NCBI GenBank assembly: GCA_016219325.1
Contig: JACRNH010000014.1
Coordinates: 132 to 64,131 of the forward strand
DNA from: Candidatus Collierbacteria bacterium
Lineage (GTDB): Bacteria; Patescibacteriota; Microgenomatia; UBA1400; JACPES01
Direction: 5' to 3'
Length of the DNA stretch: 64,000 nucleotides
The translations under genes were made by a program, and so were the position numbers. Of the stretch, positions 1 through 64,000 are shown piece after piece; position 1 is the stretch's first letter, and each line of letters opens with the position of its first letter. The notes beneath the pieces were generated by a model. It did not search any database. It was not told where the DNA came from and saw nothing but the letters and a program-made list of their open reading frames with translations.

Positions 1-264
1 AAAGTATTTAACGGTGGAACAACCGGGCAACAAAACGCAGTTAAAAAAGTTTGGGGGAAACTGAAGGCATCACGGAAAAATCTGGATGATGCTAAGCAAG
101 CCGTTATTGACAGCGGGTCATTAAAATATTCCAATGATTTGGCTAGGAGATATGCCTCCAAAGCCGCCAAAACAGCCTCCAAACTACGAAGCCTGAATTT
201 AAACGCCGAATCAATAGACTATATTCAGGGGATTGCCGAATATATGGTCAACCGTAAAGTTTAA
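1..264 (+). CDS. C-terminal part of a probable polyprenyl synthetase family protein (5'-truncated by window)
   Basis: Open frame 1 to TAA at 262-264; helical end ...SGSLKYSNDLARRYASKA...IAEYMVNRKV resembles IspA/GGPPS C-termini. Confidence 0.55.
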   Translation, partial: KVFNGGTTGQQNAVKKVWGKLKASRKNLDDAKQAVIDSGSLKYSNDLARRYASKAAKTASKLRSLNLNAESIDYIQGIAEYMVNRKV

Positions 265-270
265 CCTCAA

Positions 271-1902
271 ATGGAAAATTGGAATTGGACAAAACTTCTT
301 TTAATTTTTAGTTTTCTAATCTTTTTAGGATCGCTGCTTTTACGCCAAGAAACGGCAATAACGCAGGATTTGGGAAGACATTTAAGATTGGGAGAAATGA
401 TTACCGCCGATGGAGAAGCCGGAAAGTGCGCTCTTTATTCAAATTGCCTGACGTACACTTATCCTGATTATCCGTTTATAAATCATCACTGGGGATCGGA
501 AGTAATTTTCTATCTTGTCCATAAATGGTCAGGCTTTTCCGGAATTATTGTTTTTAAAACAATTATTCTGGGATTGACGTTTATAGTTACACTTCTCCAT
601 TCGCTAGAACTCAATAAAGGCCCGGCCTTTTTAAAAAGGCCGGGCCTTTTATGGCTAGCAATTGCTGTTAGTCTTGTTTTTTTCTCCGTCCAAATGATGG
701 CGGACAGGCTAACTACCCGCCCGGAAATTTTTGGATATTTCTTGTTTTCTATCTTATTCTGGATGCTGAATTCATCGTTTCCAAAACGTCTTTTATCATT
801 GTTTCTTGTTTTCTGCTCATTGCTCATTATTCTGTGGGTGAATTTACACATTTCGTTTGTGTTTGGATTGATACTTATCTGGATTTGGGCAGGGAGCCAA
901 TTATTAGCGTCATTGCGAGGGAGCGACAGCGACCGCGGCAATCTCGGAGATCGCCACGCCCCGCCGCGTCGAACGCGGCTGGGGCTCGCGATGACGGCAA
1001 CGGCGGCGGCGTCTACTATGGCAACTATTTTCAATCCTTCCGGACTCCGCGGAACGCTGATGCCGCTATCAATACTCAAAGACTACGGCTACACCATTGT
1101 GGAAAATATGAATCCTTTTTTCTTGACAGCATTTAAACCACAACCAGAATACTGGATATACATTATATTGTTGATAACGACTATTTTCTTATTTCTTTTT
1201 TCCTCCGCCAAAAAAAATCCTTTTCACCTGCTAACCTTTTTAACTTTTAGCCTTTTCCCTCTTATTGCCGTCCGCCACCTGCCATTTTTTGCGCTTGTAA
1301 TTTCACCTATCTTGGCCCCGTTACTCTTTAGCGTCTTAAAAGGCCCGGCCTTGCTTAGCAAGGCCGGGCCTTATGATGCCCATATTCCGATACTAACTAT
1401 TGGCTTCTTATTATTGACAGCATTTACCAATCCCATTCCTCTTGCCTACGCCAAACTCCCGCCGATAAATCTATCCACAGATTCCCGCCACGATCAGGCC
1501 ATCGAGTTTGTTAAACAAAATAATTTTCAGGGACCGATGTGGAATAACTACGACATCGGCAGTTTCCTGGAATGGGCGATTCCGGAACACAAGACTTTCG
1601 TTGACGGAAGACCTGAAGCATTCCCTGTTGGGTTTTTCAAAAAGACGTATATTCCGATGCAGGAATCGCAGAAAAAGTGGGACGAGGTAACCGCGGCAAA
1701 CGATATCCAGTGGGTGTTTGCGGCTCTGACAGACGCCACTCCGTGGTTTACCAAATGGTGGCAGATGATCCAAAATCATCAGGGTTGGAAGATTGTATAC
1801 ATTGATAATTACAGCACAATTCTGATCCGGACCAACGGCAAAAACAATTTAATTGAACCACAGGGAAAAGCTCGATTATTAAAAACCCTCAATTCGGATT
1901 GA
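271..1902 (+). CDS. Polytopic membrane protein, GT-C glycosyltransferase-like, with three in-frame palindromic insertions
   Basis: Many TM segments; DLGRHL, HHWGSE, RPE, WVNLH and FVDGRPE motifs. Confidence 0.6.
   Translation: MENWNWTKLLLIFSFLIFLGSLLLRQETAITQDLGRHLRLGEMITADGEAGKCALYSNCLTYTYPDYPFINHHWGSEVIFYLVHKWSGFSGIIVFKTIILGLTFIVTLLHSLELNKGPAFLKRPGLLWLAIAVSLVFFSVQMMADRLTTRPEIFGYFLFSILFWMLNSSFPKRLLSLFLVFCSLLIILWVNLHISFVFGLILIWIWAGSQLLASLRGSDSDRGNLGDRHAPPRRTRLGLAMTATAAASTMATIFNPSGLRGTLMPLSILKDYGYTIVENMNPFFLTAFKPQPEYWIYIILLITTIFLFLFSSAKKNPFHLLTFLTFSLFPLIAVRHLPFFALVISPILAPLLFSVLKGPALLSKAGPYDAHIPILTIGFLLLTAFTNPIPLAYAKLPPINLSTDSRHDQAIEFVKQNNFQGPMWNNYDIGSFLEWAIPEHKTFVDGRPEAFPVGFFKKTYIPMQESQKKWDEVTAANDIQWVFAALTDATPWFTKWWQMIQNHQGWKIVYIDNYSTILIRTNGKNNLIEPQGKARLLKTLNSD
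616..649. repeat. 34-bp perfect palindrome, AAGGCCYGGCCTT family, inside CDS
   Basis: AAAGGCCCGGCCTTTTT|AAAAAGGCCGGGCCTTT. Confidence 0.9.
909..995. repeat. 87-bp RPE/REP-like palindromic element inside CDS
   Basis: Termini GTCATTGCGAG...CTCGCGATGAC, internal hairpins, GC-rich relative to the gene. Confidence 0.8.
1333..1373. repeat. AAGGCCYGGCCTT-family palindrome, copy 2
   Basis: GTCTTAAAAGGCCCGGCCTTGCTTAGCAAGGCCGGGCCTTA. Confidence 0.9.
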
Positions 1903-1937
1903 CAACCGGTCGGGTTTCAGTTAACCTAGGTGATATT

Positions 1938-2651
1938 ATGCCGGAATCGTCCAACAATAAAAATATTTTAATCGCCCTCCTGGCTGTTGCTGCTTTTTTA
2001 ATCGGATCGCTGTTTACCGAAGTCCGTTATTTAAAAAAATCCGGAAACCAAAATTCTCAAGTTGCCAACACCATCCCGGTTGCTGCTGAAGACAACATTT
2101 CTCCCCAACCGCTTTCTGACTCCGATCATGTTTTAGGAGACCGGAATTCCAGACTGCTATTTATAGAATATTCTGACCTCGAATGCCCGTTTTGCAAACA
2201 ATTCCATCCGACTACCAAACAAATACTAGAGGAATATAAAAATAACCTAGCTCTTGTTTATAGACATTTTCCGCTAGATATTCATCCCAAGGCCAGGAAA
2301 GAAGCCGAGGCGACCGAATGCGCCCGGGATTTGGGCAGTCCTTCTGATTTTTGGAAATTTGTCGATAAAATTTTTGAAGTTACACCGTCCAACAACGGCT
2401 TAAATCCTGACGAACTACCGAAACTTGCTGTCCAAATCGGCCTGAATGAAAATAAATTTAAAGATTGTTTGGCAAGCGGAAAATTCACCCAAAAAATCGC
2501 TGATGATTACGATCAGGGAATTAAAGCCGGAGTTGGCGTCACCCCCAGCAGTGTAATTGTCGATACTAAAACCGGCAAAAGCAAAACCATAACCGGGGCT
2601 GTCCGCCCGGAACAAATTAAGTCCGTTATTGACGCCATGCTGAAGGAATAA
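1938..2651 (+). CDS. DsbA/thioredoxin-fold disulfide oxidoreductase with N-terminal membrane anchor
   Basis: EYSDLECPFCK, YRHFPL, GVTP; ATG at 1938 preferred as start. Confidence 0.9.
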   Translation: MPESSNNKNILIALLAVAAFLIGSLFTEVRYLKKSGNQNSQVANTIPVAAEDNISPQPLSDSDHVLGDRNSRLLFIEYSDLECPFCKQFHPTTKQILEEYKNNLALVYRHFPLDIHPKARKEAEATECARDLGSPSDFWKFVDKIFEVTPSNNGLNPDELPKLAVQIGLNENKFKDCLASGKFTQKIADDYDQGIKAGVGVTPSSVIVDTKTGKSKTITGAVRPEQIKSVIDAMLKE

Positions 2652-3305
2652 ATGAATAGACTTCTGAAGACGATCGGTTTTATTCTTCTGCTTGTTGTAA
2701 TCTCCGCCGGCGGAATATTTATCCTGACCCGGAAACCGAAAGCGGTTGAAGGGATAGAAACATTTCCCAGTCAGGGCCGCAATCACGTCCCTGCCGGAAC
2801 TATCGGAGAATATAACAGCAATCCGCCTACTTCGGGACCGCACTACACCCAATGGGAAAAACCGGGAATATACAATAAGGTTCTTCCGGACGGAAACTTA
2901 ATTCACTCGTTGGAACACGGATATGTGATAATTTCGTACGATTGTACGAAATTATCAAACTCAAAACTCAAAACTCAAAGTTCAAAATTTTGGAAGGTTT
3001 TTGCGCATGAAACGGAAGAGATCCATGAAGAACCTCCGGCCACAGATAGCGCTGATGTCAAACCAGATAATATTTCCGGATGGAAAGATAGTCCTGATTG
3101 CCAAAAATTGGTTGATCAGATAAAACAAGTTACCAAGAAAACCGGCATGGACAGGCTGATCGTAGTTCCCAGGCCAAATCTTGATGTCCCAATAGCTATG
3201 ACGTCCTGGACAAAATTGTTGAAACTGAACGACGTCAACGAAGACAAAATTATTAATTTCGTTAAAGAATTCCGGAACAAAGGTCCTGAAAAAACCATGG
3301 AATGA
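2652..3305 (+). CDS. DUF3105 family protein
   Basis: YNSNPPTSGPHY and HSLEHGYV motifs; ends GPEK. Confidence 0.85.
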   Translation: MNRLLKTIGFILLLVVISAGGIFILTRKPKAVEGIETFPSQGRNHVPAGTIGEYNSNPPTSGPHYTQWEKPGIYNKVLPDGNLIHSLEHGYVIISYDCTKLSNSKLKTQSSKFWKVFAHETEEIHEEPPATDSADVKPDNISGWKDSPDCQKLVDQIKQVTKKTGMDRLIVVPRPNLDVPIAMTSWTKLLKLNDVNEDKIINFVKEFRNKGPEKTME

Positions 3306-3327
3306 CAGGCTTTTTTTCAGGGCGAAT

Positions 3328-3621
3328 TTATCCCAATTCTTTTTCCAGTTTGGAAATCTTAAGCATTCTAAGGATATTCCCGATTAAGACGAAAAGGGAG
3401 AATCCAACTCCGATTGCCAACAACACCAAAGGCAAGTTGGCCGGAATATTCGGCAGGAATTGGTAAAGGACCGGATAAAACATCAGGGCCATAAACACTA
3501 CAAGGATTACCAAAATTGCTTCCAAAGAATAAATAATCTTCTCTAGCCTCAACTGCTGAATCCTAAATTCAAGATTTGGTTTAACCTTAACCGCCGGAGT
3601 TGTAACTGTTTTTCTTGGCAC
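3328..3621 (-). CDS. Small membrane protein
   Basis: Two TM helices; -10-like TATAAT just upstream of GTG. Confidence 0.65.
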   Translation of the reverse strand: MPRKTVTTPAVKVKPNLEFRIQQLRLEKIIYSLEAILVILVVFMALMFYPVLYQFLPNIPANLPLVLLAIGVGFSLFVLIGNILRMLKISKLEKELG

Positions 3622-3671
3622 GAAAATTATTATATATCAAAAAAATCTGCATGCAATAGGAAAAATTAATT

Positions 3672-5771
3672 TTAGACCTCAAGCTTGACTTTTTTTAAGG
3701 CCATGGCGTTAATTACCACAATCACTGAAGACAGACTCATCAAAAACGCCCCTATTCCCGGTGTAAGTTGAAAGCCAAGCGGGATAAATAAGCCTGCAGC
3801 GGCCGGAATCGCCAAAACGTTATAGCCGGTAGCCCACAGTAAGTTTTCTATCATTTTCCGGTAGACTTTTCTGGAAAGGATAACCAGCCTGGCCACGTCC
3901 TCCGGATTGCTGCGGGTTAAAACTACGTCTCCTGATTCAACCGCGACGTCAGTCCCGGCCCCAATCGCCACTCCGGCATTGGCCTGTTTCAAGGCCGGGG
4001 CGTCATTAACGCCGTCTCCCACCATAATGACTATCTCGCCTTTATCCTGAAGGCTCTTAACATATTTATATTTATCGGCCGGTAAGACTTCAGCAAAAAC
4101 TGTATCCATCTCCAGCTCTTTACCCACGTCTTCTGCCACTTGGTGGTTATCTCCGGTAACCATGGCTGCTTTGACCCCTAATCGGTGCAAGCTTTTTATG
4201 GCAGATATTGATTCGGGCTTGATTTGATCGGACAAAGAGATTGTCCCCAAAATTTGTTTCCCGTCGGCAACAAATACTGTCGTTCCCCCACCGTCTTCTC
4301 CATTTACCGAAAGCCCTTTTTCTTTCATTAATCTGAAATTGCCAATCGTATATTTAATTTTCCCAACAGTGCCCTCTATTCCTTTCCCAGCCAAATTTTT
4401 AAAATTGACAACGGACTGAAGAGATACGCCTTTTTGTTTGGCATATTTGACGATTGACAGGCCGATAACGTGAGAGGAATGGACTTCTAGGGAGGCTGCT
4501 ATTTCAATTAAGGCCTGGCCTTGCAAAGCAAGGCCAGGCCTTTTAAGACTTACGATTTTAGTCACCCCGAACTCCCCCTTCGTCAATGTTCCGGTCTTGT
4601 CAAAAATCACATAAGTAGCTTTTTTAATTACCTCTAATTTTCCTAAATCTTTCAGAAAAACGCCGTTTTTAACGGCTAAAGTTGTGGCAATAGTTGAGAC
4701 AGTTGGGATAGCCAAGCCTAAAGCATGCGGACAGGCAATTACCAAAACCGTAATCGCCAAAGTCATGGCAAAAACAAACGGCTGTCCGGCTACCGCCGAC
4801 CAAAAGAACAAAGAAAATAATCCGACCGTCAAGGCGGTAAGGGTCAAAATTCCGGCGGCCTTGTCGGCGATCTTTTGGGCGGTAGGCTTGGTTTTTTGGG
4901 CTTGAGCGATAAGGTTTTTAATCTGGCCTATAGTTGAATTTTCTCCGACTTTATCCAACTTGACTTCCACCGAACCATCAAGACAAATAGCTCCGGCTAT
5001 CGCTCTATCGCCGGTTTTTTTGGATACCGGCCGTGATTCGCCGCTGATATGAGATTCATTAAAGTTGACCGCGCCCTTAATGATTATTCCGTCGGCCGGG
5101 ACTTTCTCCCCAGGCTTGACCAATACTACGTCCCCCTCTTTCAACTCTTCAATATCTATATCTTCTGTTAATTCTGAATTCTGAATTCTGAATTCTGAAT
5201 TAATTATGCGGTGGGCCTGTTTCGGCAACAACTTTGCCACTTCTTTCAGAGCATCGCCGGCTGCAGTAGAAGATTTAGCTTCTAAGAAATGGCCGAATAA
5301 CAACACCCAAATCAGAGTAGATATTTCCAGATAAAATTCGGTTTTAATCGCCGGAATAAATGTTGAAGCGGCGGAAAATAAGTACCCTGAACCGACGGCC
5401 AATGATACTAAAGTCATCATCCCGTATTTCTTAGCCATCCATTCATGGCGGGCATGCTGGAAGAAAATCAGGCTGAAGTAGAAAATGACGGTGGCAGCTG
5501 CAAATTCTAAATAGTTCCGACCGGCGAAATCCGGCATTCCCAGAAACCTAATACCCAGTTTGCTGGTTATCAACAACGGAACCAATAACAAAGTGACGAT
5601 TAAAAATCGTCTCAAAAAATCTCCGGCGGCTTGCGGCCCGGCCATCATGGCGGCGTGATCATGAGATTCATTAGCCTCATGCTGCGGAACTAAATCCATT
5701 CCCCCGCACTTGGGACATTTTCCGGGATGATCCTGTTTAATCTCGGGGTGCATGGGACATGTATAAATCAT
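3672..5771 (-). CDS. copB: Copper-translocating P1B-type ATPase (CopB-like)
   Basis: YTCPMHP N-terminus, CPHALGLA, DKTGTLT, GDGVNDAPAL, YN and MSLSS motifs. Confidence 0.9.
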   Translation of the reverse strand: MIYTCPMHPEIKQDHPGKCPKCGGMDLVPQHEANESHDHAAMMAGPQAAGDFLRRFLIVTLLLVPLLITSKLGIRFLGMPDFAGRNYLEFAAATVIFYFSLIFFQHARHEWMAKKYGMMTLVSLAVGSGYLFSAASTFIPAIKTEFYLEISTLIWVLLFGHFLEAKSSTAAGDALKEVAKLLPKQAHRIINSEFRIQNSELTEDIDIEELKEGDVVLVKPGEKVPADGIIIKGAVNFNESHISGESRPVSKKTGDRAIAGAICLDGSVEVKLDKVGENSTIGQIKNLIAQAQKTKPTAQKIADKAAGILTLTALTVGLFSLFFWSAVAGQPFVFAMTLAITVLVIACPHALGLAIPTVSTIATTLAVKNGVFLKDLGKLEVIKKATYVIFDKTGTLTKGEFGVTKIVSLKRPGLALQGQALIEIAASLEVHSSHVIGLSIVKYAKQKGVSLQSVVNFKNLAGKGIEGTVGKIKYTIGNFRLMKEKGLSVNGEDGGGTTVFVADGKQILGTISLSDQIKPESISAIKSLHRLGVKAAMVTGDNHQVAEDVGKELEMDTVFAEVLPADKYKYVKSLQDKGEIVIMVGDGVNDAPALKQANAGVAIGAGTDVAVESGDVVLTRSNPEDVARLVILSRKVYRKMIENLLWATGYNVLAIPAAAGLFIPLGFQLTPGIGAFLMSLSSVIVVINAMALKKVKLEV
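4509..4549. repeat. AAGGCCYGGCCTT-family palindrome, copy 3 (inverted), inside the ATPase gene
   Basis: Reverse complement GTCTTAAAAGGCCTGGCCTTGCTTTGCAAGGCCAGGCCTTA matches 1333-1373 at 38/41 positions. Confidence 0.9.
5170..5201. repeat. Heptamer tandem repeat (AATTCTG)x4 inside the ATPase gene
   Basis: Read directly; encodes NSEFRIQNSEL. Confidence 0.9.
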
Positions 5772-6610
5772 TTTTTCCCTATCTTAAATAGTTTGACAGC
5801 TAATAAAATCATTATAATCAGAAAGATAAAATTAAGACCGGGGATTTCTTCGGCAACAGCCGATACCCCGAAGGCCACGTTTTGAATTAATTTAGTGGAT
5901 TCTGATTGACCGGAATCCATTCCCAACAATCCCAGCCTTGTCATAGAAATAGTTGCCAAACCGGTGATTAAAAAAACCGCTGACGCGACTATATTAGACA
6001 CTAACAAATCATATTTCTTACCGAATATATTTATTTCCCCGATTGACTTTCTCATGAGAGGCCGGTCAAGAATATTACGGCTGTCAATAAATGCCGATGC
6101 CAAATAAAGCGGGGCGACCATTCCCAAAACATAAAATGTTCCGACTCCCAAAGACATTAAAATTGTCGGTGATAAAGTCGATAAAGCCATCACTCCGATC
6201 AGTACCGGCGCGCAACACGAGCTGGTAATACCGGAAAAAACTCCCAAGGTGAAGCTGGACCAGACATCAACTTTTCCGGTGTTTTTACGTTGTAAATTAA
6301 TCATCGGCAATTTAATCCCCAACAAAGCAAAGATTGCCAAAATTAATAAAAAAATTCCCCCGAGATAATAAGTTTGGTCATGGAGCCGGAAAAATAACAT
6401 TGATAAGGCTTTGGCTCCCAAAACTACCGGCAACATGATGGAAAAAATTCCCAAGGAATAAATAAATGTCATCAACAGGACCTGTTTTTTCTCTCGGAAA
6501 ATATTTCCGAAATACGACGGCAACAGATAGGTAATACAGCAAGGAGCAAAAAGGGCTACCGATCCGGCAATAAAAGCAGCCAAAAATGAAATTGAGGTAT
6601 ACGCGTCCAT
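5768..6610 (-). CDS. ccdA: CcdA/DsbD-like transmembrane electron transporter
   Basis: FAPCC and SCCAPVL motifs in TM segments. Confidence 0.8.
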   Translation of the reverse strand: MDAYTSISFLAAFIAGSVALFAPCCITYLLPSYFGNIFREKKQVLLMTFIYSLGIFSIMLPVVLGAKALSMLFFRLHDQTYYLGGIFLLILAIFALLGIKLPMINLQRKNTGKVDVWSSFTLGVFSGITSSCCAPVLIGVMALSTLSPTILMSLGVGTFYVLGMVAPLYLASAFIDSRNILDRPLMRKSIGEINIFGKKYDLLVSNIVASAVFLITGLATISMTRLGLLGMDSGQSESTKLIQNVAFGVSAVAEEIPGLNFIFLIIMILLAVKLFKIGKK

Positions 6611-7576
6611 TTAAGCCCCACAGCTCCCGCCGCGGCTTTGAATCCCCGGGACTCCCTGAATGGCTTGGTTTATCCGGGCGGCGCCCTGGGCGGAAGAATA
6701 ATCTTTGGATAGGGCCACCCGGGGATCGACTTTATCCCAACTTATTCCCTGCTGTTTTTGGAAGTAAACCGCCATTTCAACATATGTATCGGGAAACCAG
6801 AAAGAATTGAGAGCCAGAATGTCTTTATAAATTTGTTTTTCCGAAAGCCCGGCGGAAACAGCAAGTTCAATATAGGCGAGGGCGGCCATGCCGTGGTTGC
6901 AGTCGGGAAAAGCGGTGGCGTTGCCGCAGCAGGGACGGTAAACATTTTCGGCAATTTTTTTGACCATTTCCTGCTGTTGCGGAGTCAAAGGAATAATCTC
7001 TTGACTGCTATAAAGCTCAACCGCGGTTTTTTTACCCAGAGTCCAGCCGCCGGTGGAAGCGAAATTGCCCAATTTGGAGCGGTCGGAAACCATCGGGCCC
7101 TCGTCGAGAACTTTACTTTTGTTGATTAAACCCAGAGCCCATAACAAATTGACTACCAGGCGGGAATTGTTTTCGTTGATAGCGATAGGTTTATTGGAAT
7201 TACCGTTAAGAATGTCAAGATCCGCCCGACCGTCGATATCTGATTTATGGATTTGTTTAAACTTTTCAGCATCAATGGCGCCGGAGTCGACCAGTTTTTT
7301 ACCGATATCTCCCCATTTTAGCGAAGTGACATATCCGCCGGAAGGCAATACTTGAGCGGTGGCTTCTTTGACCAAAAGTTCGGGATTCTTAATTTCCGTC
7401 AGTTGCCGCCGCAGCCGATTTACTTGGCGTCTCATGATCATTTGGTCGGTCAACGCTCCCAACGCTAAAGAATCAATCGTAAATATAATTACCAACCATA
7501 GAGGAACCAATTTCTTAAAAAACTTTATCAGGCGGCCTTGTTTTCTTTTAAATAAAATTTGTTTTAATGTTTTCAT
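6611..7576 (-). CDS. Hypothetical exported protein with Cys/His metal-binding motif
   Basis: YRPCCGN...DCNHGMA; C-terminal GSCGA; in the copper operon. Confidence 0.7.
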   Translation of the reverse strand: MKTLKQILFKRKQGRLIKFFKKLVPLWLVIIFTIDSLALGALTDQMIMRRQVNRLRRQLTEIKNPELLVKEATAQVLPSGGYVTSLKWGDIGKKLVDSGAIDAEKFKQIHKSDIDGRADLDILNGNSNKPIAINENNSRLVVNLLWALGLINKSKVLDEGPMVSDRSKLGNFASTGGWTLGKKTAVELYSSQEIIPLTPQQQEMVKKIAENVYRPCCGNATAFPDCNHGMAALAYIELAVSAGLSEKQIYKDILALNSFWFPDTYVEMAVYFQKQQGISWDKVDPRVALSKDYSSAQGAARINQAIQGVPGIQSRGGSCGA

Positions 7577-8064
7577 TTCACAACACTTCCTTTCAGTGTA
7601 AATTCCAGTTTAGGATTATTTTTATCATTGGTTTCAACTTCAATTTGCCTAGTCATCGCGCCTACGCCGGAAGGTCCGTGAAAAGCCGGATCAAATACTA
7701 TTTTCAACTCTGCTTCTTTTCCGGCCGGCACTTCTCCGATCCAAGACGATTTTTGATGCATCCCGAAAAAGGGACTTCCCTTTCCATCGATTATGACTTG
7801 CGCCGTAGTACACATGCAAGAGGTGGAAACGCCGGAAAGTTTTAAGGGTCCAACACCAATATTTTTGATCAAAAACACTTTCTCCGCGTTTCCGCCATTG
7901 ATTTTAATTTCTCCCCAATCGTGATTAGTTTCCCCAACTTCAACCTTAGACTGATCAGATTTTTCCACCGCAACCCCAACCGGCTTTGACAACAACCACG
8001 CCCCCGTTCCCAAAATGGCAAAAGTGATTATCCCTATAACTATAAATACTGTTTTATGTTTCAT
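7573..8064 (-). CDS. DUF1573 (Ig-like) domain protein
   Basis: TSCMCT and FDPAFHGP motifs; N-terminal TM. Confidence 0.8.
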   Translation of the reverse strand: MKHKTVFIVIGIITFAILGTGAWLLSKPVGVAVEKSDQSKVEVGETNHDWGEIKINGGNAEKVFLIKNIGVGPLKLSGVSTSCMCTTAQVIIDGKGSPFFGMHQKSSWIGEVPAGKEAELKIVFDPAFHGPSGVGAMTRQIEVETNDKNNPKLEFTLKGSVVK

Positions 8065-8537
8065 TATTTATGTTTATTTACAAATTTGTTCTCGCACCCT
8101 TCGGCGCAAAAATAATAGGTCTTGCCCTTTTGTTTTAAGGCCCTGCCGGCCGTCTTCGGCGACAACCTCATTCCGCAAACCGGATCCCGCACCAAGGGTA
8201 CCATATCTTTCATTTTTAATCTTAACTCCTCTGTCAGGTTTTCATTGCCGCGGTTTTGGCCGATCAACATTTCGCGGATAAGGTCGGACGATTTAACAAT
8301 ATTTTTATGCGACAATTTATAATAAATATTTGTGCCTTTTTTTCTGGTGGTAACCAAATGAAACTCCCTTAATACCATCAAATGCTGGCTTAAATTGGCC
8401 TGCGGCAAGCCCAGCATCTCCACCATCTGGCTAACGGACATTTCCTGATCCCTTAATAAATGAACTATTTCCAGCCGCTTGGGGTTGGATAAAGCGGCGT
8501 AAACATCGGCGTGGAGTTGAAAGATTTGAGAATACAT
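8064..8537 (-). CDS. ArsR/SmtB transcriptional repressor fused to YHS domain
   Basis: ALSNPKRLEI...SQHL HTH; DPVCGM...YYFCAEGC. Confidence 0.9.
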   Translation of the reverse strand: MYSQIFQLHADVYAALSNPKRLEIVHLLRDQEMSVSQMVEMLGLPQANLSQHLMVLREFHLVTTRKKGTNIYYKLSHKNIVKSSDLIREMLIGQNRGNENLTEELRLKMKDMVPLVRDPVCGMRLSPKTAGRALKQKGKTYYFCAEGCENKFVNKHK

Positions 8538-8553
8538 TCGATTTGTTGAATAT
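8534..8553. promoter_or_regulatory. Putative ArsR operator ACATTC-N8-GAATAT overlapping the arsR start
   Basis: Imperfect inverted repeat; near-identical copy at 9777-9796; TTGACT on minus strand at 8573-8578. Confidence 0.65.
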
Positions 8554-8622
8554 TATGATAACCTCTCGGCTTAGTCAAGAAGCAAATAACGGCAGCCGGC
8601 ACGAGTCGTCCACCGATAGTTG

Positions 8623-8886
8623 CTACTTTTTTCCGCCGACTTTTTCCCAGGACCAGCCGAAAAGCCAGCCGTAAATCCAGCCGGCAATCACCAACGCAAT
8701 TCCGCCGGCGATAAAGCTGATAAAGGTGATGTTGATATCACTCACCGGCCAACGGCCGTGAGTCCACCAAGACAGAATTGTTCCGGAAAAACCGGGCAGC
8801 AGCCAGACAAAGGCAGTACAAGTTACCCAGACGACCGCGGCCCAAAGAGCAACCGTGTTGGCAATAACAAGTTTATTTGATTTCAT
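8623..8886 (-). CDS. Small membrane protein (DUF5676-like)
   Basis: Two TMs with C and H residues; strong SD. Confidence 0.6.
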   Translation of the reverse strand: MKSNKLVIANTVALWAAVVWVTCTAFVWLLPGFSGTILSWWTHGRWPVSDINITFISFIAGGIALVIAGWIYGWLFGWSWEKVGGKK

Positions 8887-9332
8887 GATTGATCACCTTC
8901 TTTCAAGCGCGATAGCTGTCTCCATAAGTATACCGAGCCGACGATGTTGGAGGCAATCCCGATTGCCAATAGAGGAGCTTGGAAATTTACCAACCACAGG
9001 GACAAAGCCGATAGCCCTAAAATCGGAACGACGTCGGCGAGGTGATGGGCACAGCAGGCGATCATGGAGACGGTGGAGGTGGCGGAACCGGCGGCCATCA
9101 TGCCTTTACCGACAACTGATTTAGCTAGAGATTTTAAATAATAAAATAACCCTACTTGAACGCCAAAACCGGCAACCAACGGCAGCATTAAATACCAAAG
9201 TTGCCGAAACTGCCACCAGGCCGCGTCCCACGAACCGGCCAAAAGCCGCATGGTAAGGGAATAAAACAGAAATAAACCGGCGGCTGCCAGAAATCCAATT
9301 GAAAATGAAAAGAATTTCGGTTTGGTATTCAT
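8883..9332 (-). CDS. Membrane protein with CCAHH motif
   Basis: SMIACCAHH in a 4-TM protein next to copper genes. Confidence 0.7.
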   Translation of the reverse strand: MNTKPKFFSFSIGFLAAAGLFLFYSLTMRLLAGSWDAAWWQFRQLWYLMLPLVAGFGVQVGLFYYLKSLAKSVVGKGMMAAGSATSTVSMIACCAHHLADVVPILGLSALSLWLVNFQAPLLAIGIASNIVGSVYLWRQLSRLKEGDQS

Positions 9333-9775
9333 TTTAATTCGTCAAACATAAACTCTTGCCTGGCGACTTCGGGCGTTTCCAAGAAAATTATTTTGAGCGG
9401 CGCAGATACCCGGTTAAACTTGACTTCGGCAGAGCGGTGATGGTTGGCGCCTTCGGTTTTGACTGCGACAGGAGAAAACTTCCGGCCGGATGCCTCCAGG
9501 ATGACGGATTTTTGAAAGTCGATATCGTCCAAATCAACCGAGTGGGTATTTAAAGAAACTTCAAAGACAATCTTGTTTTCGTCGGATTTTCCGGCCAGAT
9601 AATTCACCTCGACAGAAACTTGTCCTGCCGGTTGTTGCGTTCCGCCGGTAACCGCTTCAGGTGGCGGAATTAGAGATTTTGACGTCGTCCTGGCGCTCGA
9701 AATTCTTTGCCAAACCAGTATCCCAATAACAGCGGTTACCAAACCTAATCCCAAACTAAAATTTCTATATTTCAT
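9329..9775 (-). CDS. Hypothetical exported protein
   Basis: LNTHSVDL and GANHHR motifs; ATG at 9775 preferred. Confidence 0.7.
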   Translation of the reverse strand: MKYRNFSLGLGLVTAVIGILVWQRISSARTTSKSLIPPPEAVTGGTQQPAGQVSVEVNYLAGKSDENKIVFEVSLNTHSVDLDDIDFQKSVILEASGRKFSPVAVKTEGANHHRSAEVKFNRVSAPLKIIFLETPEVARQEFMFDELK

Positions 9776-9776
9776 A

Positions 9777-9796
9777 ATATTCGAATGTTTGAATAT
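9777..9796. promoter_or_regulatory. Putative ArsR operator ATATTC-N8-GAATAT
   Basis: Inverted repeat directly before the ATG at 9775; TTGACA on minus strand at 9821-9826. Confidence 0.65.
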
Positions 9797-9846
9797 AATC
9801 TTATCGTCTGGCTTTCTGATTGTCAACTTGTCTGTATAATCAATCT

Positions 9847-10563
9847 GTGAATTTATTCCTAATCCTTTCCGCTTTGCTGGCGGGATTCTTAATGTTTTTT
9901 GCCCCTTGCACCCTGCCGACTGTTCCGGGATTTTTAGGCTTCATCAGCGGGTCTTCAAAAAAGAATTCCTTAAAAAACGCCCTTTTCTATGTATTTGGGT
10001 TCATGTTGATATTTATTCTGCTTGGAGGGATCTTCGGCATTGGCGGTGCGGCATTGAGACAATATCGCTTAATTCTCCAAAAAATCGGCGGGCTGTTCAT
10101 CATCTTTTTTGGACTGATGACTACCGGATTTCTTCGTCATCCTATTTTTCAATGGTCCTTTAATATTCCTTTATCTAAACATCTAAAACCGGGAAAACCA
10201 GTTAGTTCTTTTCTCTTCGGAGCTGCTTACGGACTGGGCTGGACTCCCTGTATCGGTCCGGTTCTGGGCAGTATTTTGCTTTTGGCATCATCTTTTGAAA
10301 ACGCGACTCAAGGAATCATATTATTAATAATTTTCTCCCTCGGACTAGCAATTCCCTATCTGCTTGTAGCGTCAGGATTTTCTTCAATTGTGGATAATGC
10401 TAAAAAATTCCGCCCTGTTTTCAGGGGGATTGAAATAATCGGCGGAATTCTAATGATAATCATCGGCATATTATTGGTTACCAATAAGTTCGGCCTGATG
10501 GTATCAACAACTTTTAGACTGTTCGATTTTATTAATTACGATAGCTTATTAAAATATCTCTAA
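9847..10563 (+). CDS. ccdA: Cytochrome c biogenesis protein CcdA
   Basis: FAPCTLP and GWTPCIGPVLG motifs; GTG 6 nt after TATAAT. Confidence 0.9.
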   Translation: MNLFLILSALLAGFLMFFAPCTLPTVPGFLGFISGSSKKNSLKNALFYVFGFMLIFILLGGIFGIGGAALRQYRLILQKIGGLFIIFFGLMTTGFLRHPIFQWSFNIPLSKHLKPGKPVSSFLFGAAYGLGWTPCIGPVLGSILLLASSFENATQGIILLIIFSLGLAIPYLLVASGFSSIVDNAKKFRPVFRGIEIIGGILMIIIGILLVTNKFGLMVSTTFRLFDFINYDSLLKYL

Positions 10564-10564
10564 T

Positions 10565-12160
10565 ATGTTTCCATCCTCAAAAATCATCGCCGTATTGTCT
10601 TTTTCTATCTTTTTATCAGGAGTAATAAATATTACTTCAGCCATCTGGTCGCATGCTCCCGATAGGATTTCTTTATTAATCCAATATATCCCGCTGATTG
10701 TCAGCCATACCACCAGAAGCTTGACAATTGTTCTGGGAATTTTTCTGATATTCCTGTCACAGGGATTATTAAAGCGAAAATATCGCGCCTGGCTGTTTAG
10801 CATCGGACTGTTATCCATATCTTTACTCTTGCACGCGCTCAATGGATTAAACTGGGAAGAGGCTTTGATTCTGATTTTTCCTTTGGGAATCTTGATTTTT
10901 TACAAAGATTTATTTGTCGTCGAAAGTAACCGTGCGACAGCCAAGTCCAGAATAAAATATCTTCTGTTAGTATTGACGTTCCTGTCAACCTATTTATTTA
11001 TTGGCTTTCTGGTATTCAGAGACGAACTGATCTATCTCCCATCAGCTCAAGGGCTCGTTGAAAGTCTGGTTAATTTATCCACCGGCCTTGGAAACAGCTA
11101 CATATTCCCTATAACTGATCCTGCTGATTGGTTTTTAAATTCAATCAAATTTGTTGAATTATTTGCGGTTATATTCTCCGTCAGTTCAATATTTGCTCCG
11201 CTGACAGATAAATTACAACCCTCTGAAGATGAACAATTTTTAGCCCAGAATTTAGTCCGGCTTTATTCAGTAAATTCTGTTGCTTATTTCAGCTTATCCG
11301 GCGATAAAAAATATTTTTTCCATAACAATTGTTTTGCGGCATATAAAACCGCCGGCGACACGGCGGTAGTCCTGGGCGACATTATCGGTCCTGATTCTGA
11401 GATCCAGGAATCCTTAAATGCATTTATAAAATATGTTGCCATAAAAGGCTTAACTCCCGTTTTTTTTAATATTAATGAGTCAATGGCGCAGTTAATCCAA
11501 AATTACGGATGGAAAATTATGCCAATCGGATTGGAAGCAGTTCTAGATACTTCATTATTTGACATATCTCAGCCTGAACTAAAAAGCATCCGTTACAGCG
11601 TGAATAAAATAGAAAAATTGGACGCGGCGTATAAATGGTTTTCGGCCAAAGATCTTCCTTGGGAAGCCTTAAAAGACATTGAAAATTTATATCATGAATG
11701 GATTGGGAAAAAACACGCGCCAAAATTAAAGTTTTCCCAAAATTATTATCCCTTACCGGTTGATGAAAACGTAAAAATCCTTGCTGTCTATTCTCCGCAA
11801 GGGGTTCTGTGGGCGGCGTTAAGCTTTCTGCCTTACCAAAACGGAACAAGTTACTCTCTGGATTTAATGATCAGAAGCAAAAATACCCCATACGGAGCCA
11901 TAGCAGCCGGAATAGCTCAGTCAATTGACTTTATGAAAGAGCGCGGCGTCAAGCGGATAAATTTGGGACTGGCACCTTTAGCATCAATCGGAATGCCCAA
12001 GTTTTTGCTGCACAGATTGAATACTATATATAAATACCGTTCTTTATATGAGTTCAAAAAACAATTTAATCCTATTTGGAATAAAAAATATATCGCCCTG
12101 CCAAAATACACTGGTTTGCCAAAAGCCACATTGGCCATATTTCGGGTCCATTCCGCCTGA
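10565..12160 (+). CDS. Aminoacyl-phosphatidylglycerol synthase domain protein (DUF2156, MprF/LysX-like)
   Basis: N-terminal TMs; DKKYFF, LGDIIG, LDLMIR, LGLAPL, LYEFKKQFNP.W. Confidence 0.8.
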   Translation: MFPSSKIIAVLSFSIFLSGVINITSAIWSHAPDRISLLIQYIPLIVSHTTRSLTIVLGIFLIFLSQGLLKRKYRAWLFSIGLLSISLLLHALNGLNWEEALILIFPLGILIFYKDLFVVESNRATAKSRIKYLLLVLTFLSTYLFIGFLVFRDELIYLPSAQGLVESLVNLSTGLGNSYIFPITDPADWFLNSIKFVELFAVIFSVSSIFAPLTDKLQPSEDEQFLAQNLVRLYSVNSVAYFSLSGDKKYFFHNNCFAAYKTAGDTAVVLGDIIGPDSEIQESLNAFIKYVAIKGLTPVFFNINESMAQLIQNYGWKIMPIGLEAVLDTSLFDISQPELKSIRYSVNKIEKLDAAYKWFSAKDLPWEALKDIENLYHEWIGKKHAPKLKFSQNYYPLPVDENVKILAVYSPQGVLWAALSFLPYQNGTSYSLDLMIRSKNTPYGAIAAGIAQSIDFMKERGVKRINLGLAPLASIGMPKFLLHRLNTIYKYRSLYEFKKQFNPIWNKKYIALPKYTGLPKATLAIFRVHSA

Positions 12161-12218
12161 TTGTTTTTTCTTCTAAATTGTATTTAAATAATAAATGACG
12201 GAAGGAGGTGAAACATTC

Positions 12219-12488
12219 ATGAAAAAACTTGACGCGCATCAAACAGGGATGGCGCTGGGAGTATTAACCGGCCTTATCCATGCAGCGTGGTCTGCCCTGG
12301 TTTTCCTTGGCCTTTCTAAGCCGCTATTAGACTTTATCTACGGTATTCATTTTCTGTCAAATCCGTTTATCGTCGCCAAATTCAACTTTTCTAATGCTGT
12401 TATATTGGTGATCTTTACGACTGCAGTTGGATATATTTTTGGCGGATTATTCGCCTGGATTTGGAACTGGCTGCACGGAAGAAAATAA
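12219..12488 (+). CDS. Small membrane protein
   Basis: SD AAGGAGGTGA before ATG 12219; two TMs. Confidence 0.7.
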   Translation: MKKLDAHQTGMALGVLTGLIHAAWSALVFLGLSKPLLDFIYGIHFLSNPFIVAKFNFSNAVILVIFTTAVGYIFGGLFAWIWNWLHGRK

Positions 12489-12490
12489 GG

Positions 12491-12766
12491 CTAATTTAAT
12501 TTCCAAATTGCCCAATTAAGGTATGTGGCAAAAGTTACCCAAACTAAATACGGTGCTAAAAGCCAGGCAGCGGAAGTAGATTTGCGGCGGAAATCTTTGA
12601 TCGTCAGAACGATAGACAACCACAAAACTACTATATTTAATAATCCTAACCTTGGGGATCTAAGCCCAAAAAAGGATAACGACCAATTAGCGTTTAGTAT
12701 CAGTTGAATCCAAAACCAGATCAGCCGGGCACGATGACTCCAGGCTAAATACAAGGAGATCCTCAT
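12491..12766 (-). pseudogene. tspO: TspO/MBR family protein, N-terminally truncated
   Basis: QLILNANWSLSFFG and LLAPYLVWVTFATYLN motifs; the upstream PPxW region is degenerate with an in-frame stop. Confidence 0.7.
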
Positions 12767-12827
12767 TATCTAACTAACCGGCTAGCTGAGGCCAGCTGGA
12801 AAACCAAACTGCTGGTAGAATATTTTT

Positions 12828-13367
12828 ATGGACATAATCTCAAGAAATATTCCTGACGAAATTTTAATTGACAAAGTTAAAGACGGCGATGTTGAAGCCT
12901 TTGAGATGTTGGTAAAAAGATACTCCGGAAAAATCCTAAGTTTTGTTTTTAAGATATTACATGACAGATATATAAGCGAAGAAGTTGTCCAGGATTCTTT
13001 CTTCTCTTTATATAAATCAATTAACCGGGTTGATACAAAAAGGAAATTCTCATCATACTTATATAAAATTGCCAAAAATAAAGCTATTGAGAAATTTAGA
13101 ACAAGGAAAAACCAACTGGCATTGAACGAAGAAATCGTCAGCGGAAACGATGATAATATTTATGAGAAAATCATTAAGTCTGAAAATAAGATCAGAATTA
13201 GAAAGGCCGTTGATGAATTAGAGAAAAAATACAGGGACCCAATCAGCCTTTATTTTTTTGAAAATCTATCATATGACCAAATTGCAGAAAAGCTTTCTAT
13301 TCCAGTTAATACCATAAGAACAAGATTAAAAAGAGGAAAAACGGCATTAAGAAAAAAACTAATATGA
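12828..13367 (+). CDS. ECF sigma-70 factor
   Basis: GDVEAFEMLVKRY, FSSYLYKIAKN, LSYDQIAEKLSIPVNTIRTRLKR. Confidence 0.92.
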   Translation: MDIISRNIPDEILIDKVKDGDVEAFEMLVKRYSGKILSFVFKILHDRYISEEVVQDSFFSLYKSINRVDTKRKFSSYLYKIAKNKAIEKFRTRKNQLALNEEIVSGNDDNIYEKIIKSENKIRIRKAVDELEKKYRDPISLYFFENLSYDQIAEKLSIPVNTIRTRLKRGKTALRKKLI

Positions 13368-13762
13368 AAAAAGACAATAGTCTGAACGATAAAATCATGG
13401 GGCGAGTGGTTAAATTTGAGAAGAAGAGAATCTATTTATATATTTGGGAAGCAGTTATTTCAATCATATTCTTCTCGTCTATCGCTATAATCTTATTCTC
13501 TTTAGCCAAGTTCGTTCTCGAAGAGTCTGAAACTCTGGAAATTATTTCTCTTTTTAAAGAAGACCGGGAAACTATCGGGGACCTTTGGCAAGAAATTTAT
13601 TTTATATTGAAAGAAGAAATCCCCTGGCACCTAATGTTCGGTTTTCTGGGATCTTTTACAATTACCATGGTCATAAGCATAATTTTTATTAAGAATTTTC
13701 ACCTGATAAAAAATCGTCTGAAAACAATCCGCCATTATTTGCGCAAACATATTCTCTCCTAA
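13364..13762 (+). CDS. Membrane protein, probable anti-sigma factor
   Basis: ATGA-type overlap with the sigma gene; two TMs. Confidence 0.6.
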   Translation: MKKDNSLNDKIMGRVVKFEKKRIYLYIWEAVISIIFFSSIAIILFSLAKFVLEESETLEIISLFKEDRETIGDLWQEIYFILKEEIPWHLMFGFLGSFTITMVISIIFIKNFHLIKNRLKTIRHYLRKHILS

Positions 13763-13778
13763 CCAAAACTTTCGTAGG

Positions 13779-13805
13779 TGAAACTTTTCTCAAGTTCCTC
13801 TCGTA
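13779..13805 (+). promoter_or_regulatory. ECF (SigW-like) promoter TGAAAC-N17-CGTA
   Basis: Matches the AAC/CGT ECF consensus, directly downstream of the ECF operon. Confidence 0.6.
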
Positions 13806-13845
13806 TTAATAGATAGGCAGTAAAAAAGAAAGGGGGTGAAATAAA

Positions 13846-14511
13846 ATGAAATCATTAAATATTCTAAAAGGATTAGCTTTCGCGAGTATCATGGGAGTGA
13901 GCACCATTCTTCCCTTGATAACCCCGCAGGTAGTTTTGGCTCGTGATTCCAAATTGGCCATGTCCGGCGATTTGAAAAAACACATTGTCAAAACTATTAT
14001 CGGTAAAAGGTCAATTGTCCGCGGGGGGATAGTAACCGCTAAAAACGATTCCTCATTAACAGTGTCAAAAGACGACAAGTCCTATGATGTAGAAATTGAT
14101 TCCGATACTAAGCTAATGAGGCGATTCGGAGGAGAAAGTTCTTTAAGCGAACTCAATGTTAACGACAAAGTTAACGTTTCCGGCACTTGGGATAGCGACG
14201 ATAAAACCAAGGTTAAGGCTAAACTTATCCGGAATCTTTCCGTCATGAAGAGAAACGCTGTTTTGTCAGGAACCGTTCAGGAAGTTTCCGACAACGGATT
14301 CAAACTGGAAACAGCTAAGAGAGGAACCGAAGAGGTGTCCGTTTCTTCAGACACAAACTTTATCAACCAAAAAGGTGAAGGTATTTCTAAGTCTGATGTC
14401 CAAACCGGCCATAAAATAAGAGTGAAGGGGGTTTGGAATAAAGAAAACCATAAGGAAGATGAAGTCAGCCAAGTTAAAGATTTTAGCTTACCGGAAAAAT
14501 CCGGCAAATAA
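13846..14511 (+). CDS. Secreted protein with two DUF5666-like OB repeats
   Basis: Signal peptide; repeated G.V......L.V...V..DT....L..GDKV.V.G pattern. Confidence 0.7.
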   Translation: MKSLNILKGLAFASIMGVSTILPLITPQVVLARDSKLAMSGDLKKHIVKTIIGKRSIVRGGIVTAKNDSSLTVSKDDKSYDVEIDSDTKLMRRFGGESSLSELNVNDKVNVSGTWDSDDKTKVKAKLIRNLSVMKRNAVLSGTVQEVSDNGFKLETAKRGTEEVSVSSDTNFINQKGEGISKSDVQTGHKIRVKGVWNKENHKEDEVSQVKDFSLPEKSGK

Positions 14512-14540
14512 TATCTTTAAGGCTAACATCAATTTATCAA

Positions 14541-14566
14541 CAAGGCCCTTTGGCAGAAGGGCCTTG
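14541..14566. terminator. Hairpin between convergent genes
   Basis: CAAGGCCCTT-6 nt-AAGGGCCTTG. Confidence 0.7.
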
Positions 14567-14577
14567 GTTGATTAAGT

Positions 14578-16011
14578 TTATTCCGCAAACGTTCCGAATG
14601 AATTCTCAATTAAAGGACCGTAAACTGACCACTTGGAGGCCGGGGCCCGGCCGATCATCATAAATGCCCCCTGACCGTCAGGTCTAAACAATAATGACCA
14701 AAACTCTGTAACATTAATTTTATCTTTAGGCAAATAATGTTCAATTTCCATGGAAATCCGGCGGAACCCTTTCCACGAACTCTCTTTTGGCTCTTTGATA
14801 AACTTCAACTGTTGATAATCCTCCGATTTCGACAAATAATCTTTTATCGCAGTCGTATATACCTCTTCATTCTCTCCCAACGGATTCCATGAGTTTTTAT
14901 CTACAAAAAAGAAGGCCTCTTTCGGCTTCATAAATCCGACTTCTTCCTTATCTTTGGCGTCTTCAACTTTCCAGTCTTTCGGGTAGCGCATTAACCAACC
15001 GTAATTGCTAACGTATGGTTTGTCCGTCAACAATGACTGATCAAACGGCTGTCCTCTCTGGCCGGAACGGGTAACTTTGGCGCTAAACTGCAATTTTCCT
15101 CCAGCAGCCGCCAGAATCATCAGCCCAATTATCCCCGCCAGTAAAACAGTCCATATTTTCTTCTTTTTTCCGGCCGGCTTTTTGACAGGTTTGCCAACCT
15201 CTTTATTCTTAATTAAAAATGAGGCTACTGCAGCAATTAGCCCTGTCCCAAAAACCCAAATACCGATCTTCTGGCCTATATCTATCGCCCTTTCTAATAA
15301 AATTTTAATTATCGGAAACAAAAACGGGGGAATAAAATTAAATGAAGGCAATACCGCTGAAACCTGTCCAGGGGCTGATTTAACGGCCAGAGTCAATACT
15401 GCCCCAGACACAATCAACATAACACCGCTCCCCCGCAATTTTCCTTTCAGTGTTTTTCCCAACCAAAAATGCAGAACCAGCAACAATCCTGATAATGTCA
15501 ATGCCGCTCCCCAAACTATTGGCAAAAAAGAAATTATATTTTTTATCTGTAAAAAAGTTTTCTTTAATTCTGCTCCAGATTCCGGCTTCCCCGACATTTG
15601 GCCTAAAAGATTTGGCAAATCAGTTTTTTCAGATAATTGAGACAACGGCGGTTTTTGGAATAGCTGTTTCGGCAGACCAGATTTAGAAACCGGAGCATAA
15701 AAAAACAAATCTGTATCTTTCCCAACAAAAAAACCTTCCAGTCTGGTTAAATTGGTTTCAACAACGTCTTGGAAAAAATCCGGCGTTAAACCGTTAATCA
15801 TTTGAAGGGCCATAGTATTGCCCCCAGCCGACTTTTTAGACTCCAGACTGATTTGATTATAAATTTCAGTATTCTTGAGGGTCTCAATCCAAAAATCAGC
15901 CTTTAACAATCTAAACCTGATAATGGTTAACAGGGAAAACAATAAAAACAGAACAAAAAACAAATCTCCCGTTACCCACCTGAAAAAAAATCTAAAGAAA
16001 TTTTTCACCAA
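14578..16011 (-). CDS. Hypothetical membrane protein with C-terminal extracellular (PsbP-like) domain
   Basis: Several TMs; YGWLMRYPKDWKV. Confidence 0.6.
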   Translation of the reverse strand: MVKNFFRFFFRWVTGDLFFVLFLLFSLLTIIRFRLLKADFWIETLKNTEIYNQISLESKKSAGGNTMALQMINGLTPDFFQDVVETNLTRLEGFFVGKDTDLFFYAPVSKSGLPKQLFQKPPLSQLSEKTDLPNLLGQMSGKPESGAELKKTFLQIKNIISFLPIVWGAALTLSGLLLVLHFWLGKTLKGKLRGSGVMLIVSGAVLTLAVKSAPGQVSAVLPSFNFIPPFLFPIIKILLERAIDIGQKIGIWVFGTGLIAAVASFLIKNKEVGKPVKKPAGKKKKIWTVLLAGIIGLMILAAAGGKLQFSAKVTRSGQRGQPFDQSLLTDKPYVSNYGWLMRYPKDWKVEDAKDKEEVGFMKPKEAFFFVDKNSWNPLGENEEVYTTAIKDYLSKSEDYQQLKFIKEPKESSWKGFRRISMEIEHYLPKDKINVTEFWSLLFRPDGQGAFMMIGRAPASKWSVYGPLIENSFGTFAE

Positions 16012-16086
16012 TGTTAATTAAGCACTTTTAATCGCCCGCCGTCAAGACCAAAACGGAAACCTGCGCTTCTTTGTTATAGTACGGCT

Positions 16087-16830
16087 ATGGAAATAAAAAT
16101 ATTAAGTTTGAATATTGAAGGCGATAAACATCTGCCGCAGGTAATTAAATTAGTTAAACAGGAGAATCCGGACATTGTTTGTTTGCAGGAAGTATTTGAG
16201 GAAGATTTTCATTTATTGCACCGCCAATTTAATATGCATGGGATATTTATGCCCACGATCTGGATCGACTTTCCGGGGGTCCCGGGATTCAACAAAAGCG
16301 GCCCTTTTGGAGTAGTTTTGCTTAACAAGTTAGCTGGAGAATTCGGGGGAGACTATTATTTTAAGCGCCGGAAACCGGAGCTGCCACTGTATAAAGGCAA
16401 ACCAAATGCCGGAAACAGATGTTTAGTTTGGCAAAAAACCGACAACGGCCTGACTATTGCCACCACTCATTTTACCTGGTCAAAAAATGGACAGACCACG
16501 GAGAAACAAAAAAGAGAGTTGAGTAGATTAATTAAGTTATTAGCTAAATTAAAACCGGATGTTTTATGCGGCGATTTCAATGCTCCCCGCGATCAAGAGA
16601 TTTGGTCGGAAATTTCCAAAAAACTAACCGATAATATTCCATCTGAAGCCAAAACCACCCTAGACCAAAATCTCCATTATTCCCATGGAGCAAAACTTGT
16701 CGTAGACGGATTCTTTACCAATCCAAGAGGCAATTTGGCCATCAAGTCAATCCGGCTGATTGGCGGAGTCAGCGACCATTTGGCAATTTCTGTTATAATG
16801 CATAGTATACAAAACCCTTTTGATAGCTGA
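16087..16830 (+). CDS. Endonuclease/exonuclease/phosphatase family protein
   Basis: SLNI, DIVCLQEV, TTHF, CGDFN, SDH motifs. Confidence 0.9.
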   Translation: MEIKILSLNIEGDKHLPQVIKLVKQENPDIVCLQEVFEEDFHLLHRQFNMHGIFMPTIWIDFPGVPGFNKSGPFGVVLLNKLAGEFGGDYYFKRRKPELPLYKGKPNAGNRCLVWQKTDNGLTIATTHFTWSKNGQTTEKQKRELSRLIKLLAKLKPDVLCGDFNAPRDQEIWSEISKKLTDNIPSEAKTTLDQNLHYSHGAKLVVDGFFTNPRGNLAIKSIRLIGGVSDHLAISVIMHSIQNPFDS

Positions 16831-16926
16831 TAGTTATCGTTTAACAACTCCTTAAACAATAGTTTATTAAGCGTAGTCTCAGTTTGTCAGGGTAATGATA
16901 ATAAATGAAAGGGGGTGACAAACTGA

Positions 16927-17286
16927 ATGGCTAAAAAACTATTTGTGGGCGGACTTTCGTGGGACACTACGGATGCGACGCTATCACAATTTTTCTCTCA
17001 AGCAGGCACTGTAATTTCTGCTGTCGTCATTGTTGACAAATTTACCGGCAAATCCAGAGGATTTGGATTTGTGGAAATGTCCGATGAAGACGCTGATAAA
17101 GCAAAACAAACCTTAAACGGCCAGACTCTAGACGGCAGAGCTATTGCCGTCAATGAAGCCAGACCTTTAGAACGACGCGATGATAATCGTCCCAGAGGCG
17201 GTGGATTCGATCGTGGAGGCAGCGGAGGAGGATTCGACAGAGGCAACAGCCGCCCAAGAAGCGGTGGTTTCCGACGCGGAAGATAA
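16927..17286 (+). CDS. RRM RNA-binding protein with Gly/Arg-rich tail
   Basis: LFVGGL (RNP2), RGFGFVEM (RNP1), VNEARP. Confidence 0.95.
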   Translation: MAKKLFVGGLSWDTTDATLSQFFSQAGTVISAVVIVDKFTGKSRGFGFVEMSDEDADKAKQTLNGQTLDGRAIAVNEARPLERRDDNRPRGGGFDRGGSGGGFDRGNSRPRSGGFRRGR

Positions 17287-17381
17287 TTTAAAGGAAACTT
17301 TAGATTTAATAAAATCGCCGGCGGAAACGATCATGTTGACCGCCTATGCCGGCGTATTTTAGGATTTTCTAGTTGCTGATT

Positions 17382-17627
17382 TTATTTACGTTCCACCGAA
17401 ACCGTACATTCTGTAACCAGCGCGGCAATTGCTCCGACCGCGGCCAAAACCGGAGCCAATACCGCTCCGACTATCCCGATGGTTAACGGAATATTAATCA
17501 ACACATTCCCCTTCTTATCTTTAATGCTGATTTTTCTAACATTTCCTTCTTGAATTAATTTTTTAACTTGAGTCAAAAGATGCTCTCCTTTGACTTTAAA
17601 TGATTCTTCCTTTTTCTTTGTTGGCAT
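17382..17627 (-). CDS. DUF4342 family protein
   Basis: LIQEGNVRKI and IPLTIG motifs. Confidence 0.85.
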   Translation of the reverse strand: MPTKKKEESFKVKGEHLLTQVKKLIQEGNVRKISIKDKKGNVLINIPLTIGIVGAVLAPVLAAVGAIAALVTECTVSVERK

Positions 17628-17644
17628 GATTTTTCACCTCCTTT

Positions 17645-18049
17645 TTAATCCCAAAGCAATATGTGTTTTAGGTCTTTAGCCTTTTTGTAATATTCTTTGT
17701 CGCAAGTGATAAATATTCCGTCTAAAAGAATAGCTGCGTAATGATAGGCGCAATCGTAAACGGTAGTTTTAGTCGCAAACGCCTGTTTCATGGCTTCTAA
17801 AACATGAGAAGATTTTATATCGAAAATAGCTATTGGCAGGCCGGACATTTTTTCAAATGCTAAGGTGGCCTGTTCTTGAATGCAGCCTAAAAATCTCAAT
17901 CCATTGGCAAATTCTAATTTGACTAAAGGAATGGACATTATCCTGGCTTTTTTATCAGCAAACAATTTTTCAAATCGCTTGCGGATTTCCGGCCTTTCTC
18001 CCATCAAAGACGAAATCAGAACCGAAGCGTCAATTATATAAGTTTTCAC
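17645..18049 (-). CDS. VapC/PIN toxin
   Basis: IIDAS, E.AN, TVYDCAY, ITCD motifs. Confidence 0.85.
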   Translation of the reverse strand: MKTYIIDASVLISSLMGERPEIRKRFEKLFADKKARIMSIPLVKLEFANGLRFLGCIQEQATLAFEKMSGLPIAIFDIKSSHVLEAMKQAFATKTTVYDCAYHYAAILLDGIFITCDKEYYKKAKDLKHILLWD

Positions 18050-18276
18050 AATCTACCCTTTTCTATCGCCGCGAGGATCGCAGCAGTATTTTTTCTGGGT
18101 AAATTATCTCCTGCTTCCAGGAATTGCGCCACCGGATCAGAAACAGACTTAGCAGAAGCCATCTTTTGCTCTACGGCCTCTGTTACAAATCTGCTAATCT
18201 GTCCCACCGGCACGATCCTGACCAAATTTTGGTAAGTATAATCCGGGAGACTAACAGTAATACGACTTGTATTCAT
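18046..18276 (-). CDS. RHH-type antitoxin
   Basis: RITVSLP...ISRFVTEAV; overlaps the PIN gene. Confidence 0.75.
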   Translation of the reverse strand: MNTSRITVSLPDYTYQNLVRIVPVGQISRFVTEAVEQKMASAKSVSDPVAQFLEAGDNLPRKNTAAILAAIEKGRL

Positions 18277-18544
18277 ACTTGAAATATGATACTAGTTCAT
18301 AACTATTCTGTCAAGATATTGGTTTACTCGCCAAAACACTTCAATTATTTAAATAATTGAAGTCTATTGATGTTTTTTCTTTATCTCCCACCAGTCTTTA
18401 ACGTCATTTATAAAATGGCGGGCGGCAACTTTTGCCTTGCTAAGATAAAAATAGTATAATGAATATCAAAAATAACATTTGTTAATACTTTCTTACGATC
18501 GTAAGGAAATAGTAACAAATCCAATAGTTTAAAATTGTCGGAAG

Positions 18545-19444
18545 ATGATATTCGATAGAAAAGTTTTTCGGGAAATAATCCAAAGGTTATTTCCTAATAT
18601 CAAAGACGGACAAATCCAAATATTTGACGACGGGTGGGACTATGTTGTATTTGTGATTGAAGGACAAAAGGCGGTCCGTTTCCCCAGGCGGCCGGATTAC
18701 GCCAAAAAACTTCCGGTTGAAGTTGCTTTCTTAAACCATTTTGGCGGTCAATTTCCAGTTTCTGTCCCAAAACTTACTCTGCATGCTGATAAAAAAACCT
18801 GTTTGCCCTACGTCACATACGATTTTATCCCCGGCGTCCAGTTTAAGAAAAACGTCAGTGATACTTTTTCTAAAGAAGAATTACGCTTAATCGCTAGCCG
18901 AATTGGCAATTTCTTGGAAAAGCTCCACTCATTGTCAGTTAACAAAGTAAAAAAATTAGGTGTCCGTCAGGTTGAATCTTTGAAAACGTGGAGAAATAAG
19001 TTTGAGAAAATAAAAACAAATGTCTTCCCCCATATTTCTAGACCGGAACAGAATTGGGCAACTTCAATATTCCAGAACTTTTTTACAATTGTTCAGGAAA
19101 GCCCTATCCCCTTAACCGTTATCCATTCTGACATCATGCCAGAACATATTATCGTTAATCCCAAAACACACACCCTTTCCGGCATTATTGATTTCGGAGA
19201 TATCGAAATCGGCGATCCGGCTTATGATTTTGCTTTTTTGGCTAAATATGGAAAAAACTTTCTGGAGTGGACATACGAAAACTATAAACAGCCAAGGGAC
19301 AATGCGTTTGAAATCAGGCGGCAATTTTATCTGGACCGCTTAGTATTGACCAATCTTGAACATTCTATTGAGATAAAAAATCAAACGATGATTAAGAGAC
19401 ATAAGGCTGAATTAGGCGCTTATATCTCACGAAACGAAGGTTAA
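18545..19444 (+). CDS. Aminoglycoside phosphotransferase-like kinase
   Basis: GWDY, VRFP, HSDIMPEHI, IIDFGD, GDPAYD. Confidence 0.85.
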   Translation: MIFDRKVFREIIQRLFPNIKDGQIQIFDDGWDYVVFVIEGQKAVRFPRRPDYAKKLPVEVAFLNHFGGQFPVSVPKLTLHADKKTCLPYVTYDFIPGVQFKKNVSDTFSKEELRLIASRIGNFLEKLHSLSVNKVKKLGVRQVESLKTWRNKFEKIKTNVFPHISRPEQNWATSIFQNFFTIVQESPIPLTVIHSDIMPEHIIVNPKTHTLSGIIDFGDIEIGDPAYDFAFLAKYGKNFLEWTYENYKQPRDNAFEIRRQFYLDRLVLTNLEHSIEIKNQTMIKRHKAELGAYISRNEG

Positions 19445-20626
19445 GGCGACACCGGTTTTTCCGGCCCGGCCGGTCCGGCCGATGCGGTGGATATAATCGT
19501 CATACGACTGCGGCTCGTCATAATTAATTACGTGAGTCACGTCATCAATATCGATTCCGCGGGCGGCCACGTCTGTTGCCAAAAGCGCCTGGACATAGCC
19601 TCTTTTAAAATCATCTAATGATCTTTGTCTGGCTCCGTGAGTTTTGTTGCCGTGAATTGAAGACACTCTTATTCCCCTATCGGATAATTGCTGTTCCAAT
19701 TTATTAATTCCATGTTTTGTTCTGCCAAAAACAATTACTTTCCCAAAATCCTGCTGTAATAGAAGTTTATGCAAAACATCAACCTTATTTTCTCCGGGAC
19801 GGACGTTGACCACGTCCTGATGAATATGATTGCTGGTTTCTTTGGTTTTGACGGTAAATTGAACCGGATCTGTCAAAAACTCACGCATGATCTGCTCGGC
19901 GTCGCGGTTCATGGTGGCGCTAAGAAATGCGGAATGGCGCCTGGTTGATAGTTTTGAAATTAAAAAGCGGATATCTTCTCTAAACCCAATATCCAGCATC
20001 CGGTCAACTTCATCCAAGACCACGTTGGTAAACATCGCCGGATTAAACGCCCTTCTATTTATCAAATCTTTAATTCTTCCCGGAGTCCCGATCACGAAAT
20101 GCGGATTGCGATGGAGAGTTTTGATTTGAGCGGAGATACTGGTGCCGCCAATGCATAAACAAGACCCAATCGGCAGGCCGGCCGAAAACATCCGCAGTTC
20201 AGTATTGATCTGCAGGGCTAATTCGTGGGTCGGAGCCAAAATAAGTACGCCTTGTTCCGGATCCAAAGCAACCTTATTAATGAAGGGAAGCAAAAAAACC
20301 GCGGTTTTGCCGGTGCCGGTATTGGCGATAGCCACTACGTCCCGCCCCTCTAACATAGCCGGAATCGCTTGATCCTGAATCGGAGTCGGAATATCATATT
20401 GATGGCGGCGGATATTCTCCATTAACTTCGGGTGCAAAGCGAAGTCGGCAAATTTGTGCGTAGCAACATACGGAACTTCCGCTTCCGGAGCAGCGGCCAT
20501 ATTTTTGTATAGCGATGGATTTAGCGAAGGCCTCCCGCTTCGACGCGAGGCGAGCCGCCCCCGGTTTCCGTTGAAACGGGGATGCCCACCGAAAGGACGG
20601 GCACGCCGTTGAAATTGGTATGACAT
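19427..20626 (-). CDS. DEAD-box RNA helicase
   Basis: Q motif, TGTGKT, TPGR, DEVD, SAT, HRIGRTGRAG. Confidence 0.95.
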   Translation of the reverse strand: MSYQFQRRARPFGGHPRFNGNRGRLASRRSGRPSLNPSLYKNMAAAPEAEVPYVATHKFADFALHPKLMENIRRHQYDIPTPIQDQAIPAMLEGRDVVAIANTGTGKTAVFLLPFINKVALDPEQGVLILAPTHELALQINTELRMFSAGLPIGSCLCIGGTSISAQIKTLHRNPHFVIGTPGRIKDLINRRAFNPAMFTNVVLDEVDRMLDIGFREDIRFLISKLSTRRHSAFLSATMNRDAEQIMREFLTDPVQFTVKTKETSNHIHQDVVNVRPGENKVDVLHKLLLQQDFGKVIVFGRTKHGINKLEQQLSDRGIRVSSIHGNKTHGARQRSLDDFKRGYVQALLATDVAARGIDIDDVTHVINYDEPQSYDDYIHRIGRTGRAGKTGVALTFVS

Positions 20627-20701
20627 AAATTAGTATCGGAGAGAATCACATGGGGTGGAGTACACCTTTTCAAACCGAAGAACTATAGTATAGCACAATT
20701 T

Positions 20702-21289
20702 CTAACTTAAGTCTTTCTTCTTTTCCTCAAACTCTTTTTTCTCGATTTCTCCGCCGGCGTAACGCTGTTTCAAAATATCCAACGGAGTTTTGCCGTCTTT
20801 ACTATCCCCGGATCTAATTATGTATCGGATTAAAGCCGCCACTCCGAGAACAAACAAAGCCCAAAACAGAAGCATGGACACCCAGCTTAATCCAAAACCG
20901 CCCCAACCTCCATATCCCATCATATAATTTCCACCTCCCTTCGTCGCGACATTAGAACCGCAGCCGCTCAATCTTTTGCCCATTGCGGCGTGCATTTGCT
21001 CTTCGCCCTCTTTCCCCATCATTTGTTCCATCATTTTGTTCATGGATTCGTGAGAATCACCGGCCGTCTGCCCCATAAAATACTCACCCAGCAATTCAAA
21101 GCTGCTATCGGTCAGATCTTTACATTCAAGTTGTTTGGCCTGAAGTTTTTCCCAAATTGCCTTGCCTTCGATTTCTTCGGAAGCAGCGTATATCCTGCCG
21201 GCCCTAGCCGAAAAAACTAATAAAAATAAAATCAAAAGAAATGTCCGGAAAATTGATTTCAACTTGTACCCCTTCTTATTGTTTTTCAT
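20702..21289 (-). CDS. Met-rich membrane protein with C-terminal SHOCT domain
   Basis: HESMNKMMEQMMG; PLDILKQRYAGGEI. Confidence 0.75.
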   Translation of the reverse strand: MKNNKKGYKLKSIFRTFLLILFLLVFSARAGRIYAASEEIEGKAIWEKLQAKQLECKDLTDSSFELLGEYFMGQTAGDSHESMNKMMEQMMGKEGEEQMHAAMGKRLSGCGSNVATKGGGNYMMGYGGWGGFGLSWVSMLLFWALFVLGVAALIRYIIRSGDSKDGKTPLDILKQRYAGGEIEKKEFEEKKKDLS

Positions 21290-21324
21290 TTTAGCACTAT
21301 TGTTGATTTTTCCCAACTCGTTTG

Positions 21325-21379
21325 TTAGTCTATACTAGACTGATGATTAGACTAATCGCTGGACTAATTTTAGACTGAT
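21325..21379. promoter_or_regulatory. Four direct repeats TRGACTRAT (11-12 bp period) plus one inverted copy upstream of fic
   Basis: Copies at 21336, 21348, 21360, 21371; TTAGTCTA at 21325. Confidence 0.6.
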
Positions 21380-21383
21380 TCCT

Positions 21384-22592
21384 ATGACAAATACAACGAT
21401 TCAAAAACCATTTTTTCATCCGTTTTTATCCGCGTTTGCGCTGGCGCCGGAGACGGTGCCGTTTTCCGACAAAGAAATAGCCGAATTTGACCGGGAGTTA
21501 TCAGAATACGAACAAATATTTCTGAATCCGGATGTTGAAAAAAGCTTGATCAGCAAGAACGAACTGCTGGCTTCGTTTGCCATTTCTAAGGCCGAAAATT
21601 CACAGCTGACGCTGACAGAAGCACGAGATGTTTATGATCTGATGATTTCCGACCCTGATTATGATTTTATTAATGAAAAGCTCAAAACCCGAAAAAAACT
21701 GACTCAAAAAGATCACGATAAACTGGAATTTTTTAATATCGCGAAAACGTTTAGGGCTGTCAATCAGAAATCCCTGACGATAGCGGATCTGACTCCGCAT
21801 TTTTTGCGAAGCATCCACCAACAACTAACTCAAGGGCTTGACGTATTCGCGGATTCTCTCCCCGACTTTACCCCATATAAATCAGGCGAATGGAGAAACA
21901 ACGATCTGATTCGAGTCGGAAATTATGTTCCGGCGCCGCACGTCCAGATCGAAACGGGAGTAACGGAACTGTTGGGTTGGCTGAAAAAACATTTTACCGT
22001 TACCGGCGTTGCAATTTTCCATACCGCTTTATACGCCCTACACCCATTTAATAACGGAAATAAACGGGTCTGCCGAGTCCTGGAACACTTATTGCTACGC
22101 AGCCTGGGACTCAACACTAAAAACCTCTACAGCACATCATATTACTACCATAAACAAAAACCTCGGTACTATAAATATCTCCTTTACTCGCTGGAACGAA
22201 AGAACCTAGACCACTTTGTATCATTTGCACTGGAGGCCCTGGTCCTTTCAATCGTGTCAGTGGTAAAAACGAGTTTGGAAGTAAAGCGGAGCGAATTCTT
22301 AGATCGACAAAACTTAGAAGGGCTGATGAAAACGGCGCTACAACCTCTTGTCAAACATCAAGAGGTGCAATTCAAAAACCTTTTCCGTCACGCCCGAAAG
22401 AAAATGGCGCGGCAAACATTAGTGACATACCTTCAGAAAGCCACCGAACAAGACATGCTGGCGAAGCGAGAATCGGGACGGACCACCTTCTACGGCCTAA
22501 ACATTGACTTTCCCGAGGTAAATACGCTTAAGAAATGGCGCGATGTTATCGCGAAAAAATTGACATTCATTCCCGACGAGATTCGATTATAA
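21384..22592 (+). CDS. Fic/Doc family protein with probable C-terminal wHTH
   Basis: HPFNNGNKRVCR motif. Confidence 0.85.
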   Translation: MTNTTIQKPFFHPFLSAFALAPETVPFSDKEIAEFDRELSEYEQIFLNPDVEKSLISKNELLASFAISKAENSQLTLTEARDVYDLMISDPDYDFINEKLKTRKKLTQKDHDKLEFFNIAKTFRAVNQKSLTIADLTPHFLRSIHQQLTQGLDVFADSLPDFTPYKSGEWRNNDLIRVGNYVPAPHVQIETGVTELLGWLKKHFTVTGVAIFHTALYALHPFNNGNKRVCRVLEHLLLRSLGLNTKNLYSTSYYYHKQKPRYYKYLLYSLERKNLDHFVSFALEALVLSIVSVVKTSLEVKRSEFLDRQNLEGLMKTALQPLVKHQEVQFKNLFRHARKKMARQTLVTYLQKATEQDMLAKRESGRTTFYGLNIDFPEVNTLKKWRDVIAKKLTFIPDEIRL

Positions 22593-22666
22593 GCAGCTAT
22601 TTTACCGACTAAGGCGTTGCACTTCTAATGCGAACTCATGATTCCTCTATGTTAAAATTAAATTTG

Positions 22667-22756
22667 ATGGACAACACAGAAGCTGTTAGATATTGGCTAA
22701 AAATCGGGAAAGGGCTTTATGAAGGATTTGCTAAGAAATTGGAGGAAAATATATGA
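22667..22756 (+). pseudogene. Internally deleted HEPN toxin stub (29 aa)
   Basis: MDNTEAVRYWLK...; ATGA overlap with the nucleotidyltransferase gene. Confidence 0.55.
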
Positions 22757-23079
22757 GCCGGCAAAACGCTTTACAATTAGCTTCGAAATTTATAAACATT
22801 GTCAAAAATGAAGGAATCCCGGTAAAGAAAGCTTTTTTATTCTGTTCGTGGGCCAAAGGAACTGCTGACGAAAACAGCGATATCGATGTTTGCGTAATAT
22901 CGCCGGTATTTGGAGCGGATTACACCGGCGAAATGGCCAAGCTGCTAACTATCGCCCAAAAAGTTGACAGCCGGATTGAATCTATCCCTTTTAATCCGGA
23001 AGATATGCTTGACCCCTATAGCTCTCTGGCTTCAGAAATAAAAGCAACGGGCGTAGCGATTCCTATGAGCATTAACTAA
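22753..23079 (+). CDS. Minimal nucleotidyltransferase (MNT)
   Basis: LFCSWAKG...SDIDV (GS motif changed to CS). Confidence 0.85.
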   Translation: MSRQNALQLASKFINIVKNEGIPVKKAFLFCSWAKGTADENSDIDVCVISPVFGADYTGEMAKLLTIAQKVDSRIESIPFNPEDMLDPYSSLASEIKATGVAIPMSIN

Positions 23080-23420
23080 TGCCTGGTAATTGTAATTTTG
23101 GGGTTGTCTTTAATCAAATCCCAATCAATATATTTTAAAAGCTGATTGCTGTTGAATCCGCCGATAACTGTAATTATGGCTTTGACATTTTTATCCCCAA
23201 AAGCTTGGTGTAAATCTTCAATTCTGGATTGAATGCTGGTCGAGGCAAAATCGTCAATTTCCTCAACATGTTTTCCGAAGCTCAACTTTAATCCCAAATC
23301 CGCAAATCTTTTATCGGCAATCTCCCGGCTTCTTTTAGTGATAATCGAGAGCGATCTGGACGGAGCGATAATCCTAACTTCATCCCCGGCTTTTAGTTTT
23401 CGCGGATAAATCTTTTGCAT
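23076..23420 (-). pseudogene. Truncated S66 LD-carboxypeptidase/MccF-like protein
   Basis: LKAGDEVRIIAPS, R..DLHQAF.D, IGGFNSNQLL; stops before the catalytic GYSD motif. Confidence 0.8.
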
Positions 23421-23431
23421 GAAAAATTTTT

Positions 23432-24670
23432 TTACATTAAATACACTTCCTCTTCTGAAATTAAATAAAACTTTTTTTTAAGATGCAGCGCCGATTCCTG
23501 GTATTTCTTCTCATCTGTATTCACCCCGGACTTTATTTCAAAAGCCGCTTTTTCTACCACAAAGTCCAATTCCCTATTGTTAATTCTATAATAATCCACT
23601 TTCCCATATTGTTCTAAAAGCCTCATAAAAACATAGTTTTCAAAATATCGGCCAAAAACCCTAGTATCGTTCAAATAAGAAGTATCAAATCCATTAAGGC
23701 AAAGCGCTAAATTTAAATTTAACCCGTAAATTTTTTTGGTACCAGATAGTTTTCTTCTCATGCTTTTAAAACCAGCGTTATAACAAACATTAAATAAGGC
23801 AATTTCTTCCAGAATTTTCACGTATTCCGCTATTTCCCGCCTATCAGCATCCAATGTTTTTGCCAAGTTATTCGCGCTGTATTCTTGCGCCAGATCAAAA
23901 AATAAAGTCTTAACTACGCTTAAAAACAACTGTCTGTTAATTTTTGCTGAAAAATATGGAATGTCAAAATTAATAATTTGATCGCTCAAGTCCAGAATAT
24001 ATTTACTAGGATTTAATTCCGGATTGGTAATTAATTCCGGGTATTGTCCATAAACCAAATATTTTTTAAACTCTGTCTTGTAAATAGGTAAATTAGATAT
24101 GAATTTCGCTCGATCCTCTGATGGCTCTTCAATATTTTTGAATCTCAAATACTCATGAAAATTTAAGGCCCCAAGCTTATATTTCGCTATCCTTCCTCCC
24201 AAACTTTCTTTTGACCTCTGACGATAAAATAAAGAGGTTGAACCGCTGACAACAAATTTAACGTCGTCCAAAAGATCGTAAGAATATTTAATTTGATCCT
24301 GCCAAAAATCAATGTATTGGATTTCGTCAAAGAAGACATATTTTTTTCCCTGACCCGCGTATTTTTTCAAAAACAAACCTAAAATCGCGTTAATTATATC
24401 TTTTTCGTTTAAACTTCCTGAAAACTGAAAATAACAGATGTTTTTTGATGGGACGCGCTTATTTCTGATGAGCCACGCCATCACTTGTTTCATCAGGAAT
24501 GTTTTTCCGTTTCTTCTGGGACCCGATAGAGTCACAATCAGTCTTTTTTTTCTTGTCTCTTGGCAAAAATTATCAAAAATATCCCGCCTAAAACCAATTG
24601 TTTCAATTTTACTTGAAATCCATTGCGGGTTTTGTTTAATCAATAATTCTTCAAGGTTGTACAAATTCAT
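23432..24670 (-). CDS. AAA+ ATPase with DUF4143
   Basis: GPRRNGKT, FFDEIQ, SGS, FEN.V, ELDFV, EIKS. Confidence 0.9.
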   Translation of the reverse strand: MNLYNLEELLIKQNPQWISSKIETIGFRRDIFDNFCQETRKKRLIVTLSGPRRNGKTFLMKQVMAWLIRNKRVPSKNICYFQFSGSLNEKDIINAILGLFLKKYAGQGKKYVFFDEIQYIDFWQDQIKYSYDLLDDVKFVVSGSTSLFYRQRSKESLGGRIAKYKLGALNFHEYLRFKNIEEPSEDRAKFISNLPIYKTEFKKYLVYGQYPELITNPELNPSKYILDLSDQIINFDIPYFSAKINRQLFLSVVKTLFFDLAQEYSANNLAKTLDADRREIAEYVKILEEIALFNVCYNAGFKSMRRKLSGTKKIYGLNLNLALCLNGFDTSYLNDTRVFGRYFENYVFMRLLEQYGKVDYYRINNRELDFVVEKAAFEIKSGVNTDEKKYQESALHLKKKFYLISEEEVYLM

Positions 24671-24762
24671 GACAGTTTTATGCTAATAGTTGTACATTAG
24701 TTTGTCAAGTATCTATTAACACTCGTATTAAATCGCGCAGAAAATCGCGTAAACAAATCATT

Positions 24763-25251
24763 CTAAGCCTCCTTTTTTGCTCTAATAATCTCCAGCACCG
24801 GCGTCAGGTGAAATTTAACCTGAATGTCCTTGTCCAGCCTTAACTTAATCATCGGAAAATCCGGTTGGCCGATGGCGCTGATGTCCCAAGAAATATTGAG
24901 GTATTTTTTCATAAACGATTCAAAATCGCCAATCACAAATTCAACATGTTCCAATGCTGATGGACAAACTTGGCCTTCTTTCGGGGCCACCAATTCAATT
25001 GCCATATTTGTGTACTGATGATAGTGGAACGGATTGTTAAGTTTGTAAATTCCAACTCTGCGTCCGCCGACAATTTTTTCTGAAACGAATTGGCCGAGTT
25101 TATCAAACTCTGCTTTTAGATTGTCATAATCTTCGTTGGATGAGGCCTGATAGCCGATATGATCCATGTTCAGGCCGGATACGTCAATCTTCAATTCGCC
25201 AAGCTTGTCCAAAACTCCTTTAATAAAAGTTTCGTAATTCTCTAAAATCAT
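24763..25251 (-). CDS. VOC/YecM family protein
   Basis: DHIGY, GGR, IELVAPK, EHVEFV, VKFH. Confidence 0.8.
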   Translation of the reverse strand: MILENYETFIKGVLDKLGELKIDVSGLNMDHIGYQASSNEDYDNLKAEFDKLGQFVSEKIVGGRRVGIYKLNNPFHYHQYTNMAIELVAPKEGQVCPSALEHVEFVIGDFESFMKKYLNISWDISAIGQPDFPMIKLRLDKDIQVKFHLTPVLEIIRAKKEA

Positions 25252-25436
25252 ATTTTTTATTGTTGAAATATCCTTCTATTGTTGTTTATTGCTTAATTTT
25301 ACCTTAAACTTTGACAGCATGTTTAATTATTCCATTGCCGACGAAGAACACTGGAATTATATAAAATGTTATATAACATTTTATATTTATCATCATAATA
25401 AAAAGGGGTTAATTTTTTCTTTTGACATGACATCAA

Positions 25437-26306
25437 TTATTTAGATGCCTTCATCTTAGCGTATGCCTCTGCCGGAGATAAACCGTTTAAACATTTATGG
25501 GGAAAATAATTCCATATATCCTGCATTATTTCCGGCTTCTCGTACAAAAACTTCTCGGATAACCCTTTCTTAGTTAAGCTCTTCCAGAAGTCTAATATAT
25601 TTACCCTGTTCTCTTGATAAATTTCACTTATCAAAGCGTCAAAAGTAAGGCTGAAACGATACTTCTCCGCGTTTTCTTCAAAAACCTGTTTGAGCTGTTT
25701 CCTTCTGTTTTTGATTTGTTTTTTAGTTACCGCTTCCGGAGGCGCCTGATTATTGTTATGCGCCATCAGCAACTCAACCGTATCTCTCGGTGAATAATTT
25801 GTAATCTTAAACCTCCTCATGTGTTTTTTAGATCTTTCGGTATACGTTATAGGAAAATAAACGGAATTTGCCCCAACCAAATACCAATTACCGTTAACTT
25901 TAGCGATTCTACCGGGAATTGACCCCTTATCTTTTAAGGTTATAGTGCCTGTTTTTTCCAATACTTTATAGATTTTTCCGGTATGAAGGTCTTCCAGAAT
26001 AAACCATTTCCCTTTATTGATCTCTTGGATTTCAAACATGCTGTAAAATTGAGATCGGGAGATTTGCTCAAATTGGCCAATCTTTTCAGCGTCAAAATTG
26101 TCAGGGTTCCGGAGAATATACTCAACCAAAAATGTGGTCCCGCCTTTTTGTTTATACTCAAAAGTCAACCATTCTAAAAATAGCTCTTCCCACTCTGTTC
26201 GCAATTGGTCTACAGGCAAATGCCCAAAAAACTCCCTATACGCTTTGTCGACCTCACCGGGCTTGGTCATCGAAAAATCTATCACTTTCCGTAACGGAAA
26301 CCTCAT
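25437..26306 (-). CDS. Hypothetical protein
   Basis: 289-aa ORF; WNYFPHKCLNGLSPAE C-terminal motif. Confidence 0.7.
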   Translation of the reverse strand: MRFPLRKVIDFSMTKPGEVDKAYREFFGHLPVDQLRTEWEELFLEWLTFEYKQKGGTTFLVEYILRNPDNFDAEKIGQFEQISRSQFYSMFEIQEINKGKWFILEDLHTGKIYKVLEKTGTITLKDKGSIPGRIAKVNGNWYLVGANSVYFPITYTERSKKHMRRFKITNYSPRDTVELLMAHNNNQAPPEAVTKKQIKNRRKQLKQVFEENAEKYRFSLTFDALISEIYQENRVNILDFWKSLTKKGLSEKFLYEKPEIMQDIWNYFPHKCLNGLSPAEAYAKMKASK

Positions 26307-26348
26307 ATTTGCTAGTCTAACATGCCAGCCCGTAGCTGTAAAAACAGA

Positions 26349-26966
26349 TCAGAAGCCTAAATTTTCTTCAACCAAAATCATGCGGACTTTCCGGCCCAAT
26401 TTCGGATTCTCGCCTTTAAAAACAACAATTTTATTCACGGCTGTCCCAACCCCGTACTTTTCCATCATATGTTTATCTTCCAGCGGGACAACGTAATCTT
26501 CCAAACGCTTCATGGCTTCAGCAAACGAGGAAACAATTTTTTTGGTGCTGACGACAAAGATTAAATTCGGCGAGGTAAAAACAATGTGCGGCAGCTGGCT
26601 GCCGGTATTTGAAGCAATGATAAATTCGCCATTTTCCGTCAAGGCATGAACGCTGCCTAAATAATAATCCGACAGAACCGCCTGTTTCCGCAAGGCGGAT
26701 TGTTTAACCTGATCTTTTTCCGCCACGATCCCCTCGTGTAAATTATTCCATCCATGCGTTCCGGATTTAAGATAATCCACAAACCCGATTTGCTCCAGAG
26801 TCACCGAGGCTCCATTCATAACCGAGGCCCCCTGAGGAATTAATGATTTGATTTTTTCTAAGGCTTCCGCCCCGTTTTTTACCACCGCCGCTTCAACATG
26901 CTTTTCCGCCAAAGCCATAACCGTCCGGTCAACAATTTCTTTTGATGCCAATAAAGTGTAATCCAT
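26349..26966 (-). CDS. LUD (lactate utilization) domain protein
   Basis: GASVTLEQIG, GSVHALTENG, VVSTKKIV. Confidence 0.8.
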   Translation of the reverse strand: MDYTLLASKEIVDRTVMALAEKHVEAAVVKNGAEALEKIKSLIPQGASVMNGASVTLEQIGFVDYLKSGTHGWNNLHEGIVAEKDQVKQSALRKQAVLSDYYLGSVHALTENGEFIIASNTGSQLPHIVFTSPNLIFVVSTKKIVSSFAEAMKRLEDYVVPLEDKHMMEKYGVGTAVNKIVVFKGENPKLGRKVRMILVEENLGF

Positions 26967-27055
26967 TTAATTTTAGTATGACTATAAAGCGGTCTGAAGT
27001 CAAATATTCCGGGGACTTTCACAAGGTGGCATAACGCCAGTATACCCTCTTGAAA

Positions 27056-27607
27056 TTAAATAGTAGACAGATAGTTTCTAAGTTTTTCCAAGGCAATTTT
27101 TCTTGATGAAATCGCATTTTTTTCTGACATTTCCAACTCCCCAAAAGTTTTATCGTTTCCATTTGGCACGAAAACAGAATCCCAGCCAAACCCTTTATCA
27201 CCTCTTGGCTCATCAGGGATAGATCCGTCTATTTTCCCGGAAACAATCTTCAGGTTTTTCCCGTCATAGTAGGCGATAGCCGACTCTGAATAAGCCGTCC
27301 TGTTAGTTTCAGCACGCATCATCTTACAGATTCCCTCGCACCCTACCGTATCTAGAAACCAACGCACCAAGGCTCCGAGCAATCCTTTCCATGCATTAAA
27401 ATACAACGATGTATCTTCTACTAAAATGGCATAACCCAGCGATTTATATGCTTCTTCGGCTTTGTTCTTAATTACTTCTTTCCCGTCAACTGTTTGTATT
27501 TCATCAAGATCGAGTTTTTTAAGTTCAACTTGGAATCCGTCTCCCAAGATGTCCTGGGCCTCTCTTACTTTTCCCTCGGTATTAGTAACAAAAATTATCT
27601 TTTTCAT
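27056..27607 (-). CDS. Non-canonical purine NTP pyrophosphatase (HAM1/RdgB family)
   Basis: FVTNTEGKVRE, LVEDTSL, FGWDSVF, KNAISSR. Confidence 0.9.
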   Translation of the reverse strand: MKKIIFVTNTEGKVREAQDILGDGFQVELKKLDLDEIQTVDGKEVIKNKAEEAYKSLGYAILVEDTSLYFNAWKGLLGALVRWFLDTVGCEGICKMMRAETNRTAYSESAIAYYDGKNLKIVSGKIDGSIPDEPRGDKGFGWDSVFVPNGNDKTFGELEMSEKNAISSRKIALEKLRNYLSTI

Positions 27608-27611
27608 CCCT

Positions 27612-28370
27612 TTATGGTTTTTCTGCCGCAATGACCACCCTATGTCTTGGGAATCTAATTCCCTTTTCCGTTTGGAAATTTACCACATATTCTCTTAGAG
27701 ATTGTTTGTCTTTTTCAGAGTCAAAGTCTTCAAATATCGGCACGCCTTGTAAAAATAGATCCAGGTCATCGTGCGATGCGTAATATTCGTCATAGATATA
27801 GTCTTGGGAAAAGACAATTTCAAAACCCACCCTTTTCAGTTCTTGTTTATCCTTTACTAATCTTGAGGTATTCCATTGGCCAAAATCCTGACCCCGGCCA
27901 AATATTTCTTTGATTCCCTGACAATCTTTTTCGCCAATATCTATCCCGATAAAGTAACCGCCTGATTTTAATAATCTGTGAAACTCGGCAAAAGGCGTCG
28001 GACCGCGGCGGCTATAAATTACATCAAAAGATTTAGCCGGAAACGATGTTTTAGCGGCATTTTGAAGTTTAAAAATAACATTTTTGACGCGTAAGACACT
28101 TCTTTTATGCCCGGCAATTTTTAATAATTCTTTAGATGTGTCAATTCCGGTGATGCTTAAAAAGTATTTGGCTATTTGGAAAGCAAACTTTCCGTCGCCG
28201 CAGCCGGCGTCGAGGGCAATTTTGTTTTTATTTGCCAATCCAAGCAGTTTTTTCTTAAAAATTTTCTCGGGGTCTCCGTCCGGATATTCGGTAAGATGCT
28301 TTACATGGCCTTTGCCGAAGGCATATCCGCCGAATTTTTTAGCGACTTTATCGTAGAAATTAGATGTCAT
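27612..28370 (-). CDS. Class I SAM-dependent methyltransferase
   Basis: LDAGCGDG, GID.S, FDVIYSRRGP. Confidence 0.9.
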   Translation of the reverse strand: MTSNFYDKVAKKFGGYAFGKGHVKHLTEYPDGDPEKIFKKKLLGLANKNKIALDAGCGDGKFAFQIAKYFLSITGIDTSKELLKIAGHKRSVLRVKNVIFKLQNAAKTSFPAKSFDVIYSRRGPTPFAEFHRLLKSGGYFIGIDIGEKDCQGIKEIFGRGQDFGQWNTSRLVKDKQELKRVGFEIVFSQDYIYDEYYASHDDLDLFLQGVPIFEDFDSEKDKQSLREYVVNFQTEKGIRFPRHRVVIAAEKP

Positions 28371-28376
28371 AACAGT

Positions 28377-29024
28377 TTACGGACAGGCTTTGGCTTTGGC
28401 AAAGCCGGCTGTTTGGGCTTGTTTTTCGGAACAAAACCATTGATCGCCGCGAAAAAGATCGACGGAAATATTATCGTATCTGACTCCGCAGCTAGGAAGA
28501 TAATATATTTTGTCGCCGGTAGCATCATTTATATTTGCCTTAACCCGGCATTTTCCGTCCGGAGGGATAGTTTGAGAGCATTTTTGGCTGTAAATTCCGA
28601 TTTTATTTTTCCTGGCATTCTCTCCGCTTTCCCTCATGGCCTTCGCGTCCAAAGAGTCGGAACTATCGTAGGCTGCCCAACCGGAAGCGATCATCAGGTT
28701 ATTGACCGAAGCTCCGTCAAGATAAACATCCGAAACCAGCCTTTTGAAAGTGTCGTTGGCCGTAGAAGAAATTTTAACTTTTTTATTTAATATTAATTTT
28801 TCCAATTCATCTTTGGCTTCCTGCGATCCGCAGAGTCCCATTTCCGGAGCGTCTATTCCCAGAATTCTGACTTTTGCTCCAGTATTAGTTACAAAAGTAT
28901 CTCCGTCGGTCACTTCGGTTACCGTATAAAAATCTTTGTTTCTGGTTTTTATTTTGTCCGCGGTAAGGTAAATGTTGAAGAAGACAGAGAGAACAATAAA
29001 AAGAATTCCAAAAATCTTTTTCAC
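28377..29024 (-). CDS. Thermonuclease (SNase) family protein
   Basis: VTDGDTF, VRILGIDAPE; C-terminal WFCSEKQA..AGF. Confidence 0.9.
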   Translation of the reverse strand: MKKIFGILFIVLSVFFNIYLTADKIKTRNKDFYTVTEVTDGDTFVTNTGAKVRILGIDAPEMGLCGSQEAKDELEKLILNKKVKISSTANDTFKRLVSDVYLDGASVNNLMIASGWAAYDSSDSLDAKAMRESGENARKNKIGIYSQKCSQTIPPDGKCRVKANINDATGDKIYYLPSCGVRYDNISVDLFRGDQWFCSEKQAQTAGFAKAKACP

Positions 29025-29055
29025 AAGTTAAATGTAGCATAAAAGGAAACTAGAT

Positions 29056-29595
29056 TTAAACCTCTAACCAACCGCGGAAACCGCGGCCGGCATAATAAGA
29101 GTCTGCACCGTTGTGATAGATAAAAACATGATCGTAACGGCGGTCGGCAAAGACGGCTCCCCCGAGTTTTCTGATTTCAGCCGGCGTTTTTATCCAACTT
29201 GAAGTTTTCGTATCAAAAGCGCCAAGTATCTGCAACTCCTGATATTGTTCTTCCGTTAAAAGTTCGATTCCCATGGCGTTTGCCATTTCAACGGCGCTAC
29301 TTTTCGGCTTATATTCTTTCCTTGACTCCAGCGCTTCGCGGTCATAACAAACGCTTCTCCGGCCTTTGGGGCTTTCCGCGCTGCAATCATAAAAAATGTA
29401 TTCACCCGTATTTTTATTCAACCCAACAACATCCGGCTCACCGTCGGTTCTTTCCATTTCCGAAAGCGACCATAATTTTTGGGGATTTTCTTCCAGCCGT
29501 TTTTGGACCTTAATCCATTCAAGGCCTTTATGGCGGTTCATGTTTTTCTCAAACCGGGGTTTCAATACCTTAAACAATTTTTCCTTATCGTTCAT
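29056..29595 (-). CDS. DUF4256 family protein
   Basis: RFEKNMNRH, SPKGRRSVCYD, YHNGADSYY. Confidence 0.85.
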   Translation of the reverse strand: MNDKEKLFKVLKPRFEKNMNRHKGLEWIKVQKRLEENPQKLWSLSEMERTDGEPDVVGLNKNTGEYIFYDCSAESPKGRRSVCYDREALESRKEYKPKSSAVEMANAMGIELLTEEQYQELQILGAFDTKTSSWIKTPAEIRKLGGAVFADRRYDHVFIYHNGADSYYAGRGFRGWLEV

Positions 29596-29646
29596 GCTTT
29601 TATTTTAACAGTCTCCTTTTTTGTCTTTTGGAAAAAATTAAAAACT

Positions 29647-29672
29647 TCTCTACCGCGCCGCTATCCGCGCCA
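29647..29672. repeat. TCTCTACCGCGCC...CTATCCGCGCCA motif, copy 1
   Basis: Direct repeat of 31142-31178. Confidence 0.8.
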
Positions 29673-29680
29673 AATACCAA

Positions 29681-30979
29681 TTATGCCGTGGTCTTGGTAA
29701 AAAAATATAGCCAGGCGGGAATTACAGTTACCTGAATACCTTCCTGCTCTAATTGCTCCTCATGATCAAAAGTGAGAATGATTCCGCTCGATAAACCGAA
29801 TTTTAGACAAGCCTGCACCAACCCTTTCATTTCTCGCTCTTTTGTTTTAGGATCCACAAAATCAGCAGCCACCTGAATCGCCGCAGCAACTTTTCCTTTT
29901 TCAATTACTACAAAATCGCATTCGCTGCCATTTTGCTGATAAGCTATTTGCTTGCCTTGTTTTAAAAGTTCCAAGGCCACAGTAGTTTCCAGCAATCTAC
30001 CTTTGTCCTGACTCAACTTATAATCCAAAGCCGCTCCCATCCCTTGGTCAATTACATAGCATTTTTTCAAGGAACCTTCAGCTTTAACCACTGAATGTGA
30101 ATATTTATTAATAAGTCGATTTAGGTAGATTGCCTCCGCATACTCTTGATATAAATATAATGTATCTTTGCCTACCTGATATCCTTGGGACTTTAGCTCG
30201 TTATAAATTTTGTTGACGCTAAATTCTCCCGCCGACGCGCCGACTATCCGCTTACAAAAATACTTAAGCGTCGAACTATTAGTAATTTTATAACGTTCAA
30301 TTAAATCCCTCAGGACCATGACATTAAAGTATTCCTGTAATATCTTGTCTTTCAATTCACCTTCTTGCTTAACCAACTCGGGGAACCCACCCTGATGCAT
30401 GAAGTGTTCAAAAAGGCTAACGAGAGTGGCCCTATCAGCGCTGCTGTGAAAATTTAACTTTGGAGACAAAACGCCAACATATTCGGCAAACGATAAGGGG
30501 TAAATTTCAAAAGTAATCGTTCTCCCCCGTAAAGCAGTAGCAATTTCCTTTGACAACAATTTGGCATTAGAACCGGTAATAAAAACATGCCGGCTAATCG
30601 AAGCATAAATCCTGCTAACGAACTTCTCCCAGCCGTAAACTTCCTGAACTTCATCAAAAAAGAAATAACAATCTGACAATTTCTGATTCGGATACAATTC
30701 TTGATATGCCTGAAGAATTAAATCTAATTCTTTGCTTGATAGATGCAGCCGCTCGTCTTCAAAATTAAAATAGAGAATCTTCTCGCCTGATACGCCCCTT
30801 GCCTTCAGCTGATTGATCAAATGGAATAAATGATAGGTCTTGCCGCTTCGCCTCACTCCGGCCAAAGTTATAATCTTGCCGCTATCTGCCGGTATTTTAA
30901 GCGCCCTCTCCCATACCTCCGGAATTACTCTCCTTTGACCGTCAATGATGATTGTTTTTATTAAGTCTTTCCCTGTCAT
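29681..30979 (-). CDS. AAA+ ATPase with DUF4143
   Basis: GVRRSGKT, FFDEVQ, ITGSN, ECDFV; ATG at 30979 preferred. Confidence 0.9.
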   Translation of the reverse strand: MTGKDLIKTIIIDGQRRVIPEVWERALKIPADSGKIITLAGVRRSGKTYHLFHLINQLKARGVSGEKILYFNFEDERLHLSSKELDLILQAYQELYPNQKLSDCYFFFDEVQEVYGWEKFVSRIYASISRHVFITGSNAKLLSKEIATALRGRTITFEIYPLSFAEYVGVLSPKLNFHSSADRATLVSLFEHFMHQGGFPELVKQEGELKDKILQEYFNVMVLRDLIERYKITNSSTLKYFCKRIVGASAGEFSVNKIYNELKSQGYQVGKDTLYLYQEYAEAIYLNRLINKYSHSVVKAEGSLKKCYVIDQGMGAALDYKLSQDKGRLLETTVALELLKQGKQIAYQQNGSECDFVVIEKGKVAAAIQVAADFVDPKTKEREMKGLVQACLKFGLSSGIILTFDHEEQLEQEGIQVTVIPAWLYFFTKTTA

Positions 30980-31141
30980 AAGGAAAGAATACATCAAATA
31001 TTTCCTTCTGTCAAGGAAATATTTGAAACCGTCAGGCACAGCACTGGCAATTTCAGGCCATGAGCTCAATTCCAGGCACAAATCCGGCTTATTCCAGACA
31101 GGGTCGAGGAATAACACTGATTCTGAGGAAAATTGAAAATG

Positions 31142-31178
31142 TCTCTACCGCGCCATATTCGCGCCACTATCCGCGCCA
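31142..31178. repeat. TCTCTACCGCGCC...CTATCCGCGCCA motif, copy 2 (three CGCGCCA units)
   Basis: Read directly; 11-12 bp periodicity. Confidence 0.8.
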
Positions 31179-31184
31179 GGTTTG

Positions 31185-31226
31185 ATTAGATTAAGAAATA
31201 ACTGGCTCCCTAAATCTTGTTCTAAT
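31185..31226. other. Distal att junction (core GCTC at 31205-31208)
   Basis: TGGCTCCC = antisense of tRNA-Asn 3' end GGGAGCCA; arms ATTAGATTAAGA / TCTTGTTCTAAT symmetric about GC. Confidence 0.75.
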
Positions 31227-31364
31227 ATAAAAGGCATAAATATACAAGCAATACTCGCTTCTTTTCAAAATGTTGCCTATATAGGTGTTCTTAAGCAGCG
31301 ATGGGAAGAAATCAAAAAACTACAAAACCCAATTCAATTAGCTGTTGTTCCTAACCTGAAGTAA
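31206..31364 (+). other. Detached C-terminal coding tail of the element A integrase
   Basis: In frame with the core (CTC = Leu); LPKSCS...VVPNLK*. Confidence 0.6.
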
Positions 31365-31432
31365 GCCCGCTTTCTTTAATCCTTGTATAATCTTCTTAAT
31401 CTTGTTATGACTGCCCGTAATTAAGTTCGGAT

Positions 31433-32248
31433 GTGAGAATTATGAAAAATATGAATCTACCAGCCTATCCTAAAAGAAAGATGAAGGGCAATATTGGGGA
31501 AGCTTTGGCTCAATATGTTTTATCAAAGTTTTGTCTTGTCCATAAAATCGACGGAAGCAACGATATCGGTAACGATTTAATATGCGAGCTTATCAGAGAT
31601 GAATCGCCTACTAATTTGCTTTTTTATGTCCAAGTAAAATACTCAAACAAGAACCCGCAGATAAGAAAAGAAACGCTCGAATACTGGAAAGATTCTCCAG
31701 TTCCCGTATATCTGTTTTGGATTAAAGATAAAAACCCCACCCCTATTTACTCTTCTGATAATTTTTCCGAACTTGAAAAATATTATAAAAGATATACTCC
31801 CATATTGCACAATCCACAGAAGCACTCTAGCGAAAAATTCAAATTATACGAAGAGCTCCAATTCAAAAGAGATCTTATCATTGACTATTCAAGAACACAA
31901 TTTTTCAAGGGTTATGCACCTATTATCGAGCCAAGAGATTTTCTGAACATGAACGAAAAGATGAAGCTAGAATTCAGACAATATGTCTTTTATATTAAAG
32001 ATGTCATTCCAGAATACTCAAAACAAATACTTTCACAAAGCTGGCTTCATATTTTCACCTCTGCTGTTTTGTTGTTCCTAAGGGGCGATATTCAAAGTCT
32101 TCAGCAAGCGAAGGGATCTATCGCAATGGCTAAGAAATACCTAAAATATGCTGATGAGAAAAAAGTGTTTATATTTGAAGAAACTTTAAATGTTTATGAA
32201 AGCAAAATAAACGAGGCAATTCAAGTATTGAACGCAAATAAAAAGTAG
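31433..32248 (+). CDS. DUF4365-like PD-(D/E)XK nuclease
   Basis: KGNIGE...DIGND...FYVQVK. Confidence 0.7.
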   Translation: MRIMKNMNLPAYPKRKMKGNIGEALAQYVLSKFCLVHKIDGSNDIGNDLICELIRDESPTNLLFYVQVKYSNKNPQIRKETLEYWKDSPVPVYLFWIKDKNPTPIYSSDNFSELEKYYKRYTPILHNPQKHSSEKFKLYEELQFKRDLIIDYSRTQFFKGYAPIIEPRDFLNMNEKMKLEFRQYVFYIKDVIPEYSKQILSQSWLHIFTSAVLLFLRGDIQSLQQAKGSIAMAKKYLKYADEKKVFIFEETLNVYESKINEAIQVLNANKK

Positions 32249-32273
32249 TTCATTAGTTTTTGTTACAAATCCA

Positions 32274-32489
32274 TCATCTAAAGAATTCAGGAATTTCAAC
32301 CTTTAATGCCTTTGCAATCTTGTATAGCACGTAAACACTAGGAGAATAGCGGGCATTCTCCAAATGCCCCACATACGTCCTGTAAAGCCCTGCACGGTCT
32401 GCTAGCTCTTCTTGGGAGACATTCCTCTTCTTCCTCCACTTTTTGATTCTTTTACCGACTTCAACTGTAAGCTCTCTTTTGGATAACAT
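32274..32489 (-). CDS. XRE-family HTH regulator
   Basis: SQEELADRAGLYRTYVGHLE. Confidence 0.92.
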   Translation of the reverse strand: MLSKRELTVEVGKRIKKWRKKRNVSQEELADRAGLYRTYVGHLENARYSPSVYVLYKIAKALKVEIPEFFR

Positions 32490-32564
32490 CCTATCTAAAT
32501 TCTCTCTGATTATCAGAAAACGACAACGCGGTAAACATAGACTTTATAAGGAAAATCGTTTATA

Positions 32565-33419
32565 ATGAGGCTAATCAAGTTATGGATAAAATCGATGAAA
32601 AACAAACTTCCTCAGGTAAAATTTATGCCTGCCTTCCTTGTTTTTTTAGTAATCGTTACTCTTATCTGTGCAAACGAAATAATCAAATTCAATCAATTCA
32701 ATAATTATCTTAAACAAGCCGTGGTTTTATCCGCTTATGGAAAATCCCAAGAAGCCCAAGAGAGCTTACGGTTAGCAAAAGAGAGGATAAATACCACTAT
32801 TCTTGTTAAGATCATCAAAAATTGGGAAATTGACCGGACAGAAAAGCAAATCAATGAAATTGGACAATTAGTAGACGAAAAAGTGAGAAGGGTGATTAAT
32901 GAGGAAATGACAACTTCCTCGTCAACATCTACTCCAACTCCCGCGCCCATACAACAAAAACTTTCAACTTTAATTCCGGATCCAACGCGTCCACCAGAAG
33001 ATAAATCCTCTTACGGATATGATTCCTATTACCCGATAATACTGTCTTTTTCCGATAATAAGGGCGGGCTAATCAAATACTCGCAATACAATCAGTATCC
33101 ATATGGCTCGCAAAATACAGGCATCACTCTAAAGACTGGCGATTCCATAACTTGGAAGGCTGAAGCAAGCGACCCAAAAGGCAGACAAATTTCATACAAT
33201 CTAAACTCAAATTCACAACGGTTTAACGATATTTATGGACGAGGAGAATATAAAACTACGAGTCAGTTTGACTATGCGATTACAGAAGAAGATATAAAAA
33301 GTGCAGGAGATACCTTGCGGATGGTTTTATACATTAGGTCTGAAAAGGATAACTACAGAACGGGTGGCGGCGGAAATGATGATTCAACTTATCTTGACTA
33401 TAAACTCCAACCTAATTAA
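32565..33419 (+). CDS. Membrane-anchored exported protein with Ser/Thr/Pro linker
   Basis: N-terminal TM; TSTPTPAP linker; beta-rich C-terminal domain. Confidence 0.7.
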   Translation: MRLIKLWIKSMKNKLPQVKFMPAFLVFLVIVTLICANEIIKFNQFNNYLKQAVVLSAYGKSQEAQESLRLAKERINTTILVKIIKNWEIDRTEKQINEIGQLVDEKVRRVINEEMTTSSSTSTPTPAPIQQKLSTLIPDPTRPPEDKSSYGYDSYYPIILSFSDNKGGLIKYSQYNQYPYGSQNTGITLKTGDSITWKAEASDPKGRQISYNLNSNSQRFNDIYGRGEYKTTSQFDYAITEEDIKSAGDTLRMVLYIRSEKDNYRTGGGGNDDSTYLDYKLQPN

Positions 33420-33424
33420 AAAAT

Positions 33425-33853
33425 ATGGAAAACAAAACAAATTGGTCTTTAATTAAGCAAATACCTTTGTGGGGATGGGGGTTAATTCTGATTCTGTCTA
33501 TTGGTTTTTTATCATCTCTTTCAATCCCCAACAGAGAAACAAAAAACAATAGTAACTCCAATGTAGTCAAGGAGGTCAACAAGCAAACTCAGGCCAAAGT
33601 TAACTTCACTGGCACTCAATTTGTGATAACCAATGCTAATGATTTTGACTGGGAAGAAGTCGAAATCATCATTAATGAAAAATATCGGTACAAAACTGGT
33701 CTAATGAAATCTGGCTCAACCTACGAAATCGGAGCGAGACAATTTACCGATGGCAAAAATGTTCGATTTAATCCTTTCGAGATAAAGCCAGCAGAGATAA
33801 GGATTTGGGTTAAAGAGCCATGGAGTGATGATTGGTACGGAGAACTGAAGTAA
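33425..33853 (+). CDS. Membrane-anchored hypothetical protein
   Basis: N-terminal TM; 142 aa. Confidence 0.7.
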   Translation: MENKTNWSLIKQIPLWGWGLILILSIGFLSSLSIPNRETKNNSNSNVVKEVNKQTQAKVNFTGTQFVITNANDFDWEEVEIIINEKYRYKTGLMKSGSTYEIGARQFTDGKNVRFNPFEIKPAEIRIWVKEPWSDDWYGELK

Positions 33854-33860
33854 GTTGCAA

Positions 33861-36800
33861 CTATTTTTTCTTGTTCAATGCTTCCAACCGAATACCAATC
33901 TGTTTAGTCACATTTTCTTTAACTTTGGCAAAGACTGGTTTAGATAAGATTTGAGGCAATCTCCTCTCTAGTTTTATCAATTCTTCTTTTGTTGCTGATT
34001 TAATGGCAATAGACCATAAAGCACCGAAGTCGGTAGCCGTTTCTAATATTGGCTGAACTGGTGTTTTTGCTGCAATCGCTCTCGAAACTAAATCTGCAAA
34101 AATATTGCTGATATAGTCTATCCAGTAAATTTTATCTTCAGTTATAAGACCAGGTCTCCACATCTTTGAGATGAACTGGAGAAACACGGCACTAAAACTC
34201 CTCAGGTCGGAACCAGGCAGAAAGATTTGATTTATCAAATGATAGCTTCTTGCACGAAACTTAAAATCATCCTCTGCGACTATTACATAGAGGTCATCAC
34301 CACTGAAACTTACAAAGGTGTAAAAACATTCCGCGAGTTTACCAATTGCTTTTGAATACATTGTTGGGTCTAACAATCCCTGCTCTCGAATTTTTTGGAT
34401 AATTAACCAAGTATTCAATGGGGTTATAGCCTCTGATTTAAGAAGCCTATATAACCTAAAATCATCTGTGACCATGATCGTCCCCCTCTTTTTAGCGAGG
34501 TTCATCGAATCAATGAGCCAGCTTTCAAAAAGGTCATTTGTCTTTTGCCCTTTCAATTTACCTTTTGGAACGTGCTTTATGATTTTTATAGCAGTGCTAC
34601 TTCTAAGAAAGTTCCACAACCTCCTAAGACTTTCATTTTCTTCTTGCAAAAGCTCATCTTGAATTTTTTGAAAAAGCGAAAAGGAAATCTCCATCTGTGG
34701 GCATATTTTCTCGGTATCATTAAGAAGATTTAACTTTGACAGTGTGAGTAAGGATAGGTAATCAAATACAAAGACCTTATCTTTTGAATAGTTATCTTCT
34801 AGTTCTTTTCTAAACTCAACCGATGGCAGGGTGTACTCAAACGGCATTTCTGGATCTCTGCCAGACCATACGGTTATATACGGCTTCTTAAAAGTATTCT
34901 GCAGGAAGTAGGAGGGAATAGGCTGTTGTACGTATATTTGCTTAATTCTATTCGTCCACTCTCTCCTATCTTGAATCATTTTGATAATTTTTCCCTTATC
35001 CTTTCTATAGTCTATCTTTTGGATAGATTTTAGTTCTGGAAATTTTTCATCGAAAGCTAGCGCTCCCTCTAACAATCTGTCTCCACCTTCCTCGGAGGCA
35101 TACCTTAACATAACTGCCCCATAATGAGATAAAACCATTTGTACAGCAGGACCTTTTGGCAGTTGCTCAGCAAACCCCCTTGCTTTTGAGGCGGCTAATA
35201 TTGCCTTGTTTTTATCTCCTAGTAATACTTCGACAAGGCTTACGTCCAACCAGTACTGAAAATCATGTTTGTTTGTGGCTTCCTCCTCAATTTTTTGAAA
35301 TAGACCCCGAGCTATTTCTGGACAGCCATTATAAAGAAATGCTCGAGCGATTCTTATGGTTTCTTTATAGGAAATTTTGTCAAAATCAGGTAAAGATTGT
35401 AGTAGTGATAACGAAACTTCAAAGTCCCTCTTTCTAAATGCCTCAACTGCTTTCAGGAATTTGTCTCCTAGAGTGGATTCATTGGGTATATCACTAATCG
35501 GTAAAGCCATTCTCTTAAGCTTTTGCTCTCCCAACCATGTCCTAACTACATTTTGAAAGTAAAAAACTTCGTCATAGAACAGTGTTAGCTCCTTCTCTCT
35601 AGCCACAGACATCGCTTCATCAAAGTCTGCCTTCGCTTGGTTTAAATGCGTCTTTTTTTGAAACTCTGGGGCAATGTCTGAATAGCCAACGGAGTACGGT
35701 ACGGCATCTTTCTCAAGAGCTATAGCAAGCATGACGCGTCCTCTTAACAATAGACTTTCAACATCGTGCTTAAGCTTACAAGAAATATCTGCAAACTTAA
35801 AAGCATTATCTAACTGCCCAGCTTCTAGGTAAAAATGCCCTACAGTAAGCGATAAGACGTCATCGGAAGTAAACAGCTGCGAATATTGAACGCCTTTTTC
35901 TATGAAACCAATTACACCAGACACTCCTTCTTTAACTCTGACTAGTTTCAAATACACTTGTAATATCGCGGGGTCCTGATCCCTTCTTGTTTCTACCATC
36001 AGTGGTTGAAGTATCTGTTGTGCTTTATCTAGTTCACTTTTAGCTTCTTGTTCTTGTAGCTTTTGGCTTTTGTTTATGTGAACCGTAGCCAAGTTTTTGA
36101 CAGCAATTATGAAATCTGTATTTGCCTTAACTGCTTTCCTGAAGTACTCAATAGCTTCATCTAATTCATCTTCAATGCTGCAAGCAACTCCTATGTTGTT
36201 GTAGACTTTCGCTAATTCATTCCCAAAGTCAGGTTTATCTTCAATCTTCCCAAGAATTTTGAACAATAGTGTTTTGGCTTCTCCAATACTGCCCCTATCG
36301 AGCAAGTCTTTTGCTATTTTAATCTCTTCGTCTATAACTGATCTCTCTATGCCTTTGCCACTTAGGGCAATTGAGGTGGGTTTTTGTTCGTTTTGAGGAG
36401 TGTAAATCGACAACACATCTTTTTTCTGTTCTAACTGCTTTGCTTTCTTTACATCCTTATCTGTTGGTATTCTTTTTTGTCTTCTCGGTGTCGTTTTCAC
36501 AGAGAAAATCTTTTGTTCCTCTTTTCCTTCAAGACCCTTCTTTATCACTTGCTCTTTCCAAACCCCTAATATTCTTTTTCTCTCTGTAAGAGAAAGTTTG
36601 ATAGTCTCCCCATAAATATCTTTATAAATCTTAGGAAAACAGCCTATGAGGTCTTTAATCTGTTGTCTTACGGTCCAAAGGACAATTCTAAACGGATAAC
36701 TATGCTTCTGGAGGGAACCATCTACTACTTCTCTAAATTCGTTGTCAACAAAGCCGAATGGAGCAAATATACACCAACAATCACTGGGGGTACTGGAAGA

Positions 36801-37085
36801 GTAAAACTGACTAAGTTTGGTGTGTGTTTCGGTTTTTGGGATTAGTGTTTCCTTGCGACTCTCACAACCGTGACTTTTTGACTCTATTGCCCAGGCAAAC
36901 TCAATCTCTTTATCGTCAATTTTTGCAGACCACTTAGATATGTGATCCTTGCCAAATTGCAATCCACCACTTTGTGGATTTAATTCTAAAGGTAGGAATT
37001 TCCATTCTTTCAGAAGACAAGTTAAAAATTCGTGCAGTATTTTTTCATACTTGTCGCCCTTAGGCTTAGAGCCCTGTATTTTCAT
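33861..37085 (-). CDS. REase-like + TPR + PIN domain protein, putative defence effector
   Basis: Q.G.D...ESK N-terminus; TPR (AKVYNNIGV...AIEYFRKAV); PIN-like VFDYLSLL...MVTDD. Confidence 0.7.
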   Translation of the reverse strand: MKIQGSKPKGDKYEKILHEFLTCLLKEWKFLPLELNPQSGGLQFGKDHISKWSAKIDDKEIEFAWAIESKSHGCESRKETLIPKTETHTKLSQFYSSSTPSDCWCIFAPFGFVDNEFREVVDGSLQKHSYPFRIVLWTVRQQIKDLIGCFPKIYKDIYGETIKLSLTERKRILGVWKEQVIKKGLEGKEEQKIFSVKTTPRRQKRIPTDKDVKKAKQLEQKKDVLSIYTPQNEQKPTSIALSGKGIERSVIDEEIKIAKDLLDRGSIGEAKTLLFKILGKIEDKPDFGNELAKVYNNIGVACSIEDELDEAIEYFRKAVKANTDFIIAVKNLATVHINKSQKLQEQEAKSELDKAQQILQPLMVETRRDQDPAILQVYLKLVRVKEGVSGVIGFIEKGVQYSQLFTSDDVLSLTVGHFYLEAGQLDNAFKFADISCKLKHDVESLLLRGRVMLAIALEKDAVPYSVGYSDIAPEFQKKTHLNQAKADFDEAMSVAREKELTLFYDEVFYFQNVVRTWLGEQKLKRMALPISDIPNESTLGDKFLKAVEAFRKRDFEVSLSLLQSLPDFDKISYKETIRIARAFLYNGCPEIARGLFQKIEEEATNKHDFQYWLDVSLVEVLLGDKNKAILAASKARGFAEQLPKGPAVQMVLSHYGAVMLRYASEEGGDRLLEGALAFDEKFPELKSIQKIDYRKDKGKIIKMIQDRREWTNRIKQIYVQQPIPSYFLQNTFKKPYITVWSGRDPEMPFEYTLPSVEFRKELEDNYSKDKVFVFDYLSLLTLSKLNLLNDTEKICPQMEISFSLFQKIQDELLQEENESLRRLWNFLRSSTAIKIIKHVPKGKLKGQKTNDLFESWLIDSMNLAKKRGTIMVTDDFRLYRLLKSEAITPLNTWLIIQKIREQGLLDPTMYSKAIGKLAECFYTFVSFSGDDLYVIVAEDDFKFRARSYHLINQIFLPGSDLRSFSAVFLQFISKMWRPGLITEDKIYWIDYISNIFADLVSRAIAAKTPVQPILETATDFGALWSIAIKSATKEELIKLERRLPQILSKPVFAKVKENVTKQIGIRLEALNKKK

Positions 37086-37107
37086 AGTTATATTGTATCG
37101 AAGCAGC

Positions 37108-37326
37108 TCATCCGTTTATGAGTTTTTGAATATCTTCCAAACGGTAGCGTCTGTCTCCTGTAACATTGGGATTACTCCTTTTAGGGTGTGCCCTCGAACC
37201 AATCCTTATAGCCACCAATCGACTTTCTTTATCCCACCTTCTCAGCGTGGCGGGGTGGACGCTCAAAAGTTTGGCGGCTTCTTTAATTTTTAACAATCTT
37301 GAAATTTTTGTTTTTGTTTCGTCCAT
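37108..37326 (-). CDS. MerR/excisionase-like HTH protein, candidate recombination directionality factor
   Basis: LLKIKEAAKLLSVHPATLRRWD...RRYR. Confidence 0.8.
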   Translation of the reverse strand: MDETKTKISRLLKIKEAAKLLSVHPATLRRWDKESRLVAIRIGSRAHPKRSNPNVTGDRRYRLEDIQKLING

Positions 37327-37404
37327 AGTCGACTCGTTTCTTTAGCTTAATTATGTTAAATTATACATTAGCACTGGTTAATTATAAAGACAATCAAGAT
37401 AAAT

Positions 37405-38157
37405 ATGAGTTTTGAACCCATAAGCATAAAGATTGATGACTTAAAACTATTTGCAGACGTAGCTTTTGCAATTGATAGTCCATTTTTCATCAACGAAGCT
37501 GTCAAACTCAGAAAACAATACGGTATCACTGAACCCCTTGGGGGGAGTTCTTATCAAACTTGGGCTGTCGAACACTTAAGCGAGAAGGGTATTAAAATTC
37601 TCTTTAAACAAGTATCTGAAATTCGAGCCCGCATGATACTGACCGCTAATTATCAAGAAGTTTTCGAAAAAGCTGTTTTTGGTTGTGATATTGAAAATGG
37701 AGATTACGAAACAACTATGCTTATCAACTTTCAAAAACTACCCAACTATTTGAGCTATAAGCTACCAATATCTGAAATGTATGCAATTCTTCTTTCACCC
37801 CAAACAAGATATGACGATGTTAAAAACACATTTGCCAGATATGAAAAGCTCATGGCTTCGTTTAGAGAAAAAATAGATACCGTTAACTTGTTTGATAATT
37901 ATAATCAAAGTAAAAGCAACATCAAAACTGTTAGGAAATGGTACTGGATTAGGTACGGGGATGTAGTTTCGAATCGGTCGGAAAAACCAAAAACCTACCC
38001 TGAAATATTAAAGGAGTGGGGGCGTAAATGTCCAAAATGTGAAGAGGGTCATGCGACTGCTGGAGAAAATGCAAGATGCCCCTATTGTCGTATTACAGAC
38101 CAAAATATCCTAGAAAAACTTGTTCCCGAGTATAGAAAAAGGTTAAGACAGCCCTGA
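37405..38157 (+). CDS. Conserved element backbone protein (homologous to 44301-44918)
   Basis: Shared N-terminus and WYW motif; C-terminal CxxC...CxxC. Confidence 0.7.
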   Translation: MSFEPISIKIDDLKLFADVAFAIDSPFFINEAVKLRKQYGITEPLGGSSYQTWAVEHLSEKGIKILFKQVSEIRARMILTANYQEVFEKAVFGCDIENGDYETTMLINFQKLPNYLSYKLPISEMYAILLSPQTRYDDVKNTFARYEKLMASFREKIDTVNLFDNYNQSKSNIKTVRKWYWIRYGDVVSNRSEKPKTYPEILKEWGRKCPKCEEGHATAGENARCPYCRITDQNILEKLVPEYRKRLRQP

Positions 38158-38240
38158 CGGTTTTCCTCATCAAATCTTCCGTGACTCTCTTTCTTTAATT
38201 TGTAACCATATGGTTAGACAGATAATTTTGTCTGACTGAT

Positions 38241-38399
38241 ATGGGTAATCAAAAAATTAATCAATCTAAAAAGGAAGGCGAGCCTACGCTTGAGGGCATC
38301 GTGGAAGCGTGGGTTAAGTTGTGCCTTTTCCATATCAAAAAAACCAAAGAATTGGTTAATCAATATAAAGATAAAAAATATGAAAGCAAAACAATATAA
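38241..38399 (+). CDS. Small hypothetical protein (52 aa, not in ORF track)
   Basis: MGNQKIN...YESKTI*; overlaps the start of the next gene. Confidence 0.45.
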   Translation: MGNQKINQSKKEGEPTLEGIVEAWVKLCLFHIKKTKELVNQYKDKKYESKTI

Positions 38400-38655
38400 C
38401 AAACCAGTATTTTCGACAGACAACTTTGCTTTGGCGGTTTTCCTTAAAACCAAATCGTGCAGGTACCTGCACATTTCAAAAGACAATCCTCGACACGCAA
38501 CATTCCATTTTGAAGATAGCTCCGAAAGAGAAAGGCTAACCGCTGGGTTTTGGCAAGGTACAGCGTTAGTCGAACCCCGTGCTTTTTATAACAACCAGAG
38601 AGAGTTTAAGACATTACTTTACGACAGCAGCTATCCAACCAAAATGACAACCTAA
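38380..38655 (+). CDS. DUF5659 family protein
   Basis: FSTDNFALAVFL...VEPRAF....REFK; homologous to 44988-45239. Confidence 0.75.
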   Translation: MKAKQYNKPVFSTDNFALAVFLKTKSCRYLHISKDNPRHATFHFEDSSERERLTAGFWQGTALVEPRAFYNNQREFKTLLYDSSYPTKMTT

Positions 38656-38683
38656 CTTACTTTGAAAATTTATCAAAATAAAT

Positions 38684-39088
38684 ATGACTGAATTACTAGA
38701 GTTAGCAACCATAAAAATAGATTTAAAAATGCAGGGTAATTTTTTAGCTAAAGTAACACTAAATTGGCGAGATGAGTTTGAAGTACGTTTTTTTCGAATT
38801 CTTCGCTCAAGCACGGGTAAGGCGTGGCTTCAGCCACCCTGCCTGGAAAAATTTGGGTGGGCGAAATGTTTTGGCGTACTTGATCGTGATAACTGGAAAG
38901 AGTTTATGAGCAGGGTAATCGTTCAATTCAAAGAAGAATTAAAGGAAAAGGTTAAAGAAGGCACCTATTCGCCAGCGGTTTTAAGGAAGATAGAAGAAGC
39001 AGAAGACGAAAGCATCGATCTCAATGATATTCCCGATGATCTGGGAGGGGTAAATATTAAACCTATACGCACTTATGAGAACAAATAG
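38684..39088 (+). CDS. SpoVG-like protein with acidic tail
   Basis: LAKVTL...FEVRFFRI...WLQPP; EDESIDLNDIPDD. Confidence 0.5.
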   Translation: MTELLELATIKIDLKMQGNFLAKVTLNWRDEFEVRFFRILRSSTGKAWLQPPCLEKFGWAKCFGVLDRDNWKEFMSRVIVQFKEELKEKVKEGTYSPAVLRKIEEAEDESIDLNDIPDDLGGVNIKPIRTYENK

Positions 39089-39177
39089 TAACTATATAGT
39101 TACAAGTGACTATATGTAACTATAAAAGAGGATGGATAACGAAAGGATTGTGCATTGATTGTGCATTGATTGTGCAT
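39088..39177. repeat. Palindrome GTAACTATATAGTTAC, GTRACTATA repeats and (GATTGTGCATT)x3
   Basis: Read directly; followed by a very AT-rich tract. Confidence 0.85.
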
Positions 39178-39260
39178 CAAAAACTGAATAGAAACACAAT
39201 TTGCTTAATTAAATATAATTAGTTATAATTAAGTTTAATTAACTAATTTTAAGAAACAAA

Positions 39261-40850
39261 ATGAAAAATTGTTTCATCTATATAAGGGTTTCGACCGATA
39301 CGCAGGCAACTGAGGGTTACTCTTTGGACAACCAAAAAAGAGCTTGCAAAGAGTACGCAGTAAACAAGGAGTATCACCCAAAAGAGGTATTTGTTGACGA
39401 TGGAAAATCTGGGAGAACCGCCAATAGGCCTGAATTTCAGGAAATGTTGAAGAAATTGAAGGATAAACAGGCAGAGTGTGTCATCATCTACAAAATTGAC
39501 CGTTTTGCCCGTAATGTAACTGATTTTTCAAGGGTGAGAAAAGAATTCATTGAGGCGGGCATTGATTTTCTTTCAGTTATGGAGGGCGACCTAACCAATG
39601 GATCAAGCCTTATCTCGAACATCTTCGCCTCGGTCGCAGAATGGGAATCGGAAGTTAATAGTACCAGAACAATAGATGCTCTGGAACAAAAATTTCGAGG
39701 CGGTTGGCAGCCCACCCCACCGCCGATAGGTTATATGACAGTCGGAGAAAAGAATGAGAGAAAATCGTGCGAGCCAGACCCCTATACCGCTCCCATAATC
39801 AAAGAATTGTTTGAGCTCTACGCAACTGGCAACTACTCCCTATTGGAACTACAAGACTGGTTAAGTCAAAAAGATATTGTTTCAAAAAGCGGGACCATCA
39901 TTGGTCACTCAGTAATCAACAACATCTTGAGGAACCCTTTCTACTACGGTCTTATCCGTTGGCACGGAGTGTCAAAAATAGGTAAGCAGAAACCTATCCT
40001 CAAAAAGGATCTCTTTGACACCTGCCAATATGTTCTAGCTAAGCATCGAAGTTTTTTAATCAGGAAAAGGAAACACGATTTTCTGTTGCGGGGTTTTATA
40101 TTCTGTGACAATTGCGAACAACGATATACCGCCGAGTGGCATTATGATGCCCACAAGCTAAAAAACAGAGGTGGCAAAATTGGCTATTACCACTGTCAGA
40201 AAAGGGATAGGAATGGTTGTTCCGCTCCATATGTGGAAATTGAAGATTTACAGAAGCAAGTTGAAGATCAATTTAAGAAAATGCAGTTCTCGCAAAAGTT
40301 TATCGAGATGGTAGTCGTTAAGACTAAAGAGGCAATGACTGAAGGACGAAGTTATCTTAATAATCAACGAATGCAATTAGTGAACCGTAAGACATCGCTT
40401 GAAACAAAGCGAAACAAGCTTGAAGATTCGCTTCTTAACGAAGCTGTTGATAAAGATACCTACAAGAGGCTCCACGTCAAGATCCAAGACAAAATATACG
40501 CAATTAATGACAGGATTGAAGAACTTGAAGATAAGGCTAATATCGATACCAATCTAATTGAGGAAGTGCTGTCCTTTACAAGGGATATTTACAATACATA
40601 CAAGCAGTCACCCGCATTTCTTAAACGCCACTATTTACGGTTCTTCTTTGAGAAGCTGTATGTCAATAATTGTAAGATTTCTAAAATTGAACCGACCCCG
40701 ATTTTCGCGATACTACGGGAAAATCAAGAGGTTATAATAACGGATAATCAGCTCAAGAAATGGAATGAGTTTAGGACTCTAAGCCTTCTGGGTGAAGAAA
40801 TAGAATATTCAGAAATCATCATGGAACAAACAAGGGAGTTGCTTTCCTGA
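39261..40850 (+). CDS. Large serine recombinase (element A), C-terminal tail supplied by element B
   Basis: YIRVST catalytic motif, DGKSG, DRFAR, Zn-ribbon CDNC...YYHC, coiled coil. Confidence 0.95.
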   Translation: MKNCFIYIRVSTDTQATEGYSLDNQKRACKEYAVNKEYHPKEVFVDDGKSGRTANRPEFQEMLKKLKDKQAECVIIYKIDRFARNVTDFSRVRKEFIEAGIDFLSVMEGDLTNGSSLISNIFASVAEWESEVNSTRTIDALEQKFRGGWQPTPPPIGYMTVGEKNERKSCEPDPYTAPIIKELFELYATGNYSLLELQDWLSQKDIVSKSGTIIGHSVINNILRNPFYYGLIRWHGVSKIGKQKPILKKDLFDTCQYVLAKHRSFLIRKRKHDFLLRGFIFCDNCEQRYTAEWHYDAHKLKNRGGKIGYYHCQKRDRNGCSAPYVEIEDLQKQVEDQFKKMQFSQKFIEMVVVKTKEAMTEGRSYLNNQRMQLVNRKTSLETKRNKLEDSLLNEAVDKDTYKRLHVKIQDKIYAINDRIEELEDKANIDTNLIEEVLSFTRDIYNTYKQSPAFLKRHYLRFFFEKLYVNNCKISKIEPTPIFAILRENQEVIITDNQLKKWNEFRTLSLLGEEIEYSEIIMEQTRELLS

Positions 40851-40853
40851 TGA

Positions 40854-41591
40854 TTATTTAGAAACTTCTATAAAGCAATTTGTATCTAACTTACATCTAT
40901 ATCGGATTTCCATTTTTAGTATCTGATTGGGCAATTTGGTTGTAGAAACGAATCCTCCAATAAAATATTGACGTTTTTTATTTGTCTTATAAGAAAGGTC
41001 TTTGTCTAGAAATTCTTCAGTAATATTTACTTCTTTTTTCTTTGGTTCTAATGGAAATGGCAACTGTCCTAATGGTAATTTGGTCATGTCATATAAAAAT
41101 TCTGAAGCAGAGCTAGAAACTAGACTTTCAGAATTTACTAGGTGTCCCTGTTTGCTATGGCCATTAACAATGAAAAAATAAACAGACTCATTTTTGACAT
41201 CTATGGCACCCGTCTTTATATAAAGATATGCTTCAGACAGATCCCCTTGGATATTGATTTCTACGCTATTTCGCTCTAAATAATCTCTTAATCAGTCGGG
41301 GTTTGTAATAAAAGCTGGAGTCATCAACGGTTTGTCTTCGCTAGAGATTGTTGCGACCTTAAATCGTGATGTCTGGATTAAGAGGTCTACTTGTTCTCCC
41401 TTTTTCTTCTCTATACCTTCTGTCGTAACATCGGGGACCACCACCCCTTCTTCTTTTTCTTTAGGAGTAATCCTGGAGATCGCAACAGGAAAAATCGTTG
41501 TAAATACCGATGCCAAAAATACGAGAAGAATACCCGTTAGAATTAGATCCCATTGGATTTTGCCATTTCCGCTAACTTGATTTACTGTCAT
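40854..41591 (-). pseudogene. Membrane-anchored protein interrupted by one in-frame TGA (41292-41294)
   Basis: Track ORFs 41292-41600 and 40854-41087 share a frame; no other stop lies between them. Confidence 0.7.
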
Positions 41592-41940
41592 TTTCAACAA
41601 TTGATTTTATCTTAGCAGGACTTAATATTAGCAGAAATAATGAAATGTATCCATAAGTTAATGTCCATGCGGATAATGATTCCTTATTGAGGTATGGGAA
41701 TAGTCTCCTATAAAATAAGACGCCGATAACCCCAAAAGCTACTTCCGGCATTCCCTGTCTGTATATATTGCCAACAGTGTTTCAATAATTAACTTCAATG
41801 AAGTCCGTAAACCTAGCTCCGATAAGAAACAATATAAATCCTGAAAAGATTACTATATAGAGCTGAGAGTAAGACACAAAAGCTTTTGGGTTTCCCCAAA
41901 GTGAAGCTTTTCCGATAGCTCTTATAAAATTAGTCTTCAT
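41572..41940 (-). pseudogene. Membrane protein interrupted by one in-frame TGA (41782-41784)
   Basis: MKTNFIRAIG...EVNY*NTVG...DSKSS; ends TAG; fills the gap between neighbours. Confidence 0.6.
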
Positions 41941-41949
41941 CAAGTTTAA

Positions 41950-42528
41950 TTATTCTTCCTTTATTTCGTCTAATTTTTCTCCAATTTCGTAGATAAAATA
42001 TAATAGTGCTTCAATGAATTTTAGAATTCCTGTCGCCTCTTCTTGTTCTCCAATTTTAATTTCATGGTTTTTCTCGTTCCCTATATTTTTCAAGTATTCT
42101 AACAATCTCCCTGCATTAGGTGGAATGTAGTTGGACGAGGCAAGATGTTTTATGTAATCTTTGAATGACTCTCCTTCTTTTGCTTGAGCAACATCAACAG
42201 CAATATGCATGATTAGTTTACGACCGAGCAATATAGCTGCTGTGTAACAATCGTTTTTCATTGACTCTCTTATTTCGTAATAAATCCTTTCTATGCCTAT
42301 TGGTAAATTTAGAATCGTTTTTCCCAGCATCGGACCAGGATACTGCATCTGGCTATAGAAGAAAGTAGGCCTTCCACAGTTGGTACAAATATAAATCCTG
42401 GCGCTGAAATTTTTATGAAAATATCCTTTATCTGATCCAACTTTATCCCCACAGAATCCGCAGACATAACTTTGAGGATTTAACTGCAAAAGCCCCTGCC
42501 AATCTGGCCAGCCGATATTGAACTCCAT
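41950..42528 (-). CDS. DUF4145 (HEPN-like) domain protein with N-terminal Zn ribbon
   Basis: CGFC...CTNC, AAILLGRKLI, GNEKNH. Confidence 0.8.
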   Translation of the reverse strand: MEFNIGWPDWQGLLQLNPQSYVCGFCGDKVGSDKGYFHKNFSARIYICTNCGRPTFFYSQMQYPGPMLGKTILNLPIGIERIYYEIRESMKNDCYTAAILLGRKLIMHIAVDVAQAKEGESFKDYIKHLASSNYIPPNAGRLLEYLKNIGNEKNHEIKIGEQEEATGILKFIEALLYFIYEIGEKLDEIKEE

Positions 42529-42601
42529 AACTTGGCTATTATCTCACAAATTCTGATAATCTCATCACTGTAATTTTCAATTTTTGTGGTCTAAACTAAG
42601 G

Positions 42602-42811
42602 TTACAGAAAATCTCGTAGTTTTACTTTCAATACTTTTGCTATTTTATAGAGGCCGCGTAACGAAATATTGCTTTCACCCCTCTCAATCCGTCCGTAGGT
42701 GGTCCAGTGGATACCAAGTCTATCAGCAATTTCCTCTTGGGTTAGGCCTTTTACTTTTCTAACCCTTTTCATCCTTCTGCCAACTAGATTGGAAATTTTA
42801 TAGCGCTTCAT
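42602..42811 (-). CDS. XRE-family HTH regulator
   Basis: LTQEEIADRLGIHWTTYGRIERG. Confidence 0.92.
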   Translation of the reverse strand: MKRYKISNLVGRRMKRVRKVKGLTQEEIADRLGIHWTTYGRIERGESNISLRGLYKIAKVLKVKLRDFL

Positions 42812-42917
42812 GCTATCTTTGAACATAGACAGCATTTTGCAATTACTCCATAGCGTCTGACGCTTTATTTGGCTTGACTTTAGATTGAAAATTTGTTAGT
42901 CTCCTCTCCGAGATGAT

Positions 42918-43448
42918 ATGGAACTAAAAAAATATATGAAAATCTTAAAAATTGGCTGTATTTCTTTCTTTGTAATCGCATTGATAACAGTTATTCTTTC
43001 GTTTAACTATGGGAAGTATGAAAACGAACCAAAGAGAGAAACCAAACAGACTCAAGCTGTTGACGCTCAAGTCGTAATCCCCACGACCGCCTTTCCGATT
43101 TATGAAAAACTAAGCCATGAGAAATCAGAAACTACCGAAAACTTTTCTTTTCTAGTTAAAGTTGAAGATAAATCAGCCAAGAATTTAAAGCGATTGGCAC
43201 TAGAAATCAAGAGTAAAGAATGTAAAATGTCCTGTAATATCAGCTTGTTTGATGATAGACGAGCGGCGGAACTTGACGGTGAGTACAAGAGACTGAATAC
43301 CATAGAAGAACAAAACGGTTGGAAGGAGAGAAACTATATTTATGTGGCCGATCACTTAGCAGGATTTCTGGAATTTAGTAGCGAAACATTTTCTTACTAT
43401 CCGTATAGAGACTGGTATTACGAAGAGTTGAAAGCAAAACAACAATGA
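42918..43448 (+). CDS. Membrane-anchored hypothetical protein
   Basis: N-terminal TM; divergent from XRE. Confidence 0.7.
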   Translation: MELKKYMKILKIGCISFFVIALITVILSFNYGKYENEPKRETKQTQAVDAQVVIPTTAFPIYEKLSHEKSETTENFSFLVKVEDKSAKNLKRLALEIKSKECKMSCNISLFDDRRAAELDGEYKRLNTIEEQNGWKERNYIYVADHLAGFLEFSSETFSYYPYRDWYYEELKAKQQ

Positions 43449-43804
43449 AAAAAAACATTATTGTAGGTATTCTGATTGCCGCTATTAGCGGAGTTATTGC
43501 TTCGCTAACCACACTGAAGATTAGCGGTGTCAAATGGCAGAAAGAACAGCAGGCAAATCTTGATTCCTCGGCGTTGCCTATTATTGCGTCGGAAGGCGGT
43601 ATTGATGATAGCCAGGAAATCTCTACTAATCTAGTTCAGACTCGGTACGTTACTGGACCAGGAAGCGACGGTTACTGGGCGTTGTATTGCCTCTATCCCA
43701 AAGACGAATTTGGATTTTCTACCCGGTGGGCGGTACTTAAGGCAAAAGGCGAAGGGTGTCCGGCAGATTACACCTCTGTTCAACTTTGGGGAAAGAAGAA
43801 TTAA
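43445..43804 (+). CDS. Exported hypothetical protein
   Basis: Signal/TM; ATGA overlap with the previous gene. Confidence 0.65.
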   Translation: MKKNIIVGILIAAISGVIASLTTLKISGVKWQKEQQANLDSSALPIIASEGGIDDSQEISTNLVQTRYVTGPGSDGYWALYCLYPKDEFGFSTRWAVLKAKGEGCPADYTSVQLWGKKN

Positions 43805-43812
43805 ACGCTTGT

Positions 43813-44259
43813 CTAAATGTTTGTTTGGCAACTTTGTATTTTTTGGTGAATAGTCCGAACTATATTCTTGAAGGAAAGCGAGTTGTCAGTAGTCGGTGTG
43901 TTATTCAGCAACAATCCATTGGCTATCTTTCGGTCAAAGCAGTTGAGCTGTGAGGCGAAAACTACTTGTAGGGCCATTAGACGATGTCTGGGGTTCAATC
44001 TTTCATTATTAGCAATTTCTGCTCCGATTCGGCTGACCCAGTTCGCTACATCTTCAAGTACTGCCATTTCTTCTGTAATAAAACGGTCTTTAAATCTGTT
44101 TAATCGCTCGCCCCTTACCTTCCTTAGGCGTTTAGCGATGAAATTCTTGTCATGATTTAAAAGTTGAGCCAGCGATCTGACTGACGCCTTAGGATTCTGC
44201 ATGAGGCATTGTTGAATTTGGGAATCTATCTCGCGGATGTAAACAGAACTTAACTTCAT
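43813..44259 (-). CDS. HTH-containing protein
   Basis: NPKASVRSLAQLLNHDKNFIAKRL. Confidence 0.55.
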   Translation of the reverse strand: MKLSSVYIREIDSQIQQCLMQNPKASVRSLAQLLNHDKNFIAKRLRKVRGERLNRFKDRFITEEMAVLEDVANWVSRIGAEIANNERLNPRHRLMALQVVFASQLNCFDRKIANGLLLNNTPTTDNSLSFKNIVRTIHQKIQSCQTNI

Positions 44260-44300
44260 GTATGTTATTGTACGTTAATAATCAAAATATCTAAATCAAT

Positions 44301-44918
44301 ATGGCGTTTGATCAAATAAAAATCAAAATCTCTAATAAGCGAAGATTTGAGTCAGTATCAACTCTGGTTGATAGAACAGACTTTGAAGAATTGGTTGTTT
44401 TTTTACGGAACAAGATTGGCCTTACTAACAAACTTATTCCATATGAACACTTTGATCAATTCTATAAATCACTTGATTACCACCTTAATTCAGAAGAACT
44501 TTCAGAATATAACCAAATGATTGATGAAATGGAACTCCTAGAAAATAGGAATCAAAAAACACCTGAGGAAGCAAAAACCTACTCCATTTTACGGCAAGAA
44601 ATTAGGAGATGGCAAAATCCCAAGCATAACTTTCTTACCCGCTTAGACAAATACCTATCTGATCACAAAATTGCTTCTGGATATAAAACAGTAGTAATAA
44701 AAGCGATTGTCTGTGGGGAAATTAAAGAAAACGACTTCACACTGAGTGTGGTTTCTAAAGGACTTAGAAATATAGACCGAGATAGAAGATGGTACTGGGT
44801 AAACCGCCGATTGTCTGGGGCAAAGAGGATGGGGTACATGAAAATTGCAAAAAGGCATAAAGAATATCTAAGAACAGTTGAAAACGCCATAAAGACCTAC
44901 GCATCAAGATTAACTTAA
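44301..44918 (+). CDS. Conserved element backbone protein (homologous to 37405-38157)
   Basis: MAFDQIKIKI..., KAIVCGEI, RRWYW; C-terminal HTH-like segment. Confidence 0.7.
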   Translation: MAFDQIKIKISNKRRFESVSTLVDRTDFEELVVFLRNKIGLTNKLIPYEHFDQFYKSLDYHLNSEELSEYNQMIDEMELLENRNQKTPEEAKTYSILRQEIRRWQNPKHNFLTRLDKYLSDHKIASGYKTVVIKAIVCGEIKENDFTLSVVSKGLRNIDRDRRWYWVNRRLSGAKRMGYMKIAKRHKEYLRTVENAIKTYASRLT

Positions 44919-44987
44919 CCTCTAGGGGTATCTAAAGTAAGGTTGGGAAATTTTAAAATTGTTTTTCATCGGGGAAAATAACCCCAA

Positions 44988-45239
44988 ATGGAAAATAAGA
45001 ATCATCTATATAAATCAGATTCGCTTCATTTAGCAGCATTTCTCATAGCTAAAGGGTGTGAGTTGGCAGAGGTTGAAAGACTCTCTGATGACAGTAGAAA
45101 GCTGTTATTTTGTTTTCCCGATACTAACAAGCTTCAGAATTTATTAAGTGAATTTTTCGCCCTCCGAGCTAAAGTTAGGCCTCAAGACTTTGCTAATGCC
45201 CAAAGGACATTGAAGACAATTATTTTTGCTCAAAAATAA
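44988..45239 (+). CDS. DUF5659 family protein
   Basis: YKSDSLHLAAFL...VRPQDF....RTLK. Confidence 0.75.
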   Translation: MENKNHLYKSDSLHLAAFLIAKGCELAEVERLSDDSRKLLFCFPDTNKLQNLLSEFFALRAKVRPQDFANAQRTLKTIIFAQK

Positions 45240-45249
45240 TTGGGGCGAA

Positions 45250-45462
45250 ATGATAAATAAACAGCTAATTAAGGAACTAAAAACGATATTGAATGACGAG
45301 TTCGGGATCAATGAAAAGGATGGTGTTGTTGCTGAAGTAGCTAACTATCTCATCAATATGTTTGAAGTTCTAATTGAAGTAAAAACTGAGATAAAAACCA
45401 AGAATAACCCCGCTTTCTGTTCCGGCGCGATACTTAATGTGTGTATTGCTCAAACACTGTAG
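45250..45462 (+). CDS. Small hypothetical protein
   Basis: MINKQLIKELKTIL.DEFG. Confidence 0.5.
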   Translation: MINKQLIKELKTILNDEFGINEKDGVVAEVANYLINMFEVLIEVKTEIKTKNNPAFCSGAILNVCIAQTL

Positions 45463-45799
45463 GCAAGATGAATATTGCTATCCTGGCCAAAGAACCATTG
45501 CCGATACTCTTGGTTATAGTCCTAGATACATCAGGAATCTTGTTTCAGAGCTGGAAAGCCAACATCTGGTTTCTAAAAAACGGAGAGGCTTTAATAAAAC
45601 AAATACCTATAGAGTAATCAAAGACTTGACACTTGATGGGAACTCTACTTCCCCTCACTTAAGAACTAAGTATCCGCTCAATCAAGGAAACCAGTTTCCG
45701 ACTAATATAAATTATAGAATAGGAAAAAGTAATATAAAAGGAATGAAATCTTTAAGAGAAGCATTAATCAAAATCGGGGTTAAACAAAAAATTGACTAG
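45437..45799 (+). CDS. HTH_36 replication-initiator-like protein, possibly 5'-truncated
   Basis: CYPGQRTIADTLGYSPRYIRNLVSELE...TNTY. Confidence 0.7.
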   Translation: MCVLLKHCRQDEYCYPGQRTIADTLGYSPRYIRNLVSELESQHLVSKKRRGFNKTNTYRVIKDLTLDGNSTSPHLRTKYPLNQGNQFPTNINYRIGKSNIKGMKSLREALIKIGVKQKID

Positions 45800-45856
45800 C
45801 CGTGTTTAGCGAAAAACCAATATTTGTTACTATGCGAGCCTAAGGATAAACAATAT

Positions 45857-47467
45857 ATGAAGGCTGTACTACTTTGCAGGGTATCAAGTAAGGAACAAGG
45901 AGAGTCTGGTTACTCACTTCCGGCACAGGAAAAACTCCTCAGTAGTTATACGACCGGAAAAGGCTTCAAAATAGCCAGGGTGTTTTCTATATCAGAATCA
46001 GCAAGCGGCAAGAAACAAAGGGAAGTATTTAACTCAATGATAGCCTACGTAAAAGAAAACGACATTAAGGTTATTATCATTGAGAAGGCAGATAGGTTTA
46101 CCAGAAATTTCAAGGACTCAGTTGCTTTGTATGAGTGGTTAAATGAAGATGAAGAAAGACAACTCCACTCAGTAAAAGATTCTCTTATCCTTCATAAAAA
46201 TTCACGGTCTCAGGAAAAACTAAACTGGGACATCAGAATCGTTTTTGCTAAGAACTACATAGATAACCTATCCGAAGAGGTTAAGAAGGGCCAAAAAGAG
46301 AAATTATCTCAAGGGTGGCTACCAACGAAACCACCACTGGGATATAAGACGGTCGGGGTTCAAGGCCATAAGATTCACATTATTGACGAAGAAATTGCTC
46401 CCTTGGTCAAGAAAATGTTTGAGCTATATGCTACCGGCGACTACTCTATTAAACGGTTGGTTAAAGTGATGAATGCCAATGGCCTAAGAAACAAGCTAGG
46501 AAGGAAATTAGTCGGCAGCAGAATTCATCAACTCCTGACCGATCCTTTCTATGTTGGGAAAAACCGTTGGCTAGGGAATTTATATGATGGGAAGCAGGAT
46601 ACTTTTATCAGCAGAGAAATATTTGATAGGGTCCAACAGCTTCTAAAAAGCAAATCGGCACCAAGAGTTCGTATCCATGATTTCTTATTCCGAGGCCTTT
46701 GCCGATGCGCTCGCTGTGAAGGAATGATTACATGGGAGACCCACAAAGGCATCATCTACGGCCATTGCAATATTTACTATCACCAATGTACGGCTCGCAA
46801 ATGGGCAACAGAGGCAATTGTTGAATCACAATTAACTGATGTATTTGAGAAACTACAGATCCGCAACCAGCGGCTTTTGGAATGGGTTAGAAAAGCACTT
46901 AAGGAGAGCCATCAGGATGAAGTCGTCTATAGAACATCATCTTTGAATGAGCTTAACGAGTATCAAAAACAGATTAGGCGGCGGCTGGATCGCTTGTATG
47001 ACGATAAGATTGACGGCAAGATCACGGAAGAATTTTATCAGCGAAAATATCGCCAATATTCAGATGAGCTGGATGATGCAAGCCGAAAAATCAAAGGCCA
47101 TGATGTGGCTAACCTCAAATACATGGAGTTAGGAATCAATCTTTTTGAATTATCGCAACAAGCCAAGGATATTTATCTTAATGCGGGTATTGAGCGAAAG
47201 CGAAAGCTGCTCCGCCTTTTCTTCAGCCGATTAATGCTTGATGAGAAAAAGCTAACCTATAACTTCACCAAGCCCTATGAAATTCTTTCCCAAGCCGTAG
47301 ATGTTACCAATAGTTCTAAACTGGTAAAAGTTGAAGAAAAGTCGGACAGAATTATAGAACATAAAATAATGATTGATGATTCAGAACAAATAGGTGATTT
47401 ACAACATCTTCGTTCTATCGTGCTCCCCCGGCTGGACTCGAACCAGCGACATCCTCGTTACAGGTAA
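45857..47467 (+). CDS. Large serine recombinase (element B), 3' end antisense to tRNA-Asn and intron
   Basis: CRVSS, ESAS, DRFTR, Zn-ribbon CARC; ends VLPRLDSNQRHPRYR*. Confidence 0.95.
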   Translation: MKAVLLCRVSSKEQGESGYSLPAQEKLLSSYTTGKGFKIARVFSISESASGKKQREVFNSMIAYVKENDIKVIIIEKADRFTRNFKDSVALYEWLNEDEERQLHSVKDSLILHKNSRSQEKLNWDIRIVFAKNYIDNLSEEVKKGQKEKLSQGWLPTKPPLGYKTVGVQGHKIHIIDEEIAPLVKKMFELYATGDYSIKRLVKVMNANGLRNKLGRKLVGSRIHQLLTDPFYVGKNRWLGNLYDGKQDTFISREIFDRVQQLLKSKSAPRVRIHDFLFRGLCRCARCEGMITWETHKGIIYGHCNIYYHQCTARKWATEAIVESQLTDVFEKLQIRNQRLLEWVRKALKESHQDEVVYRTSSLNELNEYQKQIRRRLDRLYDDKIDGKITEEFYQRKYRQYSDELDDASRKIKGHDVANLKYMELGINLFELSQQAKDIYLNAGIERKRKLLRLFFSRLMLDEKKLTYNFTKPYEILSQAVDVTNSSKLVKVEEKSDRIIEHKIMIDDSEQIGDLQHLRSIVLPRLDSNQRHPRYR

Positions 47468-47980
47468 TCCACTACTTTCGTAGAAGCTTGGACTATATCT
47501 TTGCCATGCTCAAATGAGTTTAGGCACTTTGGTATTTAGTCTCTACGGCGTCCCGCAAAAAATGTGGGTTCCCACGGTGTTACCGCTTAAATCGTAAAAG
47601 GCTTCACCGTTATCCCAAAGAGTTCATCCCTAAGTTTCCTTAGGAAGCTGCGTTTTGCCTGCGTGTATCTCTCTATGGCAATTTGCGCATACCAAAACGC
47701 ACTTGTCTATTTCTTTCTTAATCTTTTCCCATGATCGCGTAAGGCCGCGAACCGAAAGCCCAAAATCTTTTTGTTTCGGATCTCTATGGTGAAAATCAAG
47801 GGCATCTTGACAGCGCTGATATCCACAAATGACGCATTTCCCGCCTTTGTATTCACGAGCCATTTCTCGAAGGCGTTTTCGCCTTTCTGAAACAGCTCTC
47901 TTTAAATACTCGGAACGGTCGGCATAAGTCCTTGTATCTGGCATATACATCTGAGTATACCAAACTTATGACTTAATTCC
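47461..47980 (-). ncRNA. Group I intron (520 nt) at anticodon position 35/36
   Basis: U before 5' splice site, terminal G; P1 GCTGT|G pairs with CGCAGC (U-G at the site); P3 CTTTGG/CCAAAG; P7 GAGACTA/TAGTCC. Confidence 0.9.
47630..47950 (-). CDS. Intron-encoded HNH endonuclease
   Basis: CVICGY, LDFHH, CVLVCANCHREIH. Confidence 0.85.
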   Translation of the reverse strand: MYMPDTRTYADRSEYLKRAVSERRKRLREMAREYKGGKCVICGYQRCQDALDFHHRDPKQKDFGLSVRGLTRSWEKIKKEIDKCVLVCANCHREIHAGKTQLPKET

Positions 47981-48095
47981 ACAGCGAGGCGCTCTACCAA
48001 CTGAGCTACAGGGGAATGTCAATGTACAAGTCAGATTATATCAGGCAATAAATCCTGTCCGCCTGAATTTTTAATCAGAATGTTACAATTTTACG

Positions 48096-48728
48096 ATGTC
48101 GCAAACATTGCTTTTGACTTCAGCCGGAATGCGGATACAGGATGAAATTTTAAAACTTCTGCCAAAACCTCCGGCAGAAATTAAACTTGCCCACATAATT
48201 ACGGCTTCAAATGAAGTTAACCCGCACCCTTGGAGAGATAACGACAAAAAAGCCATGCTTAAATTAGGAATTCAGGTTGAAGATATTGACGTTAAGGGAA
48301 AAACCGAAAATGAGTTAAGACGAATCTTGAAAAATAAAAATGTAATTTATGTTCAAGGTGGAAGCCCATATTATCTTTTAAGATATGTTATTGAAAGCGG
48401 ATTTGACAAAGTGGCAAAAGATTTAATAGACAAAGGAGCAATATATATCGGGGCCAGCGCCGGCTCGTATATAACCTGTCCGACAATTGAACAGGCCTTA
48501 TGGAAAAAACCGAACAGAAATACGTACGGTCTGGCAGACAACGGACCAGCGATGGATCTCGTCCCATTTTTAATCGTCGCCCACTATGAACCAAAATTCG
48601 CAGAAAGTGTGATCGCCGGAATCAACAAAACCAAATATCCGGTTAAAGTGCTGACAGATGATCAGGCGATTTTAGTGAAAGATGGGATAATGAAGCTTAT
48701 GGAGATAAAACATGTCCGAAGAAAGTAA
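48096..48728 (+). CDS. Peptidase S51 (peptidase E) family protein
   Basis: LLLTSAG, IYVQGG, YIGASAG, HY. Confidence 0.88.
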   Translation: MSQTLLLTSAGMRIQDEILKLLPKPPAEIKLAHIITASNEVNPHPWRDNDKKAMLKLGIQVEDIDVKGKTENELRRILKNKNVIYVQGGSPYYLLRYVIESGFDKVAKDLIDKGAIYIGASAGSYITCPTIEQALWKKPNRNTYGLADNGPAMDLVPFLIVAHYEPKFAESVIAGINKTKYPVKVLTDDQAILVKDGIMKLMEIKHVRRK

Positions 48729-49371
48729 AATAGGAAAGCTAGCAGATCAATTGTCAGAATCAAGAGGCATTGACCAAAATAAAATTCTGTCAATTTTATA
48801 CACCAGAATTGCCACCGGCATTGAGCTAAAAGATAAACTAACTGCCGACGAAAAATTGCGTTTTGACCCAAACGAAACTTGGAATGTAGCAAACAAACAT
48901 TTGCTTGAAATTGCAAAGGCTGATCCCCAAAAAGCACTTAAACTAGCATTGTCATTTATCAATCTTCCAGAAAGCCGGGACCCAAAACAAGAAGCAGTAA
49001 ATGAATGGGTGCGGACAAGCGGATTATCAATGCTTGGATTTGATCAATTGAAAGAAACACTTTCTGGCTTTTTGATCAACGACTCTCCAGAATCGGAATT
49101 ACTAATAAATAAATTAAAATCTCTCATGGAAATAGATTTATCCGACATTACTAGTTCCAGTCGTTTTGGCGAGAACCCGAAAGGGTTTTCTGCCATTCAA
49201 TCAGCTTATATCTGCCTAGGACTGAAAAATGAAACCGGGGATTCAGCGGATAAATTATATCTCCAAGCAAAAGAAAGAACGTCAAAACCGGATTTTGAAA
49301 CTGCCTATCGACTGCTAATAGTTTCCTCTCCAGATTGCGCTTATTTAATGTCCAGAATCGATAGGTCATAA
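48712..49371 (+). CDS. Hypothetical protein
   Basis: 219-aa ORF. Confidence 0.55.
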   Translation: MSEESKIGKLADQLSESRGIDQNKILSILYTRIATGIELKDKLTADEKLRFDPNETWNVANKHLLEIAKADPQKALKLALSFINLPESRDPKQEAVNEWVRTSGLSMLGFDQLKETLSGFLINDSPESELLINKLKSLMEIDLSDITSSSRFGENPKGFSAIQSAYICLGLKNETGDSADKLYLQAKERTSKPDFETAYRLLIVSSPDCAYLMSRIDRS

Positions 49372-49434
49372 AGATTTATTAAATTCCCAAAAGTCACATA
49401 AAACCTTGTATAATTATTAAGCTAGAATAAAAAT

Positions 49435-49668
49435 ATGTCAGAAAATGGAGGAGAAACACCAAGAGGTTGGCGAGCTTATTTCCCAAGCTTATTCAGACAT
49501 GGCAGACAAAAAGTAGATCTGACTAATGTTACTATAGGGAAACTACAGGATGCACGTGATAAAAGAGGAATTGTAATTGACGATATAACGTCCACGGGAA
49601 TCAATGCGACCGCCACAGTTAACAAAGAAGTTGTCCAAGGCGACGGACCGCTTGTTCCTCCCTCTTGA
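49435..49668 (+). CDS. Hypothetical protein
   Basis: TAGAAT 5 nt before ATG. Confidence 0.45.
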   Translation: MSENGGETPRGWRAYFPSLFRHGRQKVDLTNVTIGKLQDARDKRGIVIDDITSTGINATATVNKEVVQGDGPLVPPS

Positions 49669-49776
49669 CGCGGACTGGAAAAAACTTCATGATTATTGCT
49701 AATGTGTTAATTAAAAATTTTCCTGCGAAGCAGGATCTGGCTCTGCCAGAAAAATTACAATTTATTCTTAAGGGGG

Positions 49777-49992
49777 GTGAGATCATTGAAAAAATCAAAA
49801 TCAGTCAAATCGGTTAAATCCGCTGCCAAAGAGCCATTTTACTCTTGCTGTACCAGCACCGTCGGAGTCGTCCACCTTATTGCCGGCATCGGCCTTGGAA
49901 TGTTATTGGCCGGATATTTGGATATTGCCAACTTAACATTATGGGGATGGGCTTTCACAGCCGCGGGCGCGATAATGCATTTTATGAAATGA
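49777..49992 (+). CDS. Small membrane protein
   Basis: SD AAGGGGGGTGA; two TMs. Confidence 0.6.
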   Translation: MRSLKKSKSVKSVKSAAKEPFYSCCTSTVGVVHLIAGIGLGMLLAGYLDIANLTLWGWAFTAAGAIMHFMK

Positions 49993-50690
49993 AAGAAGCC
50001 TTACGCCAATATTTTATCGCCGGATCGATTTCTGTAACCATAACGGGGGGGTTAATTCTATACCTGACTGCCAGGCGCGGTTATTTTGATTTGTCGATTA
50101 TTAACAAAAGTTTGGCCAGCGGTTCGCTGGTACTATTGGGGATAGTGCTTTTACTGGGCCCATTGTCACGGTTTTACAGCCGGTTTGACAACTGGATAAA
50201 TTACCGCAAGGAACTGGGGATTTTGGCTTTTTTAACCGGAGCGGTCCACGTTTATTTATCAATGTTTCCTCTGGCCCGCCGCGGCCCGTTCGGACTGTAC
50301 CAATCAAGGCCATTAGTCGCCTATTCCGGCCTGCTGGGACTTGTAATCATGGCATATCTATTTATTATTTCATTTGAAAAACTCAAGGAAAAAATCGGCA
50401 TGGCTAAATGGTGGAAAATGCAATATTGGGGGGCTAGAATTACCGTCTTGGCAATTTTTATCCATATGGCGGTATTTAAATATCCGGAATGGAACGCGTG
50501 GCTTGGCGGCGAAGCCGGGAAGCTGGCGCGGCCGGGATGGCCGCCGGCAAGTTTATTGGTAGCTATATTTATATCCTTCGTCCTTTTGACCAGATTAAGC
50601 GAATTGTTTGGCGCCAAAGCTGCCAGATTCTTAACTCCGGTTTGGCTGGGGACCGCCATTGTTACTTCTTTCCTATTGTTTAACTTGTAG
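49989..50690 (+). CDS. Ferric reductase-like transmembrane protein (MsrQ-like)
   Basis: GPLSR, YRKELG...H, WWKMQ...H; ATG at 49989 overlaps the previous stop. Confidence 0.75.
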   Translation: MKEALRQYFIAGSISVTITGGLILYLTARRGYFDLSIINKSLASGSLVLLGIVLLLGPLSRFYSRFDNWINYRKELGILAFLTGAVHVYLSMFPLARRGPFGLYQSRPLVAYSGLLGLVIMAYLFIISFEKLKEKIGMAKWWKMQYWGARITVLAIFIHMAVFKYPEWNAWLGGEAGKLARPGWPPASLLVAIFISFVLLTRLSELFGAKAARFLTPVWLGTAIVTSFLLFNL

Positions 50691-50702
50691 TATCATCGGC
50701 TA

Positions 50703-52850
50703 ATGAATTGGCCAAAAATTGCCGGTGTCAGCTTCCTGATTTTATTTTCAGAGCTTTTGGTTATCAGGCTTTTGGGGACAGAAATCAGAATCTTTGCTTA
50801 CCTAGGAAATCTAACGCTTCTTATGATTTTCCTGGGATCCGGGATCGGAATGTACATTAAAAAAACCCTTCCCTTGTCATGGACCGCTACCGCTTTTTTC
50901 TTGCTGGCGGCTTTAGTTTCAACTTCATATATTTTGCGGACCCCCAGATTTGACGTTAAATTATTTTCCGGAATTTCGGAGTTATTGGCCCCATTGTCCG
51001 AATCGTATGTTTGGCAGTCCTTAAATACATTCAGTAAAACCGGAGCGGTTTTAGGATTAGGGCTGACTTTGGGAATATTGGGATTAACCGCTTTTGGATT
51101 CATGCCGTTGGGAAACTTATTGGGGAAATTATTGGCAAAAGATCCGCATCCGCTGCGGGCGTATTCAATTAATATCGCCGCCTCGCTATCGGGAATGTGG
51201 GCTTTGCAAATATTTTCACTGGGGCAGCTACCGCTGCTATTGGGGCTGACCCTAGTAATTTGGACGCTATTATTTTTGGAAGATAATCCGACTGCCAGAG
51301 CCGTTATTATGGCCGTGGCCGTTGCCACTATTGCCTTAACAATTCCTAAAACAGCCAATCAGCCATACGAAGGCCCGACGACTTTTTGGTCACCGTACCA
51401 AAAATTGACTTTGTCCCTAATCAATAAAACTAAAATCCAACAACCGCCGGGATATTATCTGGAAGTAAATAACGTCGGCTACATGGGCCTTCTTAATTTA
51501 GGCCCCGATCATCAGGCCACTGTTTCGGCCTGGGCCAAAAACAACGATGTTCTATTCCAAGACCAATACTTAATTCCCTACCGGTTTAAGCCTGATCCGG
51601 AGAACGTTCTGATTATCGGGGCCGGCGGCGGCAATGACGCTTACGGGGCGATCAGGGGCGGAGCCAAAAATGTGGACGCTGTGGAAATCGATCCGGTAAT
51701 AGTTAAAATCGGCAAAAAATATCATCCCAATCTTCCGTACCAAAATTCAAGAATTAATTTAGTTACCGCTGACGGCCGGGCGTTTATGGAAAAAACCAAG
51801 AAGCGCTACGATTTAATCGTCATGGGTCTGGCTGATTCTCATACTTTAAGTTCATCCCTGACCAATCTCCGGCTGGACCACTATTTATATACCAAGGAAA
51901 GTTTGGAGAAGGCCAAGCAACTGCTTAAACCCGACGGGATTTTAGTCTTAAGTTTTGAAGTTCCCCGCCGGTGGATCGGGCAAAGACTGTCCAAAACTGT
52001 TGCCGAAGTTTTTGGGGTTACTCCGCTGACTTTTGAAGTCAGAAGCGATGGGGCTTTCGGCTGGGGCGGATATTTCTTCGTGGCTTCCAAAGACCCCGAC
52101 CTGCTCCCGCGCATTCTTAACCAGAATCCTGATTTTGCCAACTTCATCAAAGAACACGAAAGAACTTTCCCCCCATTAACCATTAACTCATCAACTATTA
52201 ACTCATTGTCTGACGATTGGCCGTATTTATATCTAGACTCTCCCCGTTTACCGGTCCTTCATCTGATTATCGCCGGAATTGCCGCGATCGGACTTTTTTT
52301 AGGGAGGAAGATTATCTTTAAGGACACGAAATTTAACTGGCCGATGTTTTGGTGGGGAGCCGGATTTATGTTATTTGAATTTCAGAACATTACTAAATTC
52401 AGCCTGTTGTTCGGGTTGACATGGCAAACTAATATTATCGTGATTTCCGCGGCATTGATTATGATTCTAGGAGCAAATTGGTTGGTGGAAAGAAAAATGA
52501 TTTCTTCAGGGCTTATGTTTGTCGGACTGATGGCAACGCTGCTCATTCAGGCCGTTATCCCGATTAAATTATTTAATACCCTGCCGGATCTTCATAAGAT
52601 ATTGATTGCCGGGACAATTCTCAATCTCCCCTTTTTCTTCGGCGGAGCGGTTTTTTCCGGGTGGTTCAAAAACGCCAAAGACAAAAAGGCGGCTTTTGCC
52701 GGAAATTTATTGGGCAGCGCCGCCGGTGGTTTAATGGAAATGTTTTCATTTCTTTTAGGAATAAAGGCGATTATTTTTATGGCCGCGGCAATTTATGGAT
52801 TGGGATGGATAGCGGCTTCCGGGAAATTTGCTAAGATAATTAAACGATGA
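50703..52850 (+). CDS. Membrane protein with spermidine-synthase-like SAM domain
   Basis: WSPYQK, IIGAGGGND, VEIDP, DGRAF, DDWPYLY; flanking TM domains. Confidence 0.85.
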   Translation: MNWPKIAGVSFLILFSELLVIRLLGTEIRIFAYLGNLTLLMIFLGSGIGMYIKKTLPLSWTATAFFLLAALVSTSYILRTPRFDVKLFSGISELLAPLSESYVWQSLNTFSKTGAVLGLGLTLGILGLTAFGFMPLGNLLGKLLAKDPHPLRAYSINIAASLSGMWALQIFSLGQLPLLLGLTLVIWTLLFLEDNPTARAVIMAVAVATIALTIPKTANQPYEGPTTFWSPYQKLTLSLINKTKIQQPPGYYLEVNNVGYMGLLNLGPDHQATVSAWAKNNDVLFQDQYLIPYRFKPDPENVLIIGAGGGNDAYGAIRGGAKNVDAVEIDPVIVKIGKKYHPNLPYQNSRINLVTADGRAFMEKTKKRYDLIVMGLADSHTLSSSLTNLRLDHYLYTKESLEKAKQLLKPDGILVLSFEVPRRWIGQRLSKTVAEVFGVTPLTFEVRSDGAFGWGGYFFVASKDPDLLPRILNQNPDFANFIKEHERTFPPLTINSSTINSLSDDWPYLYLDSPRLPVLHLIIAGIAAIGLFLGRKIIFKDTKFNWPMFWWGAGFMLFEFQNITKFSLLFGLTWQTNIIVISAALIMILGANWLVERKMISSGLMFVGLMATLLIQAVIPIKLFNTLPDLHKILIAGTILNLPFFFGGAVFSGWFKNAKDKKAAFAGNLLGSAAGGLMEMFSFLLGIKAIIFMAAAIYGLGWIAASGKFAKIIKR

Positions 52851-53278
52851 GTATTAGAAATCAAATTCAATCGCAAATTATAACCAGCATGAAAAGCCAT
52901 GATCAAAAAAGGCTGGATGCTTTCCGGTTTTTATTTTCACAAATCAGATATAGGGAAATTGACGCCAAAAGAGAACTAACCGACGAAGAAACAGTTAAAC
53001 TTTTGCAGGGGGAAGCCAAAAAACGCCGGGAGGTAATCACGGCCTACAAACAAGGCGGACGGCAGGATTTGGCAGATAAAGAACAATATGAGTTATCCGT
53101 AATTGAAGAATTTTTGCCAAAACAATTAACCGACGAAGAAATCAAAGCAATCATTACTGAAGTAAAAGCCGCTAACTCCAACGGAGATTTTGGAGCTTTG
53201 ATGAAAACCGTGATGGTGAAAGTTGCGGGAAGGGCGGAAGGGGCAAAAGTGGCGGGGATGATAAAACAAAAAGGTTAA
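52847..53278 (+). CDS. GatB/YqeY domain protein
   Basis: KKRRE...GGRQDLA.KE...FLPKQL. Confidence 0.92.
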   Translation: MSIRNQIQSQIITSMKSHDQKRLDAFRFLFSQIRYREIDAKRELTDEETVKLLQGEAKKRREVITAYKQGGRQDLADKEQYELSVIEEFLPKQLTDEEIKAIITEVKAANSNGDFGALMKTVMVKVAGRAEGAKVAGMIKQKG

Positions 53279-53345
53279 AATGGTTTAAATGGTTAGAAAG
53301 TTAAAATGACTCAAAGGGTCAATACATTAATGTTAAATTCGAAAC

Positions 53346-54083
53346 TTACTTATAAGTTTGTGTGGTAAAAGTTGGCAAACCTGGTTCATTGCTTACATAA
53401 GGACTCTTTGGAACCCTATTGAACAAACGCTCTAATGTTGTAGGCGGGCGATGTTGCTGCCAAAAGGCGCGAAGAAAACTGATGTCATCCCACGATTTTT
53501 GAAGATCCGCAGGAAAAGAAGCTTCTTTTCGCAGAATAACACAAAGGCAATGTCCTATAAAATCAGATCCTATATAATCCCTATTCGCCATCATAGAGAA
53601 ACCCTGCTCCATAATCCAAGAATAGCCATTTATATCTCTAGCCTTCGTCCATTCTTCGTTCCATGTCTCCCTCCCCCATTGATCAACAGCTTGTCTAACT
53701 TCTATTGGGATCTCAAAAGATGGCAATTTAGAAAATTGTGTTTGTTGCGAATCGGTACACATTTCAATTAAAGAAGTGGCGGCGCGGAGCAACCCGAGCC
53801 GCTCTTGAGAAACAACTGTTAAATCATTTTTTGTCTTCTTCGTTAAAGTTATAAGTTGTTGTAGAGAGTCTAAGATAATTCTGCCTTTTTGTTCTTGTGT
53901 CAATCTATTTCTAGAATCGTCTAACCCGTTAATAAGGGCATATAAACCGTTTCCGCAATAGGCAGCACCTAAAATAAAATTGCTCAATTCTGTTTGAGGG
54001 GCTATTCTTGCAAACCGTTCCTTCGCCAAAGGAATTTCATAAAGATTAATTTGTTGAGATTGTTCAAGTTCTTTCAATTCCAT
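53346..54083 (-). CDS. Hypothetical protein
   Basis: 245-aa ORF. Confidence 0.6.
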   Translation of the reverse strand: MELKELEQSQQINLYEIPLAKERFARIAPQTELSNFILGAAYCGNGLYALINGLDDSRNRLTQEQKGRIILDSLQQLITLTKKTKNDLTVVSQERLGLLRAATSLIEMCTDSQQTQFSKLPSFEIPIEVRQAVDQWGRETWNEEWTKARDINGYSWIMEQGFSMMANRDYIGSDFIGHCLCVILRKEASFPADLQKSWDDISFLRAFWQQHRPPTTLERLFNRVPKSPYVSNEPGLPTFTTQTYK

Positions 54084-54179
54084 TTATCTTTTTCCTTTGA
54101 GCGCTTCATGGCGGACCAAGAGGAAAGCACCGATTCCTGACAGAATTGATAAAACCGCCATAATCCATAATGTTGGCAT
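54084..54179 (-). CDS. 31-aa single-TM microprotein
   Basis: MPTLWIMAVLSILSGIGAFLLVRHEALKGKR*; SD GAGGTG. Confidence 0.5.
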   Translation of the reverse strand: MPTLWIMAVLSILSGIGAFLLVRHEALKGKR

Positions 54180-54181
54180 AG

Positions 54182-54283
54182 TTATCCACCTCTTTTCATA
54201 AACAGATAAATGATAAATATTAACAAGGCGCTGGCAAAACCGCCGACAATAAAACCAATCATTAACTGTTCAAATGTAATCAT
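54182..54283 (-). CDS. 33-aa single-TM microprotein
   Basis: MITFEQLMIGFIVGGFASALLIFIIYLFMKRGG*; ATGA overlap with the upstream gene. Confidence 0.5.
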   Translation of the reverse strand: MITFEQLMIGFIVGGFASALLIFIIYLFMKRGG

Positions 54284-54489
54284 CTCGCGCCTTTCAAAAT
54301 AAATGTTCCAGTTCCCAAAAATACCAGACTCCAACCTATCCCCCATAAAAACGAAAACATCGTTTGGGCGACTGTCTTAATATTGCCGAAAAATATTCCA
54401 ATTACTCCGGCAACGAACCAAGCGGCGCCAATTTGAGAAAAATAATCGGCAATCAATTTTCGCTGCTCGGCAGAAAACCTCTTCATCAA
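54280..54489 (-). CDS. Small two-TM protein
   Basis: LIADYFSQIGAAWF. Confidence 0.6.
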   Translation of the reverse strand: MMKRFSAEQRKLIADYFSQIGAAWFVAGVIGIFFGNIKTVAQTMFSFLWGIGWSLVFLGTGTFILKGAR

Positions 54490-54504
54490 AACAATATATC
54501 ACAA

Positions 54505-55623
54505 CTACCCCAAATAATCCTGTAATTTTTTTCTCTTGCTCGGGTGTTTTAATTTTCGCAATGCCTTAGCCTCTATTTGCCTGATTCTTTCTCTGGTTAC
54601 CCCGAATTCCCGGCCGACTTCTTCCAGGGTCAACGGCCGTTGGCCGTCGAGGCCAAAACGCAGCCTTAAGACTTTGTTTTCCCTTTCCGACAACATTCCC
54701 AACACTTCTTCCACGTTTTCTTTTAACAATTGCTTGCTGGTAGCGTCATACGGAGAAAGTTGCGATTCGTCCGGAATAAAATCTCCCAAAAAGCTGTCTT
54801 CTTCATCGCCAATCGGAGTTTCCAGAGAGGTGGTTTTTTGGGCGATTTTCAAAACCTCGCGGACTTTGATCGCGGTCATTTCTTCCATTTCTGCCGCGAC
54901 TTCTTCCGGCTCGGGCTCCCGGCCTAATTTTTGTAAAAGCTGGCGGCTGGTGCGGATGACTTTATTAATCGTTTCCACCATATGGACTGGAATCCTGATG
55001 GTCCGGGCCTGATCGGCAATCGCCCGGGTAATTGCCTGCCTGATCCACCAAGTGGCATAGGTGGAAAACTTATAGCCCTTTTTCCAATCGTATTTCTCCA
55101 CCGCCCGGATCAAACCCTTATTGCCTTCCTGAATCAAATCCAAAAATGACAAGCCGCGGCCGATGTATTTTTTGGCAATGGAGACCACCAGCCGCAAATT
55201 GGCTTTAGTCAGCATGGCTTTGGCCTTCAGATCGCCCTTTTCATATCTCTGGGCCAGATCAATTTCCTGCTCTCTGATCAAAAGCGGAATCCGGCCGATT
55301 TCCTTTAAATACATCCTAACCGGATCGGAACTACCTAATTTGCTGATCTCTTCAAACGATTCCAATTCTTTGGTCAAATCGGTGGAAGCGCTTTTCTCCA
55401 GAGCCCTTTGATCTTCGGCGAAGGTATCAAAGACGTCAATTTTCTCTTGAAATAGCTTGCCGAAAAAAGCGTCCAGATCGTCCAAATGCTTCTCCGCTTC
55501 CGGCAAAATTTCCATGATCTGATCAACGGTAACGAAGCCATCACTTTTACCCTGTTTCCTTAACCGCAGCATGGCTCTTTTCTGTTCCGGAGCCAGAGGC
55601 AGATTCTTTTTAGTCTTCGCCAT
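54505..55623 (-). CDS. rpoD: Primary RNA polymerase sigma factor
   Basis: [47 protein letters not shown]. Confidence 0.98.
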
Positions 55624-55647
55624 GATACTGATTATAACAAGAAAGCG

Positions 55648-55676
55648 AAACCCATGACCATAAGGTCATGGATGAA
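55648..55676. repeat. IS200/IS605-end-like hairpin
   Basis: AAAC-CCATGACC-ATAA-GGTCATGG-ATGAA. Confidence 0.45.
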
Positions 55677-55712
55677 GCGCTTAAAATCCCGCCGTAGGCG
55701 CACAAGGCGTTT

Positions 55713-55746
55713 AAAAATCAGACAAACATATGAATGTCTGATTTTT
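55713..55746. terminator. Hairpin downstream of dnaG
   Basis: AAAAATCAGACA-10 nt-TGTCTGATTTTT. Confidence 0.6.
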
Positions 55747-55749
55747 ATA

Positions 55750-57546
55750 TCAGTCTTTTCGCACCAATTGTTTTAAACGGGCTGCCAGGTGGGACAAGGC
55801 CTGTGGCGGAAGCTTCCCGTCTTTGAGCTGGTTCCTGACCAATTCAGCCTCCAGATCGCGTAAAATCAAGCCTAATTCGCTTTTGGCTTCTTCCGAATCT
55901 TCGCCTTTTAACGGCTGAATTGCGGCCTCATCAAACAGCCCGATTAGTTCTGGCGGCAGCGATTGCCGGAAAATTTTAAAATCTCCGTTTTGAAGTTTAA
56001 TAAACTCTTTCAACAGCTCCATCAGTTTCCTCCGGCCAACCGGCTTCACCCAGTTTAAATCAAAATTCTCCGGCAATGGAAGCTTAAACTGAATTAATAG
56101 CCCCAATAAATAATGGCTCAAAATTTCCGCTCTGCTCATGGCGCTTTCATTACCAGCAGGAGCAACTAAGGATGGAGAAACGTGATTTTGTTTCCAGGCT
56201 GACATTTGGCGCCTGACGGCTTCATCCCTGACTCCCAATCTTTTCGCCAGAATACTCACCCAATGATCCTGTTCAATCGCGTTGCTTATTTCGGACAGCA
56301 ACGGCACCAAAACATCTCCTGCCTGACGTTTGGCCTCGGCTGTATCTTTTCCGAATTTTTCCAAAGTACTTTCGATAATCACCCCATAGGCATTTTTAGA
56401 CTTTTCAACCGATTCTCTCCATTTAGAAGGAGATGATTTGGCCAGTTCATCAGGGTCTTTTTCACTTTCCGGCAAAACTACCGCCCGCGAAGACAAGCTA
56501 TGATGCTCTAAAATCGGCAAGCTGCGGATTAGAGCTTCCTGGCCGGCTGAATCGGAGTCCAGGCAAACAACAACTTTTCTGCCGTAACGGCGGACCAATT
56601 TCACCTGGCCCGAAGTCAATGCCGTCCCTTTCACCGCAACTACATTTTTGATTCCGGCCTGCCAGGAGCTGATACAGTCAAATTCCCCTTCCACTAAAAC
56701 AGCCTCGCCTTTTTTGCGGATATCCTCATGATTTTCAAAAATTCCGAACAGATTTTTTGATTTGCGATAAACCGCGGTTTCCGGTGAATTAATATATTTG
56801 GCTTCTTTAATTTCCGGATCGAGCAAACGGCCGGCAAATCCTAAGATTTGCCCGCGGACGTCCCGCAAAGGAAACATCACCCGGCCGCGGAAACGGTCAT
56901 AGTAAGAATTCTGAATTCTGAATTCTGAATTCTGAATGGCGGAAGATCTGGCTTGTTTGTTTTTATTCAGTATTCGGTATTCAGTATTCGGTATTCTTTT
57001 TATTGCCAAGCCAGATTGCTCAATGTGTTCCGGCAGATAACCCTTTTTGGTTAAAAACTTAAACAGATTATCCCATTGGTTTGGAGAATAACCAATACAA
57101 AACGTCTCAATCGCAGATTTGGTGATATAGCGTGATTTTAAATATTCCCGGGCTTTTCCCCCGGCTTTATGTTTAGTTAAAATATAATGATAGAACTCCG
57201 CCGCCAAATGATTAATTTCAAAAATCTGTTTTTCAATTTGCTGCAACCGGTCGTCAACCGCCCGCCTTTCCAATTTAACTCCGGTTTTTTCGGCTAAAAA
57301 TTCCAGCGCTTCGACGAAGGTCATGCCGTCGTGCTTTTCCAAAAAAGTAAACACGTCGCCAGCCGCGCCGCAGCCGAAGCACTTAAAAATTCCCATTTCC
57401 GGGGAAACGGTAAAGCTGGGGGTTTTTTCAGAATGGAACGGACATAGGCCTAAAAATCGCCGGCCGCGCTGTTTCAAGGCAACTTTTTCGCCGATTATTT
57501 GCGCAATATCTACCCGGGATTTTATCTCCGCTACCTGATCGGACAT
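55750..57546 (-). CDS. dnaG: DNA primase
   Basis: CPFHSEKTPSF, YDRFRGR, KYINSPET, VEGEFD, DSDSAG. Confidence 0.98.
   Translation of the reverse strand: MSDQVAEIKSRVDIAQIIGEKVALKQRGRRFLGLCPFHSEKTPSFTVSPEMGIFKCFGCGAAGDVFTFLEKHDGMTFVEALEFLAEKTGVKLERRAVDDRLQQIEKQIFEINHLAAEFYHYILTKHKAGGKAREYLKSRYITKSAIETFCIGYSPNQWDNLFKFLTKKGYLPEHIEQSGLAIKRIPNTEYRILNKNKQARSSAIQNSEFRIQNSYYDRFRGRVMFPLRDVRGQILGFAGRLLDPEIKEAKYINSPETAVYRKSKNLFGIFENHEDIRKKGEAVLVEGEFDCISSWQAGIKNVVAVKGTALTSGQVKLVRRYGRKVVVCLDSDSAGQEALIRSLPILEHHSLSSRAVVLPESEKDPDELAKSSPSKWRESVEKSKNAYGVIIESTLEKFGKDTAEAKRQAGDVLVPLLSEISNAIEQDHWVSILAKRLGVRDEAVRRQMSAWKQNHVSPSLVAPAGNESAMSRAEILSHYLLGLLIQFKLPLPENFDLNWVKPVGRRKLMELLKEFIKLQNGDFKIFRQSLPPELIGLFDEAAIQPLKGEDSEEAKSELGLILRDLEAELVRNQLKDGKLPPQALSHLAARLKQLVRKD
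56906..56996. repeat. Two inverted heptamer arrays inside dnaG
   Basis: (GAATTCT)4GAAT ... (ATTCRGT)4ATTC. Confidence 0.9.
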
Positions 57547-57596
57547 CTTGACAGAATAATAACACTATCGTAAAATAATGACAAGGAGATAAAATA

Positions 57597-57902
57597 ATGA
57601 ATTACATCGCTTCCATTACCAGCCAGGGTCAAATTACAATCCCGAAACCGCTAAGGGATCAATTTGGTATTCTGGGCCAAGCCAAAGCGCATCTGGTTAA
57701 AAAGGGCGACAAAATTGAGCTAAAGCTCTATACGCCACATGATCTTGAATTTTGGTATGGAGCGCTAAAAAACAATCCTATAGTGAAAGCAAATAAAGGT
57801 AAACCGCTACAGCAAATTATTGAAGAAGAAAGCGCGGCTTTTGAAAAAGCTATCGCTGATAATGTGGCCGAAGAAATGGGATTGCCGCCGCTAAAAGAAT
57901 AA
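57597..57902 (+). CDS. AbrB/MazE-type antitoxin
   Basis: ITSQGQITIPKPLR. Confidence 0.85.
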   Translation: MNYIASITSQGQITIPKPLRDQFGILGQAKAHLVKKGDKIELKLYTPHDLEFWYGALKNNPIVKANKGKPLQQIIEEESAAFEKAIADNVAEEMGLPPLKE

Positions 57903-57903
57903 C

Positions 57904-58308
57904 ATGGAGAATTATCAGCTTGATACTAATGCTTTACTCCGATATCTAGCTCATGATATCCCCAGTAAATATCAAAAGGTCCGCTACCTATTCAACAAAG
58001 CGAAGAACGGGCAGGTAACGTTGAATATCTGCGAGCCTGTTTTTATTGAAACTGCGGTAATGTTAAAACAATATTTCAAGTTCCCAAAAGATAAGGTTGT
58101 TGACTTCCTGCATGATTTGCTTAACGCTTCTTATTTAAATATAGAAAATTCTTCCCGGCTGGCTCCGGCAATTGATATTTACTCGCAGAATTCCATCGAT
58201 TTAGTTGATGCGATTGTCCTAGTCCGCGCTTACATTAATAATCAACAAATTTTTACTTTTGACTCCAAATTATCATTATTGGCTTCGTCACGGGAAAAAG
58301 CAAATTAA
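57904..58308 (+). CDS. PIN/VapC toxin
   Basis: LDTNALLRY, IE, DLVDA, TFD motifs. Confidence 0.88.
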   Translation: MENYQLDTNALLRYLAHDIPSKYQKVRYLFNKAKNGQVTLNICEPVFIETAVMLKQYFKFPKDKVVDFLHDLLNASYLNIENSSRLAPAIDIYSQNSIDLVDAIVLVRAYINNQQIFTFDSKLSLLASSREKAN

Positions 58309-58329
58309 GGGTATAATTTTACTTTATTA

Positions 58330-58415
58330 GGAGGAGTGTGCCGAATGGTAAGGCACCGCTCTCGAAAAGCGGCGGGCGCAAGCCCTTGCAGGTTCGATTC
58401 CTGTCTCCTCCGCCA
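58330..58415 (+). tRNA. tRNA-Ser(CGA)
   Basis: GGAGGAG/CTCCTCC acceptor stem, CCGCT-CTCGAAA-AGCGG anticodon arm, long variable arm, GTTCGA, encoded CCA. Confidence 0.95.
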
Positions 58416-58484
58416 ATTGGAAAATGTCTTTGTTGGCTCGCCCGCTAAGAGGCGTTCCGATGAAAGATTTAGTAAAATAATTTT

Positions 58485-58811
58485 ATGAAACTCGGTATCA
58501 TCTTACAATCCAACAAACCGGAGCACGCGTGGAATACATTCCGCCTGGGAATTACTGCGCTTAAAGCGGGTTATCAAGTAGAAATCTTTTTAATGAACGA
58601 AGGTTCGGAACTTGATGCCATTTCCGACAGCAAAGATTTTGATATCTCTGTAAGAGTGGCGGAATTCAAAGAATTGAGGGGTGAAATTTACGCTTGCGGA
58701 ACCTGTCTTAAAGTGCGCGGTAAAGAAGAAAGTAAAATTTGCCCCATTGCCACCATGTCCGATTTATTAAAAATGGTAGAAGAGTCGGATAAAGTTTTAG
58801 TCTTTGGCTAA
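58485..58811 (+). CDS. DsrE/DsrF family protein
   Basis: FLMNEG, ACGTCL..R, CPIATM. Confidence 0.85.
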   Translation: MKLGIILQSNKPEHAWNTFRLGITALKAGYQVEIFLMNEGSELDAISDSKDFDISVRVAEFKELRGEIYACGTCLKVRGKEESKICPIATMSDLLKMVEESDKVLVFG

Positions 58812-58812
58812 T

Positions 58813-59043
58813 ATGAAACTAAAAAGAGTAGTATTAACAATTGTTAGTATTATTACAGTACTTCTTGGTTTATTGTGGTTTTTGCAAGGCTCTGACATTG
58901 TTCATCTACAACCCATATTGTGCTTTGCAGACTGCGAGCCCATAACTGGAAAGTCGCCATTATGGCAAGTAATAGGAGCGAGTGTCTTTATAGTAGGACT
59001 TGTCATTTTTATTAAAAGTGTAAGAGGAAGAAATAAACCTTAA
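58813..59043 (+). CDS. Small membrane protein
   Basis: GLLWFLQG motif; two TMs. Confidence 0.6.
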   Translation: MKLKRVVLTIVSIITVLLGLLWFLQGSDIVHLQPILCFADCEPITGKSPLWQVIGASVFIVGLVIFIKSVRGRNKP

Positions 59044-59126
59044 AAAATAATTTGTCGCCAAAGCATTGGTGTTTAGATAGAAAAATTGGTAAAATAAAAC
59101 TATTAACAAGGCAATAAATAATCTCT

Positions 59127-59600
59127 ATGAAAAAAACAAAGTATATCGTTGATTTTCAAAATGTATCTACTGTTGGTTTAGAGTCTTCACCTGTAGCAGA
59201 AGCACTTGCTGGTTTACGTGCAAATGAAGCCCGTTACTTTATGAATAAATACAAGCATGAGTTTACGGTTGTACCAGCTAGCGAAAGCCAGGAGACCCTT
59301 GATTATGTGAACCGAATTTTGAAAGAAGACCGTGATATCGAGTTTGCGGCCAAACCTTTAGAAACGTCGCGTTTTCAAGTGGAAAATATTAAATTTGCCT
59401 ACGTGTTTTATGAGGATGGGCTTGCGGTTAACGTAATGTATACGGTTGATGACCCTAAGAAGCGAGCCGTTGGTTTTAAGCTTTCTGAAGGGATGGAGGT
59501 ACCAAAGGAGTTAGAAGAGAAGTTTAAGTTTGCTAGGCAGAAGTCTAAACTAGCTGGGACAATCCGGGGCTCGTTTTTTGTAATTAAAGGGAAATATTAA
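59127..59600 (+). CDS. Conserved hypothetical protein resembling a Bacillota family
   Basis: ALAGLRANEARYF, KRAVGFKLS; family resemblance is from memory only. Confidence 0.65.
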   Translation: MKKTKYIVDFQNVSTVGLESSPVAEALAGLRANEARYFMNKYKHEFTVVPASESQETLDYVNRILKEDRDIEFAAKPLETSRFQVENIKFAYVFYEDGLAVNVMYTVDDPKKRAVGFKLSEGMEVPKELEEKFKFARQKSKLAGTIRGSFFVIKGKY

Positions 59601-59676
59601 AGGGCCTCGACTAAATTTGTGTATTGTCGCAAAGCAACAAGAGAACGTTGGAAATTTGCCGCCAAAGAAAAATTTG

Positions 59677-59746
59677 TGGTTCGACAGACTCACCATTCTG
59701 AGCCCAGCCAGTTCCGTTCGGATCCATTCGGCAAGCTCAGGACAAG
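59677..59746. repeat. Degenerate REP-like element
   Basis: TTCGACAGACTCACC and TTCGGCAAGCTCAGGACAAG units. Confidence 0.5.
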
Positions 59747-59811
59747 TATTTTCAAACAGACACCGCCAGCGCCTTATGACGCCTACATTTGAAGATTTGT
59801 TGAAATAAATT

Positions 59812-60573
59812 ATGAACATCATAAAAAAGAAAATACCATCTACCAAGGGCAATCTTGCGGCTGCGATCCATCGTTCCGAAAAGAAAACGGATAAGCTCGC
59901 CATTCTTTGCCCCGGCTATCTTGACTCGAAAGACTACGAACATTTAGTCGGCTTGGCAGAAGCATTGAGTGAACGAGGGTACACTGTCGTCAGGTTTGAG
60001 CCGACGGGAACATGGGAAAGCGAGGGCGATATTTCCGATTACACCACCTCGCAATATCTTGAGGACATCAAAAGTGTTCTTAAATATATGATAAATCAAG
60101 GGGGCTACAAACAAATTCTACTTGGCGGACATAGCCGAGGCGGACAAGTTTCAATTCTATACGCCGCGCGAGATTCCAGAGTTTCTGTTGTTTTGGGAAT
60201 TATGCCGTCGTCCGGACCCATAACAGGCCAACGGCGCGAAGAGTGGGAAAAAGCCGGCGTAAGCGTTTCTCAAAGAGATTTACCAAACGATAAAGAAAAA
60301 AAGAAAGAATTCCGCGTCCCGTTTCAGCATGTTTTAGATAGAGACCAATATGATGTCGTCGGAGATGCAAAGAAAATTAAAGCTCCTATAATTTTAATTG
60401 CAGGAGAAATAGATGTCCTTGTCCCGCCAAATGAAGTAAAGGAAATCTTCGATAACGCCAATAAGCCGAAAAAATTTATTATTATCCCGGACATCGGGCA
60501 TGATTATCGAAATAAAGATAACGAAATTTCCCTAGTAAACAAAATAATATTAAAAGAACTAAATTCAATTTGA
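59812..60573 (+). CDS. Alpha/beta hydrolase
   Basis: GHSRGG nucleophile, GEID, GH. Confidence 0.9.
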   Translation: MNIIKKKIPSTKGNLAAAIHRSEKKTDKLAILCPGYLDSKDYEHLVGLAEALSERGYTVVRFEPTGTWESEGDISDYTTSQYLEDIKSVLKYMINQGGYKQILLGGHSRGGQVSILYAARDSRVSVVLGIMPSSGPITGQRREEWEKAGVSVSQRDLPNDKEKKKEFRVPFQHVLDRDQYDVVGDAKKIKAPIILIAGEIDVLVPPNEVKEIFDNANKPKKFIIIPDIGHDYRNKDNEISLVNKIILKELNSI

Positions 60574-60667
60574 TTAATCTAAAATATGATTCACAACAAT
60601 ATCGAAATTAAGATTCAGGTCAAAAAGGCACTGCTCGTTTATATCTTAAGAAAACTATAATTAAATC

Positions 60668-60736
60668 ATGAAATGGAAGGTGGTCGAATATGAAACTGGA
60701 AGAGGAGAAAGGCCAATCAAGGGTATTTATCTTTGA
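60668..60736 (+). pseudogene. Collapsed RelE/HigB-like toxin stub (22 aa)
   Basis: MKWKVVEYETGRGERPIK...; upstream of an HTH antitoxin. Confidence 0.6.
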
Positions 60737-60796
60737 CATAATATAACGTCTATGTTATATTCTACTTGTTAGGCCTAAAGATAATGCCAAATGCTT

Positions 60797-61072
60797 ATGA
60801 AAAACTGGAAACAATTAAAATCAGAGCTTTTGCAAAACAAATCCGTCAAAAAAGAATATGATCGGTTAACTCCCCGGTATAAGGCGATTTCCGCGCTTAT
60901 TTCCGCTCGGATTAAACAGGGAATTACTCAAAAAGAATTGGCCCGGAAAACCGAAACAAAACAATCAGCGATTGCCCGCTTTGAAGCCGGAAATGTTAAT
61001 CCCTCGCTTGGATTCTTGGAAAAAATAGCTGGCGTGATGGGATACGGGATAAATATCAGCCTATCAAAATAA
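60797..61072 (+). CDS. HigA-like XRE antitoxin
   Basis: ARIKQGITQKELA...KQSAIARFEAG..NPSL. Confidence 0.85.
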   Translation: MKNWKQLKSELLQNKSVKKEYDRLTPRYKAISALISARIKQGITQKELARKTETKQSAIARFEAGNVNPSLGFLEKIAGVMGYGINISLSK

Positions 61073-61074
61073 GC

Positions 61075-61531
61075 ATGATTACGCCTTCAAAAGATTGGAT
61101 AAGTCCTAAAATTGAAATCAGGAAAACTTCCGGCAAAGGAAAAGGGATGTTTGCCCTCGAAAAAATCACCTCTGGCGAGCCATTGATTACTTTTGGCGGA
61201 GAATATACCGATGCGAAAGGAGCGGAAAAAGCCAGGGCCGGCGGCAAACTCATAATGCAATGGGACGATAACTGACCCGAATGCCTGGATGAAAGACGCA
61301 TTTACCATAACCGCCATGAGAGATATTAAAATCGGCGAAGAGATAACTGCCGATTACGCGATCTGGGAAGCGGACGAAAATTATATTTCAAAATGGGAAT
61401 GTAATTGCGGATCAGCTTTCTGTCGTCAGAGAGTAACGGGGAAAGATTGGCGACTGCCGGAACTGCAAGCGCGATATAAAAATCATTTCAGTCCATTGAT
61501 AAATAAAAGGATTAATAAGTTAAATTATTGA
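61075..61531 (+). pseudogene. SET-domain protein with internal deletion and frameshift
   Basis: KGKGMFA first half; DPNAWM...RDIKIGEEITADY...CNCGS..CR in another frame; NHSC motif missing. Confidence 0.8.
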
Positions 61532-62139
61532 CATATGCTGATTTGGGAGAGACTGGAAAGTACTTCTTCTTTAGATGTTTCAAATCCCGGCATCCAATCT
61601 ACAGGTTCTATATAATTTATATCTTGGTGAAAATCCAGTTGTCCGCGAAAAAGTTTGTCGCTAAATTCCCCCTCGCCATAAAATTCATGGGCGCGATCTA
61701 TCACCGCTTGCATCGAATGGTGTTTGAAAATAAAATATAGATCAACATAATCTTTCCATTTGGCTCGACGCCCGAGGGCAAAAGCTTTCATGGCGGCAAT
61801 AGATAAATCATCGGGCATGGTGACAATGGCTTCGAATTTTTCGTTGTGGGTGACCGGATATTCATATTGATAGAAAGTCATTTTAATATGATCGGCAACA
61901 AGCGTGAGCTGATTTAGTCCGTCAATGTGAATTTGATTAATACTGTGATTTTTGCGAATTGTCCGAATAATCGGTTGTGTTTCAAATGATTTGGGGGTAA
62001 ATAGATCAAAGTCCAGTGATCGACGATGACCATATTGCAGGGCAAGAGCCGTACCTCCAACAAGGTAATAATCGGTAGAAAATTGTTTTATAAGCGGAAG
62101 CATCGCAGTTTGTTCCGCGCTAAGGATATTTTTATGCAT
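61525..62139 (-). CDS. AbiEii/AbiGii-like nucleotidyltransferase
   Basis: LVGGTALALQYGHRRSLDFDLF; MKAFALGRRAKWKDYVD. Confidence 0.85.
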   Translation of the reverse strand: MHKNILSAEQTAMLPLIKQFSTDYYLVGGTALALQYGHRRSLDFDLFTPKSFETQPIIRTIRKNHSINQIHIDGLNQLTLVADHIKMTFYQYEYPVTHNEKFEAIVTMPDDLSIAAMKAFALGRRAKWKDYVDLYFIFKHHSMQAVIDRAHEFYGEGEFSDKLFRGQLDFHQDINYIEPVDWMPGFETSKEEVLSSLSQISICQ

Positions 62140-62404
62140 AATGATAGAAGTAATGGCGGAAATAATTTCGATATATTGGCAAAAGATTGTTTCTAGGCAT
62201 ATTATCCAGTTTTACAAAAATCCGGGCAAGATTTCGCACACCTAGGATTTCTTTTAATTGTAAAAACTCTTGCCATGTGCCATAGTTAATAATAGCCTCG
62301 GCAATGGACTCTATTGACAATTGGTCGTATGATTTGGTGTACCAGATAAGGGATGGATTTTGGCGGATAAGGTTTTGAGCGGAAGCAAGTTGCCGGTTTC
62401 CCAT
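62132..62404 (-). CDS. Cognate partner of the AbiEii-like gene
   Basis: LIWY...EAIINYG.W; overlaps the NTase start. Confidence 0.65.
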   Translation of the reverse strand: MGNRQLASAQNLIRQNPSLIWYTKSYDQLSIESIAEAIINYGTWQEFLQLKEILGVRNLARIFVKLDNMPRNNLLPIYRNYFRHYFYHYA

Positions 62405-62424
62405 GAACAAATTATAACAAAACA

Positions 62425-63369
62425 ATGTCCCATAAACACACTTTAACCAAAGGCAGAGCGGTATTTTTAGAATATTACTCAAAGCTCTTGCCTCAATTTT
62501 CCGTTCCGGAATTAACCGCCCATCTTAATACCAGAAACACGCCGATACTATTGATTTCTAAAGTTTTCGAGGCAAAATTAATGAAGCTCTGGCAGGAAAA
62601 CAGCCTGACATGGGCTCCTTTACGATGGTTTCCGTTTGCGCTGCAATGGCCGCCGGAAATTCCGGTCGGGGAAACTTTGCCGGGATTTACCGAAGGCTGG
62701 ATTTATCCAATGAATAAATCCTCCCTTCTGCCTGTTCTATTGGTAAATCCGCGGATAGGCGAGAATATTTTAGACGCGGCGGCGGCTCCGGGCGGAAAAA
62801 CTTTGGCAATCGCCAATCAAATAGATCTAAATAAAACTCTGTTGATCGCCAATGATTCGTCATTTCCCAGATTTAAGCGGCTAAGAACAGCTCTTAAATT
62901 TTTTGGGTACCCGGATATCCCGACTTGGAGATTTCCGGCCCAGACAATCGTTCGTAATTCCGAATATACTTTTGACAAAATTTTATTGGACGCTCCCTGC
63001 AGCAGCGAAAAACACGTTTTTAATTCCAAGAAACATCTTAAGATTTGGTCTCCCAACAGAATTAAAAAATTGTCCGAATTGCAATTATCATTAATAGAGT
63101 CTCTTTTGCCGTTGCTTAGATCGGGCGGAACTTTGATTTACAGCACCTGCGCTTTAACCCCGGAAGAAAATGAAGGAATTGTCGCAAAAGTATTGGAAAA
63201 GCATCCATTGGAAATTGCCTTGAAAAATCCGCCTGACGGGCTGCCGGTTTCCGGATCCGGCCTATCCGGTTTTGGCCTGACCGATTCCCAATCCGGCCAA
63301 GTTCTTAGGATCAATAATAATGATTTTGGTTTTGACCCGATGTTTGTAGCCGGATTGAGAAAAGTTTAG
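62425..63369 (+). CDS. RsmB/NOP2 family RNA m5C methyltransferase
   Basis: LDAAAAPGGKT, LLDAPCS, YSTC..TPEENE. Confidence 0.92.
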   Translation: MSHKHTLTKGRAVFLEYYSKLLPQFSVPELTAHLNTRNTPILLISKVFEAKLMKLWQENSLTWAPLRWFPFALQWPPEIPVGETLPGFTEGWIYPMNKSSLLPVLLVNPRIGENILDAAAAPGGKTLAIANQIDLNKTLLIANDSSFPRFKRLRTALKFFGYPDIPTWRFPAQTIVRNSEYTFDKILLDAPCSSEKHVFNSKKHLKIWSPNRIKKLSELQLSLIESLLPLLRSGGTLIYSTCALTPEENEGIVAKVLEKHPLEIALKNPPDGLPVSGSGLSGFGLTDSQSGQVLRINNNDFGFDPMFVAGLRKV

Positions 63370-63432
63370 AGTTGATGCAAATTTATGAACGATAACAAGA
63401 AATAAAATACTGAAAGTAGTATATTAACAACA

Positions 63433-63657
63433 ATGAATCCTTTCGCTGAAACCCAACCAGCATCGCCTCTCCAAAAAGTTGATTGGGCGGATCGGCTTGC
63501 TCACCTTGTCTTTACTGGAATTTGGATTAAGGATCCAAAAATTCTTTTATCGTCAATGAGATTGGCCGGATTAAGCGGAAGAGGAACAAATCTTATGGTT
63601 AATGCTTATTTTTCTCCAGAGATTTTTGACATTCAACCAGACGACCTTGCTAAATAA
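63433..63657 (+). CDS. Hypothetical protein
   Basis: 74-aa ORF. Confidence 0.4.
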   Translation: MNPFAETQPASPLQKVDWADRLAHLVFTGIWIKDPKILLSSMRLAGLSGRGTNLMVNAYFSPEIFDIQPDDLAK

Positions 63658-63682
63658 TTTTTACTTCTGTTAGAATGGAATT

Positions 63683-64000
63683 GTGAGTGATAATCCTGCG
63701 CCAAAACAACCGGAAATTGACTTCGGAAATCCGATGGAAGAAGAAAAAGTTCTGATCGGATGGAAAGCCCCGGAAAGACTGCATAAAACCCACGGCAAAG
63801 AATTCTTTACTACGATCGGGGCTTTCGTATTTTTACTTTCCATAATTGCCCTATTTTTTAAAGAAGTATTATTGATGATTACAATTTGGGCATTTGCGTT
63901 TGTAGCAATCGCCATGTCTAAAACCCAGCCTGAAATTATCGATTACGCCATCACTACACGCGGACTGAAGGTTGACAAAAACAAATACCGGTTTAGCGAA
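63683..64000 (+). CDS. Membrane protein (DUF5673-like), 3'-truncated by window
   Basis: Open from GTG 63683: W.APER...two TMs...YAITTRGLKVD..KYRF. Confidence 0.65.
   Translation, partial: MSDNPAPKQPEIDFGNPMEEEKVLIGWKAPERLHKTHGKEFFTTIGAFVFLLSIIALFFKEVLLMITIWAFAFVAIAMSKTQPEIIDYAITTRGLKVDKNKYRFSE

Follow-up and report, generated by a model that had tools for sequence, protein, structure and literature searches.

Tandem integrative elements at an intron-split tRNA-Asn gene, with crossover sites inside their large serine integrase genes and exchange of conserved C-terminal tails

The window analyzed here is a stretch of 64,000 nucleotides from a Candidatus Collierbacteria bacterium contig, in which two integrative elements, designated A and B, lie in tandem, head to tail, at the 3' end of an intron-split tRNA-Asn gene (Table 1). 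This tRNA-Asn(GTT) gene was missed by ARAGORN and Rfam at default settings and is the only one found by ARAGORN in the assembly; its 5' and 3' exons span 48015-47981 and 47460-47422, respectively, and are separated by a 520-nt intron (47980-47461). The intron matches the core model of Group I introns, RF00028, with a score of 44.7 bits (E 5e-10; gathering score 50, narrowly missed), and has the class features of a U before the predicted 5' splice site and a terminal G.

Table 1. Coordinates of the crossover cores, elements, integrases and tails at the tRNA-Asn locus.
Feature	Coordinates	Strand	Remarks
Left arm of leftmost junction	31180..31204	+	3' flank of tRNA-Asn in empty allele
Left crossover core GCTC	31205..31208	+	GCTCCC in common with 47422
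Element A, 9,546 bp	31205..40750		DUF4365 nuclease-like gene, XRE HTH, TPR-PIN protein, MerR/excisionase-like HTH, DUF5659, integrase A
Alpha tail frame (LPKSCS...VPNLK), start-less, 52 codons	31206..31364	+	Predicted own C-terminus of integrase A
Large serine integrase A	39261..40850	+	529 aa in the integrated state; own body up to Leu498, followed by B's tail
Middle crossover core GCTC (A/B junction)	40751..40754	+	Joint 40750>47422
Element B, 6,671 bp	40751..47421		DUF4145 gene, XRE HTH, DUF5659, HTH_36 replication-initiator-like ORF, integrase B
Beta tail (LKKWNEFRT...RELLS), 32 codons	40752..40850	+	Predicted C-terminus of integrase B itself; fused to A here
Large serine integrase B	45857..47467	+	Body to Leu523, then 13 residues from tRNA antisense strand
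Right crossover core	47422..47425	+	GC = tRNA C74/G73
tRNA-Asn(GTT)	47422..48015	-	Split between anticodon positions 35 and 36
Group I intron	47461..47980	-	Exon ends in U, intron ends in G
HNH endonuclease ORF	47630-47950		Inside Group I intron

The original prediction placed the element ends at three copies of GCTC, in each of which CTC reads as an in-frame Leu, the rightmost being the tRNA 3' end, and this reading of the sequence is borne out; the 47422 copy is G73-C74 of the minus-strand tRNA gene. The tetranucleotide is found 42 times on the + strand between 31185 and 47467, however, and its recurrence is therefore weak as stand-alone evidence of a boundary. The boundaries are fixed independently, both of core recurrence and of arm symmetry, by joints in the contigs of run X1, a sample that may be the source of this DNA. 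The predicted empty site is present there as a joint 31204>47422 at depth 15.5, and the A-only allele as a joint 40750>47422 at depth 36.3, the sides of these joints being short (24 and 26 letters). Depth is ~66 in the left flank, 43.8 over A (where a single contig covers 31181-40754 at that depth), 16.2 over B and 68-76 in the right flank, and no B-only allele was seen in the X1 contigs. The crossover core is very short, the joints having 4 and 6 letters in common. Circle junctions, which had been proposed as a further check, did not appear as go-back joints in the contigs of runs X1-X3, which drop rare forms. The symmetry claimed for the rejoined sites amounts to 11/25 arm matches, within chance (shuffle P 0.14 for A and 0.11 for B), and was rejected as evidence for the sites.

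The sequence TGGCTCCC at 31203 is, as predicted, the antisense of GGGAGCCA, and CCA is therefore encoded in the empty site, its antisense being carried by the left arm. Fourteen of 17 letters of this arm match the tRNA-Asn flank of a same-genus genome (G001). The arm is also similar to a relic integrase end (..LIRLRNNW), with comparable relic ends at two other loci (L163 and L165), and on sequence grounds the left flank looks like such a relic end within a wider variable zone rather than pristine host DNA. In G001 an IS3-like element lies 17 bp from the tRNA-Asn gene, and the contig ends.

Both recombinases are recognizable large serine integrases. PF00239 and PF07508 score above cut-off in A and B, and PF13408 is matched in A, giving integrase A the Pfam domains Resolvase, Recombinase and Zn_ribbon_recom. 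The R-V-S motif with the Ser nucleophile is invariant or nearly so in both families, and the Cys pairs of the zinc ribbon are invariant. For integrase B we take ATG 45857 as the start, a TTG at 45824 being possible. Models of homologues align to the SPbeta, Bxb1 and LI integrases with Z 15-17 and rmsd 4.5-19 A over 210-448 residues, and solved integrases, when aligned to a B-family model, reach their last residues inside positions 1-480, the crossover of this model falling at ~522. As modeled, the tail-less body is a complete integrase fold, and since the canonical fold ends before the crossover, the tail is an add-on. Relatives in phage and plasmid collections were found, among the matches listed, only at about 31% identity or less.

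The two integrase ORFs run through a core, as originally noted, and the tails obtained by rejoining the ends read as predicted. That attP lies inside the integrase gene is upheld by the ORFs crossing the core, by the X1 joints falling there and by the homologues. Homology of A with its relatives stops at Leu498, after which a B-type tail follows, and B ends in its tRNA-derived residues after Leu523. By hand count, 75 of the 85 A homologues have Leu at the position of the core, and 96 of 117 mapped integrase ends run into tRNA antisense sequence, with a median read-through of 10 aa (≤15 aa in 87/96).

The predicted tails recur in relatives at the far end of the element. Alpha tail homologues lie 7.6-11.4 kb upstream of A-like integrases, and members of the KKWNEFRT (beta) family upstream of B-like ones; the nearest upstream tail is of the PKSCS type for 10/11 A-like integrases and of the KKWNEFRT type for 11/11 B-like integrases (Fisher P 3e-5, though kin are not independent), the A-like exception being L037, with a delta tail. 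The ending KKWNEFRT was found in none of 85 A homologues, and the corresponding tail family only in P0029. For 37 integrases no tail was found in the available upstream DNA, which is mostly short, although 11 A-like cases have at least 11 kb and two B-like cases at least 15 kb of it. In a quick integrase tree of 36 selected rows, the near-identical integrases L148 and L149 have different tails. One beta tail sits on unrelated integrase ends (L149, P0124 and P0223), and tails also occur fused to unrelated neighbors. The beta tail of the present locus is a divergent member without the usual W12 and P20; further beta tails begin at GCT in 12/15 cases. The beta tail by itself has matches in 232 protein clusters formed at 50% identity and in 30 of the 401 genomes by which the phylum was sampled.

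Past codon 9, beta tails have a pN/pS of 0.42/0.72, with pN<pS in 85/91 pairs, and alpha1 tails one of 0.32/0.75, with pN<pS in 28/28 pairs; tails were located by protein profiles, a procedure that favors low pN and frames without stops. The tail frame is uninterrupted in 33/33 tails, compared with 0-11/33 for the other five frames, and a search reading through stops met a stop codon in only 2/42 beta matches. In these codon comparisons the tails show purifying selection past the att arm. It is very improbable that they are neutral read-through, with a conservation derived merely from the DNA motifs of the arm. The first nine tail codons do carry att motifs (DxxRT encodes the shifted motif), and in alpha1 codons 1-9 pN is 0.41 and pS 0.48, but selection reaches 20-30 codons beyond the arm, 10/14 beta tails are exactly 32 aa long with nearly invariant W, F, P, E and L columns, and after shuffling of the DNA a frame of 30 codons remains free of stops in no more than about 10% of trials.

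Alternatively, the tail could be a separate micro-protein, produced from the integrated left end and acting in trans, with the fusion to the integrase being incidental. In 19 of 147 beta-tail proteins the gene callers set a Met directly ahead of the core Leu, and in some contexts the tail might therefore be translated on its own; an in-frame ATG, GTG or TTG lies near 12 of 21 unfused tails. The start is not conserved, however: the position preceding the core holds W in 50 and L in 25 of these 147 proteins, upstream length varies from 0 to 198 aa, ATG accounts for only 4/21 unfused tails, and in L157 the tail directly follows a stop codon. As the tail frame also always equals that of the integrase, we regard a trans-acting micro-protein as improbable. 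A promoter scan of 39000-41300 returned fewer sites than in shuffles.

Structurally, the beta tail is predicted to be helical (pLDDT 71-79) after a disordered linker, and the alpha tail is poorly predicted (pLDDT 47-66); amphipathicity is in clear excess over shuffles only for alpha (1/300, versus 21 for beta and 263 for gamma). The fold search left the tail region unaligned. No match to the tails was found among PDB sequences (best E 0.5 and 1.1) or in PHROGs, nor for alpha, which alone was searched, in the ESM Atlas. The tail profiles had no match in 31 viral loci scanned, and of the 17 viral loci with a circle-junction pattern, not one had a match to an integrase or a tail.

We consider it probable that the tail exchange constitutes a switch coupled to integration state, A and B being independent small integrative elements with the crossover inside the integrase gene. 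The original prediction had proposed such an integrated/excised switch, and selection on the tail supports it. The X1 joints and depth steps, the short tRNA-derived ends, the pairing of tail and integrase families, the uninterrupted tail frames, the different tails of L148 and L149 and the completeness of the fold ahead of the crossover also favor this reading, as does Mx8, for which lower activity on loss of the tail is reported (PMC4701971). Weighing against it are the lack of circle junctions in the X1-X3 contigs and of tails in the 31 viral loci, the 37 integrases for which no tail was found, the delta tail of L037, the bias of the profile searches, the poor prediction of the alpha tail, the divergence of the beta tail at this locus and the Met codons ahead of some beta tails. 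Each integrase would recombine at the GC dinucleotide of tRNA positions 73-74, in the last codons of its own gene. On the excised circle, integrase A would be a 549-aa fusion of body and alpha tail and integrase B, counted from ATG 45857, a 554-aa fusion of body and beta tail. Integration would park the tail, without a start codon, at the far end of the element, leaving an integrase that is complete but tail-less, with a short tRNA read-through or, in a tandem array, the tail of the next element. Because the tail is selected yet normally translatable only across the rejoined site, the circle-borne tailed enzyme is most likely the integration-competent form, and the chromosomal form would have lower activity or a bias toward excision. 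Most likely A was inserted first, and B then entered A's regenerated tRNA junction. The further proposal that a newcomer alters the resident integrase holds true at the level of sequence, but nothing beyond a by-product is indicated, and A bearing B's tail is probably just that.

The tail may raise only the activity or stability of the circle form, as an on/off device of the Mx8 kind, with no effect on direction and with a separate factor needed for excision; we hold this possible, though short of probable. By analogy, Mx8 provides a precedent, the small HTH and DUF5659 genes common to related elements are candidates for a separate factor, and the integrated alleles are stable, no circles being visible in the X1-X3 contigs. 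Against it, the tail-less body already models as a complete integrase fold, and the tail C-termini have no obvious shared degradation-tag ending. Empty and A-only alleles may reflect excision by the tail-less enzyme, and equally lineages that were never occupied.

In canonical large serine integrases att generally lies outside the gene and the recombination directionality factor (RDF) is a separate protein. A more specific version of the switch would make the tail a built-in RDF on the zinc-ribbon/coiled-coil hinge, the circle form recombining mixed-spacing sites (integration) and the tail-less form the reverse; we advance this tentatively, as somewhat unlikely. The tails, at 32-54 aa, are helical and lie beyond the canonical C-terminus, and engineered Int-RDF fusions likewise place the RDF past the integrase C-terminus (PMC11722253). 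The outer arm motif, which is probably the zinc ribbon domain site, is known to lie 5 bp nearer the center in B half-sites than in P half-sites (PMC3783163). In the A family it occupies +13..21 both in the arm encoded by the gene (n=56) and in that of the tRNA (n=76), and +18..26 in tail arms, 5 bp farther out than in the tRNA arm. Where a canonical attP has two long P-type arms, the A circle site combines a short gene arm with a long tail arm, an attL-like mixed spacing; the A-tRNA junction, with gene and tRNA arms both short, has attB-like spacing. The left arm at 31180..31204 scores at both spacings. The idea of two long arms at every left junction was rejected as a general rule, holding only for the left site at 31205. 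Several observations weigh against a built-in RDF: B-family gene arms have the motif at neither spacing, few left arms of target sites have it (alpha, 1/9 at either spacing; beta, 4/22 short and 0/22 long), the tails match no solved RDF in sequence, and an excisionase-like HTH gene present in 15/20 related elements could be a separate factor. It would follow from such a tail that recombination itself attaches and removes the directionality factor, the circle encoding a natural, integrating Int-RDF fusion and the chromosome a bare Int that excises, with A-family site logic apparently inverted (mixed-spacing circle site, attB-like right junction) and the newcomer locking the resident. We judge this combination unlikely. 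If true, a resident element in a tandem array would be locked in place by the tail and long arm of the newcomer, which fits the empty, A and A+B alleles found without a B-only allele.

The general layout, with att inside the integrase gene, is already published. In the Dehalococcoides ssrA islands, the gene of the large serine recombinase DsiB overlaps att at its 3' end, and the authors suggested that DsiB may be fully functional only when carried on the circle, or when lying downstream of a neighboring island that supplies the 3' fragment (McMurdie 2011, PMC3146451), so that even the borrowing of a neighbor's end has been described. A and B resemble that system in this overlap and in the tandem arrangement at a structural RNA gene; it differs, as far as the available text goes, in its tmRNA (ssrA) target, its 20-bp repeat and its second recombinase, DsiA, whereas A and B target the 3' end of tRNA-Asn, recombine at a core of 4-6 bp and carry a single recombinase each. 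The DsiB end region was judged divergent, with no conserved tail presented in that text (PMC3146451), unlike the conserved tails of A and B. The Mx8 integrase likewise contains attP within its coding sequence, integration exchanging a C-terminus of 112 residues for one of 13, and the integrated form is reported to be less active or altered in specificity (PMC6070905, PMC4701971). Mx8 Int is a phage tyrosine recombinase with a much longer lost segment, and the accessible parts of those papers do not describe the tail exchange among tandem elements seen in A/B; by analogy the A and B integrases appear to work like Mx8 Int without being members of its type. For streptococcal ICE serine integrases at rumA, att also lies inside the integrase gene, the excised C-terminus differs, and a functional difference between the forms was proposed (Ambroset 2016, PMC4701971); these are conjugative elements at a protein-coding target, with no tail families or selection test in the available text, unlike A/B. 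Compared with the canonical LI/A118, SPbeta, phiC31 and Bxb1 integrases (PMC3783163, PMC11722253), A and B match in domain order, fold, short core and the 5-bp motif shift, and differ in the one short and one long arm of the A-family circle site and in the tail beyond the canonical end. In a search mostly of literature outside subscription titles, no paper turned up that deals with conserved start-less tails in tRNA-targeting serine integrases, with selection on such tails or with a link between tail and integrase family; the available text of PMC7337939 had no bearing on them.

The proposal of McMurdie et al. for DsiB gains evidence from the selection on the tails. A widespread group of integrases appears to hold a regulatory peptide beyond its own crossover; annotated chromosomal integrase copies are therefore truncated, and cloning them for a screen would mean testing the wrong protein. 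Large serine integrases serve as tools of genome engineering, and many have no known directionality factor. The switch is directly testable, since one population offers all three alleles and the exact sites and both tails are available.

The original prediction placed two tandem integrative elements, A (31205-40750) and B (40751-47421), at a tRNA-Asn gene, with attachment sites inside their integrase genes and C-terminal tails exchanged at each integration. The three GCTC cores (31205, 40751 and 47422), their reading frames and the rejoined tails all match that description; neither the four-letter core nor the 11/25 arm symmetry carries weight as evidence by itself. A minus-strand tRNA-Asn(GTT) supplies the right core through its G73-C74 end. 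Default scans overlook this tRNA because it is interrupted by a 520-nt group I intron that carries an HNH gene; in relatives the intron at this position is shorter or absent. Both integrase ORFs are large serine recombinases, 30% identical (134/448 aligned residues), and their homologues with names belong to Patescibacteria, which makes a host from this group probable. Loss of the encoded CCA should do no harm, since a PF01743 nucleotidyltransferase is encoded in the genome and CCA ends only 11/42 ARAGORN tRNA calls. The same genome contains a third large serine recombinase (L001:664-2274, contig G000:C14), which at its 3' end reads through a tRNA-Arg(TCG) call in antisense, and a fourth (locus L003), whose end adjoins a transposase-like ORF.

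Contigs of sequencing run X1, possibly the source sample, contain joints of window positions 31204>47422 and 40750>47422. X1 depth was about 66 in the left flank, 43.8 in A, 16.2 in B and 68-76 in the right flank, and the joint depths (15.5 and 36.3, respectively) together with B's 16.2 approximate flank depth. The joints and depth steps therefore indicate a population with empty, A-only and A+B chromosomes. Neither a B-only nor a circle joint was found among X1 contigs, and none of these joints was seen in X2 and X3, thinly covered runs of the same study. Probably, A integrated first and B then entered A's regenerated tRNA junction; the absent B-only alleles are compatible with either history or locking. 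The X1 contig differs from the window by 100 additional letters at 45411-45412 and about 10 substitutions over element B, reflecting either strain variation or an assembly difference.

Likeness among 85 integrase A homologues ends at Leu498, with Leu at that position in 75 and non-tRNA helical tails on about 12 (hand counts). A KKWNEFRT-like tail (W-x-x-F-R-T...I-E-x-P-E) was counted by hand on 8 of the 120 B homologues listed, from 154 in total. The integrase ends mapped (n=117) enter a tRNA 3' end in 96 cases and something else in 21, the latter including a few mis-picks; the tails read from tRNA are variable and short, with a median of 10 aa. Judged from these sequences, the attP-in-integrase layout is a family trait. 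The portions available of earlier reports describe att within int for Mx8, streptococcal rumA ICEs and DsiB, a layout shared with A and B, and for DsiB already propose borrowing of a neighbour's 3' fragment. According to the available part of Islander (2014), which predates later large surveys, no serine integrase was then known to use a tRNA gene as its target.

Profiles made from fused tails were searched in all frames, reading through stops. Among integrases with an upstream tail (37 others had none, mostly where too little DNA was covered), and counting the window, the nearest was alpha (PKSCS/FQNVxYIG type, predicted for A) in 10/11 A-like cases, at 7.6-11.4 kb, and beta (LKKWNEFRT type, predicted for B) in 11/11 B-like cases, at 6.7-15.4 kb. 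Fused tails are mixed: A-like bodies, the parts preceding the core, join alpha, beta, gamma, delta or epsilon families, near-identical integrases at L148 and L149 carry different tails, and many unrelated ends precede beta tails. The tail is thus a property of the downstream element, lent to any upstream neighbour. Locus L157:7039-9198, with four tail frames (beta, alpha, gamma, beta) in about 2 kb, some after integrase-end relics, is a graveyard of collapsed elements; similar stacks occur in L166 and L049.

Selection was assessed on 33 distinct tails that had a GCT core and scored >= 40, excluding weaker or core-less matches. Counted beyond the 27-bp att arm, on tails whose discovery by protein profile biases these and the open-frame figures, pN/pS was 0.42/0.72 for beta (pN<pS in 85/91 pairs; closest pairs, pN 0.11-0.15 vs pS 0.43-0.90) and 0.32/0.75 for alpha1 (28/28 pairs), and pN<pS held in 14/15 alpha2 and 7/10 gamma pairs. 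Only the integrase frame was open in all tails (33/33). Against such a bias, beta tails were recovered at most B-like loci, and a stop was present in only 2/42 read-through matches. These patterns show the tail to be a selected protein; that it is neutral read-through is very improbable. The tails share no conserved start codon, and an independent micro-protein is an unlikely reading. The literature searched yielded no paper on selected start-less tails.

Fold models were made of natural fused relatives of the window's rejoined proteins. For a B-family protein carrying a beta tail, the prediction is a disordered linker followed by three helices (pLDDT 71-79); for an A-family protein carrying an alpha2 tail, it is a single low-confidence helix. 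Solved integrases, aligned through to the C-terminal end of each, fit inside residues 1-480, about 40 residues short of the crossover; by the models and this alignment, the chromosomal body is thus a complete fold and the tail an appendage. The tail occupies the position given to the recombination directionality factor (RDF) in engineered Int-RDF fusions, an RDF whose C-terminal helix packs at the coiled-coil hinge (PMC11722253). That the tail determines recombination direction is possible though less likely than not, and so, to a similar degree, is an effect on activity or stability alone.

With positions numbered from GC outward, TCGAAC occupies 15-20 in the tRNA arm and a similar motif 20-25 in the alpha, beta and delta tail arms, a shift equal to the 5-bp attB/attP half-site difference of large serine integrases, as described in the accessible part of PMC3783163. 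The A-family gene-encoded arm has unexpectedly short spacing, and therefore the A circle site is mixed and the A-tRNA junction attB-like, which by its sequence would make that junction a ready target for B. This geometry does not generalise, because B-family gene arms lack such an outer motif and left arms of target sites are mostly unconstrained.

Both elements encode regulators as well as cargo of a defence-like kind; among their scanned ORFs, none was recognised as a phage structural or conjugation gene, and DUF5659 homologues occur in 13/20 related elements. The tRNA-Asn flank of the same-genus genome G001 matches the window's left arm at 14/17 letters before an IS interrupts. This element (L007:1-1141), presumably IS3-like by its ORF layout, sits inside the att left arm, at a distance of 17 bp from the 3' end of tRNA-Asn. 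The window's left arm looks like a relic end of an integrase, and synteny with G001 ends near 21300, so the site sits in an older variable zone. An accessory-looking gene run at 21384-31117 has no DNA-level match in the corresponding region of G001; that region has an alpha-type tail junction (L029:3093) roughly 1 kb beyond the last gene in common. The repeat-flanked ATPase gene, a strong PADLOC PDC-S01 match, is cassette-like.

Features at the tRNA-Asn site, in elements A and B and in the left flank
Feature	Position	Strand	Remark
Group I intron in tRNA-Asn anticodon, HNH endonuclease gene inside	47461-47980	-	Predicted
TPR-PIN protein	33861-37085	-	Defence-like cargo
DUF4365 nuclease-like protein	31433-32248		Defence-like cargo
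DUF4145 protein	41950-42528	-	Weak PD-T7-4 match; defence-like cargo
DUF5659 small genes	38290-38655 and 44988-45239		Upstream of each integrase
26-bp direct repeat (88%)	29634-29659 and 31129-31154		Flanks AAA_14/DUF4143 ATPase gene 29681-31117

The tail-swapping layout of A and B is real, within an att-inside-int arrangement itself already described. The circle would most likely encode a tailed, integration-competent enzyme, from which integration would remove the tail, and tail exchange is quite probably a functional state switch.
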